Shown here: piece after piece, positions 1 through 64,000 of the stretch | How the letters are laid out: the number at the start of each line of letters is the position of its first letter | How positions within the stretch are numbered: position 1 is the stretch's first letter | Virus record (IMG/VR): IMGVR_UViG_3300029288_000175 | Location: 222-64,221 of that record | Length of the DNA: 64,000 nt | Strand: one strand, 5' to 3' | From: a virus | Taxonomy: Duplodnaviria > Caudoviricetes | Position numbers and translations under genes: made by a program | Notes under the pieces: model-generated | What the model was told of the DNA's origin: nothing | Database searches by the model: none | Seen by the model: only the letters and a program-made list of their open reading frames with translations

Positions 1-11
1 ACGCGTATGGT

Positions 12-311
12 ATGCCGATCCCGGTGTGGGACCACCTGCACCGGACGCGCCGGATGGCGATGGTGACCGCCACGCTGGGGCAGTCGCGCGACGGCAACGC
101 CACGCTGTGGCGCGTCAAGGTTCACCCATTCTGCCGTGACGAGGTCACGACCACCATCGTGACCTACACCAGCACCGGCATGGTGTTCACGCTGGCCGAC
201 TGGCAGGGACCGCAGCCAGACGAGGCAGCTGACGTGCCGGAGTTCGCATGGGTTGACGACCGGGGGCGGCCGGCGATCATCATCGACGGCTGGCCCGTCA
301 CCATTCGCTGA
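12..311 (+). CDS. hypothetical phage protein
   Basis: ORF at the start of a co-directional + strand run. Confidence 0.6.
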   Translation: MPIPVWDHLHRTRRMAMVTATLGQSRDGNATLWRVKVHPFCRDEVTTTIVTYTSTGMVFTLADWQGPQPDEAADVPEFAWVDDRGRPAIIIDGWPVTIR

Positions 312-323
312 GGGGAGAGGCAC

Positions 324-629
324 GTGATGACGTTGGTGGACCTGCTCCCGGACGAACGAGTGGCACGACTGGACGCGGATAGCCAGGCGCGGCGCCAGGA
401 CAACCCGCTCCTGAGTGACGAGCACATGCGACTGGAGCGCCGCCTCGGCGACCTGGCCATCGGCCTGCACCCTGACGAGTTGCGGTGCCTGGTCGAGGCG
501 GCCACGGCGATGCTGGTGCAGCGTGGGGCACACGTACCAAGCGAGGATCGGTACGTGGTCCCCGACGGCGGGCCTGACGACCACGCCGGCCAGGCGGCCA
601 AGGCCCGGATCATGGCAAGGCGGCGATGA
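324..629 (+). CDS. hypothetical phage protein
   Basis: GGGGAGAGG RBS upstream; 101 aa. Confidence 0.65.
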   Translation: MMTLVDLLPDERVARLDADSQARRQDNPLLSDEHMRLERRLGDLAIGLHPDELRCLVEAATAMLVQRGAHVPSEDRYVVPDGGPDDHAGQAAKARIMARRR

Positions 630-655
630 CGGGCCACGTTGCCCGCACCTGCCTA

Positions 656-683
656 TTGCACGCGCGCAACATTGTGGTATGAT
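656..683 (+). promoter_or_regulatory. sigma70-like promoter with palindromic box over -35
   Basis: TTGCAC-16bp-TATGAT with extended TG; box TTGCACGCGCGCAA 656-669. Confidence 0.75.
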
Positions 684-716
684 GGGTGTAGCACGAACGT
701 CAGGGAGGTGATGGTG

Positions 717-932
717 ATGCCGCAGACCACGGAGAACACCCCGTCGGGGGATTGGTTGTTGGCGTGGCGCCGGTGGGCCAGTGAGCACGACGCCCGCGCC
801 ATGGACGAACTGCGGCGGCTCACGGCCGCCTGCCAGTACCCGTACTCGTGGCCGTCGTCCTGGTACGGGGTGGATGGGGGGCAGAGCGAGTACCTGCTGC
901 GCCAGGCGGCCGCGCAGCAGTGCCCGTTCTGA
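717..932 (+). CDS. hypothetical phage protein
   Basis: GGGAGG RBS at 703-708; follows promoter. Confidence 0.65.
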   Translation: MPQTTENTPSGDWLLAWRRWASEHDARAMDELRRLTAACQYPYSWPSSWYGVDGGQSEYLLRQAAAQQCPF

Positions 933-962
933 TCGCGCTAACTAGGACCATCAGGAGGTAAC

Positions 963-1172
963 GTGGGCAACCGAACGTGTGTAGGTGATGCGTGTGCCGA
1001 TCCCGAGGTGGAAGCCGTGCCTGCTCGCCAGTGTGCCAGGTGTGGCATCGGCGAACTCGGTGAGGTCGCGGACGGTGAGGACTACTGCTCCCAGGACTGC
1101 GCCTGGGACGCCGGCTACGATGCGGGATACGCCGACGGTGTCAAGGCAGCGAGAGGAGGCGAGCATGAGTAG
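963..1172 (+). CDS. small Cys-rich hypothetical protein
   Basis: AGGAGG RBS; CxxC...YCSxxC pattern. Confidence 0.65.
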   Translation: MGNRTCVGDACADPEVEAVPARQCARCGIGELGEVADGEDYCSQDCAWDAGYDAGYADGVKAARGGEHE

Positions 1173-2277
1173 GGTGCTGAACGTTGGCGGCGCGGTCCGG
1201 GCGATGTGCCGTTTCGGCAACGCCAAGGCGCCGATGCCAGAGTTGACCACCATGCAGTTCTCCCAGCGCGCCGGCGCACTGACGGTTCGCGCCACGGACC
1301 TGGCCCTGCGCGCCTGGGCCAGCGTGCCCAACGAGGGGTGCGCCGACTTCGACGCCTTCGTCGAGTTGGAGGAGTGCCGGTACCTCTCAGCCCGCGCCGC
1401 GACGGTCCGCCACGTGCCGGGTGCCGTGGGCGCCGACGCTCCGGGGTACTTGGAGTTCGGTTGGGGAGACGATGGCGGCGAGATCCGGCAACGTCTGCCG
1501 TGCTGGTCCGGTACCGGCGGGTCGGCGAAGCTCACCTGCGTCCCGGACACTACAGGGAGCGTCGCCCAGCCGTACACGCGCGAGTGGTTTGGCCACCTGC
1601 GGGCCGTCGCGCGCATCTCTCATGGTGCGTCCAGCCGCTATGAGTCCCGTCCGCTCCTGGAGTCGGTGTACCAGAATGAGGAGATGTTGGCGGCCACCGA
1701 CGGGTACCGACTGGTGACCACGAGCGCTGCCAGCGGCATGCCGCTGCTGATCCCGTGGCAGTTGGTGCGCGCCGCGTCCCGGCACCTCGGCAACGGCGAC
1801 GGTGTCCTCACCGCGACGCCGTCGCACGTCATCCTTAGCAGCCCCGACGGCTCGCTCGGTGTGGCGGTCGAGACTGTCTATGGGCAGTTCCCACCGGTCG
1901 CGCGGATCATGCGCCAGCAGTACACGTCAGAGTGGCAGGGCCCCACGGCAACCCTACGGGACGTGATGGCCACGATCGTGCACTCAGTTGCCCGTGGACA
2001 GTATGCGCGGTGCACGGTGCACATGGGCAGCAGCGGGGTACTCGACATATCGGATGCTGGCAGGCAGATCACGGCGATGGTCTGGGGCTCCACGGAGATA
2101 GAATCCGGCATCGCCGCGTCCGACTTCGACGTGGACGCGCGGTACGTCCTGGACGCGCTACTGCTGGCGGGGAACGAGGCGGCCGTGACCTGGCGGTGCG
2201 GCGGCGCGGCCTCCGCCTCGACGATCATCACGAGTCAGTACAGCAGCGTGATCATGCCATTGTACAGGGAGGAGTGA
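1165..2277 (+). CDS. DNA polymerase III beta sliding clamp-like protein
   Basis: About 370 aa; ATDLAL, LAATDGYRL, GQFPPVARI, VDARYVLDAL and SVIMPL are characteristic DnaN segments; AGGAGG RBS. Confidence 0.75.
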   Translation: MSRVLNVGGAVRAMCRFGNAKAPMPELTTMQFSQRAGALTVRATDLALRAWASVPNEGCADFDAFVELEECRYLSARAATVRHVPGAVGADAPGYLEFGWGDDGGEIRQRLPCWSGTGGSAKLTCVPDTTGSVAQPYTREWFGHLRAVARISHGASSRYESRPLLESVYQNEEMLAATDGYRLVTTSAASGMPLLIPWQLVRAASRHLGNGDGVLTATPSHVILSSPDGSLGVAVETVYGQFPPVARIMRQQYTSEWQGPTATLRDVMATIVHSVARGQYARCTVHMGSSGVLDISDAGRQITAMVWGSTEIESGIAASDFDVDARYVLDALLLAGNEAAVTWRCGGAASASTIITSQYSSVIMPLYREE

Positions 2278-2278
2278 A

Positions 2279-2533
2279 ATGCCCAGGGGGAAGGTGGCGG
2301 AACTGGTGGCTGAGGCCGAGCGTCGTGGCTGGGTCATCGCGATGTTGGAGCATGACCGCGCGGCCACCGTCGAGCATCGCCTGAGCGACGTGCACGTGGG
2401 GCGTCTGCTGATCACGCGCACGCGCGGGGTGTGCTTGGAGGTGCACGGCAACCTCGGCATGGCGTGGCAGAACATGGACGAGGTGCCGACGGTGGCCGCC
2501 GCGGCCACCGCGATGGCCGGAGCGGTGCTGTGA
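2279..2533 (+). CDS. hypothetical phage protein
   Basis: GGAGGAG RBS, tight packing. Confidence 0.7.
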   Translation: MPRGKVAELVAEAERRGWVIAMLEHDRAATVEHRLSDVHVGRLLITRTRGVCLEVHGNLGMAWQNMDEVPTVAAAATAMAGAVL

Positions 2534-3132
2534 ACGCTACCATGCCGCTCGACGTCATGTCCAGCATGGTCGCGTTCCTGCGCGGGGCCGACGACCCCGA
2601 CGGTAGCGCCGCGGTGGAGGTGATGAACATCACGTTCGCGGCGATAGAGGTGGCCGAGGAGGAGATAGCCGCGGCGAAGGTCGCCTACCCCGACCACGCC
2701 GACGCCATCGACAACGTGTTCGCCGTGGCGTATTCGCCGGCCATACCGGTACGAGCGCCGATAGGGCTGCACCGGACACACGTGCGGCAGTTGTGCCGCG
2801 CGGTTGCCCAGGGCAGCGACCTGGACGTGCCGACCCTCGTCGAGTGGGCCTGCATCGTCGGCATGGGCAGCATTGAGTTGGCCGTGGCGCCCAGCACCAA
2901 CATGTGCGTCCCGTTCATGCGGGATGCAGAGACGATGGCCGCGTTCGGCCAGGAGGCGCAGCCGTACCCCGATCACCTGGGTGCTGAGTTGGTGGAGGGC
3001 ATGAAGGCAGCCTACCGCCACGCCTACGCCGCTCAGCACTGGACCCACAAGCCACGGGCTGAGGCGTATCGGCAGTGCCGTCGCGAGAGAGAAGCGCAGA
3101 TAGCGCGACAGTCGCAGCCATCGCTGCTGTAG
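2530..3132 (+). CDS. hypothetical phage protein
   Basis: GTGA overlap with upstream stop. Confidence 0.65.
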   Translation: MNATMPLDVMSSMVAFLRGADDPDGSAAVEVMNITFAAIEVAEEEIAAAKVAYPDHADAIDNVFAVAYSPAIPVRAPIGLHRTHVRQLCRAVAQGSDLDVPTLVEWACIVGMGSIELAVAPSTNMCVPFMRDAETMAAFGQEAQPYPDHLGAELVEGMKAAYRHAYAAQHWTHKPRAEAYRQCRREREAQIARQSQPSLL

Positions 3133-3143
3133 GGAGGAACGAA

Positions 3144-4028
3144 GTGCAGACGACGAACATCCGCGGGCTGCCCGTGCCTCTGGCGCGGGCCATCGCCCAC
3201 AACGACTACGACCACTTGCCGGGCGCCTACTCGGTGACGAGCCTGGTTAGCCCGCCACGCATACGCATTCTGCGGGAGCGGCACGGTGACGAGATCGTAG
3301 AGGATGTGGCAGATCGCATCTGGCTGTTCCTCGGAACGGCCGTGCACCACGTGACGAACGAGTGGGGAGTGGTCGGGAACGCCCTGCAGGAAGAGCGCCT
3401 GTGCATGCTGCTCGACGGCGCGATGATCGCCGGCAAACCTGACCTGTACCAGGAGGACGGCACGGTGACCGACTTCAAGGTCACCAGCATGTGGTCGGTG
3501 GCGGGGGGGGAGGTCAAACCCGACTGGGTGGCGCAACTCAACTGCTACGCCGCGATCCTGCGTTGGACCGGGTTCCCTGTCCACAACCTACAGGTAGTCG
3601 CCATCCTCCGTGACTACTCGGCAAACCGAGCGCTCGGCAACAGCGACCTTCCCGACAAGGCGGTGATAGCGCTGCCGGTGCCGCTGTGGTCGCACGTGGA
3701 CGCTGAGGAGTACCTGCTGGCCCGCCTACGACTGCACCGGGGTTCTGAGGCACTGAAGGACGAGTACCTGCCAGAGTGCACGGCAGAGGAGCGGTACCAG
3801 GACCCCTCGTGGTGGGCGGTCATGAAGTCTGGCCGCAAGTCGGCCTTGAAGCGGTTCCCCGCCCACCAGCGGCTAGAGGCCGAGGCGATGGCGGAATCCG
3901 TCGTTGGCGGCTACGTTGAGGAGCGACCCAGCGAACCGAAGCGGTGCCTCTCGTACTGTGACGTCGCGCCGTGGTGCTCCTGGTTCCGCCAGTGGCAGGC
4001 GAACGCCGCGGCCGCGCCTGAGGAGTGA
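3144..4028 (+). CDS. PD-(D/E)XK exonuclease, Cas4-like phage nuclease
   Basis: GTAVH, GKPDL..DFKVT, QLNCYA and terminal CLSYCDVAPWC; GGAGG RBS. Confidence 0.8.
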   Translation: MQTTNIRGLPVPLARAIAHNDYDHLPGAYSVTSLVSPPRIRILRERHGDEIVEDVADRIWLFLGTAVHHVTNEWGVVGNALQEERLCMLLDGAMIAGKPDLYQEDGTVTDFKVTSMWSVAGGEVKPDWVAQLNCYAAILRWTGFPVHNLQVVAILRDYSANRALGNSDLPDKAVIALPVPLWSHVDAEEYLLARLRLHRGSEALKDEYLPECTAEERYQDPSWWAVMKSGRKSALKRFPAHQRLEAEAMAESVVGGYVEERPSEPKRCLSYCDVAPWCSWFRQWQANAAAAPEE

Positions 4029-4032
4029 TGAG

Positions 4033-4800
4033 GTGCCCGAGCCAACGCGCCTGAGCGACCTGATACCGCGCCGGCCGGCCGGGGGCGAGGAGGTGCCCCC
4101 GGTTGGACCGGCGTGGGTTGAGCGCGAGTGCCAGGCGTGTCACGGCGCCGGCGTGGTGCTGGTGGACGATGGCAGCGCGTCGCGCATCTATGGCGGCGGG
4201 CGGTTGGTGCCATGCCCACGGTGCGACGCGGGGCGTCAGGCCAGGGAGCGGCACCTGCGCTCCCTGGACGGCATGAACGACGAGCAACGCCTCATGTCGT
4301 TCGCGAACTTCGAGCCGGAGGAGAACGCTGCCGCCCTGCACGCCGTGCGGTGGGCCACGCAACTGAGGCACGGCGTGATCGTGCTGACCGGCACGTACGG
4401 TGTTGGCAAGACGCATCTGCTGAGCGCAGCGGTGAACGCCAGCCGCGATGACGCCCAGGGCACCGGCCTCGCGGTGTACGTGACCATGCCGGAGCTGATG
4501 AACCGGATCAGGAAGGGCATCGACCACCACGAGGACGTGGTGGCGCGGTACGTGTCGTTGCCGGTGCTGGCCCTGGACGAGTTCGGGCGCCAGCACATGA
4601 CCGACTGGGGCAGAGAGCAGATGTTTCGGATCGTGGATGGCCGCTACCTGGCGGCGCGGTCGAAACTGACGCTGGTGGCGAGCAACGACGAACCGGCTGA
4701 GTGGCCCGGCTACGTGCGGTCCCGGTTTACGGACCGCCGCTGCCAGGTGCTACGGATGGGCGGGGCGGACAACCGACCAAGGATGGAGTGGGGCAAGTGA
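4033..4800 (+). CDS. DnaC/IstB-like AAA+ ATPase (helicase loader)
   Basis: Two CxxC pairs, Walker A GTYGVGKT, Walker B LALDEFG, LVASN, RSRF. Confidence 0.85.
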   Translation: MPEPTRLSDLIPRRPAGGEEVPPVGPAWVERECQACHGAGVVLVDDGSASRIYGGGRLVPCPRCDAGRQARERHLRSLDGMNDEQRLMSFANFEPEENAAALHAVRWATQLRHGVIVLTGTYGVGKTHLLSAAVNASRDDAQGTGLAVYVTMPELMNRIRKGIDHHEDVVARYVSLPVLALDEFGRQHMTDWGREQMFRIVDGRYLAARSKLTLVASNDEPAEWPGYVRSRFTDRRCQVLRMGGADNRPRMEWGK

Positions 4801-4815
4801 GTAGAGGAGTGAGAC

Positions 4816-5259
4816 GTGACTGACGAGATGTCCAAGGACCTGCACGACCAGCTCAACGACCTGTTGGGCAACGTGGCGCCATCGCAGTCGGGAGATGAGG
4901 CAGAGATACGCGCGTGGGCGGACAACATCGCAGCCCTGCTGGTGTTGGTCGCACAGTCTAGCACGACGGCCCCGGAGCATTCGCAGTGGGCGGTCGCCAA
5001 GGCGCAGGACAATCCCCTGCTGTTCGTCAACGTGGCGAACATGGTCATGGAGGACGTGATGCGGGAGATGGAGGCGGTAGGAGCCAGCTACGCGACGGAT
5101 AGCGCCGATGCTGGCATTGAAGCGCTCATCAAGTTCTCCCACCGCGCCACCCTCGTGGTGCTCATGCTCAGCCTCGCGTTGACTCGTATGGGGTTGCTGG
5201 ACGGCCTGACCGACCTGTTCACGGCGATGCAGGTGCCTGGGGGGACGCAATGGAAGTGA
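4816..5259 (+). CDS. hypothetical phage protein
   Basis: GAGGAG RBS; helical 147 aa. Confidence 0.7.
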   Translation: MTDEMSKDLHDQLNDLLGNVAPSQSGDEAEIRAWADNIAALLVLVAQSSTTAPEHSQWAVAKAQDNPLLFVNVANMVMEDVMREMEAVGASYATDSADAGIEALIKFSHRATLVVLMLSLALTRMGLLDGLTDLFTAMQVPGGTQWK

Positions 5260-5314
5260 TGATGGAGGATGGGGGGACGCACCGGAGAGAGGGCGTGACG
5301 CGCGGGGGCGTCCG

Positions 5315-5611
5315 ATGAGTCCGCTCAACGCCCTGTTGGCTGGCTCGTTCCCGCGCGGCAACGACCGCGGCGGTTGGGTGCCGCGCGGTGACTACGGTGG
5401 CGGGGCGCCGCGCCGCCTGCCATGCGGGTGTCGTGCGGGCAAACGGTGCACGCAGGCGCAGGCCATGTGGCTGGCGATGAACGCAGCGGCGCGCACTGCC
5501 ACACGTACTGGCCGCTACAACCAGTACACGTACCTGAGGCAGGAGTTCATACGGCACTACACCGGCCAGGCGGTGACGCCCGGCGCGATACTCGCAACGA
5601 CATGGAGATGA
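5315..5611 (+). CDS. hypothetical phage protein
   Basis: ORF in co-directional run. Confidence 0.55.
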   Translation: MSPLNALLAGSFPRGNDRGGWVPRGDYGGGAPRRLPCGCRAGKRCTQAQAMWLAMNAAARTATRTGRYNQYTYLRQEFIRHYTGQAVTPGAILATTWR

Positions 5612-5625
5612 TGTGGAGGAACACG

Positions 5626-6069
5626 ATGCTGAGTGAGGAGCAGTTGACCGGCATCGAGACGCGGTGCGAGGCCGCGACTCCGCTCTACCAATACGCGTCG
5701 CACGTCGATGAGGACGGCGACCACTACAGCCGCGTGTTCGACCTCGAAACGCCCGGTCGGATTCTGCTTGTGACCTATGGCGGCAACCACCGTGCTAACG
5801 CCGATCTGGCAGCCGCCGCCCGTGACGACGTGCCCGCGCTGCTGGCCGAGGTGCGACGGCTGGCGGCGGTGGCGAGGGCGGTCATCGCAGAGCGCGAGGA
5901 GGAGCGGCGGTTTTTAGCGCATCGCTATGGGGTCATGGGGATAACACCGCCAGAGCGCCCGCAACGCCACGACCCTGGCTGTTCCAGCGACCTGGCGCGG
6001 TGGATCGAGGCCAGTTACGTCCTTGACGACGCCCTCGCCGCTGCCGGCTACGAGGTGAACGATGCCTAG
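5626..6069 (+). CDS. hypothetical phage early protein
   Basis: GGAGGA RBS; typical MLSEEQLxxIxxRCEAATP...DVPALLAEVRRL phage pattern. Confidence 0.7.
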   Translation: MLSEEQLTGIETRCEAATPLYQYASHVDEDGDHYSRVFDLETPGRILLVTYGGNHRANADLAAAARDDVPALLAEVRRLAAVARAVIAEREEERRFLAHRYGVMGITPPERPQRHDPGCSSDLARWIEASYVLDDALAAAGYEVNDA

Positions 6070-6445
6070 ACTGGCGCAGGGATGCGAGGAGTGCCCGCAT
6101 GTTAGCCGTCCGGTGACGATGATCCCACTCTACATCTGCAACCACCCAGGATGCCACGATGACGGCATCGTCCTGCCTGGTGGCATGCCGGACAGTTGCC
6201 CGTTGCCGGAGGTGGTCGCAACCGCCCAGAACCCCTGGGTACCATGCGGGCAGGCGCTTCCCACGCCGGTCGTAGAGGTGCTGTTGTACCGCTGCATCGG
6301 ATATGCCGAGGCCCCGTACGTGACGAGTGGGTGGTTCTTCGGCGGCCACTGGGAGACGGACGCGGGGCATAGGGAGCGACTCTACTTCGACTACTGGATG
6401 TTGTTGCCGCCCGTACCTAGAGCGAGGTATGCACATGAGCAGTGA
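6062..6445 (+). CDS. hypothetical Cys-rich phage protein
   Basis: Overlaps neighbours on both sides. Confidence 0.6.
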   Translation: MPRLAQGCEECPHVSRPVTMIPLYICNHPGCHDDGIVLPGGMPDSCPLPEVVATAQNPWVPCGQALPTPVVEVLLYRCIGYAEAPYVTSGWFFGGHWETDAGHRERLYFDYWMLLPPVPRARYAHEQ

Positions 6446-7106
6446 AGAGTTGGCCACGGTCCTGGCCGCCCACGCGGCGTGGCTGCGTGACGATCCTGCC
6501 GGAACTCGTGCTGACCTGAGTCACGCGGACCTGTACGGTTCTGATCTGGTAGGCGCCATCCTGCGCGGGGCCGACCTGAGTCACGCCGACATGCACCGCG
6601 CCGAACTGAGTCATGCCGATCTGAGCCGTGCCGACATGAGGAGCATCGACCTGGAGAGGGCCCACCTGTACATGGCCAAACTGGTCGGCGCCCACTTATG
6701 CGACGCTTGCTTGTGCGACGCCGACCTACACAGTGCCGACCTGAGCGGCGCCGACCTGCGCGACACCTGCCTGATGCGCGCCGAGCTGGGCAAAGCCAAC
6801 CTGAGCGGCGCCGACCTGCGCGGCGCCGACCTGCCCGATGCCAACCTGGACGGAGTCAAACTACTTGAGGCCCATGGCATCATCACCCTGGGGCCGATCG
6901 GCTCGCGCGGTGCTATGCTCTACGTCGTGGCGCATGAGCACTGCCGCATGTACCAGACCGGGTGCTTCTGGGGTGACGAGGTCGCGTTCCTGGCCCGTGT
7001 GCAGAACATCCACGGGGGCGACGAGCACGGGCGGGCGTACCGTGCGGCGGTCGAACTCGCACGGTTGCTGCTGCCAGTAGAGGTGGCGAAGGAGGAAGGG
7101 GAGTGA
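6435..7106 (+). CDS. pentapeptide repeat protein
   Basis: A(D/N)L(S/R)xA repeats followed by the GPIGSR...YQTGCFWG phage C-terminal domain. Confidence 0.9.
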   Translation: MSSEELATVLAAHAAWLRDDPAGTRADLSHADLYGSDLVGAILRGADLSHADMHRAELSHADLSRADMRSIDLERAHLYMAKLVGAHLCDACLCDADLHSADLSGADLRDTCLMRAELGKANLSGADLRGADLPDANLDGVKLLEAHGIITLGPIGSRGAMLYVVAHEHCRMYQTGCFWGDEVAFLARVQNIHGGDEHGRAYRAAVELARLLLPVEVAKEEGE

Positions 7107-7315
7107 GCGAGTGGGGTTACGGACATGATGGCGTGTCCGTGTGTATCACGTATCACGGGAAGTTCGTCCCCATCGAGACGGCGGCAAAGCGGTGGCGCAA
7201 GGCCGGCATCACTGCCAGTGCCATTGGTTCGCCCGATTCGATGGGGGAATACATGGATGCCAGGCAGGCTCTCGTGGCCTCCCTCGACGGGCAGGAGGCG
7301 CAGCATGGCGAGTAA
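7103..7315 (+). CDS. hypothetical phage protein
   Basis: GTGA overlap. Confidence 0.6.
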   Translation: MSEWGYGHDGVSVCITYHGKFVPIETAAKRWRKAGITASAIGSPDSMGEYMDARQALVASLDGQEAQHGE

Positions 7316-7793
7316 CCAGACACCGACGGTTCAGAACATCGTGGTCGCCTGGCTCCGCGAACATGAGTACGACGGACTGTACTGCGCCATCCCACACTCC
7401 TCCTGCGCTTGCCAACTGGAGAACATCATGCCGTGCAGTTGCTACATGGTCGTTTGCCGCCCCGGCTACTACCAGCCCTGCCCGCCTGAGTGCGGAGAAC
7501 ACGACTGGCACATCGGGCCGGAGAAGCCGGCAGGGGAGGCAGCGGCACGACCCCACAAGTGCCGCGACGCTGGAACAGCCGTGGAAACCGCCGTCCACGC
7601 CAACGGCCTAGACACGCTACGTACGGCGCTGGCTCGTACGCGTGATGACCCGGTGGAAGCCAGCGCGGCGTACCAGGCACTGGTGCGGGGACTGGAGACA
7701 TTCGCACGTCACATCATTGACCAGTGGAAGGCTAACTACGTCGCCGAGGCGCAGGCCGCCCTCGTCGGACAGGAGGCAGCGCATGGCGAGTGA
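7305..7793 (+). CDS. hypothetical Cys-rich phage protein
   Basis: AGGAGG RBS; GLY..CAC.L.NIMPC pattern. Confidence 0.65.
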   Translation: MASNQTPTVQNIVVAWLREHEYDGLYCAIPHSSCACQLENIMPCSCYMVVCRPGYYQPCPPECGEHDWHIGPEKPAGEAAARPHKCRDAGTAVETAVHANGLDTLRTALARTRDDPVEASAAYQALVRGLETFARHIIDQWKANYVAEAQAALVGQEAAHGE

Positions 7794-8106
7794 CGCGGGC
7801 TTCACCAACATCCTGGCCGTCTATGGTCAGGAGTACTGGCATAGAGACGTGATGGTCATTGGCGACCGGGGCGGTCTGACGGTGCTCCGCGACGTCATCG
7901 ACAGAGCGCTCGCCAAGGGCGCCGCTGAGGCCGACGTGCTCGTGCAGGACGGCGAGGGTTACACGGTCTACGTGGCCAGGGGCGACAGTTACGCTGAGTT
8001 GGCCGATTTGAGGGTGCCGTACAAGCACCCCGTGGCCCGGAGTGAGCACGGGGCGTCGGCCTGGTACTATGTGCTAGGCAAACTGGAGGCAGGACGTGGC
8101 GACTGA
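7783..8106 (+). CDS. hypothetical phage protein
   Basis: AGGAGG RBS. Confidence 0.65.
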   Translation: MASDAGFTNILAVYGQEYWHRDVMVIGDRGGLTVLRDVIDRALAKGAAEADVLVQDGEGYTVYVARGDSYAELADLRVPYKHPVARSEHGASAWYYVLGKLEAGRGD

Positions 8107-8899
8107 GACCGGCGCGATCATGGCCTACCTCATGGGGATGCACCAAGCTCCAGCGTGGGCCGGGTACCGGGAGTTGGCGACAACCACGGGCGCACGGGAA
8201 CTGCGAACTATCGACTACTACGCGATGTCATGCTGGCCGTCGACGGGCCAAACCGCCATCTCCTACGAGGTCAAGGTGTCGCGAGCCGACTTCATGCGCG
8301 AACTAGAGGACCCGGCCAAACGGGCGCCCGCTGAGGACGTGTCCACCGAGTGCTGGTTTGTCATGCCCCCTGGCCTCGTTCGGCCAGATGAAGTGCCGGC
8401 CAGGTGGGGCCTCATGACGTACGCCGACGGCAAGGTCCGCCGCGTCAAGATGGCTGAGCAGCGCCGGCTCACAGCGCTGCCGTTCTGGTTCGTCGCCAGC
8501 CTGGCCCGGCGCAGCCAGGACCCGCCACTGCCACCACCCGCCCCGTTATGGCGGTACGCCGGCCGGGAGTTGACGCGGGAGCAGGTCATCGCTATGGGTG
8601 AGGGCGAACGAGCCGAGACCGTGACGCGGGAGGTTGACCGCCTCGTGCGGCAGGCGCTGGCCGATCAGCAGCAGCGGCAGACTGATGCCGAGGCCATGGC
8701 CGCAGCAGTCCGGGCGCAGTGCGGGTGGACCGTTACCACCCCTGAGGCGTTCCGGCACTGGTGCGAACCCCTCATGCGCGGCCGCCAGGTGACCAGCCGC
8801 ATGGTCGCCTTGTCGGAGCATCTAGCCGACCTGGCGGCGCTCATAGACCAGTGCCTGGCTGAGGGCGACGTGACTGGCGAGGTGAAACATGGCGAGTGA
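8096..8899 (+). CDS. MmcB-like PD-(D/E)XK nuclease family protein
   Basis: RTIDYYAM...YEVKVSRADF...WFVMPPGLV..DEVP..WGL. Confidence 0.7.
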   Translation: MATETGAIMAYLMGMHQAPAWAGYRELATTTGARELRTIDYYAMSCWPSTGQTAISYEVKVSRADFMRELEDPAKRAPAEDVSTECWFVMPPGLVRPDEVPARWGLMTYADGKVRRVKMAEQRRLTALPFWFVASLARRSQDPPLPPPAPLWRYAGRELTREQVIAMGEGERAETVTREVDRLVRQALADQQQRQTDAEAMAAAVRAQCGWTVTTPEAFRHWCEPLMRGRQVTSRMVALSEHLADLAALIDQCLAEGDVTGEVKHGE

Positions 8900-9101
8900 T
8901 GTGTGCCCTTGTTGCTCCGGCAGCGACTTCGTCCAGCGGCGGATCACGAGGCCGCTGGCAGTGGACCTGCGCGTGATGTGCCCGCGTTGCCAGGGTTCCA
9001 GCCGCGTCCGCAGAGGCCGGACCTTTGGCCGTGGCCCGCTGGTTGGCTTGACAGACTGGCAACCCGACGTGCCGTTCCGGGAGTCGGAGATGCAGCAGTG
9101 A
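8889..9101 (+). CDS. small zinc-ribbon protein
   Basis: CPCC...CPRC. Confidence 0.55.
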   Translation: MASDVCPCCSGSDFVQRRITRPLAVDLRVMCPRCQGSSRVRRGRTFGRGPLVGLTDWQPDVPFRESEMQQ

Positions 9102-9289
9102 GTGATATCCACATAGGCGACCGCGTCCGCGTCACCGACTTTGACGGGACGGAGTACAGGACCGGCATAGTGCACTGCATCATACCGATAGCCGACGCCT
9201 GCATGGTGATGACTGACGACGGGAAACTGTGGCGCTGCTGGCTGCCGAGGAAGGGCGAACGGATCGAGGGAAAGGAGCCGACGCCGTGA
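9098..9289 (+). CDS. hypothetical small protein (SH3-like)
   Basis: GTGA overlap; IGDRVRV motif. Confidence 0.55.
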   Translation: MSDIHIGDRVRVTDFDGTEYRTGIVHCIIPIADACMVMTDDGKLWRCWLPRKGERIEGKEPTP

Positions 9290-9435
9290 CGTGGCTGCGG
9301 CGCTTGCTCTGCCTTGCCGGCTTGCATCGGTGGTCGGGCTGGTGGCTCTACGGCTACTGGGACTACCGCGACTGGCAGCAGGCAGCGGTCTACAGGCGGT
9401 GCTACGACTGCGGGCAGTGGGAGTGGCGGGGATGA
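9286..9435 (+). CDS. hypothetical small protein
   Basis: LLCLAGLH.W...C..CG pattern; overlaps neighbours. Confidence 0.55.
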   Translation: MTWLRRLLCLAGLHRWSGWWLYGYWDYRDWQQAAVYRRCYDCGQWEWRG

Positions 9436-9638
9436 CCGCACGCGAAGGACCGCGCCGGCCTCAGGAGCGGCTTGACGATGACGACGGCCCGTACGCGGCA
9501 GGCTACGATGACGGTTGGTGCGCCTGCGAGGACCAGTGGTGGCCGGTGATCCAGGCCGTACTAGACCTGCAAGAGGCTTTTACCGGTGATCGCGATGCCG
9601 ACGCGAACGCCATCGCGGAGAGGATGGGGGGACGGTGA
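9432..9638 (+). CDS. hypothetical small protein
   Basis: ATGA overlap. Confidence 0.5.
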   Translation: MTAREGPRRPQERLDDDDGPYAAGYDDGWCACEDQWWPVIQAVLDLQEAFTGDRDADANAIAERMGGR

Positions 9639-9886
9639 CAGACAGGATGGTGATCATCAGCAGTTGTTGGTCGTGTCGTCATTTCGCGGCCTGGCGCGAG
9701 GCCAGGCCCGGAGAACCTGGAGCAGATGGCCGCTGCGCCCTGGCCAACCGCACCATGCGTCAGGATCGCGACTCGGAGGCGGCGCGCGTGACACCTGAGT
9801 GGTGCCCACTGCCACGGGTGCATGGCGATCGTGACGAACAGTCCGCAGGATGGACACGAACCCCAGAACCCAGGAGGTATGGATGA
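9635..9886 (+). CDS. hypothetical Cys-rich protein
   Basis: SC..C..F...C...PEWCPL pattern. Confidence 0.6.
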   Translation: MTDRMVIISSCWSCRHFAAWREARPGEPGADGRCALANRTMRQDRDSEAARVTPEWCPLPRVHGDRDEQSAGWTRTPEPRRYG

Positions 9887-10329
9887 ACAGGACTAGCGTG
9901 ATCGTCTGTCTCTGCGTCGTGCTGCTGGCGTTGTCGCCCATGGCCGCTGCGGCGCAACCGCACCACACTGAGACGTACATCCCCATCGTCCTGGCCCCCA
10001 CGGCCACGGTCACCGGAACCATCACGGGCCGGCCAGAGGAATGGCCGCCTCACGCGGTGACCGTGGTGTGGCTGGCGCAGTACGTTGCCTCGCCAGTGGA
10101 CGCCAACGCTGGCATATGGGTGCTCGATCCAGCCACCGCCCCTCAGGCGCGAGTAGACGCGCACGGGCGGTTCACCATCCGCGACGTGCCAGGCGGGATG
10201 TACTGCGTCCTGATCGGCTGGGACCCGATGGGCGGACTCTGGACCATCACCAACGACGACGGCCGCGCCCGCGTGTACGACATGCGCGAGGGCGGCGCCG
10301 TCGACCTCGGCGAGATCATCATGGGGTGA
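9883..10329 (+). CDS. secreted protein with transthyretin/carboxypeptidase-regulatory-like Ig fold
   Basis: Signal peptide, TYIPIVL motif, VDAHGRFTIRDVPGGMY. Confidence 0.65.
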   Translation: MNRTSVIVCLCVVLLALSPMAAAAQPHHTETYIPIVLAPTATVTGTITGRPEEWPPHAVTVVWLAQYVASPVDANAGIWVLDPATAPQARVDAHGRFTIRDVPGGMYCVLIGWDPMGGLWTITNDDGRARVYDMREGGAVDLGEIIMG

Positions 10330-10679
10330 CTGACGTGAACCTGATCATGGTACTGGCGGTGATCATAGCAGGAGAGTGCGGCACCATCGGCGGCACGTGC
10401 GAGGTCGAGGTGGCGCGCACGATGGCGAACCGCTACGTCGTCGCCGGCGACTGGGCAGAGGTTGTCGGCGCGTACTACGGCCGCGGTGAGCCGACCGTGG
10501 CCTCGTGGGTTGCTGCCAGCGCTGCCCTGAGCGCTCCGGCCGCGATGGCGGACGGGCGCTACGTCTACGTGTACAGCGACCAGGACCGCGAGGTGATGGG
10601 GTGGCGCCGCGGTGACACGGTCATGTGCGGCCCACCGGGGTGCCTGCACTTCGCGGCCGACTGGCCCGGCCCGCCATGA
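10326..10679 (+). CDS. small SleB/Hydrolase_2-like cell wall hydrolase
   Basis: LAVIIAGEC...VARTMANR resembles the SleB catalytic-Glu motif. Confidence 0.5.
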   Translation: MTDVNLIMVLAVIIAGECGTIGGTCEVEVARTMANRYVVAGDWAEVVGAYYGRGEPTVASWVAASAALSAPAAMADGRYVYVYSDQDREVMGWRRGDTVMCGPPGCLHFAADWPGPP

Positions 10680-11098
10680 GGCGCTACCGCTCGCACCTGC
10701 TGCCGAACGAGCCGAGCGAGGCCGCCTCGCAGGCGGCGCTGATAGCCTGGCGGGACATGCTGGCGCCACGCTACCCGAACCTCGGTATGTTGTTTGCCAT
10801 TCCCAACGGCGGACTGAGGTCCAAGCGCGAGGCCGCGCGGCTGGTGGCGGAGGGCGTTCGCGCCGGGGTGCCCGACCTGATACTCCTGGTGCCCAGGAGA
10901 GGCTACCATGCGCTGCTGATCGAGATGAAAACATCGCGCGGGGTGCTGAGCCCAGAGCAACGGGCGTTCCTCTCCGAGGCGGCCAATCGTGGCTATCTGG
11001 TCACGGTGTGTCGGTCCTGGCCGGAGGCGGCCGCTGTGCTGTGCTCCTACCTCGACCTGCCACCGGAGTTGGCACCCCCGGTCCAGGATGAACCTTGA
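10676..11098 (+). CDS. VRR-NUC domain nuclease
   Basis: FAIPNGG, GVRAGVPDL, LLIEMKT..G.LS.EQ..F. Confidence 0.9.
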   Translation: MRRYRSHLLPNEPSEAASQAALIAWRDMLAPRYPNLGMLFAIPNGGLRSKREAARLVAEGVRAGVPDLILLVPRRGYHALLIEMKTSRGVLSPEQRAFLSEAANRGYLVTVCRSWPEAAAVLCSYLDLPPELAPPVQDEP

Positions 11099-11107
11099 CG
11101 CCAAAAC

Positions 11108-11135
11108 GAGGGGGAGGGCCGCCAGCCTCCCCCTC
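11108..11135. terminator. intrinsic terminator between convergent genes
   Basis: 10-bp stem GAGGGGGAGG/CCTCCCCCTC; T-tract on the minus strand. Confidence 0.8.
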
Positions 11136-11158
11136 TTGCCGTACTGGAACCTGTGTTG

Positions 11159-12217
11159 TTACTGGCCCGTCGTCTCCTTTCGGACCATCTCGGCCAGCGT
11201 GCTGAGCACAGACTCGACGTTGGTGGAGTACAGGTCGTTGATCGTGCTGATCTGTAGCAGCTCCTTTGCGGTGTCGGCGCTCAGGCCGAGGTCGTGCAGG
11301 CCAGCGTAGTAGCGCCGGCGCCACTTCTCCTCGTGCAGCGCCTCGATCGCTTCGTCTACCCCCTCACGGTCTAGGCCAGCGGCGAACCACTCGGCGATCT
11401 TGCTCTCTGGGTCCTTGCAGAGCCGGTTGCTCTCCAGATACGTCCGCACGCGGTTGCGGGCCTCGTTGTCGGCGAGGTAGCCACCCCCGCTAGCCGCCGT
11501 GGCCGGTGCCGGTGACGGCGTGGTGGTCGGGGCCGGTGTCGCTTGCCTGGTTGAGGCCGCGGCCTCGGCAATCGCCACCCGCAGTTCGTCGCTGAGCGTC
11601 CTTCCCTGCGCCACGGTGAGATTAGTGACTCCAGTGCCGAACCGATCACCACTCAGGGTCTCCAGGCCGGCGAAGCTCTCGGCGCGGCCAGCGATCCCAT
11701 ACGCCCGCGCGTACGTGGCACGCAGGTACTCGATCTGCTTCGCCGAGATGCTGTCGTTACCTGCCGCGTGCTCTCGCTGGACCCGCTGCATGTCCTCAGC
11801 ACTGGTCAAGCCCGAGCCTGGCAGGACACCATAGCCGAGCATGCGGAGGCCACGCCCCAGGGCCGAGGTCTCTGCCACCTCCAGGGGCCTATCTCCCTCG
11901 GCCCCCCGCGCGTCCTTGCGCGACTCGGCATACGCGGTCACCGTGCCGTACACCTCGCTGGTGATACGCACGTGCAGTCGGATACTCGCCTCCGACTCCC
12001 CGTCAACGACGGTCTCGAAGTCCAACCGCTTCCCCTGGTTCGCATGGTCACGCCTGGCCATGGCCAGGGAGCCATCGACGCTCATGTACGGGTGTTCAAC
12101 TGGCCCCCGTGGCGACTTGCGCTCGATGGCGGTGACGTATGCCTCGTAGTCGATGTGGGCCACCGTTCCCACGGTGCCGGCTATGTCCAGGTACCTCCGA
12201 ATCTCTGCTGACTGCAT
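11159..12217 (-). CDS. single-strand annealing protein (Sak3/Rad52-like recombinase)
   Basis: TAYAES...PLEVAETSALGRGL...G motif plus long C-terminal tail. Confidence 0.7.
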   Translation of the reverse strand: MQSAEIRRYLDIAGTVGTVAHIDYEAYVTAIERKSPRGPVEHPYMSVDGSLAMARRDHANQGKRLDFETVVDGESEASIRLHVRITSEVYGTVTAYAESRKDARGAEGDRPLEVAETSALGRGLRMLGYGVLPGSGLTSAEDMQRVQREHAAGNDSISAKQIEYLRATYARAYGIAGRAESFAGLETLSGDRFGTGVTNLTVAQGRTLSDELRVAIAEAAASTRQATPAPTTTPSPAPATAASGGGYLADNEARNRVRTYLESNRLCKDPESKIAEWFAAGLDREGVDEAIEALHEEKWRRRYYAGLHDLGLSADTAKELLQISTINDLYSTNVESVLSTLAEMVRKETTGQ

Positions 12218-12250
12218 CCTAGACCTCCCTAGCGGTCAACTCTGCGTGGG

Positions 12251-12751
12251 TCATTCTTCCTCCTCATAGGTGATGACTACGAACCCCTGTATCCGCGCCC
12301 CCGCGGCGTCCATGTCGGCCAGGTTGTACTCCTGGCCACGTGGCGGCTGGCCGGCGAACGTGATCGCGTAGACCACGCACGCCTGCGCCGCGAGGTCCAA
12401 TGGCAGGTTGCCGGCCACGCAGGCGCCAGCAACGTCCGCCGCAGTCACCGACGCCATGACTGGCGCGTCGGCGAACTGCGGGAGTGCGCGGCGGACGAAC
12501 TCGATCCCGTCAGCGGTTGGGCACCGCAGCGCCCGGCGCACGGCCCTGCGCCACTGACGTTTGAGCGCCAGGCCGGCCTGTCTGTACGGACTGTCAGCCT
12601 GCGTCAGCGCCGCGAGGTACGCCTCAACATCGTCAACAGGGTTGCCAAGGACTGCATCCAGTACGTCGTGGTTCGCCACGAACCGCTCTGCCGCCTCCAC
12701 CAGGCGGTCCCAATCCTCCCGCGTCGCCTCCCGAATCGTTGACCACTCCAT
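12251..12751 (-). CDS. hypothetical phage protein
   Basis: GGAGG RBS downstream of promoter. Confidence 0.65.
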   Translation of the reverse strand: MEWSTIREATREDWDRLVEAAERFVANHDVLDAVLGNPVDDVEAYLAALTQADSPYRQAGLALKRQWRRAVRRALRCPTADGIEFVRRALPQFADAPVMASVTAADVAGACVAGNLPLDLAAQACVVYAITFAGQPPRGQEYNLADMDAAGARIQGFVVITYEEEE

Positions 12752-12772
12752 CCTGCACCTCCATCTGGCTCC

Positions 12773-12801
12773 ATCATAGCACATTTGTTGCGCGCGCGCA
12801 A
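12773..12801 (-). promoter_or_regulatory. promoter with palindromic box
   Basis: TTGCGC-17bp-TATGAT with extended TG; TTGCGCGCGCGCAA 12788-12801. Confidence 0.75.
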
Positions 12802-12818
12802 CCCCCAAGCGACGTGAA

Positions 12819-12845
12819 AGGGGGCCACCAGAGCGGTGGCCCCCT
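12819..12845 (-). terminator. terminator ending the late/lysis transcript
   Basis: 11-bp stem AGGGGGCCACC/GGTGGCCCCCT just after the holin stop. Confidence 0.8.
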
Positions 12846-12849
12846 CGCG

Positions 12850-13191
12850 CTACTTCTTACCGATGGTGATGCCGAGGCCGGCGACTGACCGCCCGATGCT
12901 CGCAACAAGCTGTGCTATACCAGCACCCCACAGGAGCGTCACCAACGCCTGGCCTACCCAGGCACTCTCGTCGCCCAGCAGGTCCACGGCGATGTACGGT
13001 GCGGCCAGGCGCACGACCGCGTAGCCGAGGAACAGCGGCAACACGGTGGTGCGGTAGAAACGCGCCACCTCCGCCCACGCGAACGTGCCGGCTCGCAGCG
13101 CCGCCGCGATGCCGAGTACGAGGTCCACCACGATCAGCGCCAACAGCGTCTGCAACCTGGCATCGGCCGCCAACATCACGAGCCAGTCCAT
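12850..13191 (-). CDS. phage holin
   Basis: 3 hydrophobic segments; LIVVDLVLGIAAA motif; basic C-terminus. Confidence 0.75.
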   Translation of the reverse strand: MDWLVMLAADARLQTLLALIVVDLVLGIAAALRAGTFAWAEVARFYRTTVLPLFLGYAVVRLAAPYIAVDLLGDESAWVGQALVTLLWGAGIAQLVASIGRSVAGLGITIGKK

Positions 13192-13409
13192 ACCGCCTCC
13201 TCTGGCACGTCATCCATGACGCACCCGCTGTCCGCGTCCACGACCATCGCCCGCACCTCCCACGTGCTGGGGTTCCACGCCAGCACGAGGTCCGCCGTGT
13301 TCGTCCGCGTCACGCTGAGCACCACGTAGCCACGGCGCAGGGCAGCGACGTGCCCCTGCGGGAGTCGCTCCCGCATCCGCCGCAGCGTGGCGCGCTCAGC
13401 GTCGGTCAT
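13176..13409 (-). CDS. hypothetical protein
   Basis: Fills gap between endolysin and holin. Confidence 0.55.
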   Translation of the reverse strand: MTDAERATLRRMRERLPQGHVAALRRGYVVLSVTRTNTADLVLAWNPSTWEVRAMVVDADSGCVMDDVPEEAVWTGS

Positions 13410-15565
13410 GGGCTGTACCGATACGTCCTCACGCGCGCCAGGGCCGCCTCGGTCCAGTCGCCGGTCTTCGCGCGCACGGTGACCAGCGCCCCGGTGCCCG
13501 GCTCGATGCCCCATGTGTACGTGTAGTACCCGCGCTCCCACTCGACGTTCGTCGGCATGAGCCCCTTGGCCCCGCAGGCGCGGGCCATGAACGGCACATC
13601 ACCCGCGTGTGCCTTGATGGTGGCTATCTCGGCTGTGGTGAACAAGCCGGTGAACACAACATCATCCTCTCCGTCATCATCCTCGCCCTGCGTGACCAGC
13701 GTCCACTCCAGGTTGACGTGATAGTGGTTGGTCTGGGTGAGCATCCCCAGCCCCCCGACGATGTCCGACGGCGCCGACGGGTCGGCCACCCACATGGCGT
13801 GGGGTCCCGGCTTGCCGGCAGCGTGGTAGGCGCCCATGCCCATGCCGGGCGCCGTCTGCCCGTCGGCCCCGGTCGGATTGAGTAGTTGGTAGTTGGTGTG
13901 CCACTGGCCGGGTATGCTCTGCGGCGGCTCGTCGGCGATGGAGCCGCCCTCCCAGTACCAGGCGAACCGCACGCCTGATGCCGGCTTCCTGTCGGCACCA
14001 ACCGCGACACCCACCTGCGCCGCATCGCCCCACCGCTCACGGATGGCCGTCAAGCGCCAGACTTTCTGCCCCGCCGCGACAACAGCGCGCTTATACACGA
14101 ACGAGTACGTCGTCAGTAGCGCCGCCACGGACGTAGGGCTGCCGTCGTTCCGGTACGCCTTGATTTCCGGGTACGCCTCGCTCACCGTTCCCCCTCCCCC
14201 TGCCTCAGGCACGTCGTCTTCCGACTCTCCGTAGTACAGCCGCAGTATCTCGTGATAGTCCTTGCCACTTGCCGCCATGTCCCTCGCCCCGTACTGGCAC
14301 AGCCGGCCGGGGAAGTGCGCGCCGTTAGTGCCCGCCTTGCCCTGGCAGTGCGGGCAGTCGTCGCGCCCGCACAGGGCCACGTATGACCCGTCGGCACCCC
14401 ACGTCTCACCGGCCGTGGCCGACACTGCCGCGTCCGCACGCGCGTGCGTTTTCGTGGACCACGCCTCACAATCGGTCTCCGTACATAGGTCGGCGCCCTT
14501 CGCCGCGTGCCTGGGCTTGGCGATGGCCGCCAGCGTGTACGTGCGTGCCGCCACGGCCTGCGCCTTGAGGGCCTCCTCTCCCCAGGTGACGAACATCTCT
14601 GCCGGCACCACGCCACGCAGGTACTCCTCTACCGGCACCACGGTCACCTCGCCGGTGGCGCGATGCCAGAGTCTCACGGTGGCCACCTCCGTCTCGTCAC
14701 CTGCCGGCAGGGCCGCGATGCCCTCAGCAACCTTCGCCACCGTGACCTCGTCCTGCTCGTACGAACCCCACGGCGACTGGGGCGCGGCGGTGAACAGCGC
14801 CGCGAACGCCATCTGCGGGATGCGACGCAGCGCCCGCTCCCCCTCGACCACCTGCGCCACGTAGTCGTCCTGGCTCAGGAGGTCGCGCCATCCGTGCACG
14901 GGTGGGTTGCCGGCGATGCCGCCGTCCACTCCCCACTCGGTGAGCGCCACCCGCAAGGATGACACGTCGACCCCGGCCTCGTCCCACCAGTCGATCATGT
15001 CGATGCACCGTAGTGCGTGGTAGCGCCCCGTCAGGTCCTCGACGCCCGGACGTCCGTATCCATGCAGCCCCACCAGGTGCCCGCCGGCCACCGCCGCCCG
15101 CACCGCGCCGGCGAGCTGCTGCACCTTCCACGCCGTCACGCCGGCGTCGCCGGTGCCATTGTCGTGCGGGTTCCCCTCGGCCAGGTTGAGCACGATCAGC
15201 CGCAACCTAGTGTAGTTTGCCAGCGTGATGCAGCGCATGGTGAAGGCGTCCAGGTTCGCCAGTTCCTCGTTGCCGTTACACGGTGGCTCGTTGGGCAGCT
15301 CGAACGCCACGTTCGCCCACCCCCGGTATGGTGCCCACAGTGGCGCCATGCGCGCCATGTAGGCGTCCGCCCCCTCTGCCCCGCGCGCGATGCACTCCCG
15401 GTCCCACTCGTCTGTCCAGACGCGCACGTCCTTGTGCAGCGTCGGGAAGCGGTCCACGTCGGTGGGCGGCGACATGAGCTTCACCCAGCCCGCCCCCAGG
15501 TTCGCCACCGCGGTCGGTGCCCAGGCGGGATACCCCTGGCAGTGTATGGTCGTCTTCGTCGTCAC
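13406..15565 (-). CDS. multidomain endolysin-like protein (glycoside hydrolase-like barrel + SpoIID/LytB domain)
   Basis: FELPNEP and ALTEWG acid/base and nucleophile-like motifs; VEEYLRGVVPAEM..EALKAQAVAARTY and LCQYGA..MA..G..Y.EIL..YY SpoIID signature. Confidence 0.75.
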   Translation of the reverse strand: MTTKTTIHCQGYPAWAPTAVANLGAGWVKLMSPPTDVDRFPTLHKDVRVWTDEWDRECIARGAEGADAYMARMAPLWAPYRGWANVAFELPNEPPCNGNEELANLDAFTMRCITLANYTRLRLIVLNLAEGNPHDNGTGDAGVTAWKVQQLAGAVRAAVAGGHLVGLHGYGRPGVEDLTGRYHALRCIDMIDWWDEAGVDVSSLRVALTEWGVDGGIAGNPPVHGWRDLLSQDDYVAQVVEGERALRRIPQMAFAALFTAAPQSPWGSYEQDEVTVAKVAEGIAALPAGDETEVATVRLWHRATGEVTVVPVEEYLRGVVPAEMFVTWGEEALKAQAVAARTYTLAAIAKPRHAAKGADLCTETDCEAWSTKTHARADAAVSATAGETWGADGSYVALCGRDDCPHCQGKAGTNGAHFPGRLCQYGARDMAASGKDYHEILRLYYGESEDDVPEAGGGGTVSEAYPEIKAYRNDGSPTSVAALLTTYSFVYKRAVVAAGQKVWRLTAIRERWGDAAQVGVAVGADRKPASGVRFAWYWEGGSIADEPPQSIPGQWHTNYQLLNPTGADGQTAPGMGMGAYHAAGKPGPHAMWVADPSAPSDIVGGLGMLTQTNHYHVNLEWTLVTQGEDDDGEDDVVFTGLFTTAEIATIKAHAGDVPFMARACGAKGLMPTNVEWERGYYTYTWGIEPGTGALVTVRAKTGDWTEAALARVRTYRYSP

Positions 15566-16212
15566 GCTCCCCCTCCGTTCGCAGTGCGGCCAAACAGCGC
15601 CGCTACGAGGCCCGCCACGGTGTAGTACTGGTCGGCGGGCGAGTTGATCCAGACGCCATCGACCAACGGCGCGAACGTCCTGACCCACGCCAGGGCCGCC
15701 CTGAGCGTGACCGGCGTGCCCCTCGGGGCGGTGGACACCTCGCCCCACAACTGTGTGCCACACGGGCGCCTGTCGCGGACCATCACGAGGTGTTCCAGGT
15801 ACGCGGTCGAGTCGCCGATTGCCTGGAGGCCGTTGCAGCGCGGGGTGAACATCTTGCAGTAGGGCAGCATCACGTCCCAGTGCGACAGACTGCGGGAGAA
15901 CGATGGGAACACCGCGAACATGCGGCGCGCCGCTCGCGCCAGGTCGGCGCCCTCAATGCACGCCAGGTTCACGTCGTCTAGTTCCTCGGCCGGCGTGGCG
16001 TCATCATCGACAGAGTAGCCCAGCCACGCGCCGGGCAGCCTCTCTACCGCTACCGCGTCCAGGTTCACCGTTGGGGAGACCAACATCCGCCGCGTGGGGG
16101 GAAACGTCGCGAGCGCGGCGCGCCCACCGGCGGTGTTTGGCGCCCATCCGAGGCCAACCGTCTGCACGAACTGCCGCGTCTGCCTACCAATGCAGTTGAT
16201 CCCCAGTCTCAT
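15562..16212 (-). CDS. hypothetical protein (possible barrel fold)
   Basis: GTGA overlap with the endolysin. Confidence 0.6.
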   Translation of the reverse strand: MRLGINCIGRQTRQFVQTVGLGWAPNTAGGRAALATFPPTRRMLVSPTVNLDAVAVERLPGAWLGYSVDDDATPAEELDDVNLACIEGADLARAARRMFAVFPSFSRSLSHWDVMLPYCKMFTPRCNGLQAIGDSTAYLEHLVMVRDRRPCGTQLWGEVSTAPRGTPVTLRAALAWVRTFAPLVDGVWINSPADQYYTVAGLVAALFGRTANGGGA

Positions 16213-16215
16213 GGG

Positions 16216-16515
16216 CTACCGTCTCCCCCTCCCTCGCTGCCCCATGGCGAGGTATAGCGCCATGTTGCCCACAGCGCCGAACATGATGACGTTCGATACG
16301 AGGTTGACGAGCACCCACGTGGCGGTCGCCGCCCCGTACCAGACCGCCACGGCCTGCATGATCGACCTCGCCCCTATGCCAACCATGAGCCAGAGCAGCG
16401 CGCCCCGTTGCCTGCCGTCAGGCACTGCCGCGAACACGACGCCCGTCAGGAGCGCCAACACGCCGGTAATCGCCGCCAGCAACCCGATGCACGATTGCAT
16501 CACCTCCATTCTCAC
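16216..16515 (-). CDS. membrane protein (3 TM)
   Basis: Hydrophobic; lysis region. Confidence 0.65.
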   Translation of the reverse strand: MRMEVMQSCIGLLAAITGVLALLTGVVFAAVPDGRQRGALLWLMVGIGARSIMQAVAVWYGAATATWVLVNLVSNVIMFGAVGNMALYLAMGQRGRGRR

Positions 16516-16700
16516 CCCCTGGGCAGCATGTCCGCAAGTGCCGCCTCGGCCCGTGTCAGTACGTCACGGATGCAGTACACACGCTGCCCCAACTCGGTCA
16601 GCCACCGTGCCTGCTCACCCTGGGCACGCGCTATGGCCGCCTCAAGCTCTGCCATCCGGCGCTCCTGCGCCGCCAGCTCCAACTCCTGCCCCCTCGTCAT
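16512..16700 (-). CDS. small coiled-coil protein
   Basis: ATGA overlaps. Confidence 0.6.
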   Translation of the reverse strand: MTRGQELELAAQERRMAELEAAIARAQGEQARWLTELGQRVYCIRDVLTRAEAALADMLPRG

Positions 16701-17056
16701 CCTCCACTGCTCCCACGCGGCAATCGGTCTAGGGCTGCCGCAACCTTCACGCTGACGTCGGCTACGCGGTCCTCCAACCGCAACGCCTCCCGGAGCGCAT
16801 CCAGCGCTTCGGTCATGCGCTTCTGCCCGTCGTTCTGCCCCGCCTGCCCGTCCAGGACGGTCTGCAACAGCCCGATGTAGCGCTCGTTCGCGGCCAGCTC
16901 ACGCGCGGCCACCTGGTCGCGTGCGAGCCTGACATCGGCCTCAAGCGTACCGCACTTGCGCCACAGCACCACGATGATGGCCGTGGCAGCGGCCAGCACG
17001 GTGGCCATCACCGGCCCCCAGGCGTCCCACAACGTGGCAAATGTCGTCGCGTCCAT
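16697..17056 (-). CDS. membrane-anchored coiled-coil protein
   Basis: N-terminal TM followed by coiled coil; lysis region. Confidence 0.65.
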   Translation of the reverse strand: MDATTFATLWDAWGPVMATVLAAATAIIVVLWRKCGTLEADVRLARDQVAARELAANERYIGLLQTVLDGQAGQNDGQKRMTEALDALREALRLEDRVADVSVKVAAALDRLPRGSSGG

Positions 17057-17070
17057 GCGAGCACCTCACG

Positions 17071-17586
17071 TCATGCGTTGTTGCTGCGACACAGTTCGCG
17101 CCAGTCGGCGCCCACGCTCAGGAGCGTGATCGTGTCCTGTGACGAGTTGGCCACGAAGTCTCCTGATAGCAACAGGTTCCCCGTTCCGTCCTTGAACGTG
17201 ACGGTGCGGCCCCCGCCGATGCCGCACATAACCAGCACGGCAAAGTCGCTGTTACCGTTCACCGTGTCGAGGTCGTCTGCCGCTGCCCCGCCTTCGGTGC
17301 TAATCACGTGGAACGACCCGACGGCCGTCACCACGCCACCGGCGATGGTCAACGTAGTCCCCGGCCTCAGGCGGAAGAAGCCGTTCGCCATCACGTCGCC
17401 CTCGCCCGCGCCGGTGCAGTTGCCGAACTCGGCATGATCGAGCCGCAGGCCGCCGTCCGCGTCCGTGACGACCACCTTGGGCACCGTGTCGTTGTACGTG
17501 TCGCTGTCGCGCGCCAGCAGGTTGTCCATGAAGTGCGGCCGGAGGAGCGCCACCAACTCCGCGTTGACCTTCTGTATCGGCATCAC
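17071..17586 (-). CDS. tail-associated protein
   Basis: TEGGAAADDLDTVNG..TVTFKDGTGNL tail-fibre-type motif. Confidence 0.65.
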   Translation of the reverse strand: MMPIQKVNAELVALLRPHFMDNLLARDSDTYNDTVPKVVVTDADGGLRLDHAEFGNCTGAGEGDVMANGFFRLRPGTTLTIAGGVVTAVGSFHVISTEGGAAADDLDTVNGNSDFAVLVMCGIGGGRTVTFKDGTGNLLLSGDFVANSSQDTITLLSVGADWRELCRSNNA

Positions 17587-18764
17587 GGCCCCCCTATGCT
17601 GGCCAGACCCATGCGCGCCATCCGCTGCGTGATCGTGTCCGCGCGGCCCCCGGCAACGCTGACCGTGCGCGGCGCCTCGTAGTCCACCGACTCGATGTAC
17701 AGCGCTCGCGGGTCGTCACGCAGCGGCGTGCCCGGTGGCACCCGCCCGATGAACCAGTCGGTGACGAGCAGCCAACGCCCCGCCTCAACCCGCCACGGTG
17801 GCACCTCCGTCCCGGCGACCGTCGTGATTGGCTGGTGCGGGTCGCGCAGGAGCAACTGGTAGTCCACCGTGGTCGGGATTGCGGCGTAGGTGAACGCGCG
17901 GCCGGCACTGACGCTAGCCACGTACCTGTTGTAGCTGGCATCGCCGTACTCGCAGCCTGTGCTGATGACCGACCAGCCCTCGTTGTCCTCGTCCTCTGCC
18001 GCCTCAACGGCCGTGGCGTTGGTGGCGATGCTCTGTGGCGTGCCGGTGAACAGGCCGTTCGGCTCTGCCGCCAGCACGAGCGGAATCTTCGCGTCCACGG
18101 TCGTGTTGCCCGCCAACCCGTTGTTGTACGGGAAGTCCAGCATCCTCACGTAGCCGTACACGGTGAGTGAGACCGCCGGCGGGGCGGCCTTCCCCAGCGT
18201 GAGTTTGCGGTCCACCGCCGGGTATGCCGCCTCTGCAAGGTACGAGTCGCGCAGTTGCAGACTACTGGCCGCCAGTATGTCGCCGCCACTGACCACGCGG
18301 TAGTGGATGCCGTACCTCTCCTGGCTAGCCGTCACGTTAGCCACCCCGGTACGCGCTCTGGAACCGGCGCGTGGTGGGGTGTACGTCGTATCCAGGGCCG
18401 TGAACACCAGAGCGCCACGGTTGGCCAGGTCGGACAGGGGCCCGCGCGTGATGCTGTAGCCGCCGACTGACACCTGCACCTCGTTGACGTAACCCTCGAA
18501 CGCCAGCACGTGCGCCTCGTCAAAGCACTGGACGTGCCGCGCCAGACCGGAGTCGAGCCAATCCTCTGCCTGGTCGACGCGGCACCCGAACTCCAGCGAC
18601 GCCTCCCAGTAGCCGCCGTGCGCCCTCAGCGTGTGCCGGTACGAGGCGATCTTCTCGTCCACACTGCCAAGCCACCATCTCGCCGGCGTCCACGTGCCAC
18701 CGGAGAATGATGGCTGCCACACGTGCATGTTGACCGTGCCCGGCCTCAGGTAACTGGCGGTCAT
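17583..18764 (-). CDS. tail tip/hub-like protein
   Basis: Position after distal tail genes; GYWEASLEF and FEGYVNEV beta-rich pattern. Confidence 0.65.
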   Translation of the reverse strand: MTASYLRPGTVNMHVWQPSFSGGTWTPARWWLGSVDEKIASYRHTLRAHGGYWEASLEFGCRVDQAEDWLDSGLARHVQCFDEAHVLAFEGYVNEVQVSVGGYSITRGPLSDLANRGALVFTALDTTYTPPRAGSRARTGVANVTASQERYGIHYRVVSGGDILAASSLQLRDSYLAEAAYPAVDRKLTLGKAAPPAVSLTVYGYVRMLDFPYNNGLAGNTTVDAKIPLVLAAEPNGLFTGTPQSIATNATAVEAAEDEDNEGWSVISTGCEYGDASYNRYVASVSAGRAFTYAAIPTTVDYQLLLRDPHQPITTVAGTEVPPWRVEAGRWLLVTDWFIGRVPPGTPLRDDPRALYIESVDYEAPRTVSVAGGRADTITQRMARMGLASIGGP

Positions 18765-21259
18765 CGCCCACCCCGACTGCCAAGGTAGCGCGACACGCCA
18801 AACAACCGCACCACCGCGAGCGTGCTGTCGTAGGCGTAGCGGTACGGACTGTTCCCACCCTGGAAGAGGAACCACAACCGCTGTGCCGCGTTAGCCTGCA
18901 ACTGCACCGCGCCGTTCACGATCGGCTGGAGTGGCGCGATGACGTTCTCGCTGGCCACCCCGCGCACGGCGGCGTGCACCGGCAACCGGGGGTTGGTCAC
19001 GCTGTCTATGTCCGCGTAGTACCCCTCGGTCACCCCGGCTGCGGTCGGGTAGAACGTGCCGGACCACTCGTCAACCGGCATGAGGATCAGGTCGCTCACC
19101 CACACGGTGACGTTGCCGGCGTCCGTGTTCTGTACGTTCAGCCGGACGTCGATAAGGTTGTACCCCATACCAGGATGCCCCGGCGGCAGGGTGATACGCC
19201 CCAGGTCGATCAGGTTGTGGTTGCCGGCGGTGACGAGGTTCGGCGTCAGGTAAGCGCTAAAACTACCTAGCCACAGGGCCGTGAACGTGGCGGTGGCGTC
19301 GCGCGTGCCCGTGCTGAGGTAGAGTCGCACCTTGCTGGTGGCGCCGGCGGACTGCCAGCAGCGCGCGAACGCGTGGTACGTGCCGTCCCACTGCGGGCAC
19401 AGGTCGCTGTCGAGCGAGAACGTGACGAAGTCGGTGGTGGCGCCAGGGATGTTCTGGAACCGCACCGCCCGGCCGGGCGGTGTGTCCACCTGCGTCTGGA
19501 ACGTCCCGACGCCGGCAGCGTTCGGCACCACGGTCACGCCAGCCGGGTTCTGTTCGTCTGCCGCCAGCAGGTACGGGGTGAAGTCCTCTCCCCTGCTGAG
19601 CGAACGCGCGGACACGTGCATCACGGACCACGCCCAGTCGTCGTGGGCACACTCAGCCTGGATGCGTGCCAGGAGCGGCACGTCACCGCCAACGTCGCCG
19701 GCCACCACGTCGACGCAGGGCCACACGACCGAGTACGGCGAGCGGTGCTGCTGTACCGGCGGCGTCATGGTGCCGGCCCCTCCGGGGGTGTCAAACCGCG
19801 CCCGCACCCAGTACGCTGTGACGCCGTTCAACGTCCCTGTGATCCAGTCGGTGGGCGCATGCCACGAGACCGCCGCCGTGTTCGGCACAGTCAACATCGA
19901 CGTATTGTCGTCAATGAGATCTGGCGCCGCTCCCAGGTCGGTCCAGGCGCCGTTCCAGTACTGCCAGTGGAGCGTGCCATCACCGCCATACGCTGCCGGG
20001 GGGAGCAAGTCGAAAACCAGCGAGTCGAACGGGCCGGAGTCCGTCACGGTGGTGTCGCACCCGAAGTAGCAGGCATCCTCGTCACCCACGGTCGATGGGA
20101 ACAGACTCGCAGTGAGTGGGGCCAGCGGTGCCCCGGCCGTGTACACGGTCTCTATCTCGGTGGCGGTGAGTACCTCGCCAAACACAGCGGCATCGTCTAT
20201 GCGCGCGTTCGCCTGTAGGCCGACCACCAAAGGGGAGAATCCTATGCCCATCGACGCCGTCGGGCCGACGTAACCGGCGTCGAGCCCGCTGCCAACAAGA
20301 ACACCATCCAGGTACAGCAGCACCGTGGTGCCGTCATACGTCATGGCCACGTGGTGCCAGGCGTACGAGACTACTACCACGCCGCTATCGAGCCCGCCGA
20401 TGCCCCACATGCCGGCCAGTGTGCTAGTGACGGTGCGGTAGAACTGGACCCAACCTGCGGCGCCAACCGCCTCGGCGATGAACTGGGGCGCAGCCGGGTT
20501 AGAGTCTGTGAACCACACCCATGCCATGATCGTGCCGGTAGCAAGCGCGGGAGGGTTGGCATATGTGAGTCTAGCCGCAGTCCTGGTGCTGGTGCTGGCG
20601 TTGGCCGCGCCGGTCCACGCGTGCCCGGTGCCGAGCGACCCGTCCAAGTAGTTGGTGCGGTAGGCGCGCTGCTCCACCTGGGCACAGTCCACGTACCACG
20701 TCCGCGCCGTGGCATCTGTCTGGCGCATCCGCAGCAACGTCGAGCCCACGCACTGCGCCGCTGGGAACGAGACGCCGTACAGCGACCAGCCGTTCTCGGT
20801 GCCGCGCAGCGTCGGCGCGGTCCACGTGATCCCGTCGACGCTCCACTTCATCGTGGCCGCCGACACCGTGCCATAGAGCCATGCCGAGGCGTAGTGCGTG
20901 GCGTTCGCCAGCGCGGACAACGTCGCCGTGCATCCGTCGTTTACCGCCGCGGTGGTGACCACCTTCGACGCCTTGGCGCCGAGGTACGAGTACGTGGCGT
21001 CGTTCGGCGTCACCGCCGCCGCGCCCAGCACGCCCCAGTTACCCGCCGCCTCGGAGGACGGGTTGAGTACGAGGTTGGTCGCCGCCTCGGCCATCTGGAC
21101 GGCCTTGCACAGCGTGCCCTGCCGGTGGATCACGCCCCCGGCAACGAGCGTGGCCAGTTGGCCCGTCCAACTGTCAACGGAACCGGTGAAGTTGGTCTTG
21201 TACGGCGTGGGGCCGTCGTATGGTAGGTACCAACTGGGCTCGTACGAGAGTATCGGCAC
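18761..21259 (-). CDS. tail protein with carbohydrate-binding and LamG-like domains
   Basis: TNLVLNPSSE, CAQVEQRAYRTNY.DG, WHHVAMTYDGTTVLLYLDG...IDDAAVF. Confidence 0.8.
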   Translation of the reverse strand: MPILSYEPSWYLPYDGPTPYKTNFTGSVDSWTGQLATLVAGGVIHRQGTLCKAVQMAEAATNLVLNPSSEAAGNWGVLGAAAVTPNDATYSYLGAKASKVVTTAAVNDGCTATLSALANATHYASAWLYGTVSAATMKWSVDGITWTAPTLRGTENGWSLYGVSFPAAQCVGSTLLRMRQTDATARTWYVDCAQVEQRAYRTNYLDGSLGTGHAWTGAANASTSTRTAARLTYANPPALATGTIMAWVWFTDSNPAAPQFIAEAVGAAGWVQFYRTVTSTLAGMWGIGGLDSGVVVVSYAWHHVAMTYDGTTVLLYLDGVLVGSGLDAGYVGPTASMGIGFSPLVVGLQANARIDDAAVFGEVLTATEIETVYTAGAPLAPLTASLFPSTVGDEDACYFGCDTTVTDSGPFDSLVFDLLPPAAYGGDGTLHWQYWNGAWTDLGAAPDLIDDNTSMLTVPNTAAVSWHAPTDWITGTLNGVTAYWVRARFDTPGGAGTMTPPVQQHRSPYSVVWPCVDVVAGDVGGDVPLLARIQAECAHDDWAWSVMHVSARSLSRGEDFTPYLLAADEQNPAGVTVVPNAAGVGTFQTQVDTPPGRAVRFQNIPGATTDFVTFSLDSDLCPQWDGTYHAFARCWQSAGATSKVRLYLSTGTRDATATFTALWLGSFSAYLTPNLVTAGNHNLIDLGRITLPPGHPGMGYNLIDVRLNVQNTDAGNVTVWVSDLILMPVDEWSGTFYPTAAGVTEGYYADIDSVTNPRLPVHAAVRGVASENVIAPLQPIVNGAVQLQANAAQRLWFLFQGGNSPYRYAYDSTLAVVRLFGVSRYLGSRGGR

Positions 21260-21272
21260 TCAGTTCCTCCGG

Positions 21273-22148
21273 TCACAGCAACGACAAGTACATCGACTCC
21301 TCAGGCACCGACAGGTCCAGGCAGTGCGTGCAGCTCGCGGCGGCTACCGTCGGCGCGGTGGCCATGGCGCACGAACACGACAGTAGGTTCGGCCCGAACC
21401 GCGCCGTGCTGGCGTCGTACCAGAACACGTGCGTCAGGTTGGCCTTGTTGTGCTTGTTGGCCACGTACACGTCCAGCAGCACCGGCTCCAACATGATCTT
21501 GCTGGACCCGTCCTCCTGGAGGATGTAGGACACACCGTCCTCCTGGAGGAGGAACCCAGTGCTGCCACCGACGGTGTCACACGTGCCCTCAGCCTCGCGC
21601 CCGAGCCAGCAGTCGTTGTACTCCTGGCCGGCGCTGACCTCGATGCAGTCGGCGGCGCCCGGCACACACTCCTGCCACAGGCCGTGCTCGATGATCAGGT
21701 CCAACTCCGTCCAGCCGTTGCGCACCATGGTCGTGGTCGTCGGTTGGTTGTACGGGTCGCCCTCCTGGGCGAACGAGTACGAGTGGATGACGGCGTAGCG
21801 CGTCCGGGTCTCGTCAGTGCCGCGCGCTTCCAGGTACACGGGCGTGGTCTGCCAGTCGCTGGTCCAGAATGCCACGGCCCTGAGGAGCAGCCGGTCGAGG
21901 TCCTGGGCGGCCTGCGCCAGGTGGTCCTGGGAGTAGGCCAGGACGCTGACCGTGAACGTGTCGATCACGTTGTCGTAGTTGGTCTGGACCAGGCGCCGGC
22001 CGTCGGCCAGGGGCGACTGCTGCCACACACCCTCGTCACGGAACTGCGGGCGCTGCGGCTGCCACCGGGCGAGGCGGAACCCTGACCGCGTCGCCAGCAG
22101 GTTGACGGCGGTCGCCCCGTCGGTGATCCTCAGCAGCGCGTTGCCCAT
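21273..22148 (-). CDS. distal tail-like protein
   Basis: Second gene after the tape measure; LLQEDG repeats. Confidence 0.65.
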   Translation of the reverse strand: MGNALLRITDGATAVNLLATRSGFRLARWQPQRPQFRDEGVWQQSPLADGRRLVQTNYDNVIDTFTVSVLAYSQDHLAQAAQDLDRLLLRAVAFWTSDWQTTPVYLEARGTDETRTRYAVIHSYSFAQEGDPYNQPTTTTMVRNGWTELDLIIEHGLWQECVPGAADCIEVSAGQEYNDCWLGREAEGTCDTVGGSTGFLLQEDGVSYILQEDGSSKIMLEPVLLDVYVANKHNKANLTHVFWYDASTARFGPNLLSCSCAMATAPTVAAASCTHCLDLSVPEESMYLSLL

Positions 22149-22151
22149 GGC

Positions 22152-23258
22152 TCAGCCGCCGTGGTTCGCGGTGTAGATGAAGTAGATCATCGGTGTTAGA
22201 CCTGCGGCAAGCGTGTCCAGTGGGTCATTACCATCCCGCCGGAACGGACATTCAACGTTGTCGCCAGCGCTTAACCACGCGTCGATAGGCACAATCACCA
22301 GTTGCTCCCAAATGCCGTTCACCACCGGTATAGCCGCAGGTGCTACAGCAGTGGTGTGCGTGTTGTACGCCTCTCCGGTAGCACCCATGTGTACTGACAT
22401 GGTGCAATACGCATTGCCCGTGTTGAGAGCAAAGCCAACAAAGACAACGCTACCACCGCTAACGTAGTCCTGAGGGCACCGGAACACTGCAACTCCTGAG
22501 GTTTGCACCCCGGCAGCCATGTCAAACGCCACTCCAACTCCACCGGAGTAAAGCGTGTGCGGCACCGTGATGACCTCGGTGCCGTTAGCCAAATTGGCTA
22601 CACCGAGCGCGGCCCCGTCGCCACCCACATGGTCGTGCGTGTCGCCGTTCGTGACCAGTTGGGCCTGGACCGCCGCTGCTAACCCTGCCTCAGGTATGCT
22701 CGCCCCGTCGCCACCCACATGGTCGTGCGTGTCGCCGTTCGTGACCAGTTGGGCCTGGACCGCCGCATCGAGCCATGCCTCCACCACCTTGCCAAACGCC
22801 GTCCCTCTGGCAGCGGTACAGGCCAACACGGTGTCGAATCCTGCTGGCGAGATGGCGCCTGACACTCCCACACCAGCACCGGCACGGCCATGCACGGAGT
22901 ACTGTGGCATGTCCTGGAACATGGCGTACTGGACCGCCTGAAACGCCGTTCCTCCGGCAGCACAGGCCAACACGGTGTTGAACGCTGCTGGCGAGATGGC
23001 GCCTGGCACTCCCGCGCCAACACCGGCACGCCCGAATACGGAGTACTGTGGCATGTCCTGGAACATGGCGTACTGGATGCTCTTGTTCGCGTGCGTGGCC
23101 GGGATCGCCCTCATGTGGGCTGCGAGGGCGTTCGTCACCGTCGACACCACCTGGCCCCGCGTCTCTTTCTTGGTGACGCCAGCCTGGTTGACGGCAATCT
23201 CGTCCGTATCGGACGGCGCCACCACCGCCGTCAGTCCACTGATCGGGTTATCAGGCAT
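22152..23258 (-). CDS. tail fibre-like protein with internal duplications
   Basis: MPDNPISGL..APSDTD N-terminus; 48-aa and 30-aa duplicated units. Confidence 0.7.
   Translation of the reverse strand: MPDNPISGLTAVVAPSDTDEIAVNQAGVTKKETRGQVVSTVTNALAAHMRAIPATHANKSIQYAMFQDMPQYSVFGRAGVGAGVPGAISPAAFNTVLACAAGGTAFQAVQYAMFQDMPQYSVHGRAGAGVGVSGAISPAGFDTVLACTAARGTAFGKVVEAWLDAAVQAQLVTNGDTHDHVGGDGASIPEAGLAAAVQAQLVTNGDTHDHVGGDGAALGVANLANGTEVITVPHTLYSGGVGVAFDMAAGVQTSGVAVFRCPQDYVSGGSVVFVGFALNTGNAYCTMSVHMGATGEAYNTHTTAVAPAAIPVVNGIWEQLVIVPIDAWLSAGDNVECPFRRDGNDPLDTLAAGLTPMIYFIYTANHGG
22615..23079. repeat. two tandem intragenic duplications (90-bp and 144-bp periods)
   Basis: 62 identical bp at 22615-22676 and 22705-22766; atggcgtactgga at 22921 and 23065. 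Confidence 0.9.
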
Positions 23259-23273
23259 CGTATCCTCCCATCA

Positions 23274-26200
23274 TCACAGCGCGTCAGCCACGGCGCGCCG
23301 CACCATGGCCGTGAACCGCGCCTCGTCCATGCCGTTTGCCACCGTCACCGGCCCCACGTTGACCACCACCCCGCCGGCGCGTGATGCACCGCCAGTGCCG
23401 GGTGCGACACTCGTCTGTACCACCCCAGTATACGCCAAAGCCTGGCCGGCGCTATCGAGCAACAGTCCGGCCATCCGCGCAGGCAGGGAGTTGAGAAACT
23501 CACCGAGCACGCCGGCGCTCTCCTGCGTGCTGAACACGCGCGCGCCGGCCGGGAACTGCACCAGCTCGGGCCCCCACTCGCCGACGACCGCCACTCCCGC
23601 GCGCGTTTGTGGCGTGCCGGTGGCGTAGGTTCCGCTGCCCCCCTCCTCTCCACCGCCACCCTCGTATGGTGTGGGGCTAGGAACGCCGGGAATCTTGTTC
23701 AGGATATCCATGATCGCGTCGTAGGCCGCCTGGAACGGTCCCACCATCGCGTCGATCAGCCCCTGTTTGGCGTCGTTGAATCCCTTGGTAATGGCGCCCC
23801 AAGTGTTACCCAGGAAGTCCTTCAGGGCATTTACTCTGCCGGCACTGTCGTTCACGGCACCGTCCATGGCGCTGTAGATGCCGGCGCGTATCTCGTTCCA
23901 GCGCGTCGTGACGGTCAGCCAGACGTTTGACGCCCACATGCTCAACTCACCCCACCACGTGTTTGCGGCGCCCATCACGCTGTCCTTTGTGTTCGTCCAG
24001 GCTAGAGTCAGGTCGTTCTTGATGGCCGTCCACACGCCTGTTAGGTCCGTCCAGACGTTATCGGCCCAGGTCTTAAGTTGCTGCCACCACGCCGCCGCCT
24101 TGGCCGTCACATCGTCTTTGGCCTGCGTCCAGGTTAGTGTCACGTCATTCTTGATGGCCGACCACGTGCTAGTTAGGTCAGTCCAGACATTGTCGCCCCA
24201 CGTGCTGAGTTGCTGCCACCACGTGTTAGCGGTAGCTATCACGCCGTCTCGTGTCTGCGTCCAGGCGAGTGTTAGGTCGTTCTTGATGGCCGTCCACGTG
24301 CTCGTCAGGTCCGTCCAGACGCTGTCACCCCAAACTACTATGCCAGTGTACCAGGTAGTAGCCGTGGTACTTACCGCTGCCCATGCCTGGGACCAGTACA
24401 GAGACACATCGTTCTTGATGGCTGCCCACGTATCCGTCACATCCTGCCACGTGAGATCATCCCACTGGAGCATGTAGGCAAACCACGTGACACATGTGGC
24501 ACTAACACCCTCCCATGCCTGAGTCCAGTACAGCGACACATCATCCTTGATGGTCTCCCACGTGCTGGTCACATCTAGCCAGGTGTCATCGGCCCACTGA
24601 CTGATGTCGGCATACCACTCGGATGATGTGATCCCAACACCACTGTGCGCGTCGTTCCATGATGTGGTAACACTGTCCCTGATCTTCGCCCAGCCGGTGG
24701 TTATGATCAACCATATGTCGTCGGCGTTGATGCCCATGTCGGCCAGCCAGGCCACGGCCGTGGCCTGGACATCAGCATAGGCGTCGTTCCACGTGATGAT
24801 GACCCTAGATGCTCCCTCGCTCCATGCCGTCCCAATGCGTGTCCAGAGGTCCACGAGCCCAGTCTCGTCGAGCACGTCTTGCCATTTCACCGGTTCCCAC
24901 TGCTGCGATTCCGAGTTGAAAATGGGGGGGAGCCCGCTGATGATGCCTGGCAACTCGTTGGAGAACCATCCCTGAATGGGCTGCGCGATGTGCTCGTTAC
25001 ACCAGAGATACGCGGCGTCGACTAGATTGGTGGTCTCCTCCGGGAATATCACTGGCAACAATGTTGCCAACGTCAGGCCGGTGAGTGTCGCCCCCAGCCC
25101 GGCCATACCCGTGCCAAACGCACTCTCCAACGCCGTCCCAACGTTGAGCCAGAGCCAGTTAGCCAACCCCGTGGTGGCGCCCTTGATCAGCCCGGCACCG
25201 CCTATGACGGCGTAGCCAACGGCCTTGGCCAGCAGACCGCCAATGGCCGTACCAAGGAGGTGGCTCACCAACGGGCTGTTGGCGATCAACGTGGTAACGA
25301 GGATTGCGATCCAGTTATCGCCCATCAACCGTGCCAATGTCGGGTCTATCCCTAGTGACACCATCACATCAGTGAGCGTGTTGCTGATGCGCTCCCCAAT
25401 CTCATTCCGTATCTCCGTCCACGACGCATCGTTGCCGACATACACCTGCTCCGGTATCCACTCGCCAGGCGACACCTGTTGCAACTGGGTGACGGTCTCC
25501 GGCCCGAACAGGGCAGTCGCGATAGCGGTGCGGAACCCATCGCCGAGGAACTTGGCGAGGTTACCGCCGCTGGACTCGAATATCGGCTTCAGGGTGGTGG
25601 TGATCGACGTCCGTATGGTCTCCGCCTGCTCCTTGATCTTCTTTGGGTCGAACATGGCCGCGATGCGACCGGCGAGGTCGAGCTTCTCGACACCTTCCCC
25701 TGCGGTCTCTAGGTCCTCGCCCAGTCCCAGCACCGCCTCGCCGGCGCCACCCGCGCCCTTCGCCAGCGCCTCCTCTGCCTGCGCCAGTTGGGTGGCCGTG
25801 TTGAACCACTCGACCGTGCCGGGTTCCAGGGTGGCCAACCTCGCCCGCAGCAGGTCCACCTTCTCGGCTGCGCTGGCGGTGGAGAGTTGGTAGCGGAACT
25901 GCGCGTCCGCCAGTTGCTCGGCAGCGCGGGCCGCCGCCTTGGCTGCCGCCTCGGAGTTGCGCATGGACGCCGCGGCGCGGTCGGTTGCCCCGGTGGTGCG
26001 TTCCTGCTCTGCCAGCAACTGCTGTTCCAGTTCGTAAATGGCGGTCTTGGTCTGAAAGTACTCGACGCTGGTCGTGTCGAGCGCCGCGAGTTTGTCTCGC
26101 TGCATCTGAAGTTTGGTGGGCGTGTCGGCGATGGCGTACTGGTACGCCCACTCGGCGTCCTCCAGGTCGGCCTTGGCATCTACCTGCTCCTTCGCCGCCG

Positions 26201-28277
26201 CCGCCTGTTCGTCCGCTAATGCTGCCTGTTCATCCGCCAACGCCTGCAACTCGGCTGTCCGCCGCTGTTCCAGTTCGTAAATGGTTGCCTGCGTCTGATA
26301 GTACTCGACGCTGGTCGAGTCAAGCGCCGTAAGCCGGTCCTTTTGCATCTGGAGTTTGCCGGCCGTATTTGCGATGGCGTATTGATAGTCCCACTCGGCA
26401 TCAGCCAATTCTGTACTAGCATCTATTTGTTTCTTGGCTGCCGCTGCCTGTTCATCCGCCAACGCCTGCAACTCGGCTGTCCGCCGCTGTTCCAGTTCGT
26501 AGATGGCGGCCTGCGTACGGTAATACTCGGCACTGCTATCATCGAGATCAGCAAGCCGGTCTTTCTGCATCAGGAGCTTGTCGGCAGTGTCCGCCATGGC
26601 GTACTGGTAGTCCCACTCGGCATCGGCGGCTTCCTGCTGCGTCCGCTGTCTATCCTCCTCGGCCTTCGCCGCATCCTCTGTTGCGCGTGCCGCCTCCTCT
26701 GCCGCCGCCGCTGCCGCACGCGCCGCCTCTTCTTCCGCACGCGCCGCCTCTTCTTCCGCACGCGCCTGCGCATCCGCCATTTCATCTTGCCGTTTTTGCT
26801 CTGCGCGTGCCGCCTCCTCTGCCGCACGCGCCTGCGCATCCGCCATCGCCTGCTGTTCGGCCGCGTAGTCCTGTTCGAGCCCGTACAGCTCGCTAAGCTT
26901 GGTGTAGTAGTCGTCGGTGCCCACGGCGAGCGCGGCCAACTCCGACTCGACCATGGTGATCTTCTCGGGCGTGCTCGCCATCTGCATGACGAGGTTCCGT
27001 TGTGCCTTGGCCGCAGAGTTGAACGAGGCGTCGTCGAGGTCGGTGCCGATGGGGGCAACGTTGAACGCGGCCGCCAGGGCCGTCTGCACGTCGCTGACCG
27101 CCGACCGGACCACGTCGCTGTCCGCCGCGCTGCTGATGCCGTCGGCGTAGATGTACACCAGCTCGGCGCCCCACTCGTCAACGTCTGGTGCCACCTCAGG
27201 GGGTGATGCCGGCTCCAGCCACCAACTGATCACGTCGCCGATGGCCTGGATGGCGCCGATCACGTAAGGCAGCGCCGAGGAGATGCCCTCCGCTATGCCA
27301 GCACCGATGGCAGCACCGCCGCTGTATGCAGTGTCCGCCATGCTGTCGGTGCTCCAACCCAGTGAGTCAGCTATGTCTGACAGCGCGACGCCAATCTGCC
27401 GCCGCGACTCGTCAAATGCTGCCCCGAGGCTACTGCTGATAGCGTCAACCGCTGGCAGCAGCGAGGTCACCAGGTCGGCAATGCCGCTCTTGGCTGCTGC
27501 GATGGCCCCGAGGAACGGGGAGCCGAGCGATTCCTTGACGTTGCCGAAAGCCACGTCCATGCGCTCGCCGGCACCTGCTGCCGTGTTCCCCATCGCCTCG
27601 GCTTGCCCGGCGAACTTCTCGGAGACGAGGCGCAAAGCCTCGGTTGCCGAGGTGTTTTCGTCCACGACCACGCCGTAGCGGCGCAGGATACTAACGTTGC
27701 CCTCGGCCACACGTCCCAGCACCATGGCGGTGCTCGACAGCGACTGGCCGCGCGCGGCGCTCATGTCCATGGCGGTCGATAGCAGTGACAGCGAGGTCTC
27801 ATAGTTGCCGGTGATGGTGACGAGTTGCACGAGGGCGTCGCGTGCCTCGCCGTCGTCTAGGGCAGTGCGGCGCTGCTGCGTGCTGATGTACTGCTCGATC
27901 TGGCCGCCAGCGACCTCCCAGTCGGCGCCAGACGCGATGACGGCGGCGCGGAGACGGGCAATCCCCGTCTCCTCTTCCGCCGCCGCGTCCGTGAAGTTCC
28001 AGATCGACTTGATGGCGTTCTCAAGCACCGGCAGAAGCTTCTCGCCGATGGCGGCACCGAGGCCGGCGCTGAACGCTACTCCGAGGCTGTTGACGCCGGT
28101 GCTAGCTGTCTCGGCCACGTCGCCGGCTTCGTTGATGCGGTCGGCAGCGTTGGCAGTGGCGTCGGTCGCGGAATCTAGGGCGGCCTGGTACGCGGCCAGT
28201 GATCGCTCAAACTGGTCGATCCTCAGTTCAGCGTCTAGACCTATAACCGGTTCGTCCACCATGCCGTACCTGCTCAC
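23274..28277 (-). CDS. tape measure protein
   Basis: 1667 aa, Ala-rich helical, Trp-periodic C-terminal repeats, downstream of tail chaperones. Confidence 0.92.
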   Translation of the reverse strand: MSRYGMVDEPVIGLDAELRIDQFERSLAAYQAALDSATDATANAADRINEAGDVAETASTGVNSLGVAFSAGLGAAIGEKLLPVLENAIKSIWNFTDAAAEEETGIARLRAAVIASGADWEVAGGQIEQYISTQQRRTALDDGEARDALVQLVTITGNYETSLSLLSTAMDMSAARGQSLSSTAMVLGRVAEGNVSILRRYGVVVDENTSATEALRLVSEKFAGQAEAMGNTAAGAGERMDVAFGNVKESLGSPFLGAIAAAKSGIADLVTSLLPAVDAISSSLGAAFDESRRQIGVALSDIADSLGWSTDSMADTAYSGGAAIGAGIAEGISSALPYVIGAIQAIGDVISWWLEPASPPEVAPDVDEWGAELVYIYADGISSAADSDVVRSAVSDVQTALAAAFNVAPIGTDLDDASFNSAAKAQRNLVMQMASTPEKITMVESELAALAVGTDDYYTKLSELYGLEQDYAAEQQAMADAQARAAEEAARAEQKRQDEMADAQARAEEEAARAEEEAARAAAAAAEEAARATEDAAKAEEDRQRTQQEAADAEWDYQYAMADTADKLLMQKDRLADLDDSSAEYYRTQAAIYELEQRRTAELQALADEQAAAAKKQIDASTELADAEWDYQYAIANTAGKLQMQKDRLTALDSTSVEYYQTQATIYELEQRRTAELQALADEQAALADEQAAAAKEQVDAKADLEDAEWAYQYAIADTPTKLQMQRDKLAALDTTSVEYFQTKTAIYELEQQLLAEQERTTGATDRAAASMRNSEAAAKAAARAAEQLADAQFRYQLSTASAAEKVDLLRARLATLEPGTVEWFNTATQLAQAEEALAKGAGGAGEAVLGLGEDLETAGEGVEKLDLAGRIAAMFDPKKIKEQAETIRTSITTTLKPIFESSGGNLAKFLGDGFRTAIATALFGPETVTQLQQVSPGEWIPEQVYVGNDASWTEIRNEIGERISNTLTDVMVSLGIDPTLARLMGDNWIAILVTTLIANSPLVSHLLGTAIGGLLAKAVGYAVIGGAGLIKGATTGLANWLWLNVGTALESAFGTGMAGLGATLTGLTLATLLPVIFPEETTNLVDAAYLWCNEHIAQPIQGWFSNELPGIISGLPPIFNSESQQWEPVKWQDVLDETGLVDLWTRIGTAWSEGASRVIITWNDAYADVQATAVAWLADMGINADDIWLIITTGWAKIRDSVTTSWNDAHSGVGITSSEWYADISQWADDTWLDVTSTWETIKDDVSLYWTQAWEGVSATCVTWFAYMLQWDDLTWQDVTDTWAAIKNDVSLYWSQAWAAVSTTATTWYTGIVVWGDSVWTDLTSTWTAIKNDLTLAWTQTRDGVIATANTWWQQLSTWGDNVWTDLTSTWSAIKNDVTLTWTQAKDDVTAKAAAWWQQLKTWADNVWTDLTGVWTAIKNDLTLAWTNTKDSVMGAANTWWGELSMWASNVWLTVTTRWNEIRAGIYSAMDGAVNDSAGRVNALKDFLGNTWGAITKGFNDAKQGLIDAMVGPFQAAYDAIMDILNKIPGVPSPTPYEGGGGEEGGSGTYATGTPQTRAGVAVVGEWGPELVQFPAGARVFSTQESAGVLGEFLNSLPARMAGLLLDSAGQALAYTGVVQTSVAPGTGGASRAGGVVVNVGPVTVANGMDEARFTAMVRRAVADAL

Positions 28278-28500
28278 GCCGTTCGCGGCGTCTCGATTCC
28301 TCGCGCTCTGCCGCTGCTATGCGGCTCTGTGCCCGCTCCGTCGCCACCATCAGCGCCCGCGCGTCCGGGCTGGCCGCCGCCCACTGGTCAGGGCTCATGC
28401 CCCATGCCTTGGCGGTGCACATCTCCTCAAACAGGCTGCTGTGTTGCCACGGCCCCCGCGGTACGTCCAGCAGCGCCAGCGGTATCCCGCTTCGCTCCAC
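28228..28500 (-). CDS. tail assembly chaperone, second (GT-like) ORF
   Basis: FEE..TAKAWGMSPDQW; overlaps end of upstream chaperone. Confidence 0.6.
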   Translation of the reverse strand: MERSGIPLALLDVPRGPWQHSSLFEEMCTAKAWGMSPDQWAAASPDARALMVATERAQSRIAAAEREESRRRERREQVRHGGRTGYRSRR

Positions 28501-29074
28501 GGCGAAACAACGACTCCGCTGCCTTCACGCGCGACTCGTCGACCTTGCCAACGGTGGCTAGGTCCATGAGCATGGCCAGCAGCCGCGTCGTCTCATCTCC
28601 GCCCGGCACGAGCGCGGTCATCACATAGTGCACGTATCGCAGTACCTCGTCTTCGGGTACCGTGACGCCGAGTGACTGGTGCCGTTTCGCCCACGCACCA
28701 GCCTCGTACCGCTCCAACTCGTCTCCCTGGAGCACGACGCCGTCGGCTACCAGGAGGTTGGCGATCATCTGTGCCCTCAGCGCGCCGAGACGTTTCAGGT
28801 CGTGCTGATACTGGTCCCATGCCGCTCGCGCCGCCTGCCGCACATCCGGGTCGGGCTCCTCAGCGATGGTATCCTCGCCCTTGGCCTGGTCAACGTTGTG
28901 GGTGTACTCCGCCACGGCGTCGCCGACGCCAACGACGGTGTACGTCGGAGGGTCTAACCTAGCGCCCTGCTCAATCAGTTGCTGGCGGGCAGACTCTTCG
29001 ACGGCAGACAGCAGCAGCACGCTGACGGGTTGCAGCCAGATGGTGTGTCCGTTGTCCGTGCGATACTCGTGCAT
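28427..29074 (-). CDS. tail assembly chaperone
   Basis: Between the tail tube and tape measure genes. Confidence 0.7.
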   Translation of the reverse strand: MHEYRTDNGHTIWLQPVSVLLLSAVEESARQQLIEQGARLDPPTYTVVGVGDAVAEYTHNVDQAKGEDTIAEEPDPDVRQAARAAWDQYQHDLKRLGALRAQMIANLLVADGVVLQGDELERYEAGAWAKRHQSLGVTVPEDEVLRYVHYVMTALVPGGDETTRLLAMLMDLATVGKVDESRVKAAESLFRRGAKRDTAGAAGRTAGAVATQQPV

Positions 29075-29165
29075 CACTCTCCCCCTTTTTGATGGCCTCG
29101 GCACCCGCCAGACGGGGGAGTGTTTGGCAGGTACCGAGGCCAACCCATCATCTCAGGTTACCCGA

Positions 29166-30677
29166 TCACGGAGCCGGTGCCGCAACGGTGTAGATCGTTC
29201 CCACCGCGCCAGTCATGTCTCCGGCCATGATGGCCTTGTTCTGATCGCAGGCATGGACAGACGCCATGCCGATCGCGCCGGCAGCCAACTGTGCCGTCAG
29301 GTGCAGTTCCCAGTCGTTGCCGCCGTTCACCGTGCGCCACAGGGCGCCGTATACGTTGCCGCCGACGGTGATCTTGCCGACGGCGAAGCCGAAGTGAGAG
29401 TTGACGAACGATAGATCGTTCACCCGGTTGATCGTGCCGCCCCCGTTGGGCAGGACGTACTCATCCCACGTGTCGCCACCATCGTTGGTGTAGTGCAGGT
29501 GGCCAGTGATGTAGCCGACAAACCACCGCTTGGTATCGAACGCCCAGCAGCAGCCCGCCTCGTCTGCGGCGCGTGCCGCCGGCCCGGTGACCGTGACGAA
29601 GTGCTCGCCATGGTCGGCGCTCCACAGGATCAGGTTGTTCTCACCGACCACGAGCAGATAGTTTTCGTCCAGTGGGAAGATATCGTAGATGTCCGTCGCG
29701 GCCGGGCAGTTCAGGTCGGCCCAGGTCGCGCCCCCATCATCGCTGAAGAACAAATTCCCCATCTCGGTGCCGGCCCAGATGTGGTACTGGTCCAGCGCGG
29801 CCAGCGCGTTTGGCTGCGAGATGAACTCTGCATTGGTCGTGCCGATGTTTACGTCTGTCCACGTGTCGCCCCAGTCGTCACTGTAGGCGATCTCTGCCGG
29901 GTTACCGGCATCAGTCGTGCCGCGCCCGGTGATCAGGCGGTAACCGCTGGACCCGTAGGGGAACACCACGCACCCGCGCAGGTCCTCACTCACGGCGAAC
30001 GGGTCAGCGCCGGTAGCCGCCCACGTGATGCCGCCGTCGATGCTCTCCAGCACGTTCGCGGACACCGCGCCCGTCCGGTTGCAGGCGATGAACAGGTGAT
30101 CGCACGCCTCGGTGTACGGCCCACAGTTGCCCTGGCACAGGGGAGGCGTCACACCAGCCATGCCGCCAAGCAGGTCGTTCGGCTCGGTCGTCGTCTGCAC
30201 CGTGGCCAGGAGCTTGTAGAACGTCACCCAATCACGGGCGCTGTAGCCGAACGTCTCCATGGCGTCGTCGTTGGCCTCGGACAGGGTGGTGATGTTGCTG
30301 AGGCCGTGATCGGTGCGCCGCGAGAACAGGAGGGCCTCGCCGCGGTCGTAGTCGAACGCCCGGCGGGAGCCGCACTTTTTCGACAGCACGTAGAAATCGA
30401 GCGGGCACCGCGTGCGTGCCATCCACGTCTGGACATTGCGGACCTTGCTCTCGACCGAGAACGTCACTCGCCCAGGAGGCCCCTGGGTCTCGTTGGCAAC
30501 GTCGTACGAGTCGTGCGTGCTCATGCTCGGCAGGTACGTCTCGGACACGTCACCCTCAGAGCGCGACAAGTCGCCCACGCGGGCACATGCGAGTAGTCGG
30601 GGCACGTTGCCGGGGCCGCCAACCACCACCCACGAGGTGCCGTCGTTCTGCGCGTAGATATCGTTTAGCATAACCAT
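29166..30677 (-). CDS. major tail (tube) protein fused to a BNR/beta-propeller domain
   Basis: Tube-like N-terminal ~200 aa, then repeated SxDGGxTW Asp-box motifs. Confidence 0.7.
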   Translation of the reverse strand: MVMLNDIYAQNDGTSWVVVGGPGNVPRLLACARVGDLSRSEGDVSETYLPSMSTHDSYDVANETQGPPGRVTFSVESKVRNVQTWMARTRCPLDFYVLSKKCGSRRAFDYDRGEALLFSRRTDHGLSNITTLSEANDDAMETFGYSARDWVTFYKLLATVQTTTEPNDLLGGMAGVTPPLCQGNCGPYTEACDHLFIACNRTGAVSANVLESIDGGITWAATGADPFAVSEDLRGCVVFPYGSSGYRLITGRGTTDAGNPAEIAYSDDWGDTWTDVNIGTTNAEFISQPNALAALDQYHIWAGTEMGNLFFSDDGGATWADLNCPAATDIYDIFPLDENYLLVVGENNLILWSADHGEHFVTVTGPAARAADEAGCCWAFDTKRWFVGYITGHLHYTNDGGDTWDEYVLPNGGGTINRVNDLSFVNSHFGFAVGKITVGGNVYGALWRTVNGGNDWELHLTAQLAAGAIGMASVHACDQNKAIMAGDMTGAVGTIYTVAAPAP

Positions 30678-30678
30678 C

Positions 30679-31047
30679 TCAGCCTCCCAGTCTCCTCAGC
30701 ATGTCGTACAGGCTCTCAACCGCCACTCTGGTCACGGCCCTCTGCGCCTTGAGCGCGTTGAGTCGCAGGTCGTCTGCCGTCCAGATGTCGAGTGCGGCCA
30801 TCTCGGCAGCTACCCGCTCGCCGGTGAGTGTCGGCTGATACTCCGCTGCCCAGTCAACGCTCGCTGCCATGCCGGCCCGCAGGTCCACGGCGCTGACCGC
30901 GCCATCGGCGACCACGTCTGCCGGCACGATGGTACGGCACAGGGTAGCGCCCCCATCGCGGGCCCGCCGCTCCCACTGCACCACGACTGAGGGCCCGCGC
31001 TGTTCCACCACCGCCACGGGCACCGTCGACTTGTTGCGCATCGTCAT
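30679..31047 (-). CDS. hypothetical neck/tail region protein
   Basis: Position; GGGAG RBS. Confidence 0.6.
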   Translation of the reverse strand: MTMRNKSTVPVAVVEQRGPSVVVQWERRARDGGATLCRTIVPADVVADGAVSAVDLRAGMAASVDWAAEYQPTLTGERVAAEMAALDIWTADDLRLNALKAQRAVTRVAVESLYDMLRRLGG

Positions 31048-31574
31048 CTCCCGTGGCCAGACTTGCTGGCCCCCTCGCGCATGGCGTCTTCCATGTGCTG
31101 GCGGAACAGCGGCTCCCATCTCTCCTGCAGCACGTCTGTGAACCGGCGCGCCTCGGTGCCGGGGTGCGACACGTGCGTCCTATACAGCGTCTCCCCGCCA
31201 CTCGCACCGGCGCTGCTGCCGATCACCCCCGGCTGCGTCTTCGGCGTGAAGTTCGATGGGAACGCCAACCATTTTTTCGCGCTCTTGCCGGTCCACCAGC
31301 CAGCCCATATCTCGTGGGGCCTGGTGCCCTTGTCGACGTACTGGAAGATGCGGTTGCCCTCACCCTCGCCGGTCAGCGCCATGTAGAGCGCCGGCCCGCC
31401 ACGGACCGTGATCTGCGTCTCCCACGTTGGCTTGTGCTCCCACGTCTCGGTGCAGGAGTCCAGGTCCGCCTTCATCAGCCGGGCGACGCGGTGCAACTCG
31501 CTCAGGAACGCGAGCCGGAAGGCGTCCTGCTTCAACTTCGCCGGCTTGATCGCCTTGGCGACGAAGATGCCCAT
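31044..31574 (-). CDS. neck/tail-completion protein (HK97 gp10-like position)
   Basis: IFQYVDKGTRPH...VSHPGT.ARRF motif. Confidence 0.7.
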   Translation of the reverse strand: MGIFVAKAIKPAKLKQDAFRLAFLSELHRVARLMKADLDSCTETWEHKPTWETQITVRGGPALYMALTGEGEGNRIFQYVDKGTRPHEIWAGWWTGKSAKKWLAFPSNFTPKTQPGVIGSSAGASGGETLYRTHVSHPGTEARRFTDVLQERWEPLFRQHMEDAMREGASKSGHGR

Positions 31575-31843
31575 CAGGTCACCGCCTCGAACAGCGCCGC
31601 GTCGTTCAGCGTCAACTCCAGGAACCCGGCCAGGTCGCGCTTGTCGACCCAGGCGTACAACTCGCCAGGGAGGAACAGGTAGCGGTGGTCCGTCTCGGCA
31701 CCCACGATGACGCCCCGCCCCTCGCCGAGATACCGCACCTGCGCCAGTCCGTACTGGCCCACGATGACCTTCGGCGCGGCAGTCACGTGGCCCGTGGCCG
31801 CTGCCTGTAACCGTCGCCGCCTACCACAATACGCACATGCCAT
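31574..31843 (-). CDS. hypothetical protein
   Basis: Neck region; tight overlap. Confidence 0.65.
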   Translation of the reverse strand: MACAYCGRRRRLQAAATGHVTAAPKVIVGQYGLAQVRYLGEGRGVIVGAETDHRYLFLPGELYAWVDKRDLAGFLELTLNDAALFEAVT

Positions 31844-31846
31844 CAG

Positions 31847-32290
31847 TTACGCTCCGTACCTGTTGATCCTGTTGATCACGATCTGGGCCGCTGCCCAGTC
31901 GGTCAGGCTGTGTTCTGCCCACGTCACGTACGGGAACGACGTCCCGGTCTCGCCCTGGCAAAGTTCCAACGTGCCATCCCGGATCGCTTCCAGTTGCGAC
32001 TGCGCCCACTGGAGCCACGACGCCTTCTCTGCGTCGGTGAGCCGCGCCGTCCCGCACGGGCACCGGTTGATCACCGCGGCGATCCACACGTTGAGGATCG
32101 CCAGGTACGTGTCTACCCCGGCAGCCACGGTGCAGTTGCACGCCGCCTGCGTCGACCTGGCGACGTGAATGAACCCCGCCGCCAGGTCCAGGAACCGCTC
32201 GATGGTCGTCTGCTCTGACGGCGTCATGCTGTCCAGGCAGAGCAGCGTCGCGTACTGTTGCGCTGTGGCATACCTACCAGTGCAGGCCAC
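31847..32290 (-). CDS. head-tail connector/adaptor protein
   Basis: YAT..QY...A..WL.AIRDGTLEL pattern (Mu gp36-like). Confidence 0.7.
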   Translation of the reverse strand: MACTGRYATAQQYATLLCLDSMTPSEQTTIERFLDLAAGFIHVARSTQAACNCTVAAGVDTYLAILNVWIAAVINRCPCGTARLTDAEKASWLQWAQSQLEAIRDGTLELCQGETGTSFPYVTWAEHSLTDWAAAQIVINRINRYGA

Positions 32291-32291
32291 G

Positions 32292-32465
32292 TCAGTCCCT
32301 GTCGTGCAGCACGCGGCGCGCTACCGCCTGGTAGCACTCCGCGCCGCGGCGCTGCTGCTCGGTGTCGTGTTGTTCCTTCGGCGTCTCGTTCACGGCCGTC
32401 ACCGTTGCCGTCTCGACGATGGCCACCAGCTCCGCCTCTGCCACCTGCGCTCTGCGCTTCGTCAT
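32292..32465 (-). CDS. small hypothetical protein (57 aa, below ORF track cutoff)
   Basis: Hand translation MTKRRAQVAEAEL...VLHDRD; GGGGGAG RBS. Confidence 0.55.
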   Translation of the reverse strand: MTKRRAQVAEAELVAIVETATVTAVNETPKEQHDTEQQRRGAECYQAVARRVLHDRD

Positions 32466-32480
32466 GATGTTGCTCCCCCC

Positions 32481-32672
32481 CTACTGCGGCCGGCGGGCCA
32501 GGCGTGTGGCCACCGCGCCCTCAAGACCGGACCACGGCGCGCGCTGCGCCGTGGTGGCGTCAACCACCCGGCCCACCGACACGAGGCCGGCGGCGATCAG
32601 CTCGGCCGCCGTCTTGTCTGAGACGCTCAGCGCCCGCTTCAGTTCCGTTACCTGCCGCTGTTGGTTGGTCAT
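32481..32672 (-). CDS. small HhH-like protein
   Basis: LSVSDKTAAELIAAGLVSV. Confidence 0.55.
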   Translation of the reverse strand: MTNQQRQVTELKRALSVSDKTAAELIAAGLVSVGRVVDATTAQRAPWSGLEGAVATRLARRPQ

Positions 32673-32685
32673 CTGCCGCTCCTCA

Positions 32686-33678
32686 TCACGTCGGGTTGGT
32701 GACGGCAAGGCCGTTCATCAGGTGGTTGCCCACCCACGCATCCGTCGCGCTGGCGCTGTTGCAGTTGTCCCAGTCACCCACGCCTGCCAGCGGCAGGATA
32801 CAGCTCTGCCAGTTCTCCGTCACGAGGTTGTCATCACCGTGCGCCAAGTTGATGAAGCAGTTTGGCGCGGCACCCCCGCCTGCGGCCGTGCCGTTGAAGA
32901 AGCGGTTGCCATGTATGGCCATATGGCTGGCCTCGTCCAGTTCGATGGCCGTCGTGCCGACATCATCGAACACGTTGTCGTGAACCATTCCGTACCCCGG
33001 AGCGCTCTTCGCCGGGTCGGCGTAGATGCCGTAGTTGTCGACGTGCGAGAACACGTTGTGGTGCACGTCGGCGTAGTAGACGAACTCCAGGTTGATGCCG
33101 ATGTTCACGTTGCTGTCGAAGTGGCACTGGCGCACCGTCAAACCGTCACCCCACTCGGCAGAGCCGGGACCGACCCAGCGCGAGTACACCGCGTTGGCCA
33201 TGGCCAGCGTGCCGGTGAACGCGAACCCCTCGATCACCACGTCCGTGGCCAGCACGGTGATGGCCGTTCCCAGCGCCACCGGCACCCGCCACGGCACGCC
33301 GATGCTGGACGACGGGCACACCCCGACGATGCGGACGCCCGGCACCGTGACCGCCACCGACTCGACCACGGCAGCGACACGGCCCTCCGCTGGGTCATTG
33401 TACTGCCAGGAGTTGTTCGCCATCACGAGGATGGTGTCACCCCTATACGGTTGGCAGAGCGCCAGCGCCGCGGCCACGGTAGCCAGCGGCGCCTCGGTGT
33501 CGGTGCCATCCCGGAGGTCGCTCACGCCGACGGCGTTGGGGTCGACGTAGAAGACGGCCCCCTCGCACGTCTGCCTCAGCCCCGTCTTGTTGGCCGTGCC
33601 TGGCACCCCGAACTGGCCGGGGAACCACGGGTTGGCCCTGGTCAACGGGAGCGGCAGTGCTATGTCGCTAGCGGGCAT
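32686..33678 (-). CDS. right-handed beta-helix virion protein
   Basis: YVDP....D..DGT...PL.T..AA followed by N/G-rich beta-helix repeats. Confidence 0.8.
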   Translation of the reverse strand: MPASDIALPLPLTRANPWFPGQFGVPGTANKTGLRQTCEGAVFYVDPNAVGVSDLRDGTDTEAPLATVAAALALCQPYRGDTILVMANNSWQYNDPAEGRVAAVVESVAVTVPGVRIVGVCPSSSIGVPWRVPVALGTAITVLATDVVIEGFAFTGTLAMANAVYSRWVGPGSAEWGDGLTVRQCHFDSNVNIGINLEFVYYADVHHNVFSHVDNYGIYADPAKSAPGYGMVHDNVFDDVGTTAIELDEASHMAIHGNRFFNGTAAGGGAAPNCFINLAHGDDNLVTENWQSCILPLAGVGDWDNCNSASATDAWVGNHLMNGLAVTNPT

Positions 33679-33687
33679 GTCTGCCTC

Positions 33688-34716
33688 CTACGCGGCCGGC
33701 GGCGCGATGGTGATGCAGTCGGGGCCGATGGTCGTGCCGGGAGCCGCCTCGGTCGCCCGGTTGGCGAAGTTCCCGAGCCAGAAGTCGTTCGTGCCACCCC
33801 GGTACTCGCCGGCCGCCGGCAGGCGGTAGATGCCGCCAAGGCGGTTGCCGCTGACGAAGTTACCGTTGCCGCCGTTCAGGTCGATGGCCACCGACGTCAC
33901 CTGGTTGGTGAGCGAGGCGCCCGGCTGGGCCGCGCGGCCGCTGAACGTGCAGTTCAGGATCTCGGACGAGTTGAACCCGCGCGCCGTGCCGCCAGGGTTG
34001 GCGTCGATGTGCTCGATATTCTCCGCGAACAGGCAGTTGACGATGTGCTGCCGGTACGGGTTGGCGAACGAGGAGTCCGTGACGCAGATGGCCCCGCCGC
34101 CCGCGCGCGCGAAAAACTCGAACGTGCAGTTGCGGATGGTCACCTCGTAGGCGCCGCCGTACAGGTCCACGCCATACAAGCCGTCGCCGGCCCCGTCGTT
34201 GGCACCGTAGAAGTAGCAGTCCTCGATGGTGGTGAACACTGGGATGGCGTTGGCGTCCGCCAGGGGCGCGCCGACCATCGGCAACTGCACGCCACTGCCG
34301 CCGTTGTCGGGGCCGAACCGGAACCCCTTGACCGTCCAACCCGGCGCGTTGAGTTGCAGGCACGGCAGGCCGGCAGCCCCCTCCCAGTAGGGCGTCCTGA
34401 GTCCCGGTGCCGGCTGACCGACGATACGAACGTACTGGACGTCGTCGGCGTAGGTCGGCGTCACGACCGACTCGACGCCCATGGCGCGCACGATGATGAC
34501 GTCCCAGGACGACACCGCGTTGACGGCTCCTTGCACCGTCAGTTTGGGCGCGTCCGGGTTGGTGCCATCGTTGGCGTCGTTGGCGTTCCCATGGCCGCTG
34601 TCGGCGTAGATGATCTTGCCACGGCTGATGTTGCGTAGCCCCAACTCGTTATCGCTGCCCGGCACACCGAGTTGGCCGGGGTAGAATATCGGCAGTCGCG
34701 TGAGCGGGTAGTCCAT
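33688..34716 (-). CDS. right-handed beta-helix virion protein (paralog of 32686-33678)
   Basis: Shares N-terminal PLTR..xPGQxGVPG..N..GLR motif; beta-helix repeats. Confidence 0.8.
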   Translation of the reverse strand: MDYPLTRLPIFYPGQLGVPGSDNELGLRNISRGKIIYADSGHGNANDANDGTNPDAPKLTVQGAVNAVSSWDVIIVRAMGVESVVTPTYADDVQYVRIVGQPAPGLRTPYWEGAAGLPCLQLNAPGWTVKGFRFGPDNGGSGVQLPMVGAPLADANAIPVFTTIEDCYFYGANDGAGDGLYGVDLYGGAYEVTIRNCTFEFFARAGGGAICVTDSSFANPYRQHIVNCLFAENIEHIDANPGGTARGFNSSEILNCTFSGRAAQPGASLTNQVTSVAIDLNGGNGNFVSGNRLGGIYRLPAAGEYRGGTNDFWLGNFANRATEAAPGTTIGPDCITIAPPAA

Positions 34717-34745
34717 GCTGTCCTCCTCGTGGTAGGGCGGGGCGG

Positions 34746-35087
34746 CTATCGACCGCCGCCCCTTCTCACCCAGCCATCGAATATCTCGTCACCCTCATAG
34801 TGCCGCGTCCGTGCCTCGTAGTTGCCAGGCTGGACCGGCACCTTCTCCACTTCCTCCGGCTGCACCTGCGCCTCAGGGTTGGCGTGCAGGGCTTTCTCCA
34901 GGTCCGCCTTGCGCTCGGGCGTAGTGCTGGGGTCGTCGATGCCCAGCAGGTGCCGGTGCTCGTCTGAGCCCCACTTGATGATGCGCGCTCGCTTGGTGGC
35001 CTCGCGGGCGCGACGGCGGTCCTGCTGCGCGTCGCGCCCCTTCGTCTCTTCCACGTGCGCCGCTAGGGCGCCCTTGCCAGTCACCAT
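34746..35087 (-). CDS. hypothetical head-associated protein
   Basis: Immediately after the major capsid gene. Confidence 0.6.
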   Translation of the reverse strand: MVTGKGALAAHVEETKGRDAQQDRRRAREATKRARIIKWGSDEHRHLLGIDDPSTTPERKADLEKALHANPEAQVQPEEVEKVPVQPGNYEARTRHYEGDEIFDGWVRRGGGR

Positions 35088-35124
35088 CTCGCCTCTCTCC
35101 CCCATCAGGTCTGAGCCGGCACGC

Positions 35125-36240
35125 TTACGGCGTGGTGCCGGACGAGTAGTAGATGCCGTTCGGGTCACTGACGCCCACCAGGGTGGCCGGCGTGTTCACG
35201 CGCCAGCCGATGGTCGTCTCGACCTCAAGTTCGATGTCGCCGGTGAGGAACGATCCGGTGCGCCAGTCGGCAGAGCCCAGGGCCCCGGAGGCCGTCATTG
35301 GCACCTTGTCCGGTGCGAGCGCATACAGGCGGACACCGGGCCGGTTGGCCATGCGGGCCACGGTAACACCGGGCACGCGGGCCGGGTCGGCCATGAGGTA
35401 CCACGGAATGTTCGGCGCAACGTATGCGATATACGGGTCCTCAACGACGACCAGGGAGCCACGGAGCGGGTTGATCGAGTTAGTCGCCAGTTCGGCGATC
35501 CGCTCCGACTGGAGGATCGTCATGGCAGTCAGCCGCAGGATCGGCGGGATCACGAGGTACCGCGGCGCGATCTTGATGGGCTTGCCGCGCGCGTCTGTGC
35601 GCTGTGCAAAGGCACTGTACGCGATGGCCAGGTTCGCCGTCGTCAGGCGCCCCGTGCCCCAGTAGAGAGCACCGAGCGCGACCAGCGCCGCCTGTGTGAG
35701 CGGGTTGTCGTACAGGGCCGAGACGGCCCACGACTCGAACTCCGTGCCGCTGTCGCCCATCTTGAGCATGATGTCGTTGAAGGCGCCGATGTCGTCGTTG
35801 ACGAGGATGCGGTTCGAGAAATCGAGCTGCTTGGCGTAGTCCTCGACCTGGAGCTGCACGACGGTCTGCTCGAAGATGTAGTCGGCGTATGCCTCCTCTT
35901 TCTCGCGACGGCGGACGGGCCGGCCGAACTCACTGAAACGGTACCGCTCAGCGATGGAGTAGTCGGGCACCGTGTCAGCCTTGACGAACTGCTTCCACTC
36001 CATCGTGTTGGCGTCGTAGCGGTCGTACACGCCACGGCTCAGCACGCGGTTGAAGTAGTTCGGGAAGTCGGCGACGGTCAGGGCCTCGGTCAGCCGCGCC
36101 GGGCTGGCCAGGTCGTCGCGACGTGCCTGGATGTTCGCATCCAGGAACGGATACACCTCGTTGAGGATGGCCACGCGCGCGTTGTCCTGCGCGTTCTCCG
36201 CGAGCGCCAGCTCCATTATCGTCCTCATTATCCCACGCAT
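35125..36240 (-). CDS. major capsid protein (Mu-like prophage gpT family)
   Basis: TVADFPNYF, DYAKQLDFSNRILVNDD, IAPRYLVIPP.L...A..IL.S, WYLMADP. Confidence 0.85.
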   Translation of the reverse strand: MRGIMRTIMELALAENAQDNARVAILNEVYPFLDANIQARRDDLASPARLTEALTVADFPNYFNRVLSRGVYDRYDANTMEWKQFVKADTVPDYSIAERYRFSEFGRPVRRREKEEAYADYIFEQTVVQLQVEDYAKQLDFSNRILVNDDIGAFNDIMLKMGDSGTEFESWAVSALYDNPLTQAALVALGALYWGTGRLTTANLAIAYSAFAQRTDARGKPIKIAPRYLVIPPILRLTAMTILQSERIAELATNSINPLRGSLVVVEDPYIAYVAPNIPWYLMADPARVPGVTVARMANRPGVRLYALAPDKVPMTASGALGSADWRTGSFLTGDIELEVETTIGWRVNTPATLVGVSDPNGIYYSSGTTP

Positions 36241-36273
36241 CAGATACCCCTCCCAAGCGCCACTCCGGCGCGG

Positions 36274-36777
36274 TTACTGGATCTGCCGCACGGCGAACGC
36301 GTCGGTAACGCCGGCGATGGCGGAACCACGCGGGAAGTCGCTGCCGTTGTCCGCCTCGTCCTGGAGCATCACCACGACGCCGAAAATCGGGTTCGCCGCG
36401 CCACTCGTGTTCAACGGTGAGGTGCTAAGCTTGCACGTCGCCGGCATGCTGGCCGATGGGTCGTAGTACACGGGGTCGCCGATGTTGATCAGGCCCCACG
36501 TCAACTCGGCAACGCCGGGGTTGTACGTGAGGACGTTGCGGACGTTGTGGCGGTACACTGCGCCATCCGCCGTGTTGAGTACCGCGATCGAGTTGGTAGC
36601 GTCCAGCGTGATCACCGTGCCGATCAGTTCCGCACCGGGCAGCAGTGACGTCACCGCGGCCGGATCGTGCAGGGTCGGGGTGGTGTCTACCAGGCGCGCA
36701 TAGGGTATGCGCACCATGCGCTCACGCCCGCCCTCACTCGACTGCTCATAGTTGTATGTCGTCGTACGCGCAACCAT
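36274..36777 (-). CDS. head decoration/cement protein
   Basis: Upstream of MCP; IGDPVYYD pattern (DUF2190-like). Confidence 0.65.
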   Translation of the reverse strand: MVARTTTYNYEQSSEGGRERMVRIPYARLVDTTPTLHDPAAVTSLLPGAELIGTVITLDATNSIAVLNTADGAVYRHNVRNVLTYNPGVAELTWGLINIGDPVYYDPSASMPATCKLSTSPLNTSGAANPIFGVVVMLQDEADNGSDFPRGSAIAGVTDAFAVRQIQ

Positions 36778-36786
36778 CGTAACCTC

Positions 36787-38508
36787 CTACTGTTGCCTGT
36801 TGATGCCGAGCCGCTGGAGTGCGGCCCGCTCTCTGTCCGCCGCCGTGCTCTCCGGTTGGGGCACCCCGGCCGTCCTCGCACCGAGGCCGAACGGCGCCCC
36901 CGCCCCGGCTCCGGCCATGGCCGCCTTCATGCTGGTCGCCGCCTCGGCCACGGCCGCCTCGTCCTTGTACGTCGCCGCCAGTAGCGGCAGGCGGAACCCT
37001 TCCGTCAGGCCCGCCTCGGCCAGGATCGCCTCCACACGCTCGCGTGCTACCGGTGGCGGCGCGGCCGTGGTCGTCTCGACTGGGGGCTCCTCTGCCACCA
37101 CGTCTGCCGGCGGCGCTCCCGCGCTCGACTCAGCCAACGCCAGTGCCTGCCCGCCAGCTCCGGCCTCCACCACCCAGTCAACCGAGTGGACCCGGCCGAT
37201 TGACTCGACAACTTTGGTCTTCTGGCCATCCACCTCCCCTTCGCGCGCCACGCCACTGGCGTAGATGCTCGCGGCCATCATCGGCAGTTGGTTGAGTGAC
37301 GCCAGGTTACGCGCCCGCTCGGCAAAGTCCCCGTCATGCACGGTGACGCGGCCGACCAACGACCCGTCCTCGGCCACCTTGGTCCCGGTGATAGTGCTGA
37401 CCCAGTTGTCGTTGCGGCGGTCCTCGGGACGGTGCTCGGACTCGAACATCTTGGCCCCGACGAAGGCCGTGCTGTACTTCGCCAGCAGCTCAGGCGAGTA
37501 GTAGTGCCCGTCACGCGCGTTGCCGAAGCCGGGTTTGATGATCACTATGTCCATGCTCAGGGGCGCGCGCGGGTTGGCTGCCGCTGCCGTCTCGGCCAAC
37601 GCGACCACGTGACCAGACGCGCTCTCTGTAAGTACCTCGCCGCCATCAGGCTCGGGCGCCGCGCCCTCTGCCTTGTCACCGCGCCACGACGTGCTGCCGG
37701 TAGCCTCGCCCTTGATCCACGCGCACAGTGCCGCCGCGTCGTCGATGCCCTCCTTGCCGGTCAGGGCCGTGATGCACTTCGCCACCGAGCCGCCGGCCCA
37801 GTCGCCGAACGTGTCGATCAGCGTCTCGACGTTGCCCGGCTTGCCGAACTCCTCAAGCGCCACGAGGCCGGCGGCAGTGGCGATGAAGGCGTCCTGCCGC
37901 GCCTCCTTCTGGCGCTTGAAGTACTGAATCTGCCGCTCGCGCTCCTGCGCCTTCTCCTCGGTGTCGAACTCATCCAGTTTCTTCGAGCCGTCGGCGCTGT
38001 ACAGCACCCACTTGTCGCCCTCGTGCTTGATCTTCTCCGTGACGGGCACGTAGGTCGTGACCTGCTGCACCTTGACCGGAACATCACCGAGCGTGACCTT
38101 GATGGGCGGGCCAACTTCCCAGGTCACTGCGAGGCGCCAGTAGTCATCACCAAGGTGGAACACGATGTGGTCGGACCACGTGTCCACGACCCACGGGTAC
38201 GGCCCCTCACCCCACGGTGCCGACGCTGGGTAGCGCGCCAGCAGCGCCCTCTCAATGGCGGCCTGCAACTCCTGGTAGCTCACGCCATCAGGCATCGGGT
38301 CTGCCTCAGCCACGGCTTCGTCCTCTATCTCGCCGGCCTCCGCCGCCTCGCCATCCGCCTGCGACTTGAGGTCGGACCACGTCGCCTTCAGGGCCGCCGG
38401 CACGTCTGCTAACGCCTGCCGCACGGATGCCGGCAGCGCCTTGTCAGCCAGCAGTGCCGAGGCGTCCCGATACAGGCGCTTGACCTGGTTTTTGATCGTC
38501 ACTGCCAT
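36787..38508 (-). CDS. prohead protease/scaffold fusion
   Basis: IIKPGFGN...YYS...VDWVVEAGAGG protease core with scaffold-like C-terminus. Confidence 0.75.
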   Translation of the reverse strand: MAVTIKNQVKRLYRDASALLADKALPASVRQALADVPAALKATWSDLKSQADGEAAEAGEIEDEAVAEADPMPDGVSYQELQAAIERALLARYPASAPWGEGPYPWVVDTWSDHIVFHLGDDYWRLAVTWEVGPPIKVTLGDVPVKVQQVTTYVPVTEKIKHEGDKWVLYSADGSKKLDEFDTEEKAQERERQIQYFKRQKEARQDAFIATAAGLVALEEFGKPGNVETLIDTFGDWAGGSVAKCITALTGKEGIDDAAALCAWIKGEATGSTSWRGDKAEGAAPEPDGGEVLTESASGHVVALAETAAAANPRAPLSMDIVIIKPGFGNARDGHYYSPELLAKYSTAFVGAKMFESEHRPEDRRNDNWVSTITGTKVAEDGSLVGRVTVHDGDFAERARNLASLNQLPMMAASIYASGVAREGEVDGQKTKVVESIGRVHSVDWVVEAGAGGQALALAESSAGAPPADVVAEEPPVETTTAAPPPVARERVEAILAEAGLTEGFRLPLLAATYKDEAAVAEAATSMKAAMAGAGAGAPFGLGARTAGVPQPESTAADRERAALQRLGINRQQ

Positions 38509-38523
38509 CTCACTCTCCTACGG

Positions 38524-39879
38524 TCACACGTACTCGTATGCGCCTATGTCAACGGCAACACCACGAGGCACGCCATCGTAGTCGCGCATCAACCCCACCG
38601 CCGTGTCACCGATGCCACGCAGGCCCGAGGCGGCCTGGAGGTGGAAGTTACTCCAGTTGGTCACGAATACGGGGGCGACGCCGGTACCGTGCACCTCGGG
38701 GCTCCCACCCAGCGCCTGCCACTGCACCAAGGTGTAGGTGACCACCCCGATCTGGCACAGCGTAGCGTTACCGGCCCACGACGATATGTACACCAGGTCG
38801 TTGTAGTCCCACGTGTTGTTGACCAGGTTGGTCGAGCCGGCCGCCATGTTCACGCAGAAACTCGACCAGGCGTTGACGCCGTCGTTTTTGTCCTGGTACA
38901 GCACGTTGCTGGAGAACACCCAGCCCGTAACGTCGTTGTACATGTCGATGGCCTTGCCGACGTTGTCCACCACGGTGTTGCCGGCGAACGTCATGCCGTT
39001 CGCGTTCGCCAGGGTTTGGAACCCGTCCACGGCGTTGTGGTCTAGCACGTTGTTGACCACGCGACACGCGCACGTCGCGGCATACTCGGCACTGGCGACC
39101 ATGCCGTGCTTGTTGCTGTAGCAGTGGTTGCCCTCAACCAGCAGCCCGGTGCACGTATTGAGCTTGATGCCGGCTCCCACCGGGTTGGAGTACGCTGAGT
39201 TGCCTAGCACGACCCCACTCGTGCACTCACGTAGGTACATGCCGTGGTCGGCGTCGGCGGCGGTCCCGTTGGAGTACACGGTGTTGTGCAGCACGGCGAT
39301 CTCGGCCGGCCCACGTAATGGCAGAGCAACACCATTGTACTGCACCGCCAACCCGGTAGCGTGGTTGCCGTGGACTGTGCAGTCCTCAACCACCGGCCGG
39401 AGCGTCTTGCCCACGCCGGTGTCGTTGACGTAGATGCCGAAGTAGACGTGAGCGTCGCGCGCCGTAACCCGCGTGAGCGTCACGTCTCGGCAGTCCTGCA
39501 ACCTGATGGCAAAGTTACTGTTAGCCGAACCGGCGATGTCCAGGTCACGAAACGCGAGGTAACCCTGCCCATCCGCCGCCAGCGTCTCAGCCGCGTGGTT
39601 CTGCCCTGTGATCGCCGGCAGAGCGCCGGCGCCGTAGGCGCCAAACGTGATCGGCGCCCCTGCCTTGCCCGATACCGCCACGACCCAGTCCGTGCCAGAC
39701 CACGCCTCGCCCCTCTTGAACAGCACGCGGTCGCGCGGCCTTAGCGCCTTGGCGTTCAGGCCGGCGACGGTCTGGAGGGGCGCATCCTCGCCACTACCGC
39801 GCGCCGCGTCGTTGCCGGCGGTCGCGTCGTAGTAGTAGGTATGCCCTGGGGTCGGGTAGCGCCGAACGTGGCTCCTCAT
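38524..39879 (-). CDS. right-handed parallel beta-helix protein
   Basis: YYYDAT.GND...G.....PL.T, F..GE.W, YGAG..P.I, terminal DIGAYEY. Confidence 0.85.
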   Translation of the reverse strand: MRSHVRRYPTPGHTYYYDATAGNDAARGSGEDAPLQTVAGLNAKALRPRDRVLFKRGEAWSGTDWVVAVSGKAGAPITFGAYGAGALPAITGQNHAAETLAADGQGYLAFRDLDIAGSANSNFAIRLQDCRDVTLTRVTARDAHVYFGIYVNDTGVGKTLRPVVEDCTVHGNHATGLAVQYNGVALPLRGPAEIAVLHNTVYSNGTAADADHGMYLRECTSGVVLGNSAYSNPVGAGIKLNTCTGLLVEGNHCYSNKHGMVASAEYAATCACRVVNNVLDHNAVDGFQTLANANGMTFAGNTVVDNVGKAIDMYNDVTGWVFSSNVLYQDKNDGVNAWSSFCVNMAAGSTNLVNNTWDYNDLVYISSWAGNATLCQIGVVTYTLVQWQALGGSPEVHGTGVAPVFVTNWSNFHLQAASGLRGIGDTAVGLMRDYDGVPRGVAVDIGAYEYV

Positions 39880-39884
39880 GTCGC

Positions 39885-40486
39885 TCAGTCCAACCGCTCG
39901 ACGTCGATGGCCAGGTAGATGGTCGTCGTGCCAGGGGATGTGACCGCCAGGGTCTTGACGTAGGCGTAGATCGTGGTCGTGGCCGCCCCCGCCTCCAACT
40001 CTAGGCCCACCCCGCGCACCGTGGCGTTCTGGAACACCGTGCCGCCGGTCGAGGCGGAGTAGTCCGCCGCCGCAATCGGCACCGACCCCAGGAACTTGGG
40101 GCAGTCAGCCGCCACCAGGGTCAGCACGCCGTTGTCCGCGACGGGAGTGGCCAGGTCGGCGTGAAGAACCACACCTCGACCGGGATGGCCGTCGTCACCA
40201 CCCCCAGCAGCTTCACGGAGTTGACGACGACGTGCCCGCCGATGGCCCGCGCAGCGCCGGCGAACGTGACGAGTCCGCCCATTGCGTCGCCGATGGTGTA
40301 TGCGCCGTTGGTCACGGTCAGGGTGGCTAGGATGGTGTCAGCGTTGCCCGAGGTCACGATCGGATTGGTGCCGTTCGTGACGGTCACGTTCTCGTTCGGG
40401 ATGAACGGGTCGATGATCGTCCCGGTGCCGCTGGCCGACAAGTACCGTTGAAGGCAGGCCCCGTCTTTGATCTCTATGTTAGCCAC
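39885..40486 (-). pseudogene. structural/carbohydrate-binding-like protein split by a 1-nt frameshift
   Basis: ORFs 40121-40486 and 39885-40172 join as VEVWFF-HADLATPV if one C is restored near 40163. Confidence 0.6.
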
Positions 40487-40504
40487 GCGCTATCCTCCAC
40501 ACCA

Positions 40505-40954
40505 TCACAGTGCCATCTCCGCCACGGCGCTGAACACGCCAGGCGCCCCAACGGCACCAGACTCAGCGCACTGCACGCGGAACGCCTCTACCCCGTCGAG
40601 CCCGATGACCATGGGGTGGCGCCACCGTTCGGTGGCCGTGCCCACAGGGGTATACACGAAATGCCGCCGCTGTAGGTGCTCGACGGTGTCAGCACCGGCA
40701 GCAACGGCAGCGGTGGTCCACGAGGGGTCGGCATACCAGACCGTGCTGCCGGCCGGCCGCAGTTCCACGAAGTAGGTCACAGCGCCGGCAGCGGTGGCGG
40801 GGTCCTCGTCGTACGAGAGGTACAGGCTCAGCCAACGGTAGCCGGCACAGGGCACCTCGGCCGACGCCTCGTACGCCCCGGCGGCCGGCAGGGCCGCGGC
40901 GGCCCGGACAGTGACGACGGCCGGGATCATGTTGGGGTTGCCGCTGAACTCCAC
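40505..40954 (-). CDS. hypothetical beta-rich virion protein
   Basis: GGGAGG RBS before GTG 40954. Confidence 0.6.
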   Translation of the reverse strand: MEFSGNPNMIPAVVTVRAAAALPAAGAYEASAEVPCAGYRWLSLYLSYDEDPATAAGAVTYFVELRPAGSTVWYADPSWTTAAVAAGADTVEHLQRRHFVYTPVGTATERWRHPMVIGLDGVEAFRVQCAESGAVGAPGVFSAVAEMAL

Positions 40955-40986
40955 CTGGTCACCCTCCCTACCACGAAACGCAAAAC

Positions 40987-41022
40987 GGCCGCCGGCGGGG
41001 CTCGTCACCCGCGCCGGCGGCC
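40987..41022 (-). terminator. intrinsic terminator in the leader of the head operon
   Basis: 11-bp stem GGCCGCCGGCG/CGCCGGCGGCC followed by GTTTTGCGTTT on the minus strand. Confidence 0.75.
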
Positions 41023-41071
41023 TTGCGCCGGTATCACGCGCGCGTTGCGCGCTATGGTCTCATCTCGTGTC

Positions 41072-41101
41072 AGTCTACATCCGCACTTGCATACGTGTCA
41101 A
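41072..41101 (-). promoter_or_regulatory. sigma70-like promoter
   Basis: TTGACA-18bp-TAGACT on the minus strand. Confidence 0.55.
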
Positions 41102-41107
41102 GCGCTG

Positions 41108-41434
41108 CTAGACGATCTCCTGGATGCTCACGCCGAACGTGTCGGTCGCCTCTACCGTGCCGCCCGGCCACGTGACCTGGCACTGCCCGTACCAGTCGCC
41201 CACGTTCTGCGTCTGCGGCGCCGTGAACGAGTAGGTCACCTGGCCCGGCAACCCCGTCTTCGTCATGGCGGCGCCGTTCACGATGCGCCCCATCGCCTGG
41301 CCGAGGCCGACGTACAGGCGTACCGTCGTCGCCACGTTCGATATGTCCACCGCCACGCCAGCGCGCGTGATGTTCACCACCAGCGCCGGCGCGGTCATCC
41401 CCCGCCAGGTGCCGTACGTCACGTTCACGGCCAC
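41108..41434 (-). CDS. BppU N-terminal-like Ig domain protein
   Basis: VDIS......GQVTY.F...T..VG.WYGQ.QVTW.GG. Confidence 0.7.
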   Translation of the reverse strand: MAVNVTYGTWRGMTAPALVVNITRAGVAVDISNVATTVRLYVGLGQAMGRIVNGAAMTKTGLPGQVTYSFTAPQTQNVGDWYGQCQVTWPGGTVEATDTFGVSIQEIV

Positions 41435-41547
41435 AGCACGCCCTCCACCTCGCCACCATGCAGTTCCAGGTCCACCGTCACCGTCGCCTCCGGCAGCGCC
41501 ACGTCGATCACCACCGTGTCTTCCAGGGCCAGCGCCACGTCAGTCAC
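41425..41547 (-). CDS. small acidic protein (40 aa)
   Basis: Hand translation VTDVALALEDTVVIDV...; overlaps both neighbours. Confidence 0.5.
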   Translation of the reverse strand: MTDVALALEDTVVIDVALPEATVTVDLELHGGEVEGVLWP

Positions 41548-41761
41548 CGCCGAACTCCTTCAGGATAGTCTCCAGGGCCGTGAGGGCCGTGGCCTTGGGC
41601 TCCAGCGGCACCACCTCGGGCCGCGACCAGGCTACCGGCGTGCCGTCGGCTCGCACCAGCACGCGCAACGTCACGATGCGCGGGGCGCCGTGCGGGTCAG
41701 CGCCGCACGAGGCCAGGCGCGCCAGGACCGGCTGCCAGCACTCAAGAGTCGCGCCGTTCAT
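41540..41761 (-). CDS. hypothetical protein
   Basis: Co-directional, tight packing. Confidence 0.55.
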   Translation of the reverse strand: MNGATLECWQPVLARLASCGADPHGAPRIVTLRVLVRADGTPVAWSRPEVVPLEPKATALTALETILKEFGGD

Positions 41762-41770
41762 TGGCGTACC

Positions 41771-41968
41771 CTACCCCGTCTTCCCGAACGGAGCGAACAC
41801 GTATGGCTTGCCGTCAGCGCTCTTTGCCTCATCATTACGTGCCTTGCGGTGATCGTCCTGCCCCTGGCAAATAGCGTCGGGGATGCCGTTAGGATAGGCT
41901 CGACATTTCGGGTAGTTGAGCAACTGGATGCAGCCGAAGCAAGGCGTTTCTACGACCGTGCCACTCAC
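41771..41968 (-). CDS. small Cys-rich protein of the type that follows MuF cargo genes
   Basis: C..C......C.A(Y/F)P.GIP..I..G..DH motif. Confidence 0.7.
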   Translation of the reverse strand: MSGTVVETPCFGCIQLLNYPKCRAYPNGIPDAICQGQDDHRKARNDEAKSADGKPYVFAPFGKTG

Positions 41969-42957
41969 TGGTCACCTCCGCCAAACATGGCGCGCTCGAA
42001 GGCGCGAGAAATCCGCGCGTCCACTTCGCCGCGCCCGCTCACCAGGATGGTGAACACCTCAGCCTCCCACTCCTGCGAGTTGTCGCGTGCTCGTGCTGTG
42101 GGTGCGGCACCCTGATAGGCTGGCCTCAGACTGCCCGACCCAAATTCATCACGCAATGCACGCGTGAAGGGGCCGTCCGAGGAGTCCGCCTGTTGGCCGT
42201 ACTTGAAACCCCACTGGTGACCCATCTCGTGCAGCGTCGTCGCCTCGTACAGGTCCTCGAAACGGTACAGACTGTGTTCCTGCGCCGTAGCGCTGGTGTA
42301 GTCGTCGTGCACGGCCATGGCTCTGGCCCGCTCAGCATACTGCAACGACTCGGCGGCCAACGTATCGGCGGCCTTGATGTAGGCCCTCTGCTCTGACTCC
42401 GAGCCCTCACCCTGCCTGAACCGCATGTGGGCCACCATCGTGGCGGCTTCCTCCGCCTTGGCCTCCACTTCAGCAATGCGCTCGTCCCACGGCGTCTGAG
42501 CCCCTATGAACACCGCCCCGTCCTGACGATTGGCTCCACCGTTGTTCTTCACGTTGCCGAACCTGATGGAGGTGACGTTATCCAGCCCGTACTCGGAGAT
42601 GACATACTTAGCCGTTCCCAACGCCCGCTCTGCGTCATCGACGGTGCCGCCATCCAACTTGAACTCATCGCCGATATCAACTTGCACAGGGCCAGCGCCG
42701 AGGTCACGCGTGCACGTGTCACACGACCTCTCGGCGTCCCGATGGAACAGGTCCGCCCGCTCGGTGCCACCGGTACTGCCACCCGCGTCGCTGAACCGCC
42801 CAGCCTCATCGCGCGGGTGCAAGTCAGGGTCCCAGTCCGCCTCGGCATACCCTGCCGAGGCTGTAAACACACCACTTTTAGGTTCCAGCGCTATCAGCTC
42901 ATTTAGCCACTCAGCTCTCTTGTCCATAGTACCTCTGAGCGAACTCGTGAGCGCCAT
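41965..42957 (-). CDS. HPR-repeat protein with zincin-like metallopeptidase domain
   Basis: WDPDLHPRDEAGRF repeat; TLHEMGHQWG (HExxH) and downstream EWEAE. Confidence 0.7.
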   Translation of the reverse strand: MALTSSLRGTMDKRAEWLNELIALEPKSGVFTASAGYAEADWDPDLHPRDEAGRFSDAGGSTGGTERADLFHRDAERSCDTCTRDLGAGPVQVDIGDEFKLDGGTVDDAERALGTAKYVISEYGLDNVTSIRFGNVKNNGGANRQDGAVFIGAQTPWDERIAEVEAKAEEAATMVAHMRFRQGEGSESEQRAYIKAADTLAAESLQYAERARAMAVHDDYTSATAQEHSLYRFEDLYEATTLHEMGHQWGFKYGQQADSSDGPFTRALRDEFGSGSLRPAYQGAAPTARARDNSQEWEAEVFTILVSGRGEVDARISRAFERAMFGGGDQ

Positions 42958-45900
42958 CGGCCGTGAACATGTAATCGTTCATCCAGGACTGCTCGTACAC
43001 TCGCGTCATGCCCAACTTCTCGTAGAATCCCACGGCATCCGGGTCAGCGTCTAGCGTAACCCCTCGGCCTTCAGCTCCTGCTATGCGGCATATGTAGGCC
43101 ATCATCGCTGTGCCCTGGCCCGGTTGACTGCGTGTGCTGGCGAGCGCTCGCACTTCCAGGTCGTTGCCCTTGATGCGCACGGAAGCCATGGCCTCCAGTT
43201 GGCCACTGTTACCAGGCTGCCGTAACCCGTATGCCTGGTACTTGTCTGGGTCGTTGCGGGTATCCCCCATGATCAGCCACGCTATCTGGGAAGCCATGCC
43301 ACTTTCGCCAAACCCCCCCAGTTCAGCAGCAGACACACGGTCTAGACGCGCCACCTCCAGGCCAGTACCGATATCAGTCCCCAGCACACGGTGCCCTTGG
43401 CCCTTGATCGGTTTCGACGTATCATCTACACCCGGTCCGCCTCCAGCATCGCTAAACCGCCCCGCCTCATCGCGCGGGTGTAGGTCGGGATCCCAACCAT
43501 CTTCCGTCAGTATCCCAAGTTCCTTGGCCGTATCAGCATAGGCATCGGAGTATGCAATCGTCACCGCAATGCCGCGCGCCTGTAGCGTCTTCGCTAGGGC
43601 CTCGGTCTTCTGTACGTAGTACTGCCTGTCGTCCTCGTACTCCCCGTAGCCTCCTTCCATGACCATGGCCACGCCGGTGATCGCGTTTGGTGTCAGACTG
43701 AGTCCTGTATAGCGCACCTCGCGCTCCCACTGCTCGTTACTGGCCATGGGATACTGCACCGCTTCCCAGTCACCGTTGAGTTGGCCCCGATCAAATGCCA
43801 ACACCGCCACACCGCTATCCCCGCCGAACGTGCTGGCGACGCGAGGCGATATCGTCAGACCTACCGTTGACTCTAACTGCCCACGAGTGCGTTCACCTGT
43901 GACCCAACCAGCCCCGTATAGCCGTCCGTCCTGGTCTATCTGACTCAGCACCTGCGGGAGGTCCCGCAACCCTACACCACGATACAGGGTATCAGCATCC
44001 GCTGCGGCCGTGTTGAACGTTGCCTGCCACCGCTCATGCTCCTCTGGCGAACGTGCGGCGTCACCCTCTGGCACCCCCCGCGGGTAACCAGGGAGGCCAG
44101 GTTCAGGGCACGCCGCCTGTCGGGAGGATGTGCGCGTGATCGCCTGCTTGGTGGCGCCAGCGCGCATCCCTTGGCCACCGGTACCACCACCCGCATCCGT
44201 GAACCTACCCGCCTCGTCGCGCGGCTGGTCGTCCGAGTACTCGGCATACCCCGCGTCCGCCATCTCGTCACCGGGGCCACCACGGTGCCCGATCCACCCA
44301 TCCGCCTGGTTCGCCGGCACTTCCCTACGACGCAGTTCGCAGCGGCAATTGCCACCACAGCTACATTCCTCAGTCGGCAGTGGCAGGTCACCGGAATGTT
44401 GCCAGCCACGAGCGTGGTAGCCCAGGCAATTGTGCACAACAAACCCGTTGGCGATATAATGATGAGCGTCCGCCACTTCGAGATTGTATACAGGAGTTGC
44501 CTCGCCATGGCTTGTGTACGTTGCGGAGTCAACTGCAAGACCTTGTTCTGTAGGCATTGCGGTAAGGCCCATGATCTTTGTGCGTGTGGCGCCGTCAAGT
44601 TGCGCAAAGTCACTCTGTGTCCTGCATGCCGGCCTAAACAGGCTAAACCAACATGCGAACAATGCGGCCGTCCTGTCTACAACAAACATTCCCGGCTCTG
44701 TCGCACATGTTATGGTTACCGTAATTGGACAGAGGTTGAGGACATGTTTCTGCGGCACGAATATGCGGCACATGGCGCCGCGTACTGCGCTGATCATCTT
44801 GACCGTTCGGTCGAGAAGGTGCGAAGCCGTGCCTCGCGCCTTCGCATTGCCGTTGTTCCTGACACTTATGACCGTCTTGTCCACGGTGGCGCTTCCCGCG
44901 CTAACAAGGGACGCAAGTTCTCTGCCGAGACGCGACAGGCGATGCGCGAACGGGCATTGCTTCGACGTGACGAATATGCTGGTTACCTTCTGAAGGGTCG
45001 CCTCGTATGCCAAGTTCAACGCCGCAGCAAGGCCGAACAACGGCTGTGCGACATGCTCGACACGATGACTGTCCCCTACGTTTCCCAGTGCGTCGTCAAC
45101 CAGAAGTTTATCTGCGACGTTGTCGTAGGCAACCTGGTCATTGAGGTTGACGGTGACTACTGGCATGGGCACCCGCGTTTCGAGCCGCTCGACGCGCGTC
45201 AACTTGCACAACACAAACGTGACGCCAGCAAGACGGCCTACTTGACCGCGTGCGGATACGTCGTCGAGCGCATCTGGGAGAGCGACCTGACCGTGGAACG
45301 AGTCCGCAGTGTCCTTACTCAGCACAACTTGCTGGCCGGTGGCGAGTAGATGTGCTGGCCACCATTCACCACTTGGCAAGAGGAACGGGTGGTTACCTGT
45401 GCAGGTGACCGCAAAAGAATCGCTCTCAACGCGCCATAACTCAGTTTCCAATCGGTGCATAGTGTCTATCACGGGCCTAGGCCCCATCGTCGTTATGGCC
45501 ATATCCCCGACACGCACATCTTGAATTGGCGCCCACCTTTTCGTCAGCCGAATTAGCGTATCGGCAGGGAAACACTCGGGGCAGTGCTTGTACGGTTCTC
45601 CCAGGTCGCGGATTTCGATGGTGACGTTCCCCTCAGCCGCTGCGGGGAGACGCGCACGCTCCACCTGGTAGTACTCCGCTCGCGCTTCACCCACGTACAT
45701 GTCCATGCGCGCCTGGGCCTGGGCACTGGATGCCTCTCCCTTGGTCATGTCGGCGCCCAACTGCCGTAGGTGGGTGAACTGGTCCGCCAGGCGCGTGGTG
45801 ATGCCCGCACGGTCGGCGTCGGTGAGGCGATCCCAGCCGCCGGCGGCGAGGGCGGCGTTCTGCACGTACTCGCGCTGTAGCATCGAGGATGCGCGGGCGA

Positions 45901-46111
45901 ACCACGTGTTCTCGCTGATGCGCCCATCCAGCATCGCCTGCACGCCGGCACGGAGGCGCCCCTCACGTTCGGTGGTGCTGCGCTCCAACAGGTCCATGAT
46001 TCTGGTGCGCGCCACGAAGCGCCCGGTCTCGTCCGAACGGTACCGACTGGCGCTGGCATCCCACTCGTAGCCCTGGAGAACGTAGGGGCCGGCCTCGACG
46101 AGAACGTTCAT
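42911..46111 (-). CDS. MuF-like head morphogenesis protein containing an intein, with C-terminal ART-like and GNAT domains
   Basis: Y+RS.ETGRFV, GG...T..D, HCPE/C...PLP..EC.C..NCRC; intein; LYRG..LTISPRVA..F..EREV; GQGTAMM..AVGFYEKLGM. Confidence 0.85.
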   Translation of the reverse strand: MNVLVEAGPYVLQGYEWDASASRYRSDETGRFVARTRIMDLLERSTTEREGRLRAGVQAMLDGRISENTWFARASSMLQREYVQNAALAAGGWDRLTDADRAGITTRLADQFTHLRQLGADMTKGEASSAQAQARMDMYVGEARAEYYQVERARLPAAAEGNVTIEIRDLGEPYKHCPECFPADTLIRLTKRWAPIQDVRVGDMAITTMGPRPVIDTMHRLETELWRVESDSFAVTCTGNHPFLLPSGEWWPAHLLATGQQVVLSKDTADSFHGQVALPDALDDVSARGQVGRLAGVTFVLCKLTRVERLETRVPMPVVTVNLNDQVAYDNVADKLLVDDALGNVGDSHRVEHVAQPLFGLAAALNLAYEATLQKVTSIFVTSKQCPFAHRLSRLGRELASLVSAGSATVDKTVISVRNNGNAKARGTASHLLDRTVKMISAVRGAMCRIFVPQKHVLNLCPITVTITCATEPGMFVVDRTAALFACWFSLFRPACRTQSDFAQLDGATRTKIMGLTAMPTEQGLAVDSATYTSHGEATPVYNLEVADAHHYIANGFVVHNCLGYHARGWQHSGDLPLPTEECSCGGNCRCELRRREVPANQADGWIGHRGGPGDEMADAGYAEYSDDQPRDEAGRFTDAGGGTGGQGMRAGATKQAITRTSSRQAACPEPGLPGYPRGVPEGDAARSPEEHERWQATFNTAAADADTLYRGVGLRDLPQVLSQIDQDGRLYGAGWVTGERTRGQLESTVGLTISPRVASTFGGDSGVAVLAFDRGQLNGDWEAVQYPMASNEQWEREVRYTGLSLTPNAITGVAMVMEGGYGEYEDDRQYYVQKTEALAKTLQARGIAVTIAYSDAYADTAKELGILTEDGWDPDLHPRDEAGRFSDAGGGPGVDDTSKPIKGQGHRVLGTDIGTGLEVARLDRVSAAELGGFGESGMASQIAWLIMGDTRNDPDKYQAYGLRQPGNSGQLEAMASVRIKGNDLEVRALASTRSQPGQGTAMMAYICRIAGAEGRGVTLDADPDAVGFYEKLGMTRVYEQSWMNDYMFTADGAHEFAQRYYGQES
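44432..44496 (+). promoter_or_regulatory. putative promoter and RBS of the antisense endonuclease
   Basis: GTGCAC-17bp-TATAAT (44455-44460); AGGAG 44492-44496; ATG 44507. Confidence 0.6.
44507..45349 (+). CDS. Zn-finger/NUMOD3/DUF559(Vsr-like) putative homing endonuclease, antisense within the intein
   Basis: Multiple CxxC, WTEVED.FL helical repeat, NKGRKFSAETRQAMRE, CDVVVGNLVIEVDGDYWHG..RDASK..YL..CGY.V.RIWE. Confidence 0.88.
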   Translation: MACVRCGVNCKTLFCRHCGKAHDLCACGAVKLRKVTLCPACRPKQAKPTCEQCGRPVYNKHSRLCRTCYGYRNWTEVEDMFLRHEYAAHGAAYCADHLDRSVEKVRSRASRLRIAVVPDTYDRLVHGGASRANKGRKFSAETRQAMRERALLRRDEYAGYLLKGRLVCQVQRRSKAEQRLCDMLDTMTVPYVSQCVVNQKFICDVVVGNLVIEVDGDYWHGHPRFEPLDARQLAQHKRDASKTAYLTACGYVVERIWESDLTVERVRSVLTQHNLLAGGE

Positions 46112-46383
46112 GGCGCCGCCTTCACCCGCGCGTCCAGCAGGCGCTTGTACCTAGCGGGCACCCAGTCAGCGGCAAACCATTCGACACGTGCCGCCTGCAC
46201 TGCTGCTGCGTCCACTCGGGCCATCGCCGCTATGTCGTCGTCGGTCAACTGGTACGTGGCCGGGTCCGCGTCCTCTGGCACCAGCGCCAGCAGGCGCGCC
46301 ACCCACTCCTCGGCGTCCATCGCGTCGTCGCCCAGGCGCACGAGGGCATCCACCTGGCGCCGGCCCCACTCCTCTCTGTTCAC
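46108..46383 (-). CDS. hypothetical protein
   Basis: ATGA overlap with MuF. Confidence 0.6.
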   Translation of the reverse strand: MNREEWGRRQVDALVRLGDDAMDAEEWVARLLALVPEDADPATYQLTDDDIAAMARVDAAAVQAARVEWFAADWVPARYKRLLDARVKAAP

Positions 46384-46390
46384 CGCCGCC

Positions 46391-46603
46391 TCACAGGTCC
46401 ACGTCGTGACTGCGCTTCACGGCCGCATGCAGGTCGCGGATGGTCTTGCCGACCGCGTCCAGTTGCTCGCACAGAGTGAGGACGTCGTCGGCATGGGAAC
46501 CATGCAACTGGCCCTTGGTTCCCCGCAAGCTGTCCATGCAGAGACTCAGGCCCAACAGTGCCACCAGTCTGTTGTGCTCGGTCAACACCAGCGGCAACGG
46601 CAT
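46391..46603 (-). CDS. hypothetical protein
   Basis: GAGGGG RBS. Confidence 0.55.
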   Translation of the reverse strand: MPLPLVLTEHNRLVALLGLSLCMDSLRGTKGQLHGSHADDVLTLCEQLDAVGKTIRDLHAAVKRSHDVDL

Positions 46604-46607
46604 CTGC

Positions 46608-49538
46608 TCACCCCCTCATCAGCACGCGCGAGGCGGCTGCCAGCATGGCCGACAACTCCTCTGGACTCAGGTGACCTAACTCTGCCAGGCCAACCCGCGC
46701 CTCTTCCACCGACCGCGCAGGTGGCTCCTTGTCGGCGTCTGGCTCCTGCGGTGGCACCTCATCAGTTTGTGCAGACGCCTGCCTTTCCTCGCCATCCTGG
46801 CCCGGTGCCTCGCCCTTGGCGATCTGCTGCGCCAGCCGTCTGTTCTCCTCGGCCTGCTGCTTCGCGGCGTCCAGCGCCTGCACCACCATGTCAGCACTGA
46901 TCACGTCCTCTACGTCCTGCACCCCCACCGCCTGGAGCGACGCCTGCACGATGGAGGCGATGATCGGCGGGATGGACGCGTCGGGCAGCATGGCAGCCTG
47001 CATCAGCGGCAACACGACCTGCGCCGTCACGTTGACGATGTTCTGCACCTGCGCCGCCGTGTCCGTCTCAAGCAACTTGTCAAGGTTGACCGTCACGTTC
47101 TTGGCGTCTATGCGGTCTTTCCCGTACCTGTTCGCCATGTCAAACACGATCCGGGCCACGTCACGCCACACCGAGGCCCAGAACGACTGGTACGCGCCGA
47201 ATGACAGCTGGATCGGACGCTCCATCGCCGTGGCAGTGTTGCCGGCGATCAGCGGGGCCCCATGGCGCCGCGTGACGAACATGCCGTCTGGTGGGACCTC
47301 AAAGCACCACACCAGGCCGCGATATTCCTCGACGGTCACGTTGATGTGCCGCCGCAGATGCAAACGTTCGCGTCGGTTGCGGTACAACCGCCAACCATCG
47401 CGTTGCATCCACCGGCTGGCTGCATCTCCGTGATGTGGCCCGGCCGATCGTATCTGCGTCAGTTTGCCCCACTCGCCATGATGCAGCATGAGACGTTGCA
47501 CGTCGTCCAACAGCAGGCGAGAGGTGCTGTCAAACCCGCCAACCTGTGTCACGGGGTGGCCGTCCATGCGCTCATGCCCATCACCCGCCATGTACGCGTC
47601 CAACAGTAGCGTTGCCTGTTCATGGGGCAGTGCGAACACGAACGCCGGCAGGCGCCGATTCCACTGGTAGTGGCCTACGTTATCACGCAACCACGCATGC
47701 AAACTGGCATCGCTGCACCGCCATCGCCAGTACGCGCCCTTCATCGGTTTGCGACTAAATGCGAATGGGAGGCGCTCCAGACACGCATCTATGGCCGCGA
47801 CTTCGGCGGTCGCATTCATGCGCTGGCAGAGACTCACCACATGGCGATCCTCCAGGCTGCCCTCAGCGATCCACCAACCCAAAAACGTCAACCAGGCGTC
47901 AGCATCCAGTGGCCGTTCCACGGGCTCGTTGCCCAGGTAGAACTGTTCCAGTCGCTCATGGGACGTGATGCGTGCCATTGACGGTAAACCGAACGCTACC
48001 GGGAGGGCATCAGCACGCACGACGGTAAACGGTCGCACGTGTTGCCGATTCTCGTGTGTCTCGTCGCTGACAAGCATCCGATGGTTGGGCGTCACCAGGG
48101 CGTCGACCTGCGCACCACACAACCGCACCATCGGTCCCGCATACGCGTATACGTGTAGTGCAGACGGTTCGCGGTATGTCAGAACCCCATCACCTGCCGA
48201 GTAACTCGCTATGCGCTGCCCCGGCACCCACTGATGCCATGCACACCAACCATCCTCGGTCAACACCTCGGTCTGGTTGTCATAACACGCGAGTCGATAT
48301 GCATCACCGATGCCTGCGTAGTGCGGGAAGATACGCGCGCTGAGGAGCGCGTACCACGCCAGCGACTCCCCGTCCGCCTTGGCGTCAGAGGCGCCGGTGT
48401 CGAGGTTGAGCTGCCGCAGGCTCTGCGCCTCGTTGCCGAGGTACGTTGACCCCGACACCGGCGGTGGGTTCTGCTCCCAGTCGCCGGTGCTGCCGGCACG
48501 TTGGAGCGTCGAGGCGATCTGTGCCTGCACCGCGTCCACACCACGAGAGCCCGACTTCGTCTTCAGTTCGTTCACGAACATGGACCGGGCCTCAGCGACG
48601 TTGGCCCGGTTGACGCGGAACTGCTCGTGCTCCTTCACCCAGCCGTGGCCGGTGGTCATCAGTGGCCAACCGCGGCCATTCTCGTCCGCCTTGTGCGCCA
48701 CGCACACGACGCAGACGAACGTCATCGACGACGCCTCGTCTGCCCTGATAGCGCCCTGTGGCAACAGGTCACGCGCCTCGATCTTCTTCCCATCGAGATC
48801 CCACCCCAGCCAGTTGGGATCGTTGCCCCTGGTATTGCCGAGCGGCGCCTCACCACCGGCGCGCGGACCGCCGCTCAGGAACGCCAGGTAGTCCGGGTAG
48901 TAGGCATCGTGGAGCTGGCCGTACGGGTGGCCAGGGTCAACCTCGGACCACTGGCGATGCCACCAGACTGTCGTGGTCGCGTCACCCGGCGCCATGATCC
49001 GGTCGACAAACTCCAGACTGTTCAGCGACCGGATGGTGCATTTGCCGGTCGCCTTGGACGCGTACATGGCGAGGAACCGCTCCCCGTCGTGCAGCACGTT
49101 GTTGCTGAGGTCCTGTAGGTAGCGGGCACCCAACACCATGGCGTTCCGGTCAGCCGCCCAGAACTCATTCCAGACCTCGGCCGCCGTCTCGTCGTCTGCC
49201 ACCACGTCGACGTTCTGGCCGTGGCCATACGCGGTCCACAGCCACATGGCATACTCGGCAAGGGGGCTGGATCGTACCAGGTAGCGCGACTCGAAAACGG
49301 CACGGCGCCGGTCTGCCTCGTTAGGCTCGCCGACGCCGAGTTGTAGGTACCCCACCTCGCGGATCAGGTTGGTCAACGTGTGGGAGTCCAGCTCCATCAG
49401 GTCACGCGCGAGGTCTCGCGGCTGGTACGAGTAGGGGCCGCGTACGTATCCCTCGCGCATGATGACGAACGCCTCGCGTATCGCCTGCACCTCCGGTCCC
49501 AGGAGGAACCCGGCCAGGCGTTGCCGTATGCTAGGCAT
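46608..49538 (-). CDS. portal protein containing an intein
   Basis: Follows terminase block; DGE.FL, AH+...RG.PL portal motifs; GAGGAG RBS. Confidence 0.85.
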   Translation of the reverse strand: MPSIRQRLAGFLLGPEVQAIREAFVIMREGYVRGPYSYQPRDLARDLMELDSHTLTNLIREVGYLQLGVGEPNEADRRRAVFESRYLVRSSPLAEYAMWLWTAYGHGQNVDVVADDETAAEVWNEFWAADRNAMVLGARYLQDLSNNVLHDGERFLAMYASKATGKCTIRSLNSLEFVDRIMAPGDATTTVWWHRQWSEVDPGHPYGQLHDAYYPDYLAFLSGGPRAGGEAPLGNTRGNDPNWLGWDLDGKKIEARDLLPQGAIRADEASSMTFVCVVCVAHKADENGRGWPLMTTGHGWVKEHEQFRVNRANVAEARSMFVNELKTKSGSRGVDAVQAQIASTLQRAGSTGDWEQNPPPVSGSTYLGNEAQSLRQLNLDTGASDAKADGESLAWYALLSARIFPHYAGIGDAYRLACYDNQTEVLTEDGWCAWHQWVPGQRIASYSAGDGVLTYREPSALHVYAYAGPMVRLCGAQVDALVTPNHRMLVSDETHENRQHVRPFTVVRADALPVAFGLPSMARITSHERLEQFYLGNEPVERPLDADAWLTFLGWWIAEGSLEDRHVVSLCQRMNATAEVAAIDACLERLPFAFSRKPMKGAYWRWRCSDASLHAWLRDNVGHYQWNRRLPAFVFALPHEQATLLLDAYMAGDGHERMDGHPVTQVGGFDSTSRLLLDDVQRLMLHHGEWGKLTQIRSAGPHHGDAASRWMQRDGWRLYRNRRERLHLRRHINVTVEEYRGLVWCFEVPPDGMFVTRRHGAPLIAGNTATAMERPIQLSFGAYQSFWASVWRDVARIVFDMANRYGKDRIDAKNVTVNLDKLLETDTAAQVQNIVNVTAQVVLPLMQAAMLPDASIPPIIASIVQASLQAVGVQDVEDVISADMVVQALDAAKQQAEENRRLAQQIAKGEAPGQDGEERQASAQTDEVPPQEPDADKEPPARSVEEARVGLAELGHLSPEELSAMLAAASRVLMRG
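47238..48287 (-). mobile_element. intein (350 aa) with in-frame LAGLIDADG endonuclease
   Basis: CYDNQTEVLT, TPNHRM, FLGWWIAEGS, LLDAYMAGDG, VWCFEVPPDGMFVTRRHGAPLIAGN, +1 Thr. Confidence 0.92.
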
Positions 49539-49882
49539 CTGCCCCACTCCTCAACTAGCACCTCCCCCGTCGCTACCATCATACACTCAGGCAAGGACGC
49601 AACGCGAACGCGGGGCAGGGTTCACCCCTTGCATGAGGCGGCGCAAGACGAACGGCGGAGCTGCCAGGTCCGGTACTGGAGGGACTACAAGCCACCAATT
49701 GCGCGGCGCCACCGCGTCGCTCTCAACGATCCTGATCGTCATGCCACACACGGTGATGTGGCGCTCACGGATTGCATTTCGCTCGTTCGCGCTGGCAGGA
49801 TCGAGGTTGATCACAGCAACCCTCCTAGAACTGCACCGGCTGGCACCGCGCCAGGCCGGTATGCCGAACAGTCCGGACGACG

Positions 49883-50332
49883 TCACAGCAGCCCCCCTAT
49901 CGGCGCGCCGGCCATCCGCTCGGCGCACTCGGTTGACACCACGTCCATGGTCACCCCGGCCAGGTCGCACCAGAACTCCAGCGTGCGGTCCTGCCCGCAT
50001 ATCCACGCCCACGCGTCCTCGCTGTCCGGGGTCCAGGGCGAGCGAAGCACCGCCCTGGACGACGTGTTCGGCTCCACCCACGCAATGTCGTTCAGGGTAC
50101 GCGCCAGCACCCCCAACGCGATCAGTCGCCCGGCCTCGGCATCCTCGTCGTCGGCGCCCAGGGCGTGGTAGATGACGCCCTGAGCCTCCTCGACGAGCAC
50201 CGTGACGTCACACCGACGGCCCTTGGTCGTATCGTTGATCAGGCTGAGCACGCCGATGAGGGTGCGCATGGCGCTCTCCATCACGCCAAGTCTGGCCTCA
50301 TCGGTGACGTTGATGCTCTCGTTTTGCGCCAT
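49883..50332 (-). CDS. hypothetical protein (possible late regulator-like helical protein)
   Basis: DAWAWI...F..WCDLAG pattern. Confidence 0.55.
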   Translation of the reverse strand: MAQNESINVTDEARLGVMESAMRTLIGVLSLINDTTKGRRCDVTVLVEEAQGVIYHALGADDEDAEAGRLIALGVLARTLNDIAWVEPNTSSRAVLRSPWTPDSEDAWAWICGQDRTLEFWCDLAGVTMDVVSTECAERMAGAPIGGLL

Positions 50333-50336
50333 GGCG

Positions 50337-51032
50337 CTACTCCCCCGCCATGTCCTCGCCCCCAGCAACCCACGCCAGCGGCGCGATGACGTATGCCGTC
50401 TCGTCGTCGGAGAGAGCAACAGTGGCCATACCCCACCCGCCCTCAGAATCTAGCGAGAACCCGTCGACACGGGAGAACTCCAGCACGTCAGGGGAGAGCG
50501 CGTACCCCGGAATCGTGGTGGTGCCGCCGCCTGGCGTGGGCGTTACGTGCACCTCCGTGCCATCTGCCATGTGCGCCGGCGTGCCGAACAGTCGGTCTAT
50601 CCCCTCGGTGACGCTCCGCAAGATGTCGCCAAACGCACCCACAAGCGTGCCGGCGCAGTCAGCATCCGTCTCATCCGTGTCGTCTGGAACGTGGACGAAC
50701 ACGCAGGTTGCGTCTGGAGCATGGACGAACACGCAGGTTGCGTCATGGTTGAACACGAGGTAGTCCCACCCGCGATGGTGGGGGCAGGTACGATGGAGGT
50801 AGCCACCGAGTAGTGTGCCTTCATCGGTATCGTACTCAGGCCGCCACAAGCTCACTATCATCAGCGCCCCGCACCGGCTACAGTGGCGCTCTTCGTTAGC
50901 CCAGTCCGGCACCTCTTGCGCGGCGCGGCGCCGGCGCAGGTACTGCCACACGTCCGTGACCGCGACGAACACAAGCAAGCATAGCGCGACGGCAATCGCG
51001 ATCACAGAGACGATGCTAGCAACTCCTTCCAC
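50337..51032 (-). CDS. membrane-anchored Cys-containing protein
   Basis: N-terminal TM, CSRCG, 10-aa tandem duplication ATCVFVHxPD. Confidence 0.6.
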   Translation of the reverse strand: MEGVASIVSVIAIAVALCLLVFVAVTDVWQYLRRRRAAQEVPDWANEERHCSRCGALMIVSLWRPEYDTDEGTLLGGYLHRTCPHHRGWDYLVFNHDATCVFVHAPDATCVFVHVPDDTDETDADCAGTLVGAFGDILRSVTEGIDRLFGTPAHMADGTEVHVTPTPGGGTTTIPGYALSPDVLEFSRVDGFSLDSEGGWGMATVALSDDETAYVIAPLAWVAGGEDMAGE

Positions 51033-51033
51033 T

Positions 51034-51213
51034 TCACTTCCCCCCTCGCTGCGAGTCGTCGATGCTGTACAGCACGAACACGACCACGGCCACCCCGATC
51101 GTCAGCGCCCACCAGACGCCGCTCCGTGTGTTCACCCCCATGGCCATCCCTATCACGGCCGTCATCGCCACGAACACCAGCGCGGCCAGTCCTCCGTGCC
51201 ACACGTGTCTCAT
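51034..51213 (-). CDS. small 2-TM membrane protein (59 aa)
   Basis: Hand translation MRHVWHGGLAALVFVAM...SQRGGK. Confidence 0.55.
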   Translation of the reverse strand: MRHVWHGGLAALVFVAMTAVIGMAMGVNTRSGVWWALTIGVAVVVFVLYSIDDSQRGGK

Positions 51214-51521
51214 ATGGTGCCCTCATCCTCGTCTGCGTCATCGACCGCGTACCCCCGCGCCCTCAGGTCGTCCAGCCATAGGTGCCTCGTGTCGTGTGTG
51301 CCAACCTGCACGACGGCCACACCCCCGTACCCGAGATTGTCGCGTTCACCGGCCAGGTACTGATCCAGCATTGTGCGGGACACGCCCACGGTGAACCTTA
51401 CGGAGTCGTTCGGGTTGGCCGACAACGCCTGTTGCAGCCAGTCGAGCGTCTGTTGACGGTATTCTGCCGTCGGAACGAGTGCCACCTCTGCCAGCAGTTG
51501 GAGCACCTTCCCCTCAACCAT
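51210..51521 (-). CDS. hypothetical protein
   Basis: GGAGG RBS downstream of boxed promoter. Confidence 0.6.
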   Translation of the reverse strand: MVEGKVLQLLAEVALVPTAEYRQQTLDWLQQALSANPNDSVRFTVGVSRTMLDQYLAGERDNLGYGGVAVVQVGTHDTRHLWLDDLRARGYAVDDADEDEGTI

Positions 51522-51540
51522 CGAGCACCTCCACATCCTC

Positions 51541-51568
51541 AACGTAGCACCGCCTTGCAGGCGCGCAA
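51541..51568 (-). promoter_or_regulatory. promoter with palindromic box
   Basis: TTGCGC-16bp-TACGTT with extended TG; TTGCAGGCGCGCAA 51555-51568. Confidence 0.65.
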
Positions 51569-53149
51569 CTACGCCGTTCGCCCCCAGCGCTCGCCCGGTT
51601 GCCGCTCCTGGTACGTCAACTGCACCGCGCCCGCCATCTGCGCCTCGCGCCACAGCGTCGGCCCGATCAGCGCCTGGAGCACGGCGTCGGCACAGTTGGT
51701 GGACCGCTGCCGCTTCAGGCGTTTCCGTATCTGCTCCTTGCCCTCCACCCGGTAGCTGTGCGACGTGCCCTCCGTCACCCGGTCCACCACGTCCGCCCGT
51801 GGCGTCACCAGTTCCTCGGTCAGGTCGTCGTCGGGCGGCAGGGCCAGGCCGATGCCAGTGTTGGGGTCCAGCATCTCACGCATGAGCCACCACATCGCCG
51901 TGCGCCAGTTGACGAAGCCGAGTTCGCCTGAGGCGTCGGTCAGGTCCGTCCGGTTGCCGGCGTGGAACGGGATGGCGTCGCCGTAACCCATTTGGCGCAG
52001 GCGCTGCACCACGCCGGCGCCGATGCCGATGCAGTCGATGAACACCGGCGCCGGCTCGTGCGACAACTGGCGCTGGATGATGGTCACCACGTCCATCAAC
52101 TCGGTGCCCTGCGCCAGACGCGCGTGCTGGTCCAGGCGCTCAACCACCGTGCCGTCGCGCACCACCGCTAGCACCGTCGGGTCGCCCTCCGGGCCGCCCA
52201 TGCCAACGTCCACCCCCACGCTCGTCACTCGGCCAGGCTCCCCACCGTCCTGCACCCGGCGCGTCCAGGCGTACCAGCGCTCGTGCGCCGCCTCCACCCA
52301 CTCCAGCGGGATGATGCCGTCCGACACCTCGCTGCCGAAGTCAGCCAGGACGTGCATGTGGTAGAGCGCGCTGTCCTTGCCCCACAGGAGCCCCATGTCC
52401 TCCACCCACTGGGCGCTGACGCGGTGCGCCGCCACCGCGCGTTGGAGGTCCACCTTCATCACGTGCCAGCGCTCCAACCCCGGCAGGCGCTTGAACATCT
52501 GGTAGAAGCGGCCGCGGCGCCGGCCCGGAGTGCTCGTGGCGATGGCCAGGGTTTCGCCACCGTCTGCCTCACCGGCAGAGAGCGAGCCCTCGGCGCTGTC
52601 GAATATCTCGTCAGGCACGCTCTTGGCCTCGTCGAAGACGTACAGCAGATGGTCGGCGTGCGCGCCCTCCAGGTTACCGGGGCGGTCGCTGGCGGCGCCG
52701 AACGCGGCGCCGTTCGGCAGTTTCAGGGAACTGAGCAGCAACTCCTCGCGCGTGAACGGGGCGCGGCCAATTACGTCCCAACGCAGGCGCTTCGCCCACT
52801 TGTGTACCTCGGGCCACAGGTAGCGCAGCAGTTGCGCCCACACGGCCGCCGTTGTGACGATCTTCCAGTCCACGCCAGCCGCGTCGCGCGTGGTGGCGAA
52901 CCACAGGATGATGAGCGCGTTCCAGGCGGTCTTGCCGGAACCGCGCGAGGCGCGTTCGGCGAACCGTTTGTGCTCCCACAGGGCCTCGGCCGCCTCGATC
53001 TGGTAGTCGGTCGCCCCCTTGCCCTCGGGCCAGCGCACGCAGTCGCGCAGCCACCCGGCCGGGTCGCCCCAGTAACGTTCGGCGTAGTCGGCGCTACCGC
53101 TCCGGTTGGTGGTCAACCCCGCCTTGAACTGGGCTGCCAAGGAGCCCAT
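51569..53149 (-). CDS. terminase large subunit
   Basis: RASRGSGKT Walker A, YVFDEAK Walker B, TSTPG, GVDVGMGG..D.T nuclease, DCIGIGAGV, STNCADA. Confidence 0.92.
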   Translation of the reverse strand: MGSLAAQFKAGLTTNRSGSADYAERYWGDPAGWLRDCVRWPEGKGATDYQIEAAEALWEHKRFAERASRGSGKTAWNALIILWFATTRDAAGVDWKIVTTAAVWAQLLRYLWPEVHKWAKRLRWDVIGRAPFTREELLLSSLKLPNGAAFGAASDRPGNLEGAHADHLLYVFDEAKSVPDEIFDSAEGSLSAGEADGGETLAIATSTPGRRRGRFYQMFKRLPGLERWHVMKVDLQRAVAAHRVSAQWVEDMGLLWGKDSALYHMHVLADFGSEVSDGIIPLEWVEAAHERWYAWTRRVQDGGEPGRVTSVGVDVGMGGPEGDPTVLAVVRDGTVVERLDQHARLAQGTELMDVVTIIQRQLSHEPAPVFIDCIGIGAGVVQRLRQMGYGDAIPFHAGNRTDLTDASGELGFVNWRTAMWWLMREMLDPNTGIGLALPPDDDLTEELVTPRADVVDRVTEGTSHSYRVEGKEQIRKRLKRQRSTNCADAVLQALIGPTLWREAQMAGAVQLTYQERQPGERWGRTA

Positions 53150-53780
53150 CAACCCCCTGTGCAACTTCGGCCAGGATGGTAGCCCGCGTCCTCCGGTCTG
53201 CAACGTGCGCCTCCACCGCTACACTCAGCATGTCCTGCACGACGCCGACGAACAGCATGGCCTGTTTGGCGGTCAGCATCTGCTCTGCCTGGGCCAGGCG
53301 CTCGCGTTCGCTCTCCACCAGCACGCGCCGCCGATCTATCGTCGTCAGCAGTTCCCGCCACCGCTCGGCCTCCGTGGCACCCCGCTGTATCAGGTTGTCG
53401 ACCTCGTTCAGGCAGACGGCGAGCGTCTTGGTGTCCCCAGCAATCCTCGCCTCCTCCATCTCCTGGCGTGTCCGGCCCAGTTGCAGCCACAAAGTGCCGG
53501 CCTCACCCCTGTCCAGCCCGGCGATCAGTTCGCTGACGCGCGCGTCCACGACCGCCACGTCGTCCCGCAGGCTCAGCAGTTCGGGGTCTGCCAGCGCCGC
53601 AGCGTAGCGCGCGGCCAGGCGCGTCGGCAGGTCCTTGGCGTAGCGGCCATGCTTGTAGTTGGGGTGCGCCGGACCACGCAGGCTGGCGCCTCCGTGATGG
53701 TAGCACACCTCGCGCCCGGCCATCGCCGGCGCCCGACACCGCTCTCCTGTCCGCTTACTGTGCGCCGTGCACTGGGACAC
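53094..53780 (-). CDS. terminase small subunit (HGG motif)
   Basis: CTAHSKRTGERC...CYHHGG...NYKHGRY. Confidence 0.8.
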   Translation of the reverse strand: MSQCTAHSKRTGERCRAPAMAGREVCYHHGGASLRGPAHPNYKHGRYAKDLPTRLAARYAAALADPELLSLRDDVAVVDARVSELIAGLDRGEAGTLWLQLGRTRQEMEEARIAGDTKTLAVCLNEVDNLIQRGATEAERWRELLTTIDRRRVLVESERERLAQAEQMLTAKQAMLFVGVVQDMLSVAVEAHVADRRTRATILAEVAQGVDGLLGSPVQGGVDHQPER

Positions 53781-53818
53781 GAGGTTACCGTCCTGTCATG
53801 CGGACTACTGCCGCAGCG

Positions 53819-53847
53819 TTGCGCGCGCGCACGTCACGGTGTATGCT
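53819..53847 (+). promoter_or_regulatory. boxed promoter, probably giving a leaderless mRNA
   Basis: TTGCGC-17bp-TATGCT; ATG 53854 lies 6 nt after the -10 with no RBS. Confidence 0.6.
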
Positions 53848-53853
53848 ACTCGC

Positions 53854-54264
53854 ATGAACAACACGCTGTTCGTAGGTGAGATGCCGAGTACCGAGAACCC
53901 AGGGCCACCGCTCGGAGGACGCTGCGGTGAGCGTCTTGGGAGTCTGCTGGGGGTGTCGTGCAGAGACTTCCTCACGCACTACAGGCGCGTAAACCTCATA
54001 GCAGTCAAGCACGACTCGTTCCCTCGCGCCGCCGCCGCGCTGACCGCAGCAACGCTGCCGCTGGACGACGTGACGGGTCTCGTGCTGTGCGGCCGCAACG
54101 TCGCGCGCGCGTTCGGCATAGTCGACGCCACGTTCCTGGCAGTGGTCACGGTTCGTCAACTGCCTGCCCTGCTGCTTCCTCACCCGTCGACCCGCTGCCG
54201 GTGGTGGAACGACCGCCGCAACGTCGCCGCGGCGGCGGCAGCACTCCAGGCGTTCGTGACGTGA
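53854..54264 (+). CDS. uracil-DNA glycosylase-like superfamily protein
   Basis: LFVGEMP, G..L..LLG, LVLCGRNVA.AFG, LPHPS..WWN. Confidence 0.7.
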   Translation: MNNTLFVGEMPSTENPGPPLGGRCGERLGSLLGVSCRDFLTHYRRVNLIAVKHDSFPRAAAALTAATLPLDDVTGLVLCGRNVARAFGIVDATFLAVVTVRQLPALLLPHPSTRCRWWNDRRNVAAAAAALQAFVT

Positions 54265-54274
54265 ACTCATCGCG

Positions 54275-55183
54275 TCACCCCCTATCACCGTCTAGCCTGT
54301 CTGCAACTAGCTCAAGCAAGTCCGGGGTGATCGCCTCGTCAGTGACGTGCACCAGCCGCATACCGTACTCGTTGACCAAGGGCATGGTCTCATCACGTGC
54401 TCCAGGTTTCAGGCGCAGCGGAGTGTCGAACTCTTTGCCCCAGCCTTGAACGTAGTGCTGCGGTCTTTGCCAGCGTCGTATCACCCGCACCACCCCAGGC
54501 CACTGACGCTCCAAACTCCGCGCCATCCTCAAGCGCCCGTCACCGTGATACAGAGTATCGGTGTTTCCACCCTTCATCACCATCGTTCGCACCTTGTCCA
54601 CGGTGAACGCCTGCACGAGTACCGTGCACCAGCCACCGGCAAGGGCTTGCAGGCAGATGTCAGTATCCTCGTTGTAGCGACCTCGCCACCGAAACGGCAT
54701 CGCGTTGTCAAACAGGCAGCACGAGTATACGTGGGCGTTCAGGACGAACGGGGGCTCCTTCCTGCCGTCTGGCACGAACATGGTATAGGCCAACCCGCTG
54801 ATGGCCACGTTCTCGTAGCGGTCCGTGAAGTCCTCCACGACCCGCAGCGCTACACCAGCATTGCAGGGGATGCGCTTTCCTCGCCAGCGCCTGCGGACCT
54901 TGTTTATGTTGTCGTCGAGTTGCCAGTGCCGCCCGTGGCCCTCGGCTATCGCGTGGTCCATGATCCAGTTGCGGGCCGGCACCACGCTCCCGGCGTCGCG
55001 GAACGGGAGTACCAGCACGCACTCTGGCCCGAACACGCCGACGTAGCGGTTGGCCTCCTGAGACTCAACCACCAGTCGAAACGGTACCCCGTCACGCAGG
55101 AAACACTGCGCCGTGAGAGATGCGTCCCACCTGCCCTTAGACGGGATGTACACCGGGTAGCGCGGCATGACCTGATCGTCCAT
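54275..55183 (-). CDS. GREB1/TAGT-like GT-A glycosyltransferase
   Basis: YIPSKGR, ARNWI, WQLDDNI (DxD), YNEDTDICL, KGGNT. Confidence 0.75.
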   Translation of the reverse strand: MDDQVMPRYPVYIPSKGRWDASLTAQCFLRDGVPFRLVVESQEANRYVGVFGPECVLVLPFRDAGSVVPARNWIMDHAIAEGHGRHWQLDDNINKVRRRWRGKRIPCNAGVALRVVEDFTDRYENVAISGLAYTMFVPDGRKEPPFVLNAHVYSCCLFDNAMPFRWRGRYNEDTDICLQALAGGWCTVLVQAFTVDKVRTMVMKGGNTDTLYHGDGRLRMARSLERQWPGVVRVIRRWQRPQHYVQGWGKEFDTPLRLKPGARDETMPLVNEYGMRLVHVTDEAITPDLLELVADRLDGDRG

Positions 55184-55185
55184 GG

Positions 55186-55839
55186 CTACCCCGTCCTGAA
55201 CTGCATGGCAGACAGGTTCTGCCGCCCCTCTACTGGCGGCCACCACATCGACTTGCTCTTCACGCTCACCGCTGTCAGGCCCAGTTTAGTGAAGAAGGCG
55301 TTGCGGTCCTCGACGGACCGGAAACTGACCGTGACTTTGAGCACGTCTTCCTGCGGATCATACTCCGGCATCCCCACCCACTCAGCAGCCTCGTTGAAAC
55401 CGCTGATCTCGTCGCCAGTCCTGGTCACCATCACCAGGGCGGCCAGCATCGCATCGTCGTACCCCGTGCCACGCAAGCCTCCTGGGTTCTTGTCCTTGAC
55501 CTCCTTCAACAGTTCGGATAGCAGCCTGTCGTCTATCTCGGCTAGGTGCCTCACCTCGTTGTCGCCGGTCAGCACGGCCAGGGCCTGCGGAGAATCGGCA
55601 TCCACAGGCAGGCGTACGACCGGCACGCGCTGTACCCCAATCCGGCGCAGCGCCGCCACGACGCCGTGCCCGGCCAGTATTGTGCCGTCGCGCGCTACCA
55701 CCACGTTCCGGTACAGGCCGTATTTCTGGATACTGGCCGTGATGTGCTCAAGCTGGTCGTCAGGGTGCGCCCGGTAGTTGCGGGGATGAGGCCGCAGGTC
55801 CTCTATGCCAACCATCTCAACAGCTAACTCGTCTTCCAT
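55186..55839 (-). CDS. ParB N-terminal domain protein (DNA-modification-associated type)
   Basis: L.PHPRNYR.H....I..SI..YG...VV..DGTILAGHG...A...G...VPV..DN. Confidence 0.85.
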   Translation of the reverse strand: MEDELAVEMVGIEDLRPHPRNYRAHPDDQLEHITASIQKYGLYRNVVVARDGTILAGHGVVAALRRIGVQRVPVVRLPVDADSPQALAVLTGDNEVRHLAEIDDRLLSELLKEVKDKNPGGLRGTGYDDAMLAALVMVTRTGDEISGFNEAAEWVGMPEYDPQEDVLKVTVSFRSVEDRNAFFTKLGLTAVSVKSKSMWWPPVEGRQNLSAMQFRTG

Positions 55840-55854
55840 CACATCCCTCCTGCT

Positions 55855-55902
55855 CCAATCATAGCACGCAGTTGCACCCGTGCAAGGCTGTGCTATGATT
55901 GG
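55855..55902. promoter_or_regulatory. symmetric divergent promoter pair sharing one palindromic box
   Basis: CCAATCATAGCAC...TTGCACCCGTGCAA...GTGCTATGATTGG; TTGCAC-16-TATGAT on both strands. Confidence 0.85.
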
Positions 55903-55919
55903 GACAGGAGGGCCTTCGG

Positions 55920-56126
55920 ATGGCAGCTTGGCAGGTAGTGATGCCGCAGGTGGTAGCGACGCTCGTTGAGCGGTTCGGTAGCGCGCGCGCCGCGGCCGAG
56001 GCGTTGGACGTGGACCCGGCGCAGTTGTCGCGCTGGAAGGGCGGCCAGGAGCCGCGCGTCGCGGTGCTCCAGCGCGTCGTCGCCGGCTGCCCCGACGTCA
56101 GACCGTTAATCAGGAGCATGTTCTAG
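55920..56126 (+). CDS. Cro/Xre-like HTH transcriptional regulator
   Basis: SARAAAEALDVDPAQLSRWKGG.EP; AGGAGGG RBS. Confidence 0.8.
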   Translation: MAAWQVVMPQVVATLVERFGSARAAAEALDVDPAQLSRWKGGQEPRVAVLQRVVAGCPDVRPLIRSMF

Positions 56127-56173
56127 CGTTCTATCCCACCCGCCTGGGCAACGAGTGGTAGACGGAGAGGATC

Positions 56174-56359
56174 GTGCCAGAGGACCATGAACAACTTAAT
56201 ATGACCACCGACAATCGCCCTCGAGCGGGGGCGCCGATCCGATGGCAGGTTGCCCACCCTGCCTACATGGTCCCGGATCAGCGCCGCCTCGCGAGGGCGA
56301 TTTCGCGTCCCCAGGAGGGCAACAGTGTCAGGGTATCCTCGTTCCCCGCGCCACCGTGA
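56174..56359 (+). CDS. hypothetical small protein
   Basis: GGAGAGG RBS. Confidence 0.4.
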   Translation: MPEDHEQLNMTTDNRPRAGAPIRWQVAHPAYMVPDQRRLARAISRPQEGNSVRVSSFPAPP

Positions 56360-56714
56360 CGGCGCATCACACCGGTGCTGGTACTGCGGCGACGTGCTCC
56401 AGTCAGGCACCACGACCATCGACCACGTGATCCCCAAGAGTCGCGGGGGCCTCGGCCTCCAGGGCAACACCGTGTATGCCTGCCGGCGCTGCAACGCCAC
56501 CAAGGACGACCTGCTGCTGGACGAGTTCCGCGAGTGGATAACCGACGGCGTTGCAGCGCCGTTGCGGGACGCCATGGAGCACCTGGACGTCGTCCGCCGC
56601 CTGCTGCCACCTGAGACGGCGCGGACCGTCACAGCGCGGATCAACGAGGCCATGGCGGAGTTGTACGGGGCCCCGATCGTGTTCTACGGCGAGCGAAACG
56701 CGAGACGGAGGTAG
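56325..56714 (+). CDS. HNH endonuclease
   Basis: CWYCG...TIDHVIPKSRGG....N...ACRRCN..K; AGGAGG before GTG 56325. Confidence 0.85.
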   Translation: MSGYPRSPRHRDGASHRCWYCGDVLQSGTTTIDHVIPKSRGGLGLQGNTVYACRRCNATKDDLLLDEFREWITDGVAAPLRDAMEHLDVVRRLLPPETARTVTARINEAMAELYGAPIVFYGERNARRR

Positions 56715-56718
56715 AGGC

Positions 56719-57624
56719 ATGAGCATCAGGGCCATGCAGGCCGTGTTCGACTCCAGTCAGCAGAAGGCCGGCCACCGGTTGGTGTTGCTCACCATCGCCA
56801 ACTGCGCCAACGACGACGGCGTGGCGTGGCCGTCCCTAGACCACCTGGCCGCCATGTGCAACGCCACGCGCGGGTACGTCAAGGACGCCATCAAGGCGCT
56901 GTGCAGCGCCGGCGAGTTGGAGGTGATCACCCGCACGGCCGTGTCCGGTGCCAGCCGCAGCAACTACTACCACATCCTCGTCCCCGGAGCCGCCAGCTCC
57001 ACCTACGACCCGGCGGACTACACCTCACCGGCCACCGCATCCCCTGCCACTCCCGCCCAGACACGGCCACCTGCTCAGACCCCTCCCCCGGCCGCGACTC
57101 AGCCTGCCGACTCGCTCCGGGAGGGGGGTGCAGGGACACCCCTGGGAGGGGGGTGCAGGGACACCCCTGGGAGGGGGGTGCAGGGACACCCCGGAGGGGG
57201 GTGCAGGGACACCCCATATCCCACATTAGATCCAAGAGAGAGAGCCACGCCCCTATCGGGGCGTGCGCCGGCGCCCCAGTCCCCACCGGCGTATGCCTGC
57301 CAGCAATGCCAGAGGGTGTTCCGCACGCGGGGGGCGCTCACGTTGCACCTGCGCCGGGACCACGATGGCGGGCACGACAGCGACGCCGTGACGGCGTACA
57401 GGCGCCACACCAAATGCGCGCCCAACCAGGAGCAACGAGCCGCGATCACGGCAGCCGTTGCCGACCTGCCCCTGTGGGAGGAGGTCCTCACCGAGTGGAT
57501 GGTGCACCGGTGGCGGCCCACTAACGTCGCCAACATCATCGACCGCTACCAGCGGCTGGCCAAGGAGCGCGCCACGAGCATCTCGCCCACGGCGGTGACG
57601 GCCGACATGATCATACGCCGGTGA
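56719..57624 (+). CDS. phage replication initiator (N-terminal wHTH, C2H2 finger, DnaD-like C-terminus)
   Basis: LVLLTIANCANDDGVAWPSLDHLA; CQQCQRVF....L..H...H; internal iterons. Confidence 0.8.
   Translation: MSIRAMQAVFDSSQQKAGHRLVLLTIANCANDDGVAWPSLDHLAAMCNATRGYVKDAIKALCSAGELEVITRTAVSGASRSNYYHILVPGAASSTYDPADYTSPATASPATPAQTRPPAQTPPPAATQPADSLREGGAGTPLGGGCRDTPGRGVQGHPGGGCRDTPYPTLDPRERATPLSGRAPAPQSPPAYACQQCQRVFRTRGALTLHLRRDHDGGHDSDAVTAYRRHTKCAPNQEQRAAITAAVADLPLWEEVLTEWMVHRWRPTNVANIIDRYQRLAKERATSISPTAVTADMIIRR
57121..57215 (+). repeat. four 22-bp iterons, putative replication origin
   Basis: GAGGGGGGTGCAGGGACACCCC at 57121, 57146, 57171 and 57194. Confidence 0.85.
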
Positions 57625-57667
57625 TAGTGCACGCGCGTGCACGACTTGGGGACACGGGAGAACAACG

Positions 57668-58090
57668 ATGCGTGAAGCCGATGTGCTGGACCACATATGG
57701 GCACGGCCGCCATATCGCGAGATACGGTGGATAGAGCGGCGTGATGATGCCATCGTTGATGGCGGCGTGATCCGCCACTGCTTGGGAACCATGAGGTTTT
57801 ATACCGCGTGCGGGCTGGTCCTGCGTCAAGCGCCATTCCCGGACGGGCCAGTCCTCGACGACATGTTCTGGTACCCGAAAAACGGTCTGTCAACCTCGTT
57901 CGCGTGCCCTCGCGGCTACCAGAACATGGTGTACCACTGCTACGTGGCGCCAGATGGGACTGCGGAGGTGACATACAGTCGTTCCACCCGGTGGCCGATG
58001 GCTCCGGTGACGCGGTGGTGGACAGATGATGACTGGTACGCGCGGTTCTGCCCTGACGTTTGCGCGCGTGCGTGCACGACCAGGAGGTAA
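57668..58090 (+). CDS. hypothetical protein
   Basis: GGGAGA RBS. Confidence 0.6.
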   Translation: MREADVLDHIWARPPYREIRWIERRDDAIVDGGVIRHCLGTMRFYTACGLVLRQAPFPDGPVLDDMFWYPKNGLSTSFACPRGYQNMVYHCYVAPDGTAEVTYSRSTRWPMAPVTRWWTDDDWYARFCPDVCARACTTRR

Positions 58091-58093
58091 CAC

Positions 58094-58744
58094 GTGGACC
58101 AGAACGTGAGTGACGCCACGGTGCGTGACTGCGCCGTGTCCGAGTTGGTCGTCGCCGTAGCGGCCATCGACCGCGCCCTGGACACAGAGGCGATGGAGCA
58201 GCACCTCAAGGGCGTGCCTGATGACGACCTGCCGGTGCTGTACGAGACGTTCCGCTCCGTCCATGAGCGGTCCTGGCAGTGCCAGTGCCTCGTGGTGACC
58301 GAGATGATGCGCCGGGTGCGGTGGGGGGAGGGGCGGGCTGAGTCGGTACGTGAGGCGCTGGGCATGGGCAGCGTCAGGACGGTGCAGTACCGCGCCGCCG
58401 TTGGCGCGATGCTCACCGATCCGGAGGTGCAGTCCGCCGTGCCCGTGCTCGGTGGCGAGACGTGGTTTCGCATCGCCACCGACTCCCCCGACCCTAAGGC
58501 CGCCATCGTCATGGCAGCCGACCGTAAGGCCGCCGACCCCGGCTACAGCACGCGCCAGTTCGCCGCCGAGGTGCGCGGCCAGGACCCACCGACCATCGAA
58601 CGGATCGTGCTGGTGGGGGAGGATACGGGAGCCAATGTGCGGCTAGCGGAGCGGTTGGCCCGCAGCTACAACGTGCGCGTGGAGATACGCGAGGTGCTGA
58701 GCGCACCACCTCTAGGAGCGTATGGGCCGGTGGCGCCGGCCTAG
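58094..58744 (+). CDS. hypothetical phage protein
   Basis: AGGAGG RBS. Confidence 0.7.
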   Translation: MDQNVSDATVRDCAVSELVVAVAAIDRALDTEAMEQHLKGVPDDDLPVLYETFRSVHERSWQCQCLVVTEMMRRVRWGEGRAESVREALGMGSVRTVQYRAAVGAMLTDPEVQSAVPVLGGETWFRIATDSPDPKAAIVMAADRKAADPGYSTRQFAAEVRGQDPPTIERIVLVGEDTGANVRLAERLARSYNVRVEIREVLSAPPLGAYGPVAPA

Positions 58745-58897
58745 TTGTGCTTGTCCACACGGCGTGCTACGCTGGTAGCACACGTTTCCATCCACACAGG
58801 CGGCCAGGACCCCGCGCCAACACCGGCGCAACCTGGCCGCCGACCTGTTTTCCACCACCGCGCCGAAACTCGCCCCCATTTTGGTCCCATCACCCTA

Positions 58898-58926
58898 TTG
58901 CGCGCGCGCAACGGATGTTGTACAAT
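58898..58926 (+). promoter_or_regulatory. boxed early promoter
   Basis: TTGCGC-17bp-TACAAT; TTGCGCGCGCGCAA 58898-58911. Confidence 0.75.
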
Positions 58927-58952
58927 GGACTCAGAACGATGGAGGTGCGGTG

Positions 58953-59582
58953 ATGAACCAGGGGAAGCTGAGCGTGAAGAAGGGTGACACGGTGATCTGG
59001 GACAGGTTTGGCGACTGCGGCGTCTATCGCGGCACCGCGCACCTGAGCGCACAGAAGATCGCCATGGTCAGGAAGGACGGCATCATCGTCCTGGAGAACG
59101 GAGGATGGTTCACGGTCCAGGGGTTCGCTCGCGGTAAGGCGAGCGGCCGGATCATGGAGGCCACGCCGGAACTCCTGGCCGAGGCCGAGCGGCAAGCCGC
59201 CGAGAGACTGGAGGAGCGCCGCCGTCTGGAGAAGCAGAATGACGAGGTGCGAGCGCAGATTGCGAATGCGGCGGCCGAGCGCCACGAGGAAGCCCGCCGT
59301 ATCTTCGGGGAGCAGGTAGAGGCGGCCACCGAACCCATGCCCGGTATCCATCAGACGGTCATCACCTGGCCCGACGGCACGAAGCGGTTCCTGGTAGCAA
59401 CCGTGCACCAGGTGCGGCACTTCAACTATGGCGAGTGCCGCGAGTACACCGCCGTGTCGGTGGGCGTGACGCTGTTCCAGGAGACGGAGTACCGCTGGGC
59501 ACGCGTGGACATGGAGCGTGAGGCGGATACCTGGCAGGAGGCGGTCTACGAGGCGCTGGGCGGCGAACTGCCCAACAAGTGA
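58953..59582 (+). CDS. hypothetical early protein
   Basis: GGAGG RBS. Confidence 0.7.
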   Translation: MNQGKLSVKKGDTVIWDRFGDCGVYRGTAHLSAQKIAMVRKDGIIVLENGGWFTVQGFARGKASGRIMEATPELLAEAERQAAERLEERRRLEKQNDEVRAQIANAAAERHEEARRIFGEQVEAATEPMPGIHQTVITWPDGTKRFLVATVHQVRHFNYGECREYTAVSVGVTLFQETEYRWARVDMEREADTWQEAVYEALGGELPNK

Positions 59583-59587
59583 TCGTA

Positions 59588-59653
59588 GCCGAAAGCCCCC
59601 CAGCGCGGGGGGTTCCGCCGGGGCTGGCCGCCCGACGCTGATGAGGCAGGCTG
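59588..59653 (+). ncRNA. type II hammerhead ribozyme
   Basis: GCC-GAAA-stem III-UUC-stem I-CUGAUGA-GGC with possible loop I/3' pseudoknot. Confidence 0.8.
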
Positions 59654-59665
59654 AGGAGAGGTGCA

Positions 59666-60256
59666 GTGATGGGTGTGAAGATGACGAGGAATGATGCGGG
59701 GGAGATCGAGCTGTCTACGCCGTTTCACCCGAGCGTCCCGCCAGCCGCGCGTGATCTGGGAGGGAAGTGGATCGCATCGCGCGAGGTATGGACGTTCGAC
59801 CCACGTGACGAGTCGAACGTACGCGAGATGGTGCGGCGCATCTTCGGCACTGACGGCAGCGATCAGCCGCGGCTGGTCACGGTCATGCACCGCGTGACCT
59901 CTCGGGAGAGTCAGAACTCGACGCTCTGGTTCTGCGGGCGCGAGGTGGCGCAGCGCCCCGTGCGCGATGCGCGGGTGCGGCTCGGTACCGGGGTCCGGTA
60001 CGCTGGCGATGCTCAGTTCCCCGGTTCTGGTGGCAGCGCGAAGTACCCTGCGCTGAACGCCACTGGTCTGGTGCTCGAGATCCGCGACGTGCCAGTGGAG
60101 TTGGCAGTCGCAGCAGTGAACGACGACACGTGGATCGTTGATGATGTGGGCCCGGTCGAGCCCGTGGGGGAGTCCGACGACCCGCTCGCCGGCACCGACG
60201 ACGCTGTGCTCGTGGCGGAGATGGAGCGTCGCGGGTACGTCGTAAGCCGCAGGTGA
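59666..60256 (+). CDS. hypothetical early protein (HARP-like N-terminus)
   Basis: TPFHP....ARDLGGKW....WTF; GAGGAG RBS. Confidence 0.7.
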   Translation: MMGVKMTRNDAGEIELSTPFHPSVPPAARDLGGKWIASREVWTFDPRDESNVREMVRRIFGTDGSDQPRLVTVMHRVTSRESQNSTLWFCGREVAQRPVRDARVRLGTGVRYAGDAQFPGSGGSAKYPALNATGLVLEIRDVPVELAVAAVNDDTWIVDDVGPVEPVGESDDPLAGTDDAVLVAEMERRGYVVSRR

Positions 60257-60325
60257 GCCGAAACGCCCGCGTGTAGGCGCGGGCATTCGCCGGGGCTGGC
60301 CGCCCGGCGCTGACGAGGCAGGCCA
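60257..60325 (+). ncRNA. type II hammerhead ribozyme (second copy)
   Basis: GCC-GAAA-stem III-AUU-7-bp stem I-CUGACGA-GGC; UGGCC/GGCCA pseudoknot; C-A mismatch next to the core. Confidence 0.65.
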
Positions 60326-60339
60326 CTGGGGAGGGCACG

Positions 60340-60534
60340 ATGGCAACAGTGACAGAGCAGCGCACCACGCTTCGCGTCATCTGCGCCTGGTGCGGGCGCG
60401 TGCTCGGCACCAAGGACGGCAAGGGCATCAGTGGCGACAGCCATACCTGCTGCCACGAGTGCCTCACCAAGATGCTCGCCGGCGTGTGCGAAGTGCCGGA
60501 CACGGACGATGATGCGGAGGTGGCGTCATGCTGA
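60340..60534 (+). CDS. small zinc-finger protein
   Basis: VICAWCGR.LG.KDG...SH.CC.EC. Confidence 0.75.
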   Translation: MATVTEQRTTLRVICAWCGRVLGTKDGKGISGDSHTCCHECLTKMLAGVCEVPDTDDDAEVASC

Positions 60535-60761
60535 CCGCAGAGCAGGTACGTGAGAAGCGCGCTGAGGCGCAGGGAGAGGTGGTACGGTACGCGGCAATCC
60601 GCGCCGATGCCATGAGACGCTGGAGCGAGGCACTGCAACGCCTAGACCACGACCAGATGCGTACAGCGAACCGTGAGATCGAGGACGCCGGGCGCACGAT
60701 GATGGCGTGGCGGTGGACCAGCGACGCTTTCACAGTGGTACTGGACGGGGAGCCGGAGTGA
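60528..60761 (+). CDS. hypothetical helical protein
   Basis: GGAGG RBS; stop abuts helicase ATG. Confidence 0.65.
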   Translation: MLTAEQVREKRAEAQGEVVRYAAIRADAMRRWSEALQRLDHDQMRTANREIEDAGRTMMAWRWTSDAFTVVLDGEPE

Positions 60762-63700
60762 TGGGCGCTGAATCACGGTTGCTGCTGAGTCGGGCGCTCC
60801 GTCACCTGGCGAGCCGGTGTGACGGGGCGGTCTCGCACGACGATCAGGGATTCGCCGCCCCCGATGTGAGCGACGGCCACCGCTTGGCGCGTGCCGACCA
60901 CGAGTCGTGGACGCTCGCAGAGGCCCAGCGGGCCTGGGAGATTGTCCGGCGCTACTCCGGCCAGCTCGCAGAGGTGGGCATCTCCCCGGCAACGATCCCA
61001 GCCCCGATACCGGAGACGCAGCAGGTCGCCGCCCCAGCCGCCACCAACGGCCACGCCCGCAGGGCCACCCGCGTGGTGACCGTCGAGCAGGGGGTGGTGG
61101 TGATCGCGTTCCCCTACGACGCCGACCTCGTGGCGGCCGTGAAGAGCATCCCCGGCCGGCGGTTCGATTCGGGCCACAAGCACTGGACGGCACCCCTGTC
61201 GTCGCTGGCGGCGGTGCGCGCGTTTGCCGAGAAGCACAGGTTCGTCGTGACCGAGTCGGCCGCGAACGCCCCGGTCACCGAGGCAGCGGCCGCGCCGGCC
61301 CCGCCTAGCAGGACCGTGCGGCTGGACGGCGACCGCCTGGTGGTGCGGTTCGACTATGACGCCGACCTGGTGGCACAGGTGCGGGAGTTGGCCGGCGCCC
61401 GTTGGGACAAGACCGGGCGCCACTGGAGCGTTCCCGTGTCTAGCGCGAGCGTGGCCGCGCTGCGGCGGCTCGGCTTCGTGCCCACGGACCCGAAGGCCCT
61501 CGACGCGGCCGTGGACGGCCTCGCGCGCAACGAGGAGGCCAGCCGCGCTGCCACGTCCACCCTGGAGGTCCCCGGCCTCGGCGGCACGCTGCGGCCGTTC
61601 CAGGCGGCCGGGGTGGCGTACGCTATGAAGCAACGACGATTGTTCATAGCTGATGAGATGGGAACCGGGAAAACTGTGCAGGCGCTGGCAACCGTCCAGG
61701 CCACCAACGCATACCCCGCCCTGGTCGTCTGCCCCGCCTCGCTCAAGCTCAACTGGCAGCGTGAGGCGCGCAAGTGGCTACCCGGCCGGTCGGTCGCCGT
61801 CCTGAACGGGACGATGGACCTGACCGCCGACGTGTGCATCATCAACTACGACGTGCTGGCGCGGCGGTTGGACGCACTGAAGGCGGTCCGCTGGCAGGCG
61901 GTGGTCCTGGACGAGTCACACTACATCAAGAGCGCCAAGGCTCAGCGAACGAAGGCGGCGCAGGAACTGTGCCAGGCGGCACCGCTCCGGCTCCTACTCT
62001 CCGGCACGCCGCTGCTGAACCGGCCCGTCGAGCTGGTGACGCAGTTGCAGGCGCTGGGGCGCCTGGACGAGTTCGGCGGCTCCTGGAAGTTCATCAGCCG
62101 CTACTGTGGGGCCACGCGGACGAAGTACGGCGTTGACATGAGCGGCGCCACCAACCTGGACGAGCTGCACACCCTGCTGCGCCAGCGGTGCCTTCGGGGC
62201 GAAGTTGTGGTAGAATGCGAACATGGACCACTAACTATTGCGGAGATTGTTGAAAGCGAGTTGCCGGTTTCCGTATGGTCGGTGGCAAAGGATGGATGCA
62301 TTGAACTCAGACGAACGGTTGGTTACAGCAAGCGCCATCATCAAGGCGCGTTGGTGCGAGTACGAACAGAGGATGGAAGGTCGTTTGATTGCACCCCCGA
62401 TCATCGGGTTTGGACATCGTGTGGCTACAAACGGGCCGCCGCCCTTACTGGTAGCGATTACGTGTTGGTACTGTGGCAAACGAGTTGTCCGCCGGTGGCA
62501 CGGATTGCAAACCGCCCTAAAGTACTGCTCTCAGAAGTGCGCGGGCAAAGCGGCGGCACAGGACCATGTAAGGGGCCAGCGTATGATGGAAACCAGAGCA
62601 CGCAATCGTGGCCCGGATGTTACGAAGACATGCGAGTGGTGTGGCAAGACGTTCACCGGGCGCAATGTGAAGCAACTGCGGCAACGACGCTTTTGCAGTC
62701 TGTCCTGCTCAAATGCGTGGAAACAAACACTGCCGCATGCACAGAAGACGTTAGCAGCGATGTGGGCGGCACCCAGTCACAAAGGCAAGCGATACCCGGC
62801 AATCAGCGCGGCGTTGAAAGGACGCCGCCGCAGTCAGGAATCAATAGAAAAGGGGCGCGTTACCGCACGAGCAAGGCATCGGCTTCCGGGCCGCAGCGAT
62901 CGCATATCACCCTGTGCACGAAAACTATGCGCGGCGCTAGGGTGGCAGGAACAGTGGTTAGAGTACATGTTGGAGATCAAAAAGCCCCAAGGCAAGTTCA
63001 TAACCGGGGTTCGGAACTTCCTGTATCTAGACTTAGCAAACCCGCAATACAAGTTAGCGGTAGAAGTAGACGGTACTACTCATCGTCTTCTCAGGCAACA
63101 GCAACTAGATGCATGGAAGACGAGAGTACTTCTGTCGTTAGGGTGGCGAGTATTGAGGTACTCCAATCAGCAGGTGACGGACGAGTTGACGGCAGTAGTT
63201 GTGGAGGTGCAGTCGTTTATGACATCGAGGTAGAAGGGAACCACAACTTCTTTGCCAACGGAGTGCTTGTTTCTAACTGCTACGTGCGCCGCACGAAGGC
63301 GCAGGTCCTCGCTGAACTGCCGGCGAAGCAGCGCGTGGCGGTTCCTCTCGAACTCAGCAACGAGGCTGAGTACCGCCGGGCAGAGCGCGACGTGGCCGGC
63401 TACCTGCGTGACCGGGCCGCGGAGCACGCCCGCGAGGATGCCGTGCGCGACGGCGCGGACCTGTTCGCGGCTGAGGCTCGCGCCCGCGCCGCCGGGAACC
63501 GCGCGAGCAGCGCGGCGGAGACGGCGCAGCAGTTGGTGCGGATCGAGGCCCTGAAACGCCTGGCGGCCGAGGGGAAACTGAGGGCAGCGATCGGGTGGGC
63601 GCAGGACTTCCTCGACGCGGCCGAGGGCGAGAAACTCGTGCTGTTCGCCCACCACGTTGACGTACAGCAGCGCCTGTACGACGCGTTCCCCGGCGCGGCG

Positions 63701-64000
63701 CGCCTGATGGCTGAGGACTCAGTGCAGGAGCGCCAGGCCAACGTGGATCGGTTCCAGACCGACCCGGCCTGCCGGCTGATCGTGTGCAGCCTGACCGCTG
63801 GTGGCGTGGGCATCACACTCACCGCCGCCAGTAACGTGGCGTTCCTGGAACTCGCTTGGACACCTGCATCAATGAGCCAGGCAGAGGATCGCGTGCATCG
63901 CATCGGCCAGCGCGACGCCGTGACGGCGTGGTACCTGCTGGCCGCCGGCACGATTGACGAGGACATCGAGGCGCTACTGGAGGCGAAACGTGCCGTGATG
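60761..64000 (+). CDS. HARP/SMARCAL1-like SNF2 helicase containing an intein (truncated by window end; absent from ORF track)
   Basis: Hand translation: two HARP domains (FPYDADLV..VK.IPGRRFD), LRPFQ..GV, ADEMGTGKT, DESH, SGTP, AGGVGITL, QAEDRVHRIGQ. Confidence 0.9.
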   Translation, partial: MGAESRLLLSRALRHLASRCDGAVSHDDQGFAAPDVSDGHRLARADHESWTLAEAQRAWEIVRRYSGQLAEVGISPATIPAPIPETQQVAAPAATNGHARRATRVVTVEQGVVVIAFPYDADLVAAVKSIPGRRFDSGHKHWTAPLSSLAAVRAFAEKHRFVVTESAANAPVTEAAAAPAPPSRTVRLDGDRLVVRFDYDADLVAQVRELAGARWDKTGRHWSVPVSSASVAALRRLGFVPTDPKALDAAVDGLARNEEASRAATSTLEVPGLGGTLRPFQAAGVAYAMKQRRLFIADEMGTGKTVQALATVQATNAYPALVVCPASLKLNWQREARKWLPGRSVAVLNGTMDLTADVCIINYDVLARRLDALKAVRWQAVVLDESHYIKSAKAQRTKAAQELCQAAPLRLLLSGTPLLNRPVELVTQLQALGRLDEFGGSWKFISRYCGATRTKYGVDMSGATNLDELHTLLRQRCLRGEVVVECEHGPLTIAEIVESELPVSVWSVAKDGCIELRRTVGYSKRHHQGALVRVRTEDGRSFDCTPDHRVWTSCGYKRAAALTGSDYVLVLWQTSCPPVARIANRPKVLLSEVRGQSGGTGPCKGPAYDGNQSTQSWPGCYEDMRVVWQDVHRAQCEATAATTLLQSVLLKCVETNTAACTEDVSSDVGGTQSQRQAIPGNQRGVERTPPQSGINRKGARYRTSKASASGPQRSHITLCTKTMRGARVAGTVVRVHVGDQKAPRQVHNRGSELPVSRLSKPAIQVSGRSRRYYSSSSQATATRCMEDESTSVVRVASIEVLQSAGDGRVDGSSCGGAVVYDIEVEGNHNFFANGVLVSNCYVRRTKAQVLAELPAKQRVAVPLELSNEAEYRRAERDVAGYLRDRAAEHAREDAVRDGADLFAAEARARAAGNRASSAAETAQQLVRIEALKRLAAEGKLRAAIGWAQDFLDAAEGEKLVLFAHHVDVQQRLYDAFPGAARLMAEDSVQERQANVDRFQTDPACRLIVCSLTAGGVGITLTAASNVAFLELAWTPASMSQAEDRVHRIGQRDAVTAWYLLAAGTIDEDIEALLEAKRAVM
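62189..63277 (+). mobile_element. intein (363 aa) in the helicase, no in-frame endonuclease
   Basis: LRQR/CLRGEVVV, block B TPDHRV, VYDIEVEGNHNFFANGVLVSN/CYVRRTK; frame open throughout on hand translation. Confidence 0.9.
62238..63233 (+). CDS. Zn-finger/NUMOD3/DUF559 putative homing endonuclease in the +1 frame inside the intein (start uncertain: 62292, 62373 or 62421)
   Basis: CWYCGK..KYCSQKC, CEWCGKTF..RFCSLSC, KGRRRSQESIEK, LDLA...KLAVEVDG..H....D..K...L..LGWRVLRY.N. Confidence 0.88.
   Translation: MRRLLKASCRFPYGRWQRMDALNSDERLVTASAIIKARWCEYEQRMEGRLIAPPIIGFGHRVATNGPPPLLVAITCWYCGKRVVRRWHGLQTALKYCSQKCAGKAAAQDHVRGQRMMETRARNRGPDVTKTCEWCGKTFTGRNVKQLRQRRFCSLSCSNAWKQTLPHAQKTLAAMWAAPSHKGKRYPAISAALKGRRRSQESIEKGRVTARARHRLPGRSDRISPCARKLCAALGWQEQWLEYMLEIKKPQGKFITGVRNFLYLDLANPQYKLAVEVDGTTHRLLRQQQLDAWKTRVLLSLGWRVLRYSNQQVTDELTAVVVEVQSFMTSR

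Follow-up and report, generated by a model that had tools for sequence, protein, structure and literature searches.

Putative homing endonuclease genes overlapping two inteins of an uncultured phage, one antisense and one in frame +1

Several kinds of intein are known in which an endonuclease is encoded apart from the splicing frame. Knowledge of antisense LAGLIDADG inteins goes back to 1998, according to work cited in the preprint of Gosselin, Arsenault and Gogarten (bioRxiv 10.1101/2025.01.02.630785), whose account of actinophage inteins includes antisense VSR-like and out-of-frame nucleases and a model in which a free-standing nuclease gene invaded an intein. The cyanobacterial dnaX intein has a same-strand overlapping ORF in its linker (Phillips, DeSimone and Gogarten, bioRxiv 10.64898/2026.09.14.751524), and that preprint credits the first notice of this out-of-frame endonuclease to Gorbalenya 1998. 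In the "fractured genes" of Dassa et al. (2009, PMC2677866) split inteins flank a free-standing Vsr-like or GIY-YIG nuclease gene, the 3' end of which overlaps the downstream intein part. Finally, the ShiLan element, as PMC11855218 presents it, has an HNH nuclease hidden out of frame in an insert in a phage methylase, with the host frame kept open and the insert not a recognised intein.

The window, by which we mean the whole 64,000 bp stretch of DNA analysed here, is part of a 64,221 bp IMG/VR virus record that represents an uncultured high-GC phage (genome GC 65–70%). It contains three complete inteins, in a head protein, a portal protein and an SNF2 helicase, and two of them have an intact Vsr/DUF559-type nuclease gene lying over the intein middle, one antisense and one in frame +1. 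All three have the features of class 1 inteins, namely Cys, Ser or Thr at position 1, a block B TxxH motif, a terminal Asn, Cys, Ser or Thr at position +1 and a single open frame with the host, and in all three the GC content and GC3 bias are below those of the exteins. The splicing blocks of every intein could be found and the nested ORFs placed, which bears out the original prediction of three inteins with three architectures in one genome. Megablast searches with both nuclease-bearing intein regions against 50,697 phage records gave no matches, and the virus is probably without a close cultured relative.

Both elements fall within the class of separately encoded overlapping endonucleases: the nuclease lies in the slot between blocks B and F, in another frame or on the other strand, and the intein frame across it is open and domain-less. 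They had been put forward as a new candidate class, a claim overtaken by the 2025–26 preprints and, as cited there, by work since 1998; the general idea is already in those preprints, to which the present analysis adds breadth and detail rather than a concept. As in the actinophage inteins of bioRxiv 10.1101/2025.01.02.630785, whose hosts include a minor capsid protein, the intein frame is open without a recognisable domain. That preprint, supplementary tables aside, has no helicase host and no same-strand VSR-like case, whereas the helicase element of the window is VSR-like and in frame +1; a +1 Vsr-like version of a nested intein nuclease was not found in our literature search. The dnaX nuclease differs in being of the LAGLIDADG type, in a +2 ORF and on a bacterial chromosome, whereas the window nucleases are Vsr/EDxHD-like, +1 or antisense, and in a phage. 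The fractured genes share with our elements the nuclease superfamily, the intein slot and a mostly phage distribution, but both window inteins are contiguous, their hosts are unsplit, and the nuclease overlaps the intein over its full length. The window elements resemble the ShiLan element, as portrayed in PMC11855218, in their hidden out-of-frame nuclease and open host frame, and differ from it in nuclease family.

The features of the head-protein locus are as follows (here and below, a slash marks the insertion point or splice junction).
42911..46111, minus strand: head-protein precursor of 1066 aa, host of intein 1, from the ORF and its translation, directly downstream of the portal gene.
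44429–45574, minus strand: intein 1, 382 aa (aa 180–561), with blocks CFPADTLI, TGNHPF and VYNLEV..VVHN/C.
44507..45349, plus strand: antisense nuclease gene, 280 aa plus stop, wholly between intein blocks F and B.
44433..44460, plus strand: promoter-like TGCACA-16-TATAAT, antisense to intein block G codons (H-Y-I ... V-H-N).

Intein 1 is inserted at CPE/C in a CxxC motif of its host, an extein junction that aligns with L096 and 16 other loci. Its splicing blocks are intact (Pfam Intein_splicing E 2e-5, under the curated cut-off), and its middle of about 290 codons is open and has no domain of its own; its GC is lower than that of the exteins and the GC3 bias is absent. The host had been called MuF, and its position beside the portal gene and its CxxC..CxC zinc motif suggest a MuF-like protein; the name itself was not confirmed by PHROGs, which placed the N-extein in an unnamed family and the C-extein under "virion structural protein". 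The C-terminus may be GNAT-like, by a weak Pfam match under the curated cut-off.

The program-made antisense ORF (44036–45349) overruns the intein, and the likely gene is 44507–45349, a start inferred from the AGGAG at 44492–44496 and from a Met that is also conserved in P0006. The second codon positions of the gene and of the intein frame face each other. The product contains zinc ribbons, a helix-turn-helix-like insert, a NUMOD-like stretch and a Vsr/EDxHD core. Pfam DUF559 matches it only at E 3e-3 (17.9 bits, under the cut-off of 20.6; 22.2 bits "with its neighbours" in the genome search), and a profile of its family finds 3hrl at E 1e-4 and 3r3p at E 0.02. The AlphaFold2 model (pLDDT 81.6) matches 3r3p, which is I-Bth0305I, in Foldseek (E 5e-4, TM 0.73 on target) and 1cw0, which is Vsr (E 6e-4). 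The assignment is secure despite the weak Pfam score, because every invariant nuclease residue is kept across 23 relatives and the predicted fold agrees.

The promoter-like hexamers upstream match the consensus at 10 of 12 positions, with two sites found against 0.4 expected, and like hexamers occupy the corresponding position in L096 and in about 10 of 17 antisense loci. The antisense gene has no TTA, CTA or TCA codons, which read backwards are stops, where background codon usage predicts 3.1 to 12.2; in the free-standing homologues L097 and L098 there are 16 and 11 such codons. This expectation replaced synonymous permutation, which is uninformative for the antisense gene because its codon pool is already devoid of the three critical codons. 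With extein codon usage, in a genome of 65–70% GC, the probability of an open intein frame opposite the gene by chance is up to 0.04.

The adjoining portal gene carries the second intein.
46608..49547, minus strand: portal precursor of 979 aa, host of intein 2 (PHROGs portal family, E 2.5e-11).
47238..48287, minus strand: intein 2, 350 aa (aa 421–770), with blocks CYDNQTEV, TPNH and ..IAGN/T.
Intein 2 appears to have the canonical layout with an in-frame, LAGLIDADG-like middle. The LAGLIDADG assignment made originally is only partly upheld, as two motifs are visible by eye and the Pfam LAGLIDADG_3 match is sub-threshold (E 0.006); a PDB sequence search with this intein gave no matches.

The third intein and the +1 nuclease gene lie in the helicase gene.
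60707..64000, plus strand, running off the window end: SNF2-family helicase precursor, host of intein 3 (Pfam SNF2-rel_dom E 3e-29, Helicase_C and HARP).
62189..63277, plus strand: intein 3, 363 aa (aa 495–857), with blocks CLRGEVVV, CTPDHRVW and VYDIEV..LVSN/C.
62292 or 62373 (ATG) to 63233, plus strand: +1 nuclease gene, 313 or 286 aa, ending inside intein block F.
62250..62279, plus strand: promoter-like TTGAAA-18-TATGGT, inside intein N-terminal splicing codons and upstream of the ATG at 62292.

Intein 3 is the only window intein above the Pfam Intein_splicing cut-off (E 2e-11, 44.3 bits against 35.8) and its middle is likewise open and featureless. It is inserted at LRQR/CYVRRTK, not in helicase motif II. 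All 11 of the closest helicase homologues examined (29–54% identity) are intein-free at this site, for example ..GS-CYVRRTK.., and therefore empty target sites exist; natural examples are the helicase genes of L266 and L267. The nested ORF (62238–63233) scores 41.8 bits with Pfam DUF559 (E 1e-10, cut-off 20.6) and encodes two zinc fingers, a divergent middle and a DUF559/Vsr-like core. Its AlphaFold2 model (pLDDT 81.3) matches 3r3p with probability 0.99 and the DUF559-like 3hrl with probability 1.0, at weaker E values of 0.01–0.03. Both window nucleases retain the invariant E, D, G, H and D columns, and their common domain order, noticed originally, is matched by a profile-profile probability of 99.5%. 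The best structural match to both predicted cores is the group I intron-encoded I-Bth0305I (2011, PMC3239194; PDB 3r3p), from which the window proteins differ in their added N-terminal zinc ribbons and with which they share about 15–27% sequence identity. The earlier view of the out-of-frame nucleases as separate intact genes over the B–F linker is supported. Promoter elements in intein motif codons, also predicted, are present as consensus matches only, and that of the helicase element is weak (9 of 12 positions, one found against 0.5 expected).

Neither open overlap is likely to be due to chance. When the +1 ORF was permuted synonymously, the intein frame acquired 10.1 stops on average, against none observed; 0 of 20,000 permutations reached zero, and five related loci gave the same result. 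Chance open frames in GC-rich DNA were considered and rejected as an explanation, given that the layout persists down to GC 0.31.

Such overlaps are present in other genomes, and both layouts recur among annotated phages, IMG/VR contigs and metagenome loci. The helicase-type nuclease was found at 86 IMG/VR viral loci, of which 80 have it nested at +1 and three between split inteins, with none in frame; in 20 of the 80, one splicing part is under the HMM threshold and the locus was placed by re-inspection of 26 "no intein" loci. These +1 loci span GC 0.31–0.66, and unlike the actinophage set the family reaches Vibrio and Pseudomonas phages. The five annotated phage helicase genes examined (Vibrio CP-T1 gp10, K391 and 1.088.O, Corynebacterium phi673 gp43 and Pseudomonas MR14 gp44) all have the +1 arrangement, and their records list only the helicase CDS over the nuclease match. 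Among unique copies all 52 are at +1, 49 have an ATG where the homology begins and 21 a Shine-Dalgarno-like motif; the usual site of the family is Walker-B/motif II, DE/CH. Six-frame scans gave 297 relatives and a protein-database search with the +1 nuclease a single partial match, and we read the latter as a gene-calling blind spot and not as rarity. Against genome contigs, the window +1 nuclease matched only zinc-finger fragments in Bacteroidales MAGs. The head-protein-type nuclease is antisense nested in 16 of 80 metagenome loci and in L096, always in one codon register, and is free-standing with no intein part found in 74 of 84 viral loci, an upper bound since the HMMs for the splicing domain drew mainly on helicase-type inteins. 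Split-intein relatives of the two window nucleases are also known (L002–L004 and L062).

In the related loci in which it could be measured, purifying selection reads the nuclease frame in the linker. Of 42 linker differences between K391 and 1.088.O, 34 are silent when read in frame +1 and 6 when read in the intein frame, while 13 of the 15 differences in blocks A–B are silent in the intein frame; three antisense pairs have 132–143 synonymous differences in the nuclease frame against 39–48 in the intein frame. The K391/1.088.O counts agree with the dnaX intein (bioRxiv 10.64898/2026.09.14.751524), where the nuclease frame is under purifying selection and the intein frame is relaxed.

Recurrent independent colonisation of inteins, as originally proposed, is supported only in part. 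The two captures in the window genome are probably independent events, because the nuclease subfamilies, inteins and orientations all differ. The recurrence of the +1 layout looks inherited, from one old composite, and not like repeated colonisation, because none of the 52 unique copies departs from +1 and the distances between nucleases correlate with those between splicing domains (Mantel r 0.55, reached by 0 of 2000 permutations, shared phage ancestry uncorrected). The helicase element appears to belong to a large, old, frame-locked family, with the window copy at a different, SNF2 site. A more specific reading can be offered only tentatively, as we think it rather less than even in likelihood. 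The +1 zinc-ribbon/Vsr-like nuclease and its intein may form one ancient, frame-locked overprinted element, undescribed and the normal state of this subfamily, that usually targets the Walker-B DE/xH codons of many P-loop NTPases; the window copy may have jumped to an SNF2 site of similar C-side sequence with a remodelled nuclease middle for DNA recognition; and in the antisense element the intein block G/F codons may double as the nuclease promoter.

We consider it probable that the two loci are composite elements, each consisting of a splicing class 1 intein and a separately translated, overlapping homing endonuclease gene. The only task of the intein part would be to splice itself from an essential phage protein. 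The nuclease part, of the free-standing zinc-ribbon/NUMOD-like/Vsr-EDxHD type, would occupy the usual B–F endonuclease slot, on the opposite strand in the head protein and in frame +1 in the helicase. The intein frame in the linker would be a mere spacer of roughly 270 residues, kept stop-free so that the host protein is still made and spliced. The nuclease would cut intein-less alleles of co-infecting relatives, and repair would then copy intein and nuclease as one. The anatomy, recurrence, non-random open frames and nuclease-frame selection are observed in the window or its relatives; that the nucleases are transcribed and translated separately, that the inteins splice, and that cleavage and homing take place is what we infer.

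The elements could instead be relics, above all the helicase copy, with the inteins fixed, homing over and the ORFs still open for want of time to decay. We regard this as unlikely, though it is the best of the alternatives. The window +1 nuclease diverges more than any other of the 42 aligned members (28 of 43 well-conserved columns, against at least 35 in the lowest-scoring others), lacks two middle motifs (RMK..NPM and RGGNG) and could be partly decayed; moreover, near-identical copies of the nested nucleases were not found in the phages, viral contigs or genomes searched, where the nearest relatives of the two are at best 49% and about 36% identical in protein sequence. Yet both ORFs are full length and stop-free, retain all invariant catalytic and zinc residues and give confident models of the nuclease cores; the low GC of the inteins suggests recent arrival, and the 11 intein-free helicase relatives provide targets.

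Expression of the nucleases for phage-phage competition, by cutting of rival genomes or marker exclusion, or for some role other than homing of their own intein, seems to us improbable. Related nucleases are often free-standing with no nearby intein, as in most of the viral head-protein-type loci counted above, and the target sites are in conserved genes of relatives, but the helicase-type nuclease is nearly always within an intein (83 of 86 loci), and its divergence parallels that of the splicing domain. In the Vibrio pair K391 and 1.088.O, moreover, the intein differs by 5.6% and the exteins by about 20%, and intein and nuclease moved jointly relative to the exteins.

More doubtful still is that the same-strand nuclease is a fusion made by ribosomal frameshifting from the helicase/intein frame and not from a start of its own. 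The shared strand, the +1 frame, the ORF start inside the splicing domain and the infrequent Shine-Dalgarno-like motifs would suit such a fusion; the ATG retained in nearly all of the unique nested ORFs and the stand-alone nuclease gene of the split-intein relatives do not, and frameshifting cannot explain the antisense element. The metagenomic origin of the assembly is the sole point in favour of a canonical in-frame endonuclease intein put out of frame by assembly errors, a reading effectively refuted by the need for two compensating errors and a chance-open intein frame (see the permutation test), by the +1 layout of 52 unique loci that include finished phage genomes, and by an antisense gene that no frameshift can yield.

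Nested nuclease genes of this kind go unannotated, as gene callers retain only the long host ORF; because of this, and in view of the one database match and the five records with a helicase CDS only, a common class of putatively mobile nuclease is under-reported in phage genomes. As clean natural cases of 0.8–0.9 kb of dual coding, in which selection switches frame within one gene, the elements lend themselves to tests of models for how overlapping genes evolve. They also favour a "splicing first, nuclease later" origin of inteins, and Vsr/EDxHD nucleases with modular zinc-ribbon DNA-binding parts could supply new site-specific nucleases. This nuclease superfamily occurs as free-standing genes, between split-intein halves, in frame (L032), antisense and at +1. 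We note that the penultimate intein residue is His in the head protein, Ser in the helicase and Gly in the portal, and that the Ser is common to many members of the helicase intein family.

The IMG/VR viral record is 64,221 bp long and an estimated 79% complete; the window covers 64,000 of its bases and has a GC content of 65–70%. Three long genes within the span singled out by the original prediction each host one intein, and two of the inteins overlap a nuclease reading frame that is not their own:

42911-46111, minus strand: head-protein gene, directly downstream of the portal gene
44429-45574, minus strand: head-protein intein (aa 180-561), blocks CFPADTLI, TGNHPF and VYNLEV..VVHN|C
ends at 45349, plus strand (opposite to the intein): antisense ORF in the head-protein intein, weak Pfam score
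46608-49547, minus strand: portal gene, its identity supported by PHROGs
47238-48287, minus strand: portal intein (aa 421-770)
60707 to beyond 64000, plus strand: SNF2 helicase gene
62189-63277, plus strand: SNF2 helicase intein (aa 495-857), blocks CLRGEVVV, CTPDHRVW and VYDIEV..LVSN|C
62238-63233, plus strand: ORF in frame +1 of the helicase intein, Pfam DUF559 (E 1e-10), FCS-type zinc fingers

The Pfam intein match is above cut-off for the helicase intein and below it for the head-protein intein. The portal gene does contain an intein, but the in-frame LAGLIDADG domain attributed to it is a sub-threshold Pfam match (E 0.006), and the "MuF" name given to the head protein is without PHROGs support, although gene order and a CxxC..CxC motif fit it. 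GC content is lower and GC3 bias weaker in all three inteins than in their respective exteins, which is consistent with recent arrival. The head-protein C-extein (42911-44428, minus strand) has a GC3 of 0.67 versus 0.84 in the N-extein and a weak GNAT-like match at its C-terminal end, and could represent a mosaic segment or cargo. Two type II hammerhead ribozymes lie between early genes (59587-59655 and 60256-60327, both plus strand), with scores of 47.4 and 47.6 bits against the Rfam gathering threshold of 37 (E about 5e-7).

The anatomy proposed for the head protein and the helicase, nuclease genes that overlap inteins out of frame and in either orientation, is confirmed. Protein searches with the antisense nuclease find 28 relatives, the top one at 49% identity over 98% of the query, and in an alignment of 23 sequences it keeps all invariant core residues, DGDYWHGHPRFEPL..RQ..Q..RD...YL..CGY.V.RIWE. 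Its AlphaFold2 model (pLDDT 81.6) has as top fold matches the homing endonuclease I-Bth0305I (3r3p) and Vsr (1cw0); for the model of the +1 nuclease (pLDDT 81.3), the match probabilities to 3r3p and the DUF559-like 3hrl are high and the E-values weaker. By hhalign, the two families of nuclease are homologous (probability 99.5%, E 1.6e-22), in agreement with the common domain order described for them, and the head-protein type carries two insertions that the helicase type lacks, one helix-turn-helix-like and one of 11 residues within the core. The two inteins have only blocks F and G in common. Judged from these comparisons, the captures in the head-protein and helicase inteins are two independent events, because the nuclease families differ by inserts and the inteins share only those blocks. 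Among 42 aligned family members the window's +1 nuclease has diverged furthest, matching 28 of 43 conserved columns; it lacks the RMK..NPM and RGGNG motifs and keeps the zinc and catalytic residues, a divergence that could reflect retargeting or partial decay.

When synonymous codons were permuted within the +1 ORF (20,000 permutations) and stops counted in the intein frame, the mean was 10.1 stops versus none observed, and no permutation reached zero; five related +1 loci gave the same outcome. The antisense register is exact, nuclease codon position 2 lying opposite intein-frame position 2, so that any TTA, CTA or TCA codon in the nuclease would put a stop in the intein frame. The gene contains none of the three, against an expected 3.1 by the codon usage of the window exteins (P 0.04), 7.6 by that of other intein-borne genes and 12.2 by that of free-standing homologues, two of which (L097 and L098) have 16 and 11. 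Related loci bear the marks of selection on the nested frames. Between Vibrio phages K391 and 1.088.O the helicase exteins are ~20% divergent and the intein 5.6%; in the B-F linker, the usual endonuclease slot, 34 of 42 differences are synonymous in the +1 frame and 6 of 42 in the intein frame, and in blocks A-B 13/15 are synonymous in the intein frame. In three antisense pairs nuclease codon position 3 takes 138–150 of 212–227 differences, and 132–143 differences are synonymous for the nuclease versus 39–48 for the intein frame.

The +1 layout recurs widely. Tblastn with the +1 nuclease against cultured phages matched 40 records, each under an annotated helicase-like CDS, and in all five CDSs examined, CP-T1 gp10 (Vibrio), phi673 gp43 (Corynebacterium), MR14 gp44 (Pseudomonas), K391 and 1.088.O (both Vibrio), the nuclease is in frame +1 inside an intein at DE|C...HN|CHH. 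The deposited feature tables of these five phages (L089–L093) give the helicase-like CDS alone and leave out both the intein and the nested nuclease of 215–263 aa. IMG/VR was scanned with an alignment of these phage nucleases, and 86 loci (GC 0.31 to 0.66) were classed by home-made splicing-domain HMMs. At 60 loci the nuclease, always at +1, is flanked by N- and C-terminal splicing parts that share a single open host frame, and one splicing part was detected with the same +1 host frame at a further 20, so that the overlap is present at 80/86; three loci (L002–L004) have a split intein with the nuclease gene between its halves and three have no intein. No in-frame, +2 or antisense helicase-type nuclease was found among the 86. 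The 52 unique nested ORFs share the +1 frame and end 8–74 nt before the intein does, and 49 of them have an ATG where the homology begins. The near-universal insertion site is the Walker-B/motif II sequence DE|CH, in hosts that by motif are helicases, very large methylase-helicase-like proteins and proteins with a clamp-loader-like LLDE|CHKLT motif. Two host ORFs (L116 and L134) have a second splicing-domain pair flagged by the HMMs, with printed junctions lacking Cys at position 1; these pairs may be spurious or degenerate.

Repeated independent colonisation, as originally predicted, is not favoured for this family. Distances among the nucleases track those among their splicing domains (Mantel r 0.55, a value reached by 0/2000 permutations of a statistic that ignores phage kinship) and the median identity is 35% for both, as would fit a single old intein-nuclease composite whose two parts diversified together.

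The window's helicase intein is off the usual site: motif II is intact (aa 401 onwards) and the intein lies ~90 residues downstream, at LRQR|CYVRRTK. It is absent from 11/11 of the closest SNF2 homologues examined, two of which have Cys at the +1 position (..S-CYVRRTK..). The C-side DNA of the site, 63278-63289 (TGC TAC GTG CGC), is near that of the motif II site of L119 (TGC CAC TAC GTG CGC), a locus among the nearest relatives of this intein; the likeness hints at ectopic homing, and is anecdotal or perhaps a coincidence.

The antisense layout is likewise present in other genomes. The closest relative of the antisense nuclease, P0006 on contig L096 (GC 0.51), lies antisense in an intein, with head-protein context and register as in the window, and a metagenome scan found such nesting at 16/80 loci (GC 0.40–0.66), always in that register. 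In the window, the head-protein intein interrupts the host CxxC motif just ahead of its second Cys (CPE|C); in L096 and the 15 other antisense loci whose junction can be read, the insertion point is three codons upstream, ahead of the first Cys (HN|CDDC-like). On viral contigs the head-protein-type nuclease is free-standing at 74 of 84 loci (an upper bound, the HMMs being mostly from helicase-type inteins). Some copies lie between split-intein halves (e.g. L062:3-4664); this layout and those of L002–L004, relatives of both window nucleases, resemble the "fractured genes" of Dassa et al. 2009 (PMC2677866), with Vsr-like nucleases between split inteins. One viral contig (L032:1585-3990, GC 0.38) has a head-protein-type Vsr-like nuclease fused in frame in an intein, the canonical layout for this nuclease type, in a host protein with the zinc motif of the window head protein. 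At 24 metagenome loci (among them L182, L184–L187, L198, L202, L203, L206 and L209) the nuclease is without detectable intein parts and the antisense frame is open in the same register across 80% or more of the matched nuclease; these may be divergent inteins missed by the HMMs, truncated contigs or former nested copies. A free-standing relative amid head genes (scaffold, capsid) at L099:2887-4056 (contig GC 0.63) has one TTA/CTA/TCA codon and an antisense frame open over 1161 nt, with no intein blocks visible.

The most likely start of the antisense gene is ATG 44507: this codon is preceded by AGGAG (44492-44496) and its Met is conserved with P0006. A promoter-like TGCACA-16-TATAAT lies at 44433-44460, antisense to the block G codons; comparable hexamers are in the same place in L096 and about 10/17 antisense loci, and several have an extended -10 directly before the start. 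The sole promoter-like signal of the +1 gene is a weak 9/12 match at 62250-62279. Consensus-like hexamers are present in intein motif codons as predicted, and the promoter and start signals of both genes are plausible candidates.

The proposed mechanism is well supported by this comparative evidence, but the elements are not a new class, the kind being already in preprints. Gosselin, Arsenault and Gogarten (10.1101/2025.01.02.630785) describe antisense LAGLIDADG, antisense VSR-like and frame-3 endonuclease VII-like nucleases in actinophage inteins, with minor capsid proteins among the hosts, propose invasion by free-standing nucleases and note an EDxHD link; Phillips et al. (10.64898/2026.09.14.751524) report a +2 LAGLIDADG ORF under selection in a cyanobacterial dnaX intein. 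In the open-access literature we found no account of helicase inteins that carry a Vsr-like nuclease on the same strand at +1. The antisense element is a further member of the described kind and the +1 Vsr-like element a new variant; what sets this genome apart is only that it combines the three layouts and has an SNF2 copy away from the usual site.

Follow-up and report, generated by a model that had tools for sequence, protein, structure and literature searches.

The window considered here, that is, the whole 64,000-nucleotide stretch, comes from the genome of an uncultured phage recovered from a landfill metagenome, with a GC content of 66%. No deposited phage is closely related to this genome; a megablast search with 44300-45700 found nothing among such phages, and the N-terminus of the portal protein matched only the distant portals of Arthrobacter and Brevibacterium phages, at about 30% identity. 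On the minus strand, an ORF at 42911-46111 encodes a MuF-like minor capsid or head-morphogenesis protein as a precursor of 1066 aa, which would measure about 684 aa once spliced. The assignment is based on a match to PHROG 24776 (E 2e-32), on homology to the intein-free protein P0066 (722 aa), with which the precursor is collinear, and on an H-CxxC...CxC motif common to MuF-like genes at related loci; a Pfam search of the precursor returned no Phage_Mu_F match. With the junctions marked ^, the precursor reads ...EPYKHCPE^CFPADTLIRL...TGNHPF...VYNLEVADAHHYIANGFVVHN^CLGYHARGWQ. The N-extein (aa 1-179, 45575-46111) ends in KHCPE and is 73% identical to residues 1-179 of P0066. The C-extein (42911-44428) aligns to P0066 from residue 180; it begins with CLGYHARGWQ, includes an NCRC motif and continues into C-terminal cargo domains, among them a GNAT-like region (weak Pfam GNAT match). 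The element between the exteins has a GC content of 54-57%, poorer than that of the genome.

The boundaries of this element follow directly from the intein-free homolog. P0066 residues 1-179 align to precursor residues 1-179, and residues from 180 onward align to those from 562 onward, across the sequence ...RHCPE^CLAYHSRGWQ. Therefore, the intein is exactly precursor aa 180-561, or 382 aa at 45574-44429 on the minus strand, and the virtually spliced DNA is collinear with P0066, as expected of a precise in-frame insertion. The preliminary description of this DNA had claimed a complete Cys...His-Asn/Cys intein interrupting the MuF CxxC motif, and the exact boundaries bear this out. The intein has class-1 features, running from Cys1 through TGNH (block B) to VYNLEV..HHYIANGFVVHN (blocks F/G). 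In an alignment of nine related inteins (A2), C1, T59-x-x-H62, H381-N382 and the +1 Cys are invariant, and VYNL.V...Y.ANG.VVHN is conserved in the C-terminal half; in block F (VYNLEV), an Asn takes the position that Asp occupies in many class-1 inteins. The N-terminal splicing half (aa 1-88, 45311-45574), with blocks A and B, is beta-rich in the AF2 model (pLDDT 85-92) and has HINT matches, and the C-terminal half (aa 342-382, 44429-44551), with blocks F and G and the terminal His-Asn, is modelled at pLDDT 83-92. A Foldseek search with these confident parts found the gp41-1, MchDnaB-1, Msm DnaB and Mtu RecA mini-inteins (E 2e-5 to 5e-4). Pfam Intein_splicing matched with E 1.8e-5 and 25.1 bits, under its gathering score of 35.8. 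Searched by tblastn against phages, the intein retrieved nothing beyond weak N-terminal matches in Erwinia jumbo-phage inteins. An Rfam scan of 44200-45800 was empty, and there is therefore no group I or II intron signal in that region. Sequence and fold together confirm that the element belongs to the class-1 inteins of the HINT superfamily, and splicing is predicted. The +1 Cys codon (44426-44428, minus strand) encodes the second Cys of the H-C-x-x-C zinc motif in MuF, unlike in all other nested relatives, where the +1 residue is the first Cys.

Wholly inside the intein, on the plus strand and codon-aligned to the intein frame, lies an ORF of 280 aa at 44507-45349, proposed in the preliminary description to encode an endonuclease with zinc fingers, a NUMOD3-like segment and a DUF559/Vsr-like nuclease. 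It is a member of a homologous family: 64 homologs were found among protein-database entries, the best with E 2e-85 and 51% identity over 99% coverage, besides 211 viral relatives, all 23 invariant columns of the family are retained, and the ORF start agrees with the MSCIRCG start region of the homolog P0001. It is also 40% identical to mycobacteriophage endonucleases (E 9e-11). The AF2 model has a mean pLDDT of 86.7 and comprises three regions. The N-terminal one (aa 3-67, 44513-44707) is a zinc-ribbon region of CxxC pairs, presumed to bind DNA, with conserved cysteines C15, C18, C38, C41, C50 and C53 and a Pfam DZR_2 match of E 2.4e-4, under threshold. The middle region (aa 75-171, 44729-45019), a presumed DNA-binding linker, is helical, with helices over residues 76-171 at pLDDT 80-98, matches PHROG 323 (E 3.6e-5) and contains GRKFSAETRQAM. 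The third (aa 175-272, 45029-45322) is a Vsr/EDxHD-type PD-(D/E)XK nuclease domain, IEVDGDYWHGHPRF...RD...GY.V.RIWESD, in which the family-invariant residues D204, D215, H220, H222 and D239 are present. Foldseek matched this domain to I-Bth0305I (3R3P, 6.8e-5, TM 0.73 on the target) and to Vsr (1CW0, 2.5e-4; 1VSR, 1.6e-3), and a profile search of PDB sequences gave weak matches (3HRL, 3e-5; Vsr, 0.07; 3R3P, 0.17). All Pfam matches of the nuclease and the intein lie under their gathering scores, including that to DUF559 (19.3 bits, cutoff 20.6). The zinc ribbons and the Vsr/DUF559-type nuclease of the first reading stand, while its NUMOD3 segment does not: Pfam NUMOD3 (PF07460) gave no match even at E<=10, and the resemblance of GRKFSAETRQAM to NUMOD3 is at the level of a motif.

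Upstream of the endonuclease gene, a candidate promoter-like site, TGCACA-16-TATAAT, lies at 44433-44460 on the plus strand and overlaps the codons of intein blocks F/G. It matches the consensus at 10 of 12 positions, in a scan that found two sites against 0.6 expected, and four relatives (L005, L006, L009 and L011) likewise have TATAAT-type boxes ahead of their endonuclease start. An AGGAG Shine-Dalgarno-like motif, read directly from the sequence, stands at 44492-44496, 10 nt before the ATG at 44507. The homologs, the invariant residues and the confident model show the plus-strand ORF to be a real gene, and its expression is predicted.

Where an endonuclease domain usually sits in an intein, the intein frame has a segment (aa 89-341, 44552-45310, minus strand) that is the antisense read-through of the endonuclease gene, and which we refer to as the shadow segment. 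Its AF2 pLDDT is below 50 throughout, and neither Pfam nor PHROG gave a family match, in keeping with the earlier remark that no motif is recognisable there. The endonuclease ORF has no TTA, CTA or TCA codon, and its triplets are the same as those of the intein frame; the other two antisense frames over it contain 12 and 10 stops. With the composition of the endonuclease ORF itself, the probability of no antisense stop is 0.006, and about 13% of the 280-codon windows in the other likely genes of the phage are also without antisense stops. An open shadow frame in the window alone is therefore only mildly unlikely, and this makes the comparative data decisive. Eight close nested relatives have no antisense stop against 5.5-9.9 expected, with per-gene probabilities of 2e-3 to 6e-6. 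The proposal of two codon-aligned frames kept open by avoidance of these three codons holds up. Most free-standing relatives carry 11-24 antisense stops, near expectation where this was modelled (L002 and L003). Two others have none (L004) and one (L128), and stop avoidance is therefore not perfectly diagnostic.

A formal dN/dS was precluded because the relatives are at most 51% identical and their synonymous sites are saturated; selection was measured from the differences at each codon position and from identity in each frame. Counted in the plus frame, homologs differ most at codon position 3 (0.61-0.75), compared with ranges of 0.38-0.60 and 0.33-0.54 at positions 1 and 2, respectively. Over the same codons, the mean amino-acid identity among the relatives is 35% in the endonuclease frame versus 21% in the shadow frame. 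A comparison of GC3 did not discriminate between the frames (0.62 versus 0.64). The selection check thus came out in favour of the antisense frame: the interpretation that protein-level selection acts on the plus-strand gene, the intein frame being merely kept stop-free, holds up in these comparisons, and the intein-frame reading of the endonuclease DNA evolves like an unselected shadow.

The nested, codon-aligned layout recurs in L001, L005, L006-8, L009, L010, L011 and L084 and, where the endonuclease is more distantly related, in L112 and L120; the GC content of these loci ranges from 34 to 68%. Nesting is found at the H-C-x-x-C site in at least eight lineages, with the insertion in the window three codons later. 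All seven free-standing relatives with readable flanks are convergent with a MuF-like gene and overlap its 3' end. The seven MuF-like genes have a CxxC...CxC motif near the C-terminus, preceded by His in five. The orientation relative to MuF is the same in free-standing and nested endonucleases, which agrees with the earlier suggestion that a free-standing endonuclease gene entered the intein in reverse orientation. On the tree, nested and free members are interleaved, and at least two changes of state are forced. Judging from these relationships, the endonuclease family is probably MuF-associated and has probably switched between the free-standing and the nested state more than once.

The element was also traced in metagenomes. 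Pieces of the intein and endonuclease from independent landfill and groundwater runs show differences of 0-1 nt per 250-576 nt. In run X3, pieces of the N-extein are 5-10% different, and one contig of that run spans the N-junction; the contigs are short, at a depth of 2-4x, so that intein pieces and diverged extein pieces are not phased with certainty. Contigs of X2 and X3 connect 45579 with 44308 across exactly 124 letters, a spacing that is consistent with an intein-less allele coexisting with the element. The contigs of X2-X4 cover the stretch incompletely, and the C-terminal junction is bridged in X1 only, the probable source run. Two SNPs in the X3 element, at 44615 and 45440, each occur in a single low-depth contig.

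We consider it quite likely that the locus, whose anatomy, homology, folds, endonuclease-frame selection, intein-frame stop avoidance and population pattern are described above, is a composite selfish element, in which a class-1 intein sits in the HCPE^C zinc-motif codons of a MuF-like head gene and its homing endonuclease is a separate, codon-aligned gene on the opposite strand. Translation of the MuF precursor would run on across the endonuclease gene in antisense and yield a 'shadow' peptide of about 250 unstructured residues, and the flanking HINT halves would splice out the whole 382-aa insert and restore HCPEC-LGY. The endonuclease, with its zinc ribbons, helical DNA-binding region and Vsr/EDxHD-type nuclease, would be expressed on the plus strand under a promoter and a ribosome-binding site of its own. 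During co-infection it would cleave MuF alleles that lack the intein, in or close to the H-C-x-x-C codons, and repair templated by the intein-bearing genome would copy the intein and the endonuclease gene together. The carrier would be immune because the insertion splits the proposed target site. MuF proteins are not known to be strictly required by all phages, and the argument that the precursor must splice is therefore weaker than it would be for a terminase.

The endonuclease gene might instead be a stranded, inactive passenger of a vertically inherited, functional mini-intein with a long junk linker, whose frame stays open solely for the translation of MuF. Several VSR-type cases do look vertically inherited (Gosselin et al., bioRxiv 10.1101/2025.01.02.630785), and MuF needs an open shadow frame whether the nuclease works or not. 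However, a useless antisense ORF would be expected to decay quickly because selection on the host gene gives it no protection, and the plus-strand ORF is intact, has 23/23 invariant family residues and belongs to a family in which every homolog pair displays protein-level constraint on the endonuclease frame. Moreover, the element is near-identical across three studies with extein flanks 5-10% diverged and an allele of intein-less size coexisting, and we regard a passenger as unlikely. It is distinctly unlikely that the nuclease is active for a purpose other than intein homing, namely competition with, or marker exclusion against, co-infecting relatives, with the intein as a safe harbour. Cutting near its own locus followed by copying through repair would in practice be homing, and a target at H-C-x-x-C would fit the nesting there in at least eight lineages, with the window insertion three codons further on, although members of the same family stand free beside MuF without any intein, and a published account (PMC10448857) reportedly describes nuclease genes of phages at the boundaries of exchange.

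The other two alternatives concern the shadow frame and the assembly. True dual coding, with the shadow peptide a selected functional domain such as a structural linker or an endonuclease-like domain of a new type, would agree with the frame being open in every nested relative and with the recurrence of a few short shadow motifs, e.g., MPVV.V.L.N. However, these motifs are mirror images of the most conserved motif of the nuclease, the segment of aa 89-341 is modelled at pLDDT <50 and has no family match, and codon position 1 of the intein frame is the most variable, the opposite of what coding selection would give; we hold this reading to be very improbable. An artefact, whether an antisense ORF arising by chance at high GC or a chimera of the assembly, has next to no probability. 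Long antisense ORFs in the same frame are indeed common in high-GC genes (the 13% of 280-codon windows above), and the genome is a metagenome assembly, but this explanation is effectively refuted by the 64 homologs of the ORF, the confident nuclease fold, the recurrence of the nested layout at 34-55% GC, and contigs from independent studies that cover the interior of the element and its N-junction.

Inteins whose endonuclease is a separate antisense gene are uncommon, and they bear on the 'splicing first' view, in which splicing domains and homing endonucleases were united by invasion. Beyond the 2025 preprint of Gosselin et al., the present data show that the layout extends outside the cultured actinobacteriophages to uncultured phages and to prophages, over a GC range of 34% to 68%. 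They also give quantitative evidence that the intein frame is held open purely by synonymous stop-avoidance with protein-level selection on the antisense gene. Free-standing endonucleases of the same family, which lie beside MuF in the same orientation and are interleaved on the tree with nested ones, offer a concrete and testable route of acquisition. We tentatively suggest, with somewhat less than even confidence, that the zinc-ribbon/Vsr family is a MuF-specific homing lineage that shuttles repeatedly between a free-standing place convergent downstream of MuF and an antisense-nested one in a MuF intein, at a distance of a few dozen codons, keeping its orientation and being purged of TTA, CTA and TCA at each nesting. 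If so, the relatives would be natural snapshots of an endonuclease-less intein gaining its endonuclease, combining 'splicing first' with collaborative homing, and the window intein, displaced by three codons onto the second Cys of H-C-x-x-C, would illustrate a change of target inside a single zinc motif. Genome annotation is affected as well: gene callers pick out one of the two, host gene or endonuclease, and rarely both, and the shadow segment could pass for a novel intein domain.

Several known systems resemble this locus. Antisense LAGLIDADG endonucleases in inteins, including those of Synechocystis DnaX and a Chloroflexus SpoVR-like protein, were reported earlier (Gorbalenya 1998; Gogarten et al. 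2002), and minor-capsid cases exist in Gordonia DE1 phages. As in the window, the endonuclease ORF is on the opposite strand and the intein frame is open across it. The nuclease superfamily differs, being LAGLIDADG in those inteins and PD-(D/E)XK Vsr-like here. The I-Bth0305I/EDxHD family (3R3P; Taylor et al. 2011) and the split inteins of 'fractured genes' (Dassa et al. 2009) show a likeness of another kind, with Vsr-type nucleases in mobile introns or inteins and related free-standing copies, and I-Bth0305I is the best structural match of the window nuclease domain. However, those endonucleases are free-standing between split-intein halves or lie inside a group I intron, whereas the window intein is contiguous because the antisense frame is stop-free.

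In collaborative homing, the cyanophage psbA intron, an endonuclease-less intervening sequence, is reportedly paired with the free-standing endonuclease F-CphI. The free-standing endonuclease beside a conserved gene with a splicing element matches the MuF-adjacent relatives found here. That system is an intron whose target is the insertion site, whereas the window holds an intein with a proposed target site.

The closest architecture is that of the 16 'VSR -1 ORF' inteins reported from actinobacteriophages, in which they interrupt MuF-like minor capsid proteins (Gosselin, Arsenault and Gogarten, bioRxiv 10.1101/2025.01.02.630785), with examples in the Gordonia phages Angelicage, Vivi2 and Apunk, Mycobacterium phage Sejanus and Rhodococcus phage REQ3. 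The preliminary description knew of no antisense case; these inteins and the LAGLIDADG ones of 1998-2002 overturn that statement, the antisense-endonuclease layout is already described in the 2025 preprint, and the window locus is a further case. We verified the antisense nested layout in Sejanus and Angelicage. Like the window element, these are contiguous inteins in a MuF-like minor capsid protein, with a separate antisense endonuclease ORF in the -1 frame between the splicing blocks. However, their endonucleases combine helix-turn-helix repeats with a Vsr-like core, whereas that of the window has zinc ribbons, and the insertion site is N^CRC in Angelicage compared with HCPE^C in the window. 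None of these phages was recovered by tblastn from the window endonuclease ORF, pairwise comparison with the Angelicage endonuclease gave E 0.001 over just 44 aa, and the window exteins are unrelated to Sejanus gp8, block G being the sole resemblance. On these comparisons, the window element has the same architecture as the 'VSR -1 ORF' clusters and represents an independent lineage.

The phage genome is a single contig of 64,221 bp with 65.9% GC, nearly all of which is covered by the window, and its DNA is contained in a landfill metagenome run. The MuF-like head protein gene is read as an ORF of 1066 aa at 42911..46111 (-), with the precursor junctions ...EPYKHCPE|CFPADTLIRL...TGNHPF...VYNLEVADAHHYIANGFVVHN|CLGYHARGWQ.... 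The sole other homolog of the precursor in a collection of 5.8 billion proteins is P0066, an intein-free protein of 722 aa, whose residues 1-179 are 73% identical to residues 1-179 of the query and which from residue 180 onward pairs with the query from residue 562 onward (...RHCPE|CLAYHSRGWQ). Because of this alignment, and because the window DNA after virtual splicing is collinear with the P0066 allele, the intein is exactly MuF aa 180-561 (45574..44429, -), the same span as in the preliminary description. Beyond the zinc motif (window 41965..44400), the MuF protein has additional domains, with a weak GNAT match at aa 997-1041. An HExxH-type protein (HEMGH) is the product of the next gene; repeated 'WDPDLHPRDEAGRFSDAGGG' linkers are common to both genes.

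C1, T59..H62, and H381-N382 of the intein are invariant in an alignment with eight related inteins. In the AlphaFold model of the intein frame, aa 1-88 and 342-382 have a pLDDT of 85-92 and in structure comparison resemble mini-inteins such as gp41-1, MchDnaB-1, Msm DnaB, and Mtu RecA, whereas aa 89-341 fall below 50, and family searches with this middle part gave no match. An Rfam scan of the intein region detected no family and thus no group I intron. The segment 44429..45574 has 54-57% GC inside a 66%-GC genome, a contrast that would fit its acquisition from DNA of lower GC.

The plus strand carries, entirely within the intein and sharing its triplets with the intein frame, an ORF of 280 aa at 44507..45349 (+); its position and codon alignment, as previously described, were both read in the sequence. 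It has 64 homologs, mostly full-length (best, 51% identity at 99% coverage, E 2e-85), and all 23 positions that do not vary among 29 aligned sequences are retained, the motifs IE(A/V)DGDYWHGHPRF and GY.V.RIWESD among them. The mean pLDDT of its AlphaFold model is 86.7, and a structural search of the PDB places highest I-Bth0305I (3R3P, the catalytic domain of this homing endonuclease, E 6.8e-5) and the Vsr protein of E. coli (1CW0, 1VSR). Judged by its homologs, invariant columns, confident model, and structural matches, the ORF is a real gene. The Pfam matches DZR_2, MTES_1575, and DUF559 are each slightly below threshold, and tblastn gave 40% identity with mycobacteriophage endonuclease genes, among them those of Fishburne and Donovan. 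A candidate promoter (TGCACA-16-TATAAT, 44433-44460) lies upstream of the ATG at 44507, and a candidate Shine-Dalgarno-like AGGAG 10 nt 5' of it. The candidate TATAAT box is the antisense image of the block F/G H-Y-I codons of the intein, and several relatives likewise have TATAAT-type candidate boxes ahead of their endonuclease start.

On the same aligned codons, the differences among homologs peak at endonuclease-frame position 3 (0.61-0.75), which is position 1 of the intein frame, compared with 0.38-0.60 at position 1 and 0.33-0.54 at position 2, and amino-acid identity averages 35% in the endonuclease versus 21% in the shadow peptide (the intein-frame reading of the same DNA). The plus-strand gene is therefore the target of protein-level selection, and the intein frame is only kept stop-free.

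Whether the open intein frame could be due to chance was considered. TTA, CTA, and TCA are absent from about 13% of the 280-codon windows taken from other likely genes of the phage, and the composition of the endonuclease ORF itself predicts 4.7 such codons (P of zero, 0.006), so that from the window alone the case against chance is modest. The comparative evidence is decisive that the open frame is more than chance. The closest endonuclease relatives, from a Logan assembly (L001), IMG/VR (L005, L006-8, L009, L010, and L011), and a MAG (L084), have the same layout, as do L112 and L120 with more distant endonucleases. In these nested relatives, whose host genes are MuF-like and whose GC contents range from 34% to 68%, the antisense frame in register with the endonuclease codons runs without a stop over 394 (truncated contig) to 1708 codons. 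Around the endonuclease it encodes C(F/V/L)xxxT..., block B as TxxH (in a few, T/ExDH), and ...VYNLxV...ANGxVVHN|C. Eight of eight close nested relatives have zero antisense stops versus 5.5-9.9 expected per gene under the composition model (per-gene P, 2e-3 to 6e-6), whereas the two modelled free-standing relatives, with the endonuclease gene beside MuF, have 24 and 16 stops versus 22.7 and 14.9 expected. In L120 (Streptomyces alboflavus NZ_JNXT01000054.1, 427..5550, -) and L112 (Dehalococcoidales MAG), which are records of cellular genomes and probably represent prophages, inteins occupy the CxxC site (QNT^CTPC, DDRV^CTLC) of portal-MuF fusion and MuF genes, with more distant Vsr-like endonucleases antisense within.

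Seven free-standing relatives have readable flanks (L002, L003, L004, and L127-L130). In all seven, the endonuclease gene and a MuF-like gene point towards each other and overlap at the 3' end of the latter, so that the two are oriented as they are in the nested layout. The MuF-like gene carries a CxxC...CxC motif near the C-terminus (preceded by His in 5/7). A maximum-likelihood tree intermingles nested with free-standing members, and its well-supported branches require a minimum of two changes of state. L004 (2917..3837) has zero antisense stops (about 6 expected) and L128 (3501..4373) one, both being free-standing and MuF-adjacent; free-standing relatives other than these and the two modelled ones have 11-19. 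L004 and L128 may have recently exited an intein or may be pre-adapted.

Three other runs, which come from two additional 2022 studies of landfill and groundwater, have contigs with pieces of the intein/endonuclease DNA that differ at only 0-1 positions per 250-576 nt. N-extein pieces in run X3 differ by 13/251 and 25/241 nt, and one of these contigs spans the N-terminal junction. Contigs of X2 and X3 connect 45579 to 44308 across exactly 124 unaligned letters, and the spacing in an intein-less allele would be 4 + 120 nt. The contigs are short and shallow, so that their phasing is tentative; the pattern is the one that a recently mobile element, present in some genomes and absent from others, would be expected to leave. 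In two independent landfill runs, divergence of >15% over the 124 nt at the intein site (window 44309..44428, 45575..45579) precludes alignment there, and the sequence beyond can be aligned; divergence of the target site or a boundary of co-conversion may be the cause.

Two further inteins were observed. The SNF2-type helicase gene (60707..64000, +) has one at about 62189..63277 (CLRGEVVV...TPDH...VLVSN|C), whose in-frame middle is featureless; an out-of-frame same-strand ORF within it (62238..63233, +) has FCS-type zinc fingers, scores 41.8 bits with Pfam DUF559, which is above threshold, and is only distant kin of the MuF-intein endonuclease (pairwise E 0.007). The intein in the portal gene (46608..49547, -, 979 aa) reads C...LTFLGWWIAEGSL... 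and is an ordinary one with an in-frame LAGLIDADG endonuclease (weak Pfam LAGLIDADG_3 match). Three inteins with antisense, out-of-frame, and in-frame endonucleases thus represent three layouts in one 64-kb phage.

The preliminary observation is confirmed and its interpretation largely supported, but its NUMOD3-like label found no HMM support and its suggestion of a novel antisense case is not supported. Gosselin, Arsenault, and Gogarten (10.1101/2025.01.02.630785) described 'anti-sense VSR-like' endonucleases in full inteins, with 16 'VSR -1 ORF' inteins, all in actinobacteriophage MuF-like or putative minor capsid proteins, and proposed the same origin as here; the preprint also cites antisense LAGLIDADG cases from 1998-2002. 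Its structural matches (1CW0, 3R3P) and unfoldable in-frame middle are shared with the MuF intein of the window, and the antisense layout is present in both preprint phages checked, Sejanus and Angelicage. However, the endonucleases of the preprint phages belong to a different sequence family (helix-turn-helix repeats and a Vsr-like core), the Sejanus exteins are unrelated to those of the window MuF, and the Angelicage intein lies at a downstream N^CRC motif. The MuF intein of the window is inserted before the second Cys of H-C-x-x-C (HCPE^C), three codons later than in all other nested relatives, where it precedes the first. Because the layout is known but the endonuclease family, exteins, and insertion site differ, the present element is an independent new member of a known, rare intein type. 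The spread of such inteins across uncultured phages, the stop-avoidance statistics for the intein frame, and the connection of free-standing and nested endonuclease copies beside MuF may be new.

What the first reader, a model, noticed from the sequence alone, without database searches (positions are those of the whole stretch)
59588..59653. Type II hammerhead ribozyme between early genes (copy 1)
Right after a stop codon and before the next RBS, the sequence folds into a full hammerhead core. Stem II is GCC/GGC; GAAA is at 59591-59594; stem III is G-C6/G6-U; the UUC triplet predicts a cut after C59615; stem I is 6 of 7 bp; CUGAUGA is at 59638-59644. Loop I UGGCC can pair with the 3' GGCUG as a pseudoknot, as in bacterial type II hammerheads. 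Self-cleavage would segment the early polycistronic mRNA and give the downstream gene a 5'-OH end, possibly affecting stability.
Basis: partly seen in the sequence, partly recalled or inferred. Interest (0 to 1): 0.8.

Follow-up and report, generated by a model that had tools for sequence, protein, structure and literature searches.

The report
Hammerhead ribozyme pair between phage genes
Two genuine self-cutting RNA motifs (type II hammerhead ribozymes) bracket one small gene in the replication region of an uncultivated high-GC phage and probably chop one long message into single-gene pieces, an arrangement already described for phages and prophages, so this is a clean but ordinary example.

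Summary
Rfam's type II hammerhead model (RF02276) hits 59587-59655 (47.4 bits) and 60256-60327 (47.6 bits), both above its 37-bit cut-off. There are no other hits in the window.

Both copies have:
- an intact catalytic core;
- Watson-Crick pairs next to the core;
- capped stems I and III and an open stem II;
- a 5-bp pseudoknot between loop I and the 3' tail.

The predicted cuts are after C59615 and after U60287. Each ribozyme fills the gap between an upstream stop codon and the next Shine-Dalgarno sequence.

The window is an IMG/VR phage contig. Its terminase is closest to those of Streptomyces and Actinoplanes phages.

The same hammerhead subtype occurs in 96 other viral contigs and 100 bacterial species genomes, often in arrays of up to 13. 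It shows strong stem covariation and the same stop-ribozyme-RBS layout.

Perreault et al. 2011 already described type II hammerheads with this pseudoknot flanking single prophage genes. Later work showed in-vivo cleavage of such ribozymes. This scan has also noted such arrays on other DNA.

Verdict: a real new member of a known kind. Its physiological role (transcript segmentation, end protection) remains inferred.

The parts
58898..58926 (+). Promoter-like site: TTGCGC (inside the palindrome 58898-58911), 17-nt spacer, TACAAT. It is the likely start of the transcript that carries both ribozymes.
   Evidence: Read. The consensus scan did not report it, because the -35 hexamer matches only 3 of 6. 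Inference only.
58953..59582 (+). Gene A, 209 aa, unknown function. Its stop TGA 59580-82 lies 5 nt before HH1. A second in-frame stop, TAG 59586-88, overlaps the ribozyme's first bases.
   Evidence: ORF list, sequence. No family hit beyond weak matches.
59587..59655 (+). Hammerhead ribozyme copy 1 (type II).
   Evidence: RF02276 47.4 bits against a gathering score of 37, full model 1-66. Core and stems read.
59615..59616 (+). Predicted self-cleavage site of HH1, between C17 (59615) and C1.1 (59616).
   Evidence: Position of H17 in the Rfam alignment. Not tested biochemically.
59669..60256 (+). Gene B, 195 aa, a phage protein of unknown function (phrog_18108). This is the gene bracketed by the two ribozymes. 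The last base of its stop TGA 60254-56 is the first base of HH2.
60256..60327 (+). Hammerhead ribozyme copy 2 (type II). Core CUGACGA 60310-16; pseudoknot UGGCC 60297-301 with GGCCA 60321-25.
   Evidence: RF02276 47.6 bits. Sequence.
60287..60288 (+). Predicted self-cleavage site of HH2, between U17 (60287) and C1.1 (60288).
   Evidence: Rfam alignment. Not tested biochemically.
60340..60534 (+). Gene C, 64 aa, Cys-rich. RBS GGGGAGGG 60329-36 lies directly after the HH2 tail.
60761..64000 (+). SNF2-family helicase gene with an intein, downstream in the same orientation. It runs off the end of the window.
   Evidence: Pfam SNF2-rel_dom 2.8e-29, Helicase_C, Intein_splicing. phrog_62 DNA helicase 7e-104.

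Best explanation
Both elements are functional type II hammerhead ribozymes carried on one rightward transcript of the phage's replication module.

Proposed mechanism:
- Folding. As RNA polymerase passes each one, the stem III hairpin forms, then the stem I hairpin. The loop I/3'-tail pseudoknot and the 3-bp stem II then close the core.
- Cleavage. The 2'-OH of C59615 (HH1) or U60287 (HH2) attacks its own 3' phosphate.
- Products. The transcript is cut into three pieces: gene A; a 672-nt gene-B-only piece; and gene C to the helicase.
- Ends. Each upstream piece ends in the stem III hairpin with a 2',3'-cyclic phosphate. Each downstream piece starts with a 5'-OH flush at the stem I hairpin, with its Shine-Dalgarno sequence 1-5 nt past the ribozyme.

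Likely benefit (inferred):
- The cistrons become independent messages whose ends resist 5'-end-dependent RNases and 3' exonucleases.
- The ribosome-binding sites are insulated from upstream sequence.

Basis: the motif, topology and placement are shown. Cleavage itself and its physiological effect are inferred from the family's known chemistry and from published tests on relatives.
For: - Rfam. RF02276 hits at 47.4 and 47.6 bits against a 37-bit cut-off, both on the coding strand, both with the full-length model.
- Core and stems. All invariant core positions are present (the difference at position 7, U in HH1 and C in HH2, is at the position Perreault's consensus lists as N). The pairs next to the core are A-U, G-C and C-G.
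- Differences between the two copies keep the fold. Stem III is entirely different in sequence but paired. The C/A mismatch in stem I of HH1 is C-G in HH2. The pseudoknot tail is GGCUG in HH1 and GGCCA in HH2.
- Relatives. Fifty-one unique relatives of this subtype align with compensatory changes in 12 of 14 consensus pairs.
- Layout. The stop-ribozyme-RBS layout is the rule for the subtype. Of 51, 46 have an ORF stop within -12 to +3 nt of ribozyme base 1, and 44 have an ORF start within about 40 nt downstream.
- Arrays. Same-strand arrays are common, with up to 13 per locus and a median gap of 331 nt.
- Literature. PMC3088659 describes type II hammerheads with this pseudoknot, shows the pseudoknot is needed for fast cleavage, and reports ribozymes flanking single prophage genes. 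PMC8782182 shows three type II hammerheads near phage genes in Desulfovibrio vulgaris cleaving in vivo and in vitro.
- Gene B homologues. On other contigs (L071, L073, L076) they have a strong promoter-like site just upstream instead of a ribozyme. This fits a requirement for a fresh 5' end at this gene.
Against: - No biochemical or transcript data exist for this phage. The host is unknown and the phage uncultivated.
- The nested hammerhead fold without the pseudoknot is 7.4-7.5 kcal/mol less stable than the predicted MFE alternative for both copies. Fold z-scores are unremarkable (-0.4, -0.7) in this GC-rich sequence. Efficient cleavage therefore depends on co-transcriptional folding and the pseudoknot.
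- HH1 has a stem I mismatch and two wobble pairs in its pseudoknot, so it may be slower.
- The ribozymes are not conserved at these positions in the nearest relatives found, which are only 40-52% identical in protein. Positional conservation could not be tested.
- The promoter that would make the genes co-transcribed is only consensus-like.
- The stability and insulation benefits are untested for any natural phage hammerhead (PMC6765202).
Confidence: 0.8

Rival explanations
1. Regulated rather than constitutive cleavage. The upstream stop codon touches or overlaps the ribozyme's 5' strand. A terminating ribosome, or the competing alternative fold, would therefore prevent stem II and stem III from forming. 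Cutting would then depend on how heavily the upstream gene is translated, or on conditions. This is a refinement of the main reading, not an exclusive alternative.
For: The stop codon ends within -12 to +3 nt of ribozyme base 1 in 46 of 51 subtype members and in both copies here. Alternative folds are 7.4-7.5 kcal/mol more stable than the nested hammerhead fold. Perreault et al. raise allosteric control as a possibility.
Against: The tight spacing can be explained by genome compaction alone. Hammerheads with pseudoknots cleave fast during transcription, probably before the first ribosome arrives. No conserved alternative pairing was demonstrated here.
Confidence: 0.15
2. The pair excises a 672-nt gene-B RNA (59616-60287) whose two ends rebuild a hybrid hammerhead (5' half of HH2 plus 3' half of HH1). 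The ends are then joined, by reverse ribozyme reaction or by an RtcB-type ligase, into a circular mRNA.
For: Cleavage leaves the 5'-OH and 2',3'-cyclic phosphate ends that such ligation needs. Both copies share an identical stem II (GCC/GGC) and 34 of 36 bases of the 3' half, so a hybrid core is sterically possible. Adjacent hammerheads in phage arrays share the variable stem II pair in 43 of 55 cases, against 0.39 expected.
Against: The stem II sharing is confounded by relatedness of copies within an array, and it fails in mixed arrays (L112, L140, L143, L154). The hybrid would be held by only 3 bp across a 600-nt loop. Gene B has a normal stop codon, so a circle offers no endless reading frame. 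No circular RNA has been reported for bacterial or phage hammerhead pairs in the papers read. A similar bold reading made earlier in this scan on other DNA did not survive checking.
Confidence: 0.04
3. The motifs are inactive relics or merely structured spacers. They would act as hairpins that stabilise or separate cistrons without cutting.
For: The nested hammerhead fold is not the thermodynamic optimum. HH1 has a stem I mismatch and a wobble-rich pseudoknot. There are no activity data.
Against: Every catalytic-core position is intact in both copies, and all differences between the copies keep the pairing. That pattern is not expected of decaying relics. Tested relatives of this type cleave (PMC3088659, PMC8782182).
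Confidence: 0.06
4. Chance resemblance in GC-rich intergenic sequence.
For: GC-rich sequence forms many hairpins, and fold z-scores are not significant.
Against: Two independent hits at E about 1e-6 each, on the same strand and in equivalent intercistronic positions. There are none on the reverse strand or elsewhere in 64 kb, and none in 14 control genomes.
Confidence: 0.01

Closest known systems
Type II hammerhead ribozymes of bacteria and prophages (Rfam RF02276; Perreault et al. 2011, PMC3088659)
   Same: Same permuted topology (open stem II, capped stems I and III). Same core, a short 2-3 bp stem II, and the same loop I/3'-tail pseudoknot. Same phage-gene context, with several ribozymes flanking single genes.
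   Different: Nothing categorical. HH1 uses a UUC triplet, a stem I mismatch and a pseudoknot with two G-U pairs. HH2 has C at core position 7 and an AUU triplet with a C/A mismatch at 15.2-16.2. The host lineage appears actinobacterial.
The CUGGCC-loop / AGGCC-tail subgroup of type II hammerheads found here in 96 IMG/VR contigs and 100 bacterial species genomes (including Streptomyces, Chloroflexi, Mesorhizobium, Burkholderiales)
   Same: Identical loop I and tail motif. The stop codon touches the 5' end and the Shine-Dalgarno sequence follows directly after the tail. All copies lie on the same strand as the genes.
   Different: This phage has only two copies, while some relatives have up to 13. 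The nearest sequences (a Chloroflexi MAG and Streptomyces chromosomes) still differ throughout stem III.
The two adjacent type II hammerheads of Desulfovibrio vulgaris (loc 2 and loc 3, about 250 nt apart), shown active by cyPhyRNA-seq (PMC8782182)
   Same: A pair of type II hammerheads a few hundred nucleotides apart, near hypothetical and phage-like genes.
   Different: Those are experimentally verified and these are not. The host phylum and the flanked genes differ.
HHphage of haloviruses HF1/HF2, upstream of an early helicase gene (PMC3088659)
   Same: A hammerhead in the early/replication region of a virus, upstream of a helicase operon. A mapped 5' end there coincides with the cleavage site.
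   Different: That one is a core-variant hammerhead in an archaeal virus, 13 nt from the helicase start. Here two small genes lie between HH2 and the helicase.
Synthetic ribozyme insulators such as RiboJ (Lou et al. 2012, cited from my own knowledge; usage seen in titles)
   Same: A hammerhead placed just before an RBS, so that cleavage removes upstream RNA and standardises the 5' end of the message.
   Different: RiboJ is engineered, derives from a satellite-RNA hammerhead of another topology, and is an analogy for function only.

Membership tests
Hammerhead ribozyme type II (Rfam RF02276) | Covariance-model score at or above the curated gathering score (37 bits) over the full model | tested here: met
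   47.4 bits (59587-59655) and 47.6 bits (60256-60327), model positions 1-66 of 66.
Hammerhead ribozyme type II (Rfam RF02276) | Conserved catalytic core: C3 U4 G5 A6 N7 G8 A9, G12 A13 A14, A15.1-U16.1, and H17 not G | tested here: met
   HH1: CUGAUGA 59638-44, GAA 59591-93, A59594-U59614, C59615. HH2: CUGACGA 60310-16 (position 7 is the N in Perreault's consensus), GAA 60260-62, A60263-U60286, U60287.
Hammerhead ribozyme type II (Rfam RF02276) | Type II topology: stems I and III closed by loops, stem II open, in the order stem II 3' strand, GAAA, stem III, cleavage site, stem I, CUGANGA, stem II 5' strand | tested here: met
   The order was read directly and matches the Rfam consensus structure line. 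All listed pairs were verified as standard pairs by script.
Hammerhead ribozyme type II (Rfam RF02276) | Standard pairs directly next to the core (10.1-11.1, 1.1-2.1, 15.1-16.1), the acceptance rule of Perreault et al. 2011 | tested here: met
   G59645-C59590, C59616-G59637 and A59594-U59614 in HH1, with the equivalent three pairs in HH2. The rule is quoted.
Hammerhead ribozyme type II (Rfam RF02276) | Pseudoknot of four or more pairs between loop I and the nucleotides just 3' of stem II (present in most type II members) | tested here: met
   HH1: UGGCC with GGCUG (3 G-C pairs plus 2 wobbles). HH2: UGGCC with GGCCA (5 Watson-Crick pairs). The GGCUG tail also occurs in other full members (L123, L149, L164). 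Covariation of the pseudoknot itself could not be assessed, because the relatives were selected by that motif.
Hammerhead ribozyme type II (Rfam RF02276) | Stems supported by compensatory changes among relatives | tested here: met
   In 51 unique sequences, 12 of 14 consensus pairs show double changes that keep the pair. The variable stem II pair is CG 22, UA 20, GC 7, AU 2, with none broken.
Hammerhead ribozyme type II (Rfam RF02276) | Site-specific Mg2+-dependent self-cleavage giving 2',3'-cyclic phosphate and 5'-OH ends | not testable with these tools
   Needs a transcription/cleavage assay or end-specific RNA-seq.
Intercistronic hammerhead clusters of phages and prophages (Perreault et al. 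2011, Figure 3 and text) | Two or more hammerheads on the gene strand, flanking single genes or short gene blocks in a phage genome | tested here: met
   The window is an IMG/VR virus record with terminase, portal, replication initiator and helicase genes. The two ribozymes bracket gene B on the coding strand.
Viroid-like or retrozyme-type circular RNAs with hammerheads | Ribozymes define a unit-length RNA that is circularised and replicated or retrotransposed. The hammerheads are usually type III or I, and the unit is repeated or free-standing. | tested here: not met
   This is a DNA phage operon with type II ribozymes and an ordinary protein gene with a stop codon between them. No repeat unit or circular-RNA evidence was found. 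Circularisation itself is untested.

The most novel reading that the evidence does not exclude
The two ribozymes are not just cutters. Their halves are interchangeable (identical stem II, 34 of 36 identical bases in the 3' half). The excised 672-nt gene-B RNA could therefore close on itself through a hybrid hammerhead and be ligated into a circular, exonuclease-proof mRNA during infection.
Probability: 0.04. Interest if true: 0.7.

Novelty: new member of a known kind. Interest (0 to 1): 0.3.

Why it matters
This adds a well-formed example, probably from an actinobacterial phage, to the large and still functionally unexplained set of phage hammerheads. The side survey shows how stereotyped the design is: the stop codon touches the ribozyme, the Shine-Dalgarno sequence follows directly, and arrays reach 13 copies. 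That makes phage operons a good system for asking why ribozymes are used in place of promoters and terminators. In three contigs, gene B homologues have a promoter-like site where this phage has a ribozyme, a hint that could be tested. None of this changes current understanding.

Tried and rejected
- Synteny. The nearest relatives were found through gene B (L003, 40% identity; metagenome homologues up to 52%) and the helicase (L004-L008, up to 48%). They carry no hammerhead in the fetched loci, or in the whole records where those were searched. Conservation at this position could not be tested, and no link between gene B and the ribozymes was found.
- Known phages. There is no DNA match to the 5.5-kb region or to the ribozyme itself. 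A sub-threshold RF02276 hit in Streptomyces phage TurkishDelight (25.9 bits) has GAUA and AUGAUGA in place of the core motifs, so I rejected it.
- A near-exact pattern search for this ribozyme's 3' half in viral contigs found nothing.
- Thermodynamic folding of each element alone does not return the hammerhead fold and is no better than shuffles. This is uninformative in such GC-rich sequence, since the pseudoknot is not modelled.
- Hybrid-ribozyme compatibility of adjacent copies looked enriched (43 of 55). It is confounded by relatedness within arrays, so I treat it as inconclusive.
- The function of gene B stayed unknown after Pfam, PHROGs, NCBIfam and the ESM Atlas.
- No other ribozyme class or sub-threshold hammerhead was found elsewhere in the window.

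Full report
**What is there**

The stretch 59583-59668 is a short intergenic gap on the + strand. It lies between gene A (stop TGA 59580-82) and gene B (RBS GGAGAGG 59655-61, ATG 59669).

Infernal against all of Rfam 15 gives two hits above the gathering score in the 64-kb window. Both are to Hammerhead_II (RF02276), both on the + strand, and both cover the whole model:
- 59587-59655: 47.4 bits, E = 1.3e-6.
- 60256-60327: 47.6 bits, E = 1.2e-6.

The cut-off is 37 bits. More permissive searches of the whole window found no other hammerhead-like or ribozyme hit. The same family search rang in none of 14 control genomes. Chance is excluded for practical purposes.

**Anatomy of copy 1**

| Feature | Position |
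|---|---|
| Stem II | GCC 59588-90 with GGC 59645-47 |
| G12 A13 A14 | 59591-93 |
| Stem III | A59594-U59614 (15.1-16.1), then G-U, then six C-G pairs closing a 5-nt loop |
| Cleavage site | C59615 is H17, so the cut falls between 59615 and 59616 |
| Stem I | 59616-22 with 59631-37, 6 of 7 pairs (C59618/A59635 mismatch) |
| Loop I | G-CUGGCC-G |
| Core | CUGAUGA 59638-44 |
| Pseudoknot | UGGCC 59625-29 with GGCUG 59649-53 (three G-C pairs, two wobbles) |

**Anatomy of copy 2**

- The last base of gene B's stop codon (TGA 60254-56) is the ribozyme's first base.
- GAAA is at 60260-63.
- Stem III has a completely different sequence but pairs (GCCCGCG with CGCGGGC), with a C/A mismatch at 15.2-16.2.
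- H17 is U60287, so the cut falls between 60287 and 60288.
- Stem I has seven perfect pairs. The A of copy 1's mismatch is G here.
- The core is CUGACGA. Position 7 is the N in Perreault's consensus.
- The pseudoknot is a perfect UGGCC with GGCCA.
- The RBS GGGGAGGG and the ATG 60340 of gene C follow.
- The 3' halves of the two copies (stem I to the tail) are identical at 34 of 36 positions. The stem III sequences are unrelated.

**Context**

The window is an IMG/VR virus record of 64,221 bp. It is linear, CheckV estimates 79% completeness, and GC is about 66%.

- It encodes a large terminase, a portal and other structural genes.
- On the + strand from about 56.5 kb it has a replication module: an O-like replication initiator (56551-57624), small unknown genes, the two ribozymes, and an SNF2 helicase interrupted by an intein.
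- The terminase is 44% identical to that of Streptomyces phage TurkishDelight and 42% identical to that of Actinoplanes phage phiAsp2. An actinobacterial host is therefore likely but not shown.
- A promoter-like site (TTGCGC, 17 nt, TACAAT; 58898-58926) follows a terminator-like hairpin at 58723-43 and precedes gene A.
- If that promoter is used, one transcript carries gene A, HH1, gene B, HH2, gene C, a further small ORF and the helicase. This step is inferred.

**Relatives of the ribozyme**

- A pattern for loop I, the core and the tail (CTGGCC, 4-12 nt, CTGANGAGNCAGGC) matches 96 other viral contigs.
- With CGAAA required upstream, it matches 100 bacterial species genomes across many phyla. 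These include at least five Streptomyces, Chloroflexi, Mesorhizobium, Caulobacter, Burkholderiales, Bacillota and Saccharibacteria.
- About three quarters of the viral matches are full type II hammerheads.
- I aligned 49 unique ones with the two copies here (alignment A2). RNAalifold recovers stems I, II and III, and 12 of 14 pairs show compensatory double changes. The variable stem II pair is CG 22, UA 20, GC 7, AU 2, with none broken.
- A covariance model built from A2 finds 124 hits in 727 kb of these loci, all in gene orientation. Arrays reach 13 (L112), 9 (L154) and 8 (L082) copies. The median gap between adjacent copies is 331 nt.
- Of the 51 sequences, 46 have an upstream ORF of at least 50 codons whose stop ends within -12 to +3 nt of ribozyme base 1, often as UAG or UGA sharing bases with it. 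Forty-four have an ORF start within about 40 nt after the tail, and 35 of those have a Shine-Dalgarno motif.
- The two copies here are therefore typical members of a common, stereotyped class.

**Relatives of the phage**

- The nearest relatives found by gene B or by the helicase are only 40-52% identical in protein. They have no hammerhead in the fetched loci or whole records.
- Positional conservation could not be assessed, and gene B is not specifically linked to hammerheads. This agrees with the published remark that the flanked genes are not constant.
- In three contigs with gene B homologues, a strong sigma-70-like promoter (10-11 of 12 matches) lies where this phage has HH1. It sits directly upstream of the gene B homologue in two contigs and one small gene further up in the third.
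- This is a small sample. It suggests that a new 5' end just before this gene is what matters, made by a promoter there and by a ribozyme here.

**What is known**

- Perreault et al. 2011 (PMC3088659) described the first natural type II hammerheads and their abundance in bacteria.
- The same paper described the loop I/3'-tail pseudoknot and showed by mutation that it is needed for fast cleavage. It also reported that many lie near prophage genes.
[quoted passage not shown] The authors took this to imply processing of long phage transcripts into operon-length or single-gene mRNAs.
- It notes a halovirus hammerhead upstream of an early helicase gene, with a mapped 5' end at the cleavage site.
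- cyPhyRNA-seq (PMC8782182) showed that three type II hammerheads near phage-like genes of Desulfovibrio vulgaris cleave in vivo and in vitro. Two of them lie about 250 nt apart.
- A 2019 review (PMC6765202) states that the purpose of such bacterial and phage ribozymes is still undefined.
- Earlier notes of this scan report comparable arrays on other DNA.

**Mechanism and its status**

- Shown: motif membership, intact core, topology, pseudoknot potential, covariation in relatives, and placement between stop codon and RBS on the coding strand.
- Inferred from family chemistry and tested relatives: co-transcriptional self-cleavage after C59615 and U60287. This would give a gene A piece, a 672-nt gene B piece and a piece from gene C to the helicase. 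Upstream pieces would end in the stem III hairpin with a 2',3'-cyclic phosphate. Downstream pieces would begin with a 5'-OH flush at the stem I hairpin.
- Inferred from general knowledge of bacterial mRNA decay: such ends resist 5'-monophosphate-dependent RNase E/J entry and 3' exonucleases. The folded ribozyme remnant would also insulate the adjacent RBS, much as engineered ribozyme insulators do.
- Caveats: without the pseudoknot, the hammerhead fold is 7.4-7.5 kcal/mol above the predicted optimum for both copies. HH1 has a stem I mismatch and a wobble-rich pseudoknot. No wet-lab data exist.

**Rivals**

- Translation-gated or otherwise regulated cleavage is a plausible refinement. The stop codon abuts the ribozyme and competing folds exist, but nothing here demonstrates it.
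- Circularisation of the excised gene B RNA through a hybrid hammerhead is not excluded, and I rate it at about 4%. The apparent compatibility of adjacent ribozymes is confounded by relatedness. Gene B has an ordinary stop codon. A similar idea on other DNA failed later checks in this scan.
- Inactive relics are unlikely, because every core position is intact and all differences between the copies preserve the fold.
- Chance is excluded by the scores.

**Verdict**

It is a new member of a known and common kind, so interest is modest (0.3).

Noticed in passing
window 59580-59588: Gene A ends in two in-frame stop codons, TGA-TCG-TAG. The second (TAG 59586-88) overlaps the first bases of the ribozyme. 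Many relatives also begin with UAG or UGA shared with the upstream stop.
   Followed up: partly
window 59616-59651 vs 60288-60323: The 3' halves of the two ribozymes (stem I, loop I, core, stem II strand, tail) are identical at 34 of 36 bases. The stem III hairpins share no sequence. This suggests duplication or gene conversion of one half only, or strong constraint on the pseudoknot half.
   Followed up: partly
L071 2823-2851; L073 577-605; L076 1035-1064: On metagenome contigs, homologues of the bracketed gene B (47-52% identity) have a strong sigma-70-like promoter (10-11 of 12 matches) at or near the place where this phage has a hammerhead. In L071 a hairpin followed by a short T run lies after the gene.
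   Followed up: partly
L112 (IMGVR_UViG_3300025889_000748), L154, L082, L170, L120: These are very large same-strand arrays of type II hammerheads: 13, 9, 8, 7 and 6 copies within a few kb, with a median gap of 331 nt between adjacent copies across loci. They lie between small phage ORFs.
   Followed up: partly
window 58723-58743 and 58898-58926: A terminator-like hairpin overlaps the stop of the preceding gene. About 150 nt later comes the palindrome TTGCGCGCGCGCAA, whose left arm, with a TACAAT 17 nt downstream, looks like a promoter/operator for the ribozyme-bearing operon.
   Followed up: no
window 60707-64000: The SNF2-family helicase is interrupted by an intein (Pfam Intein_splicing over residues 509-857 of the ORF). 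A 331-aa ORF in another frame (62238-63233) lies inside the intein region.
   Followed up: no
window 59669-60256: For gene B (phrog_18108, unknown function), the Atlas lists faint structural matches (TM 0.29-0.38, under the 0.5 the tool calls same-fold) to three phage SNF2-helicase clusters; for two of them the match covers only its first ~65 residues. Distant homologues occur in Salisaeta phage SSIP-1 (gp41) and in Fusobacterium phages.
   Followed up: partly
L070 1501-1565 (Streptomyces phage TurkishDelight 31354-31418, minus strand): A sub-threshold RF02276 hit (25.9 bits) has GAUA and AUGAUGA in place of the core motifs. It is probably not a hammerhead.
   Followed up: yes
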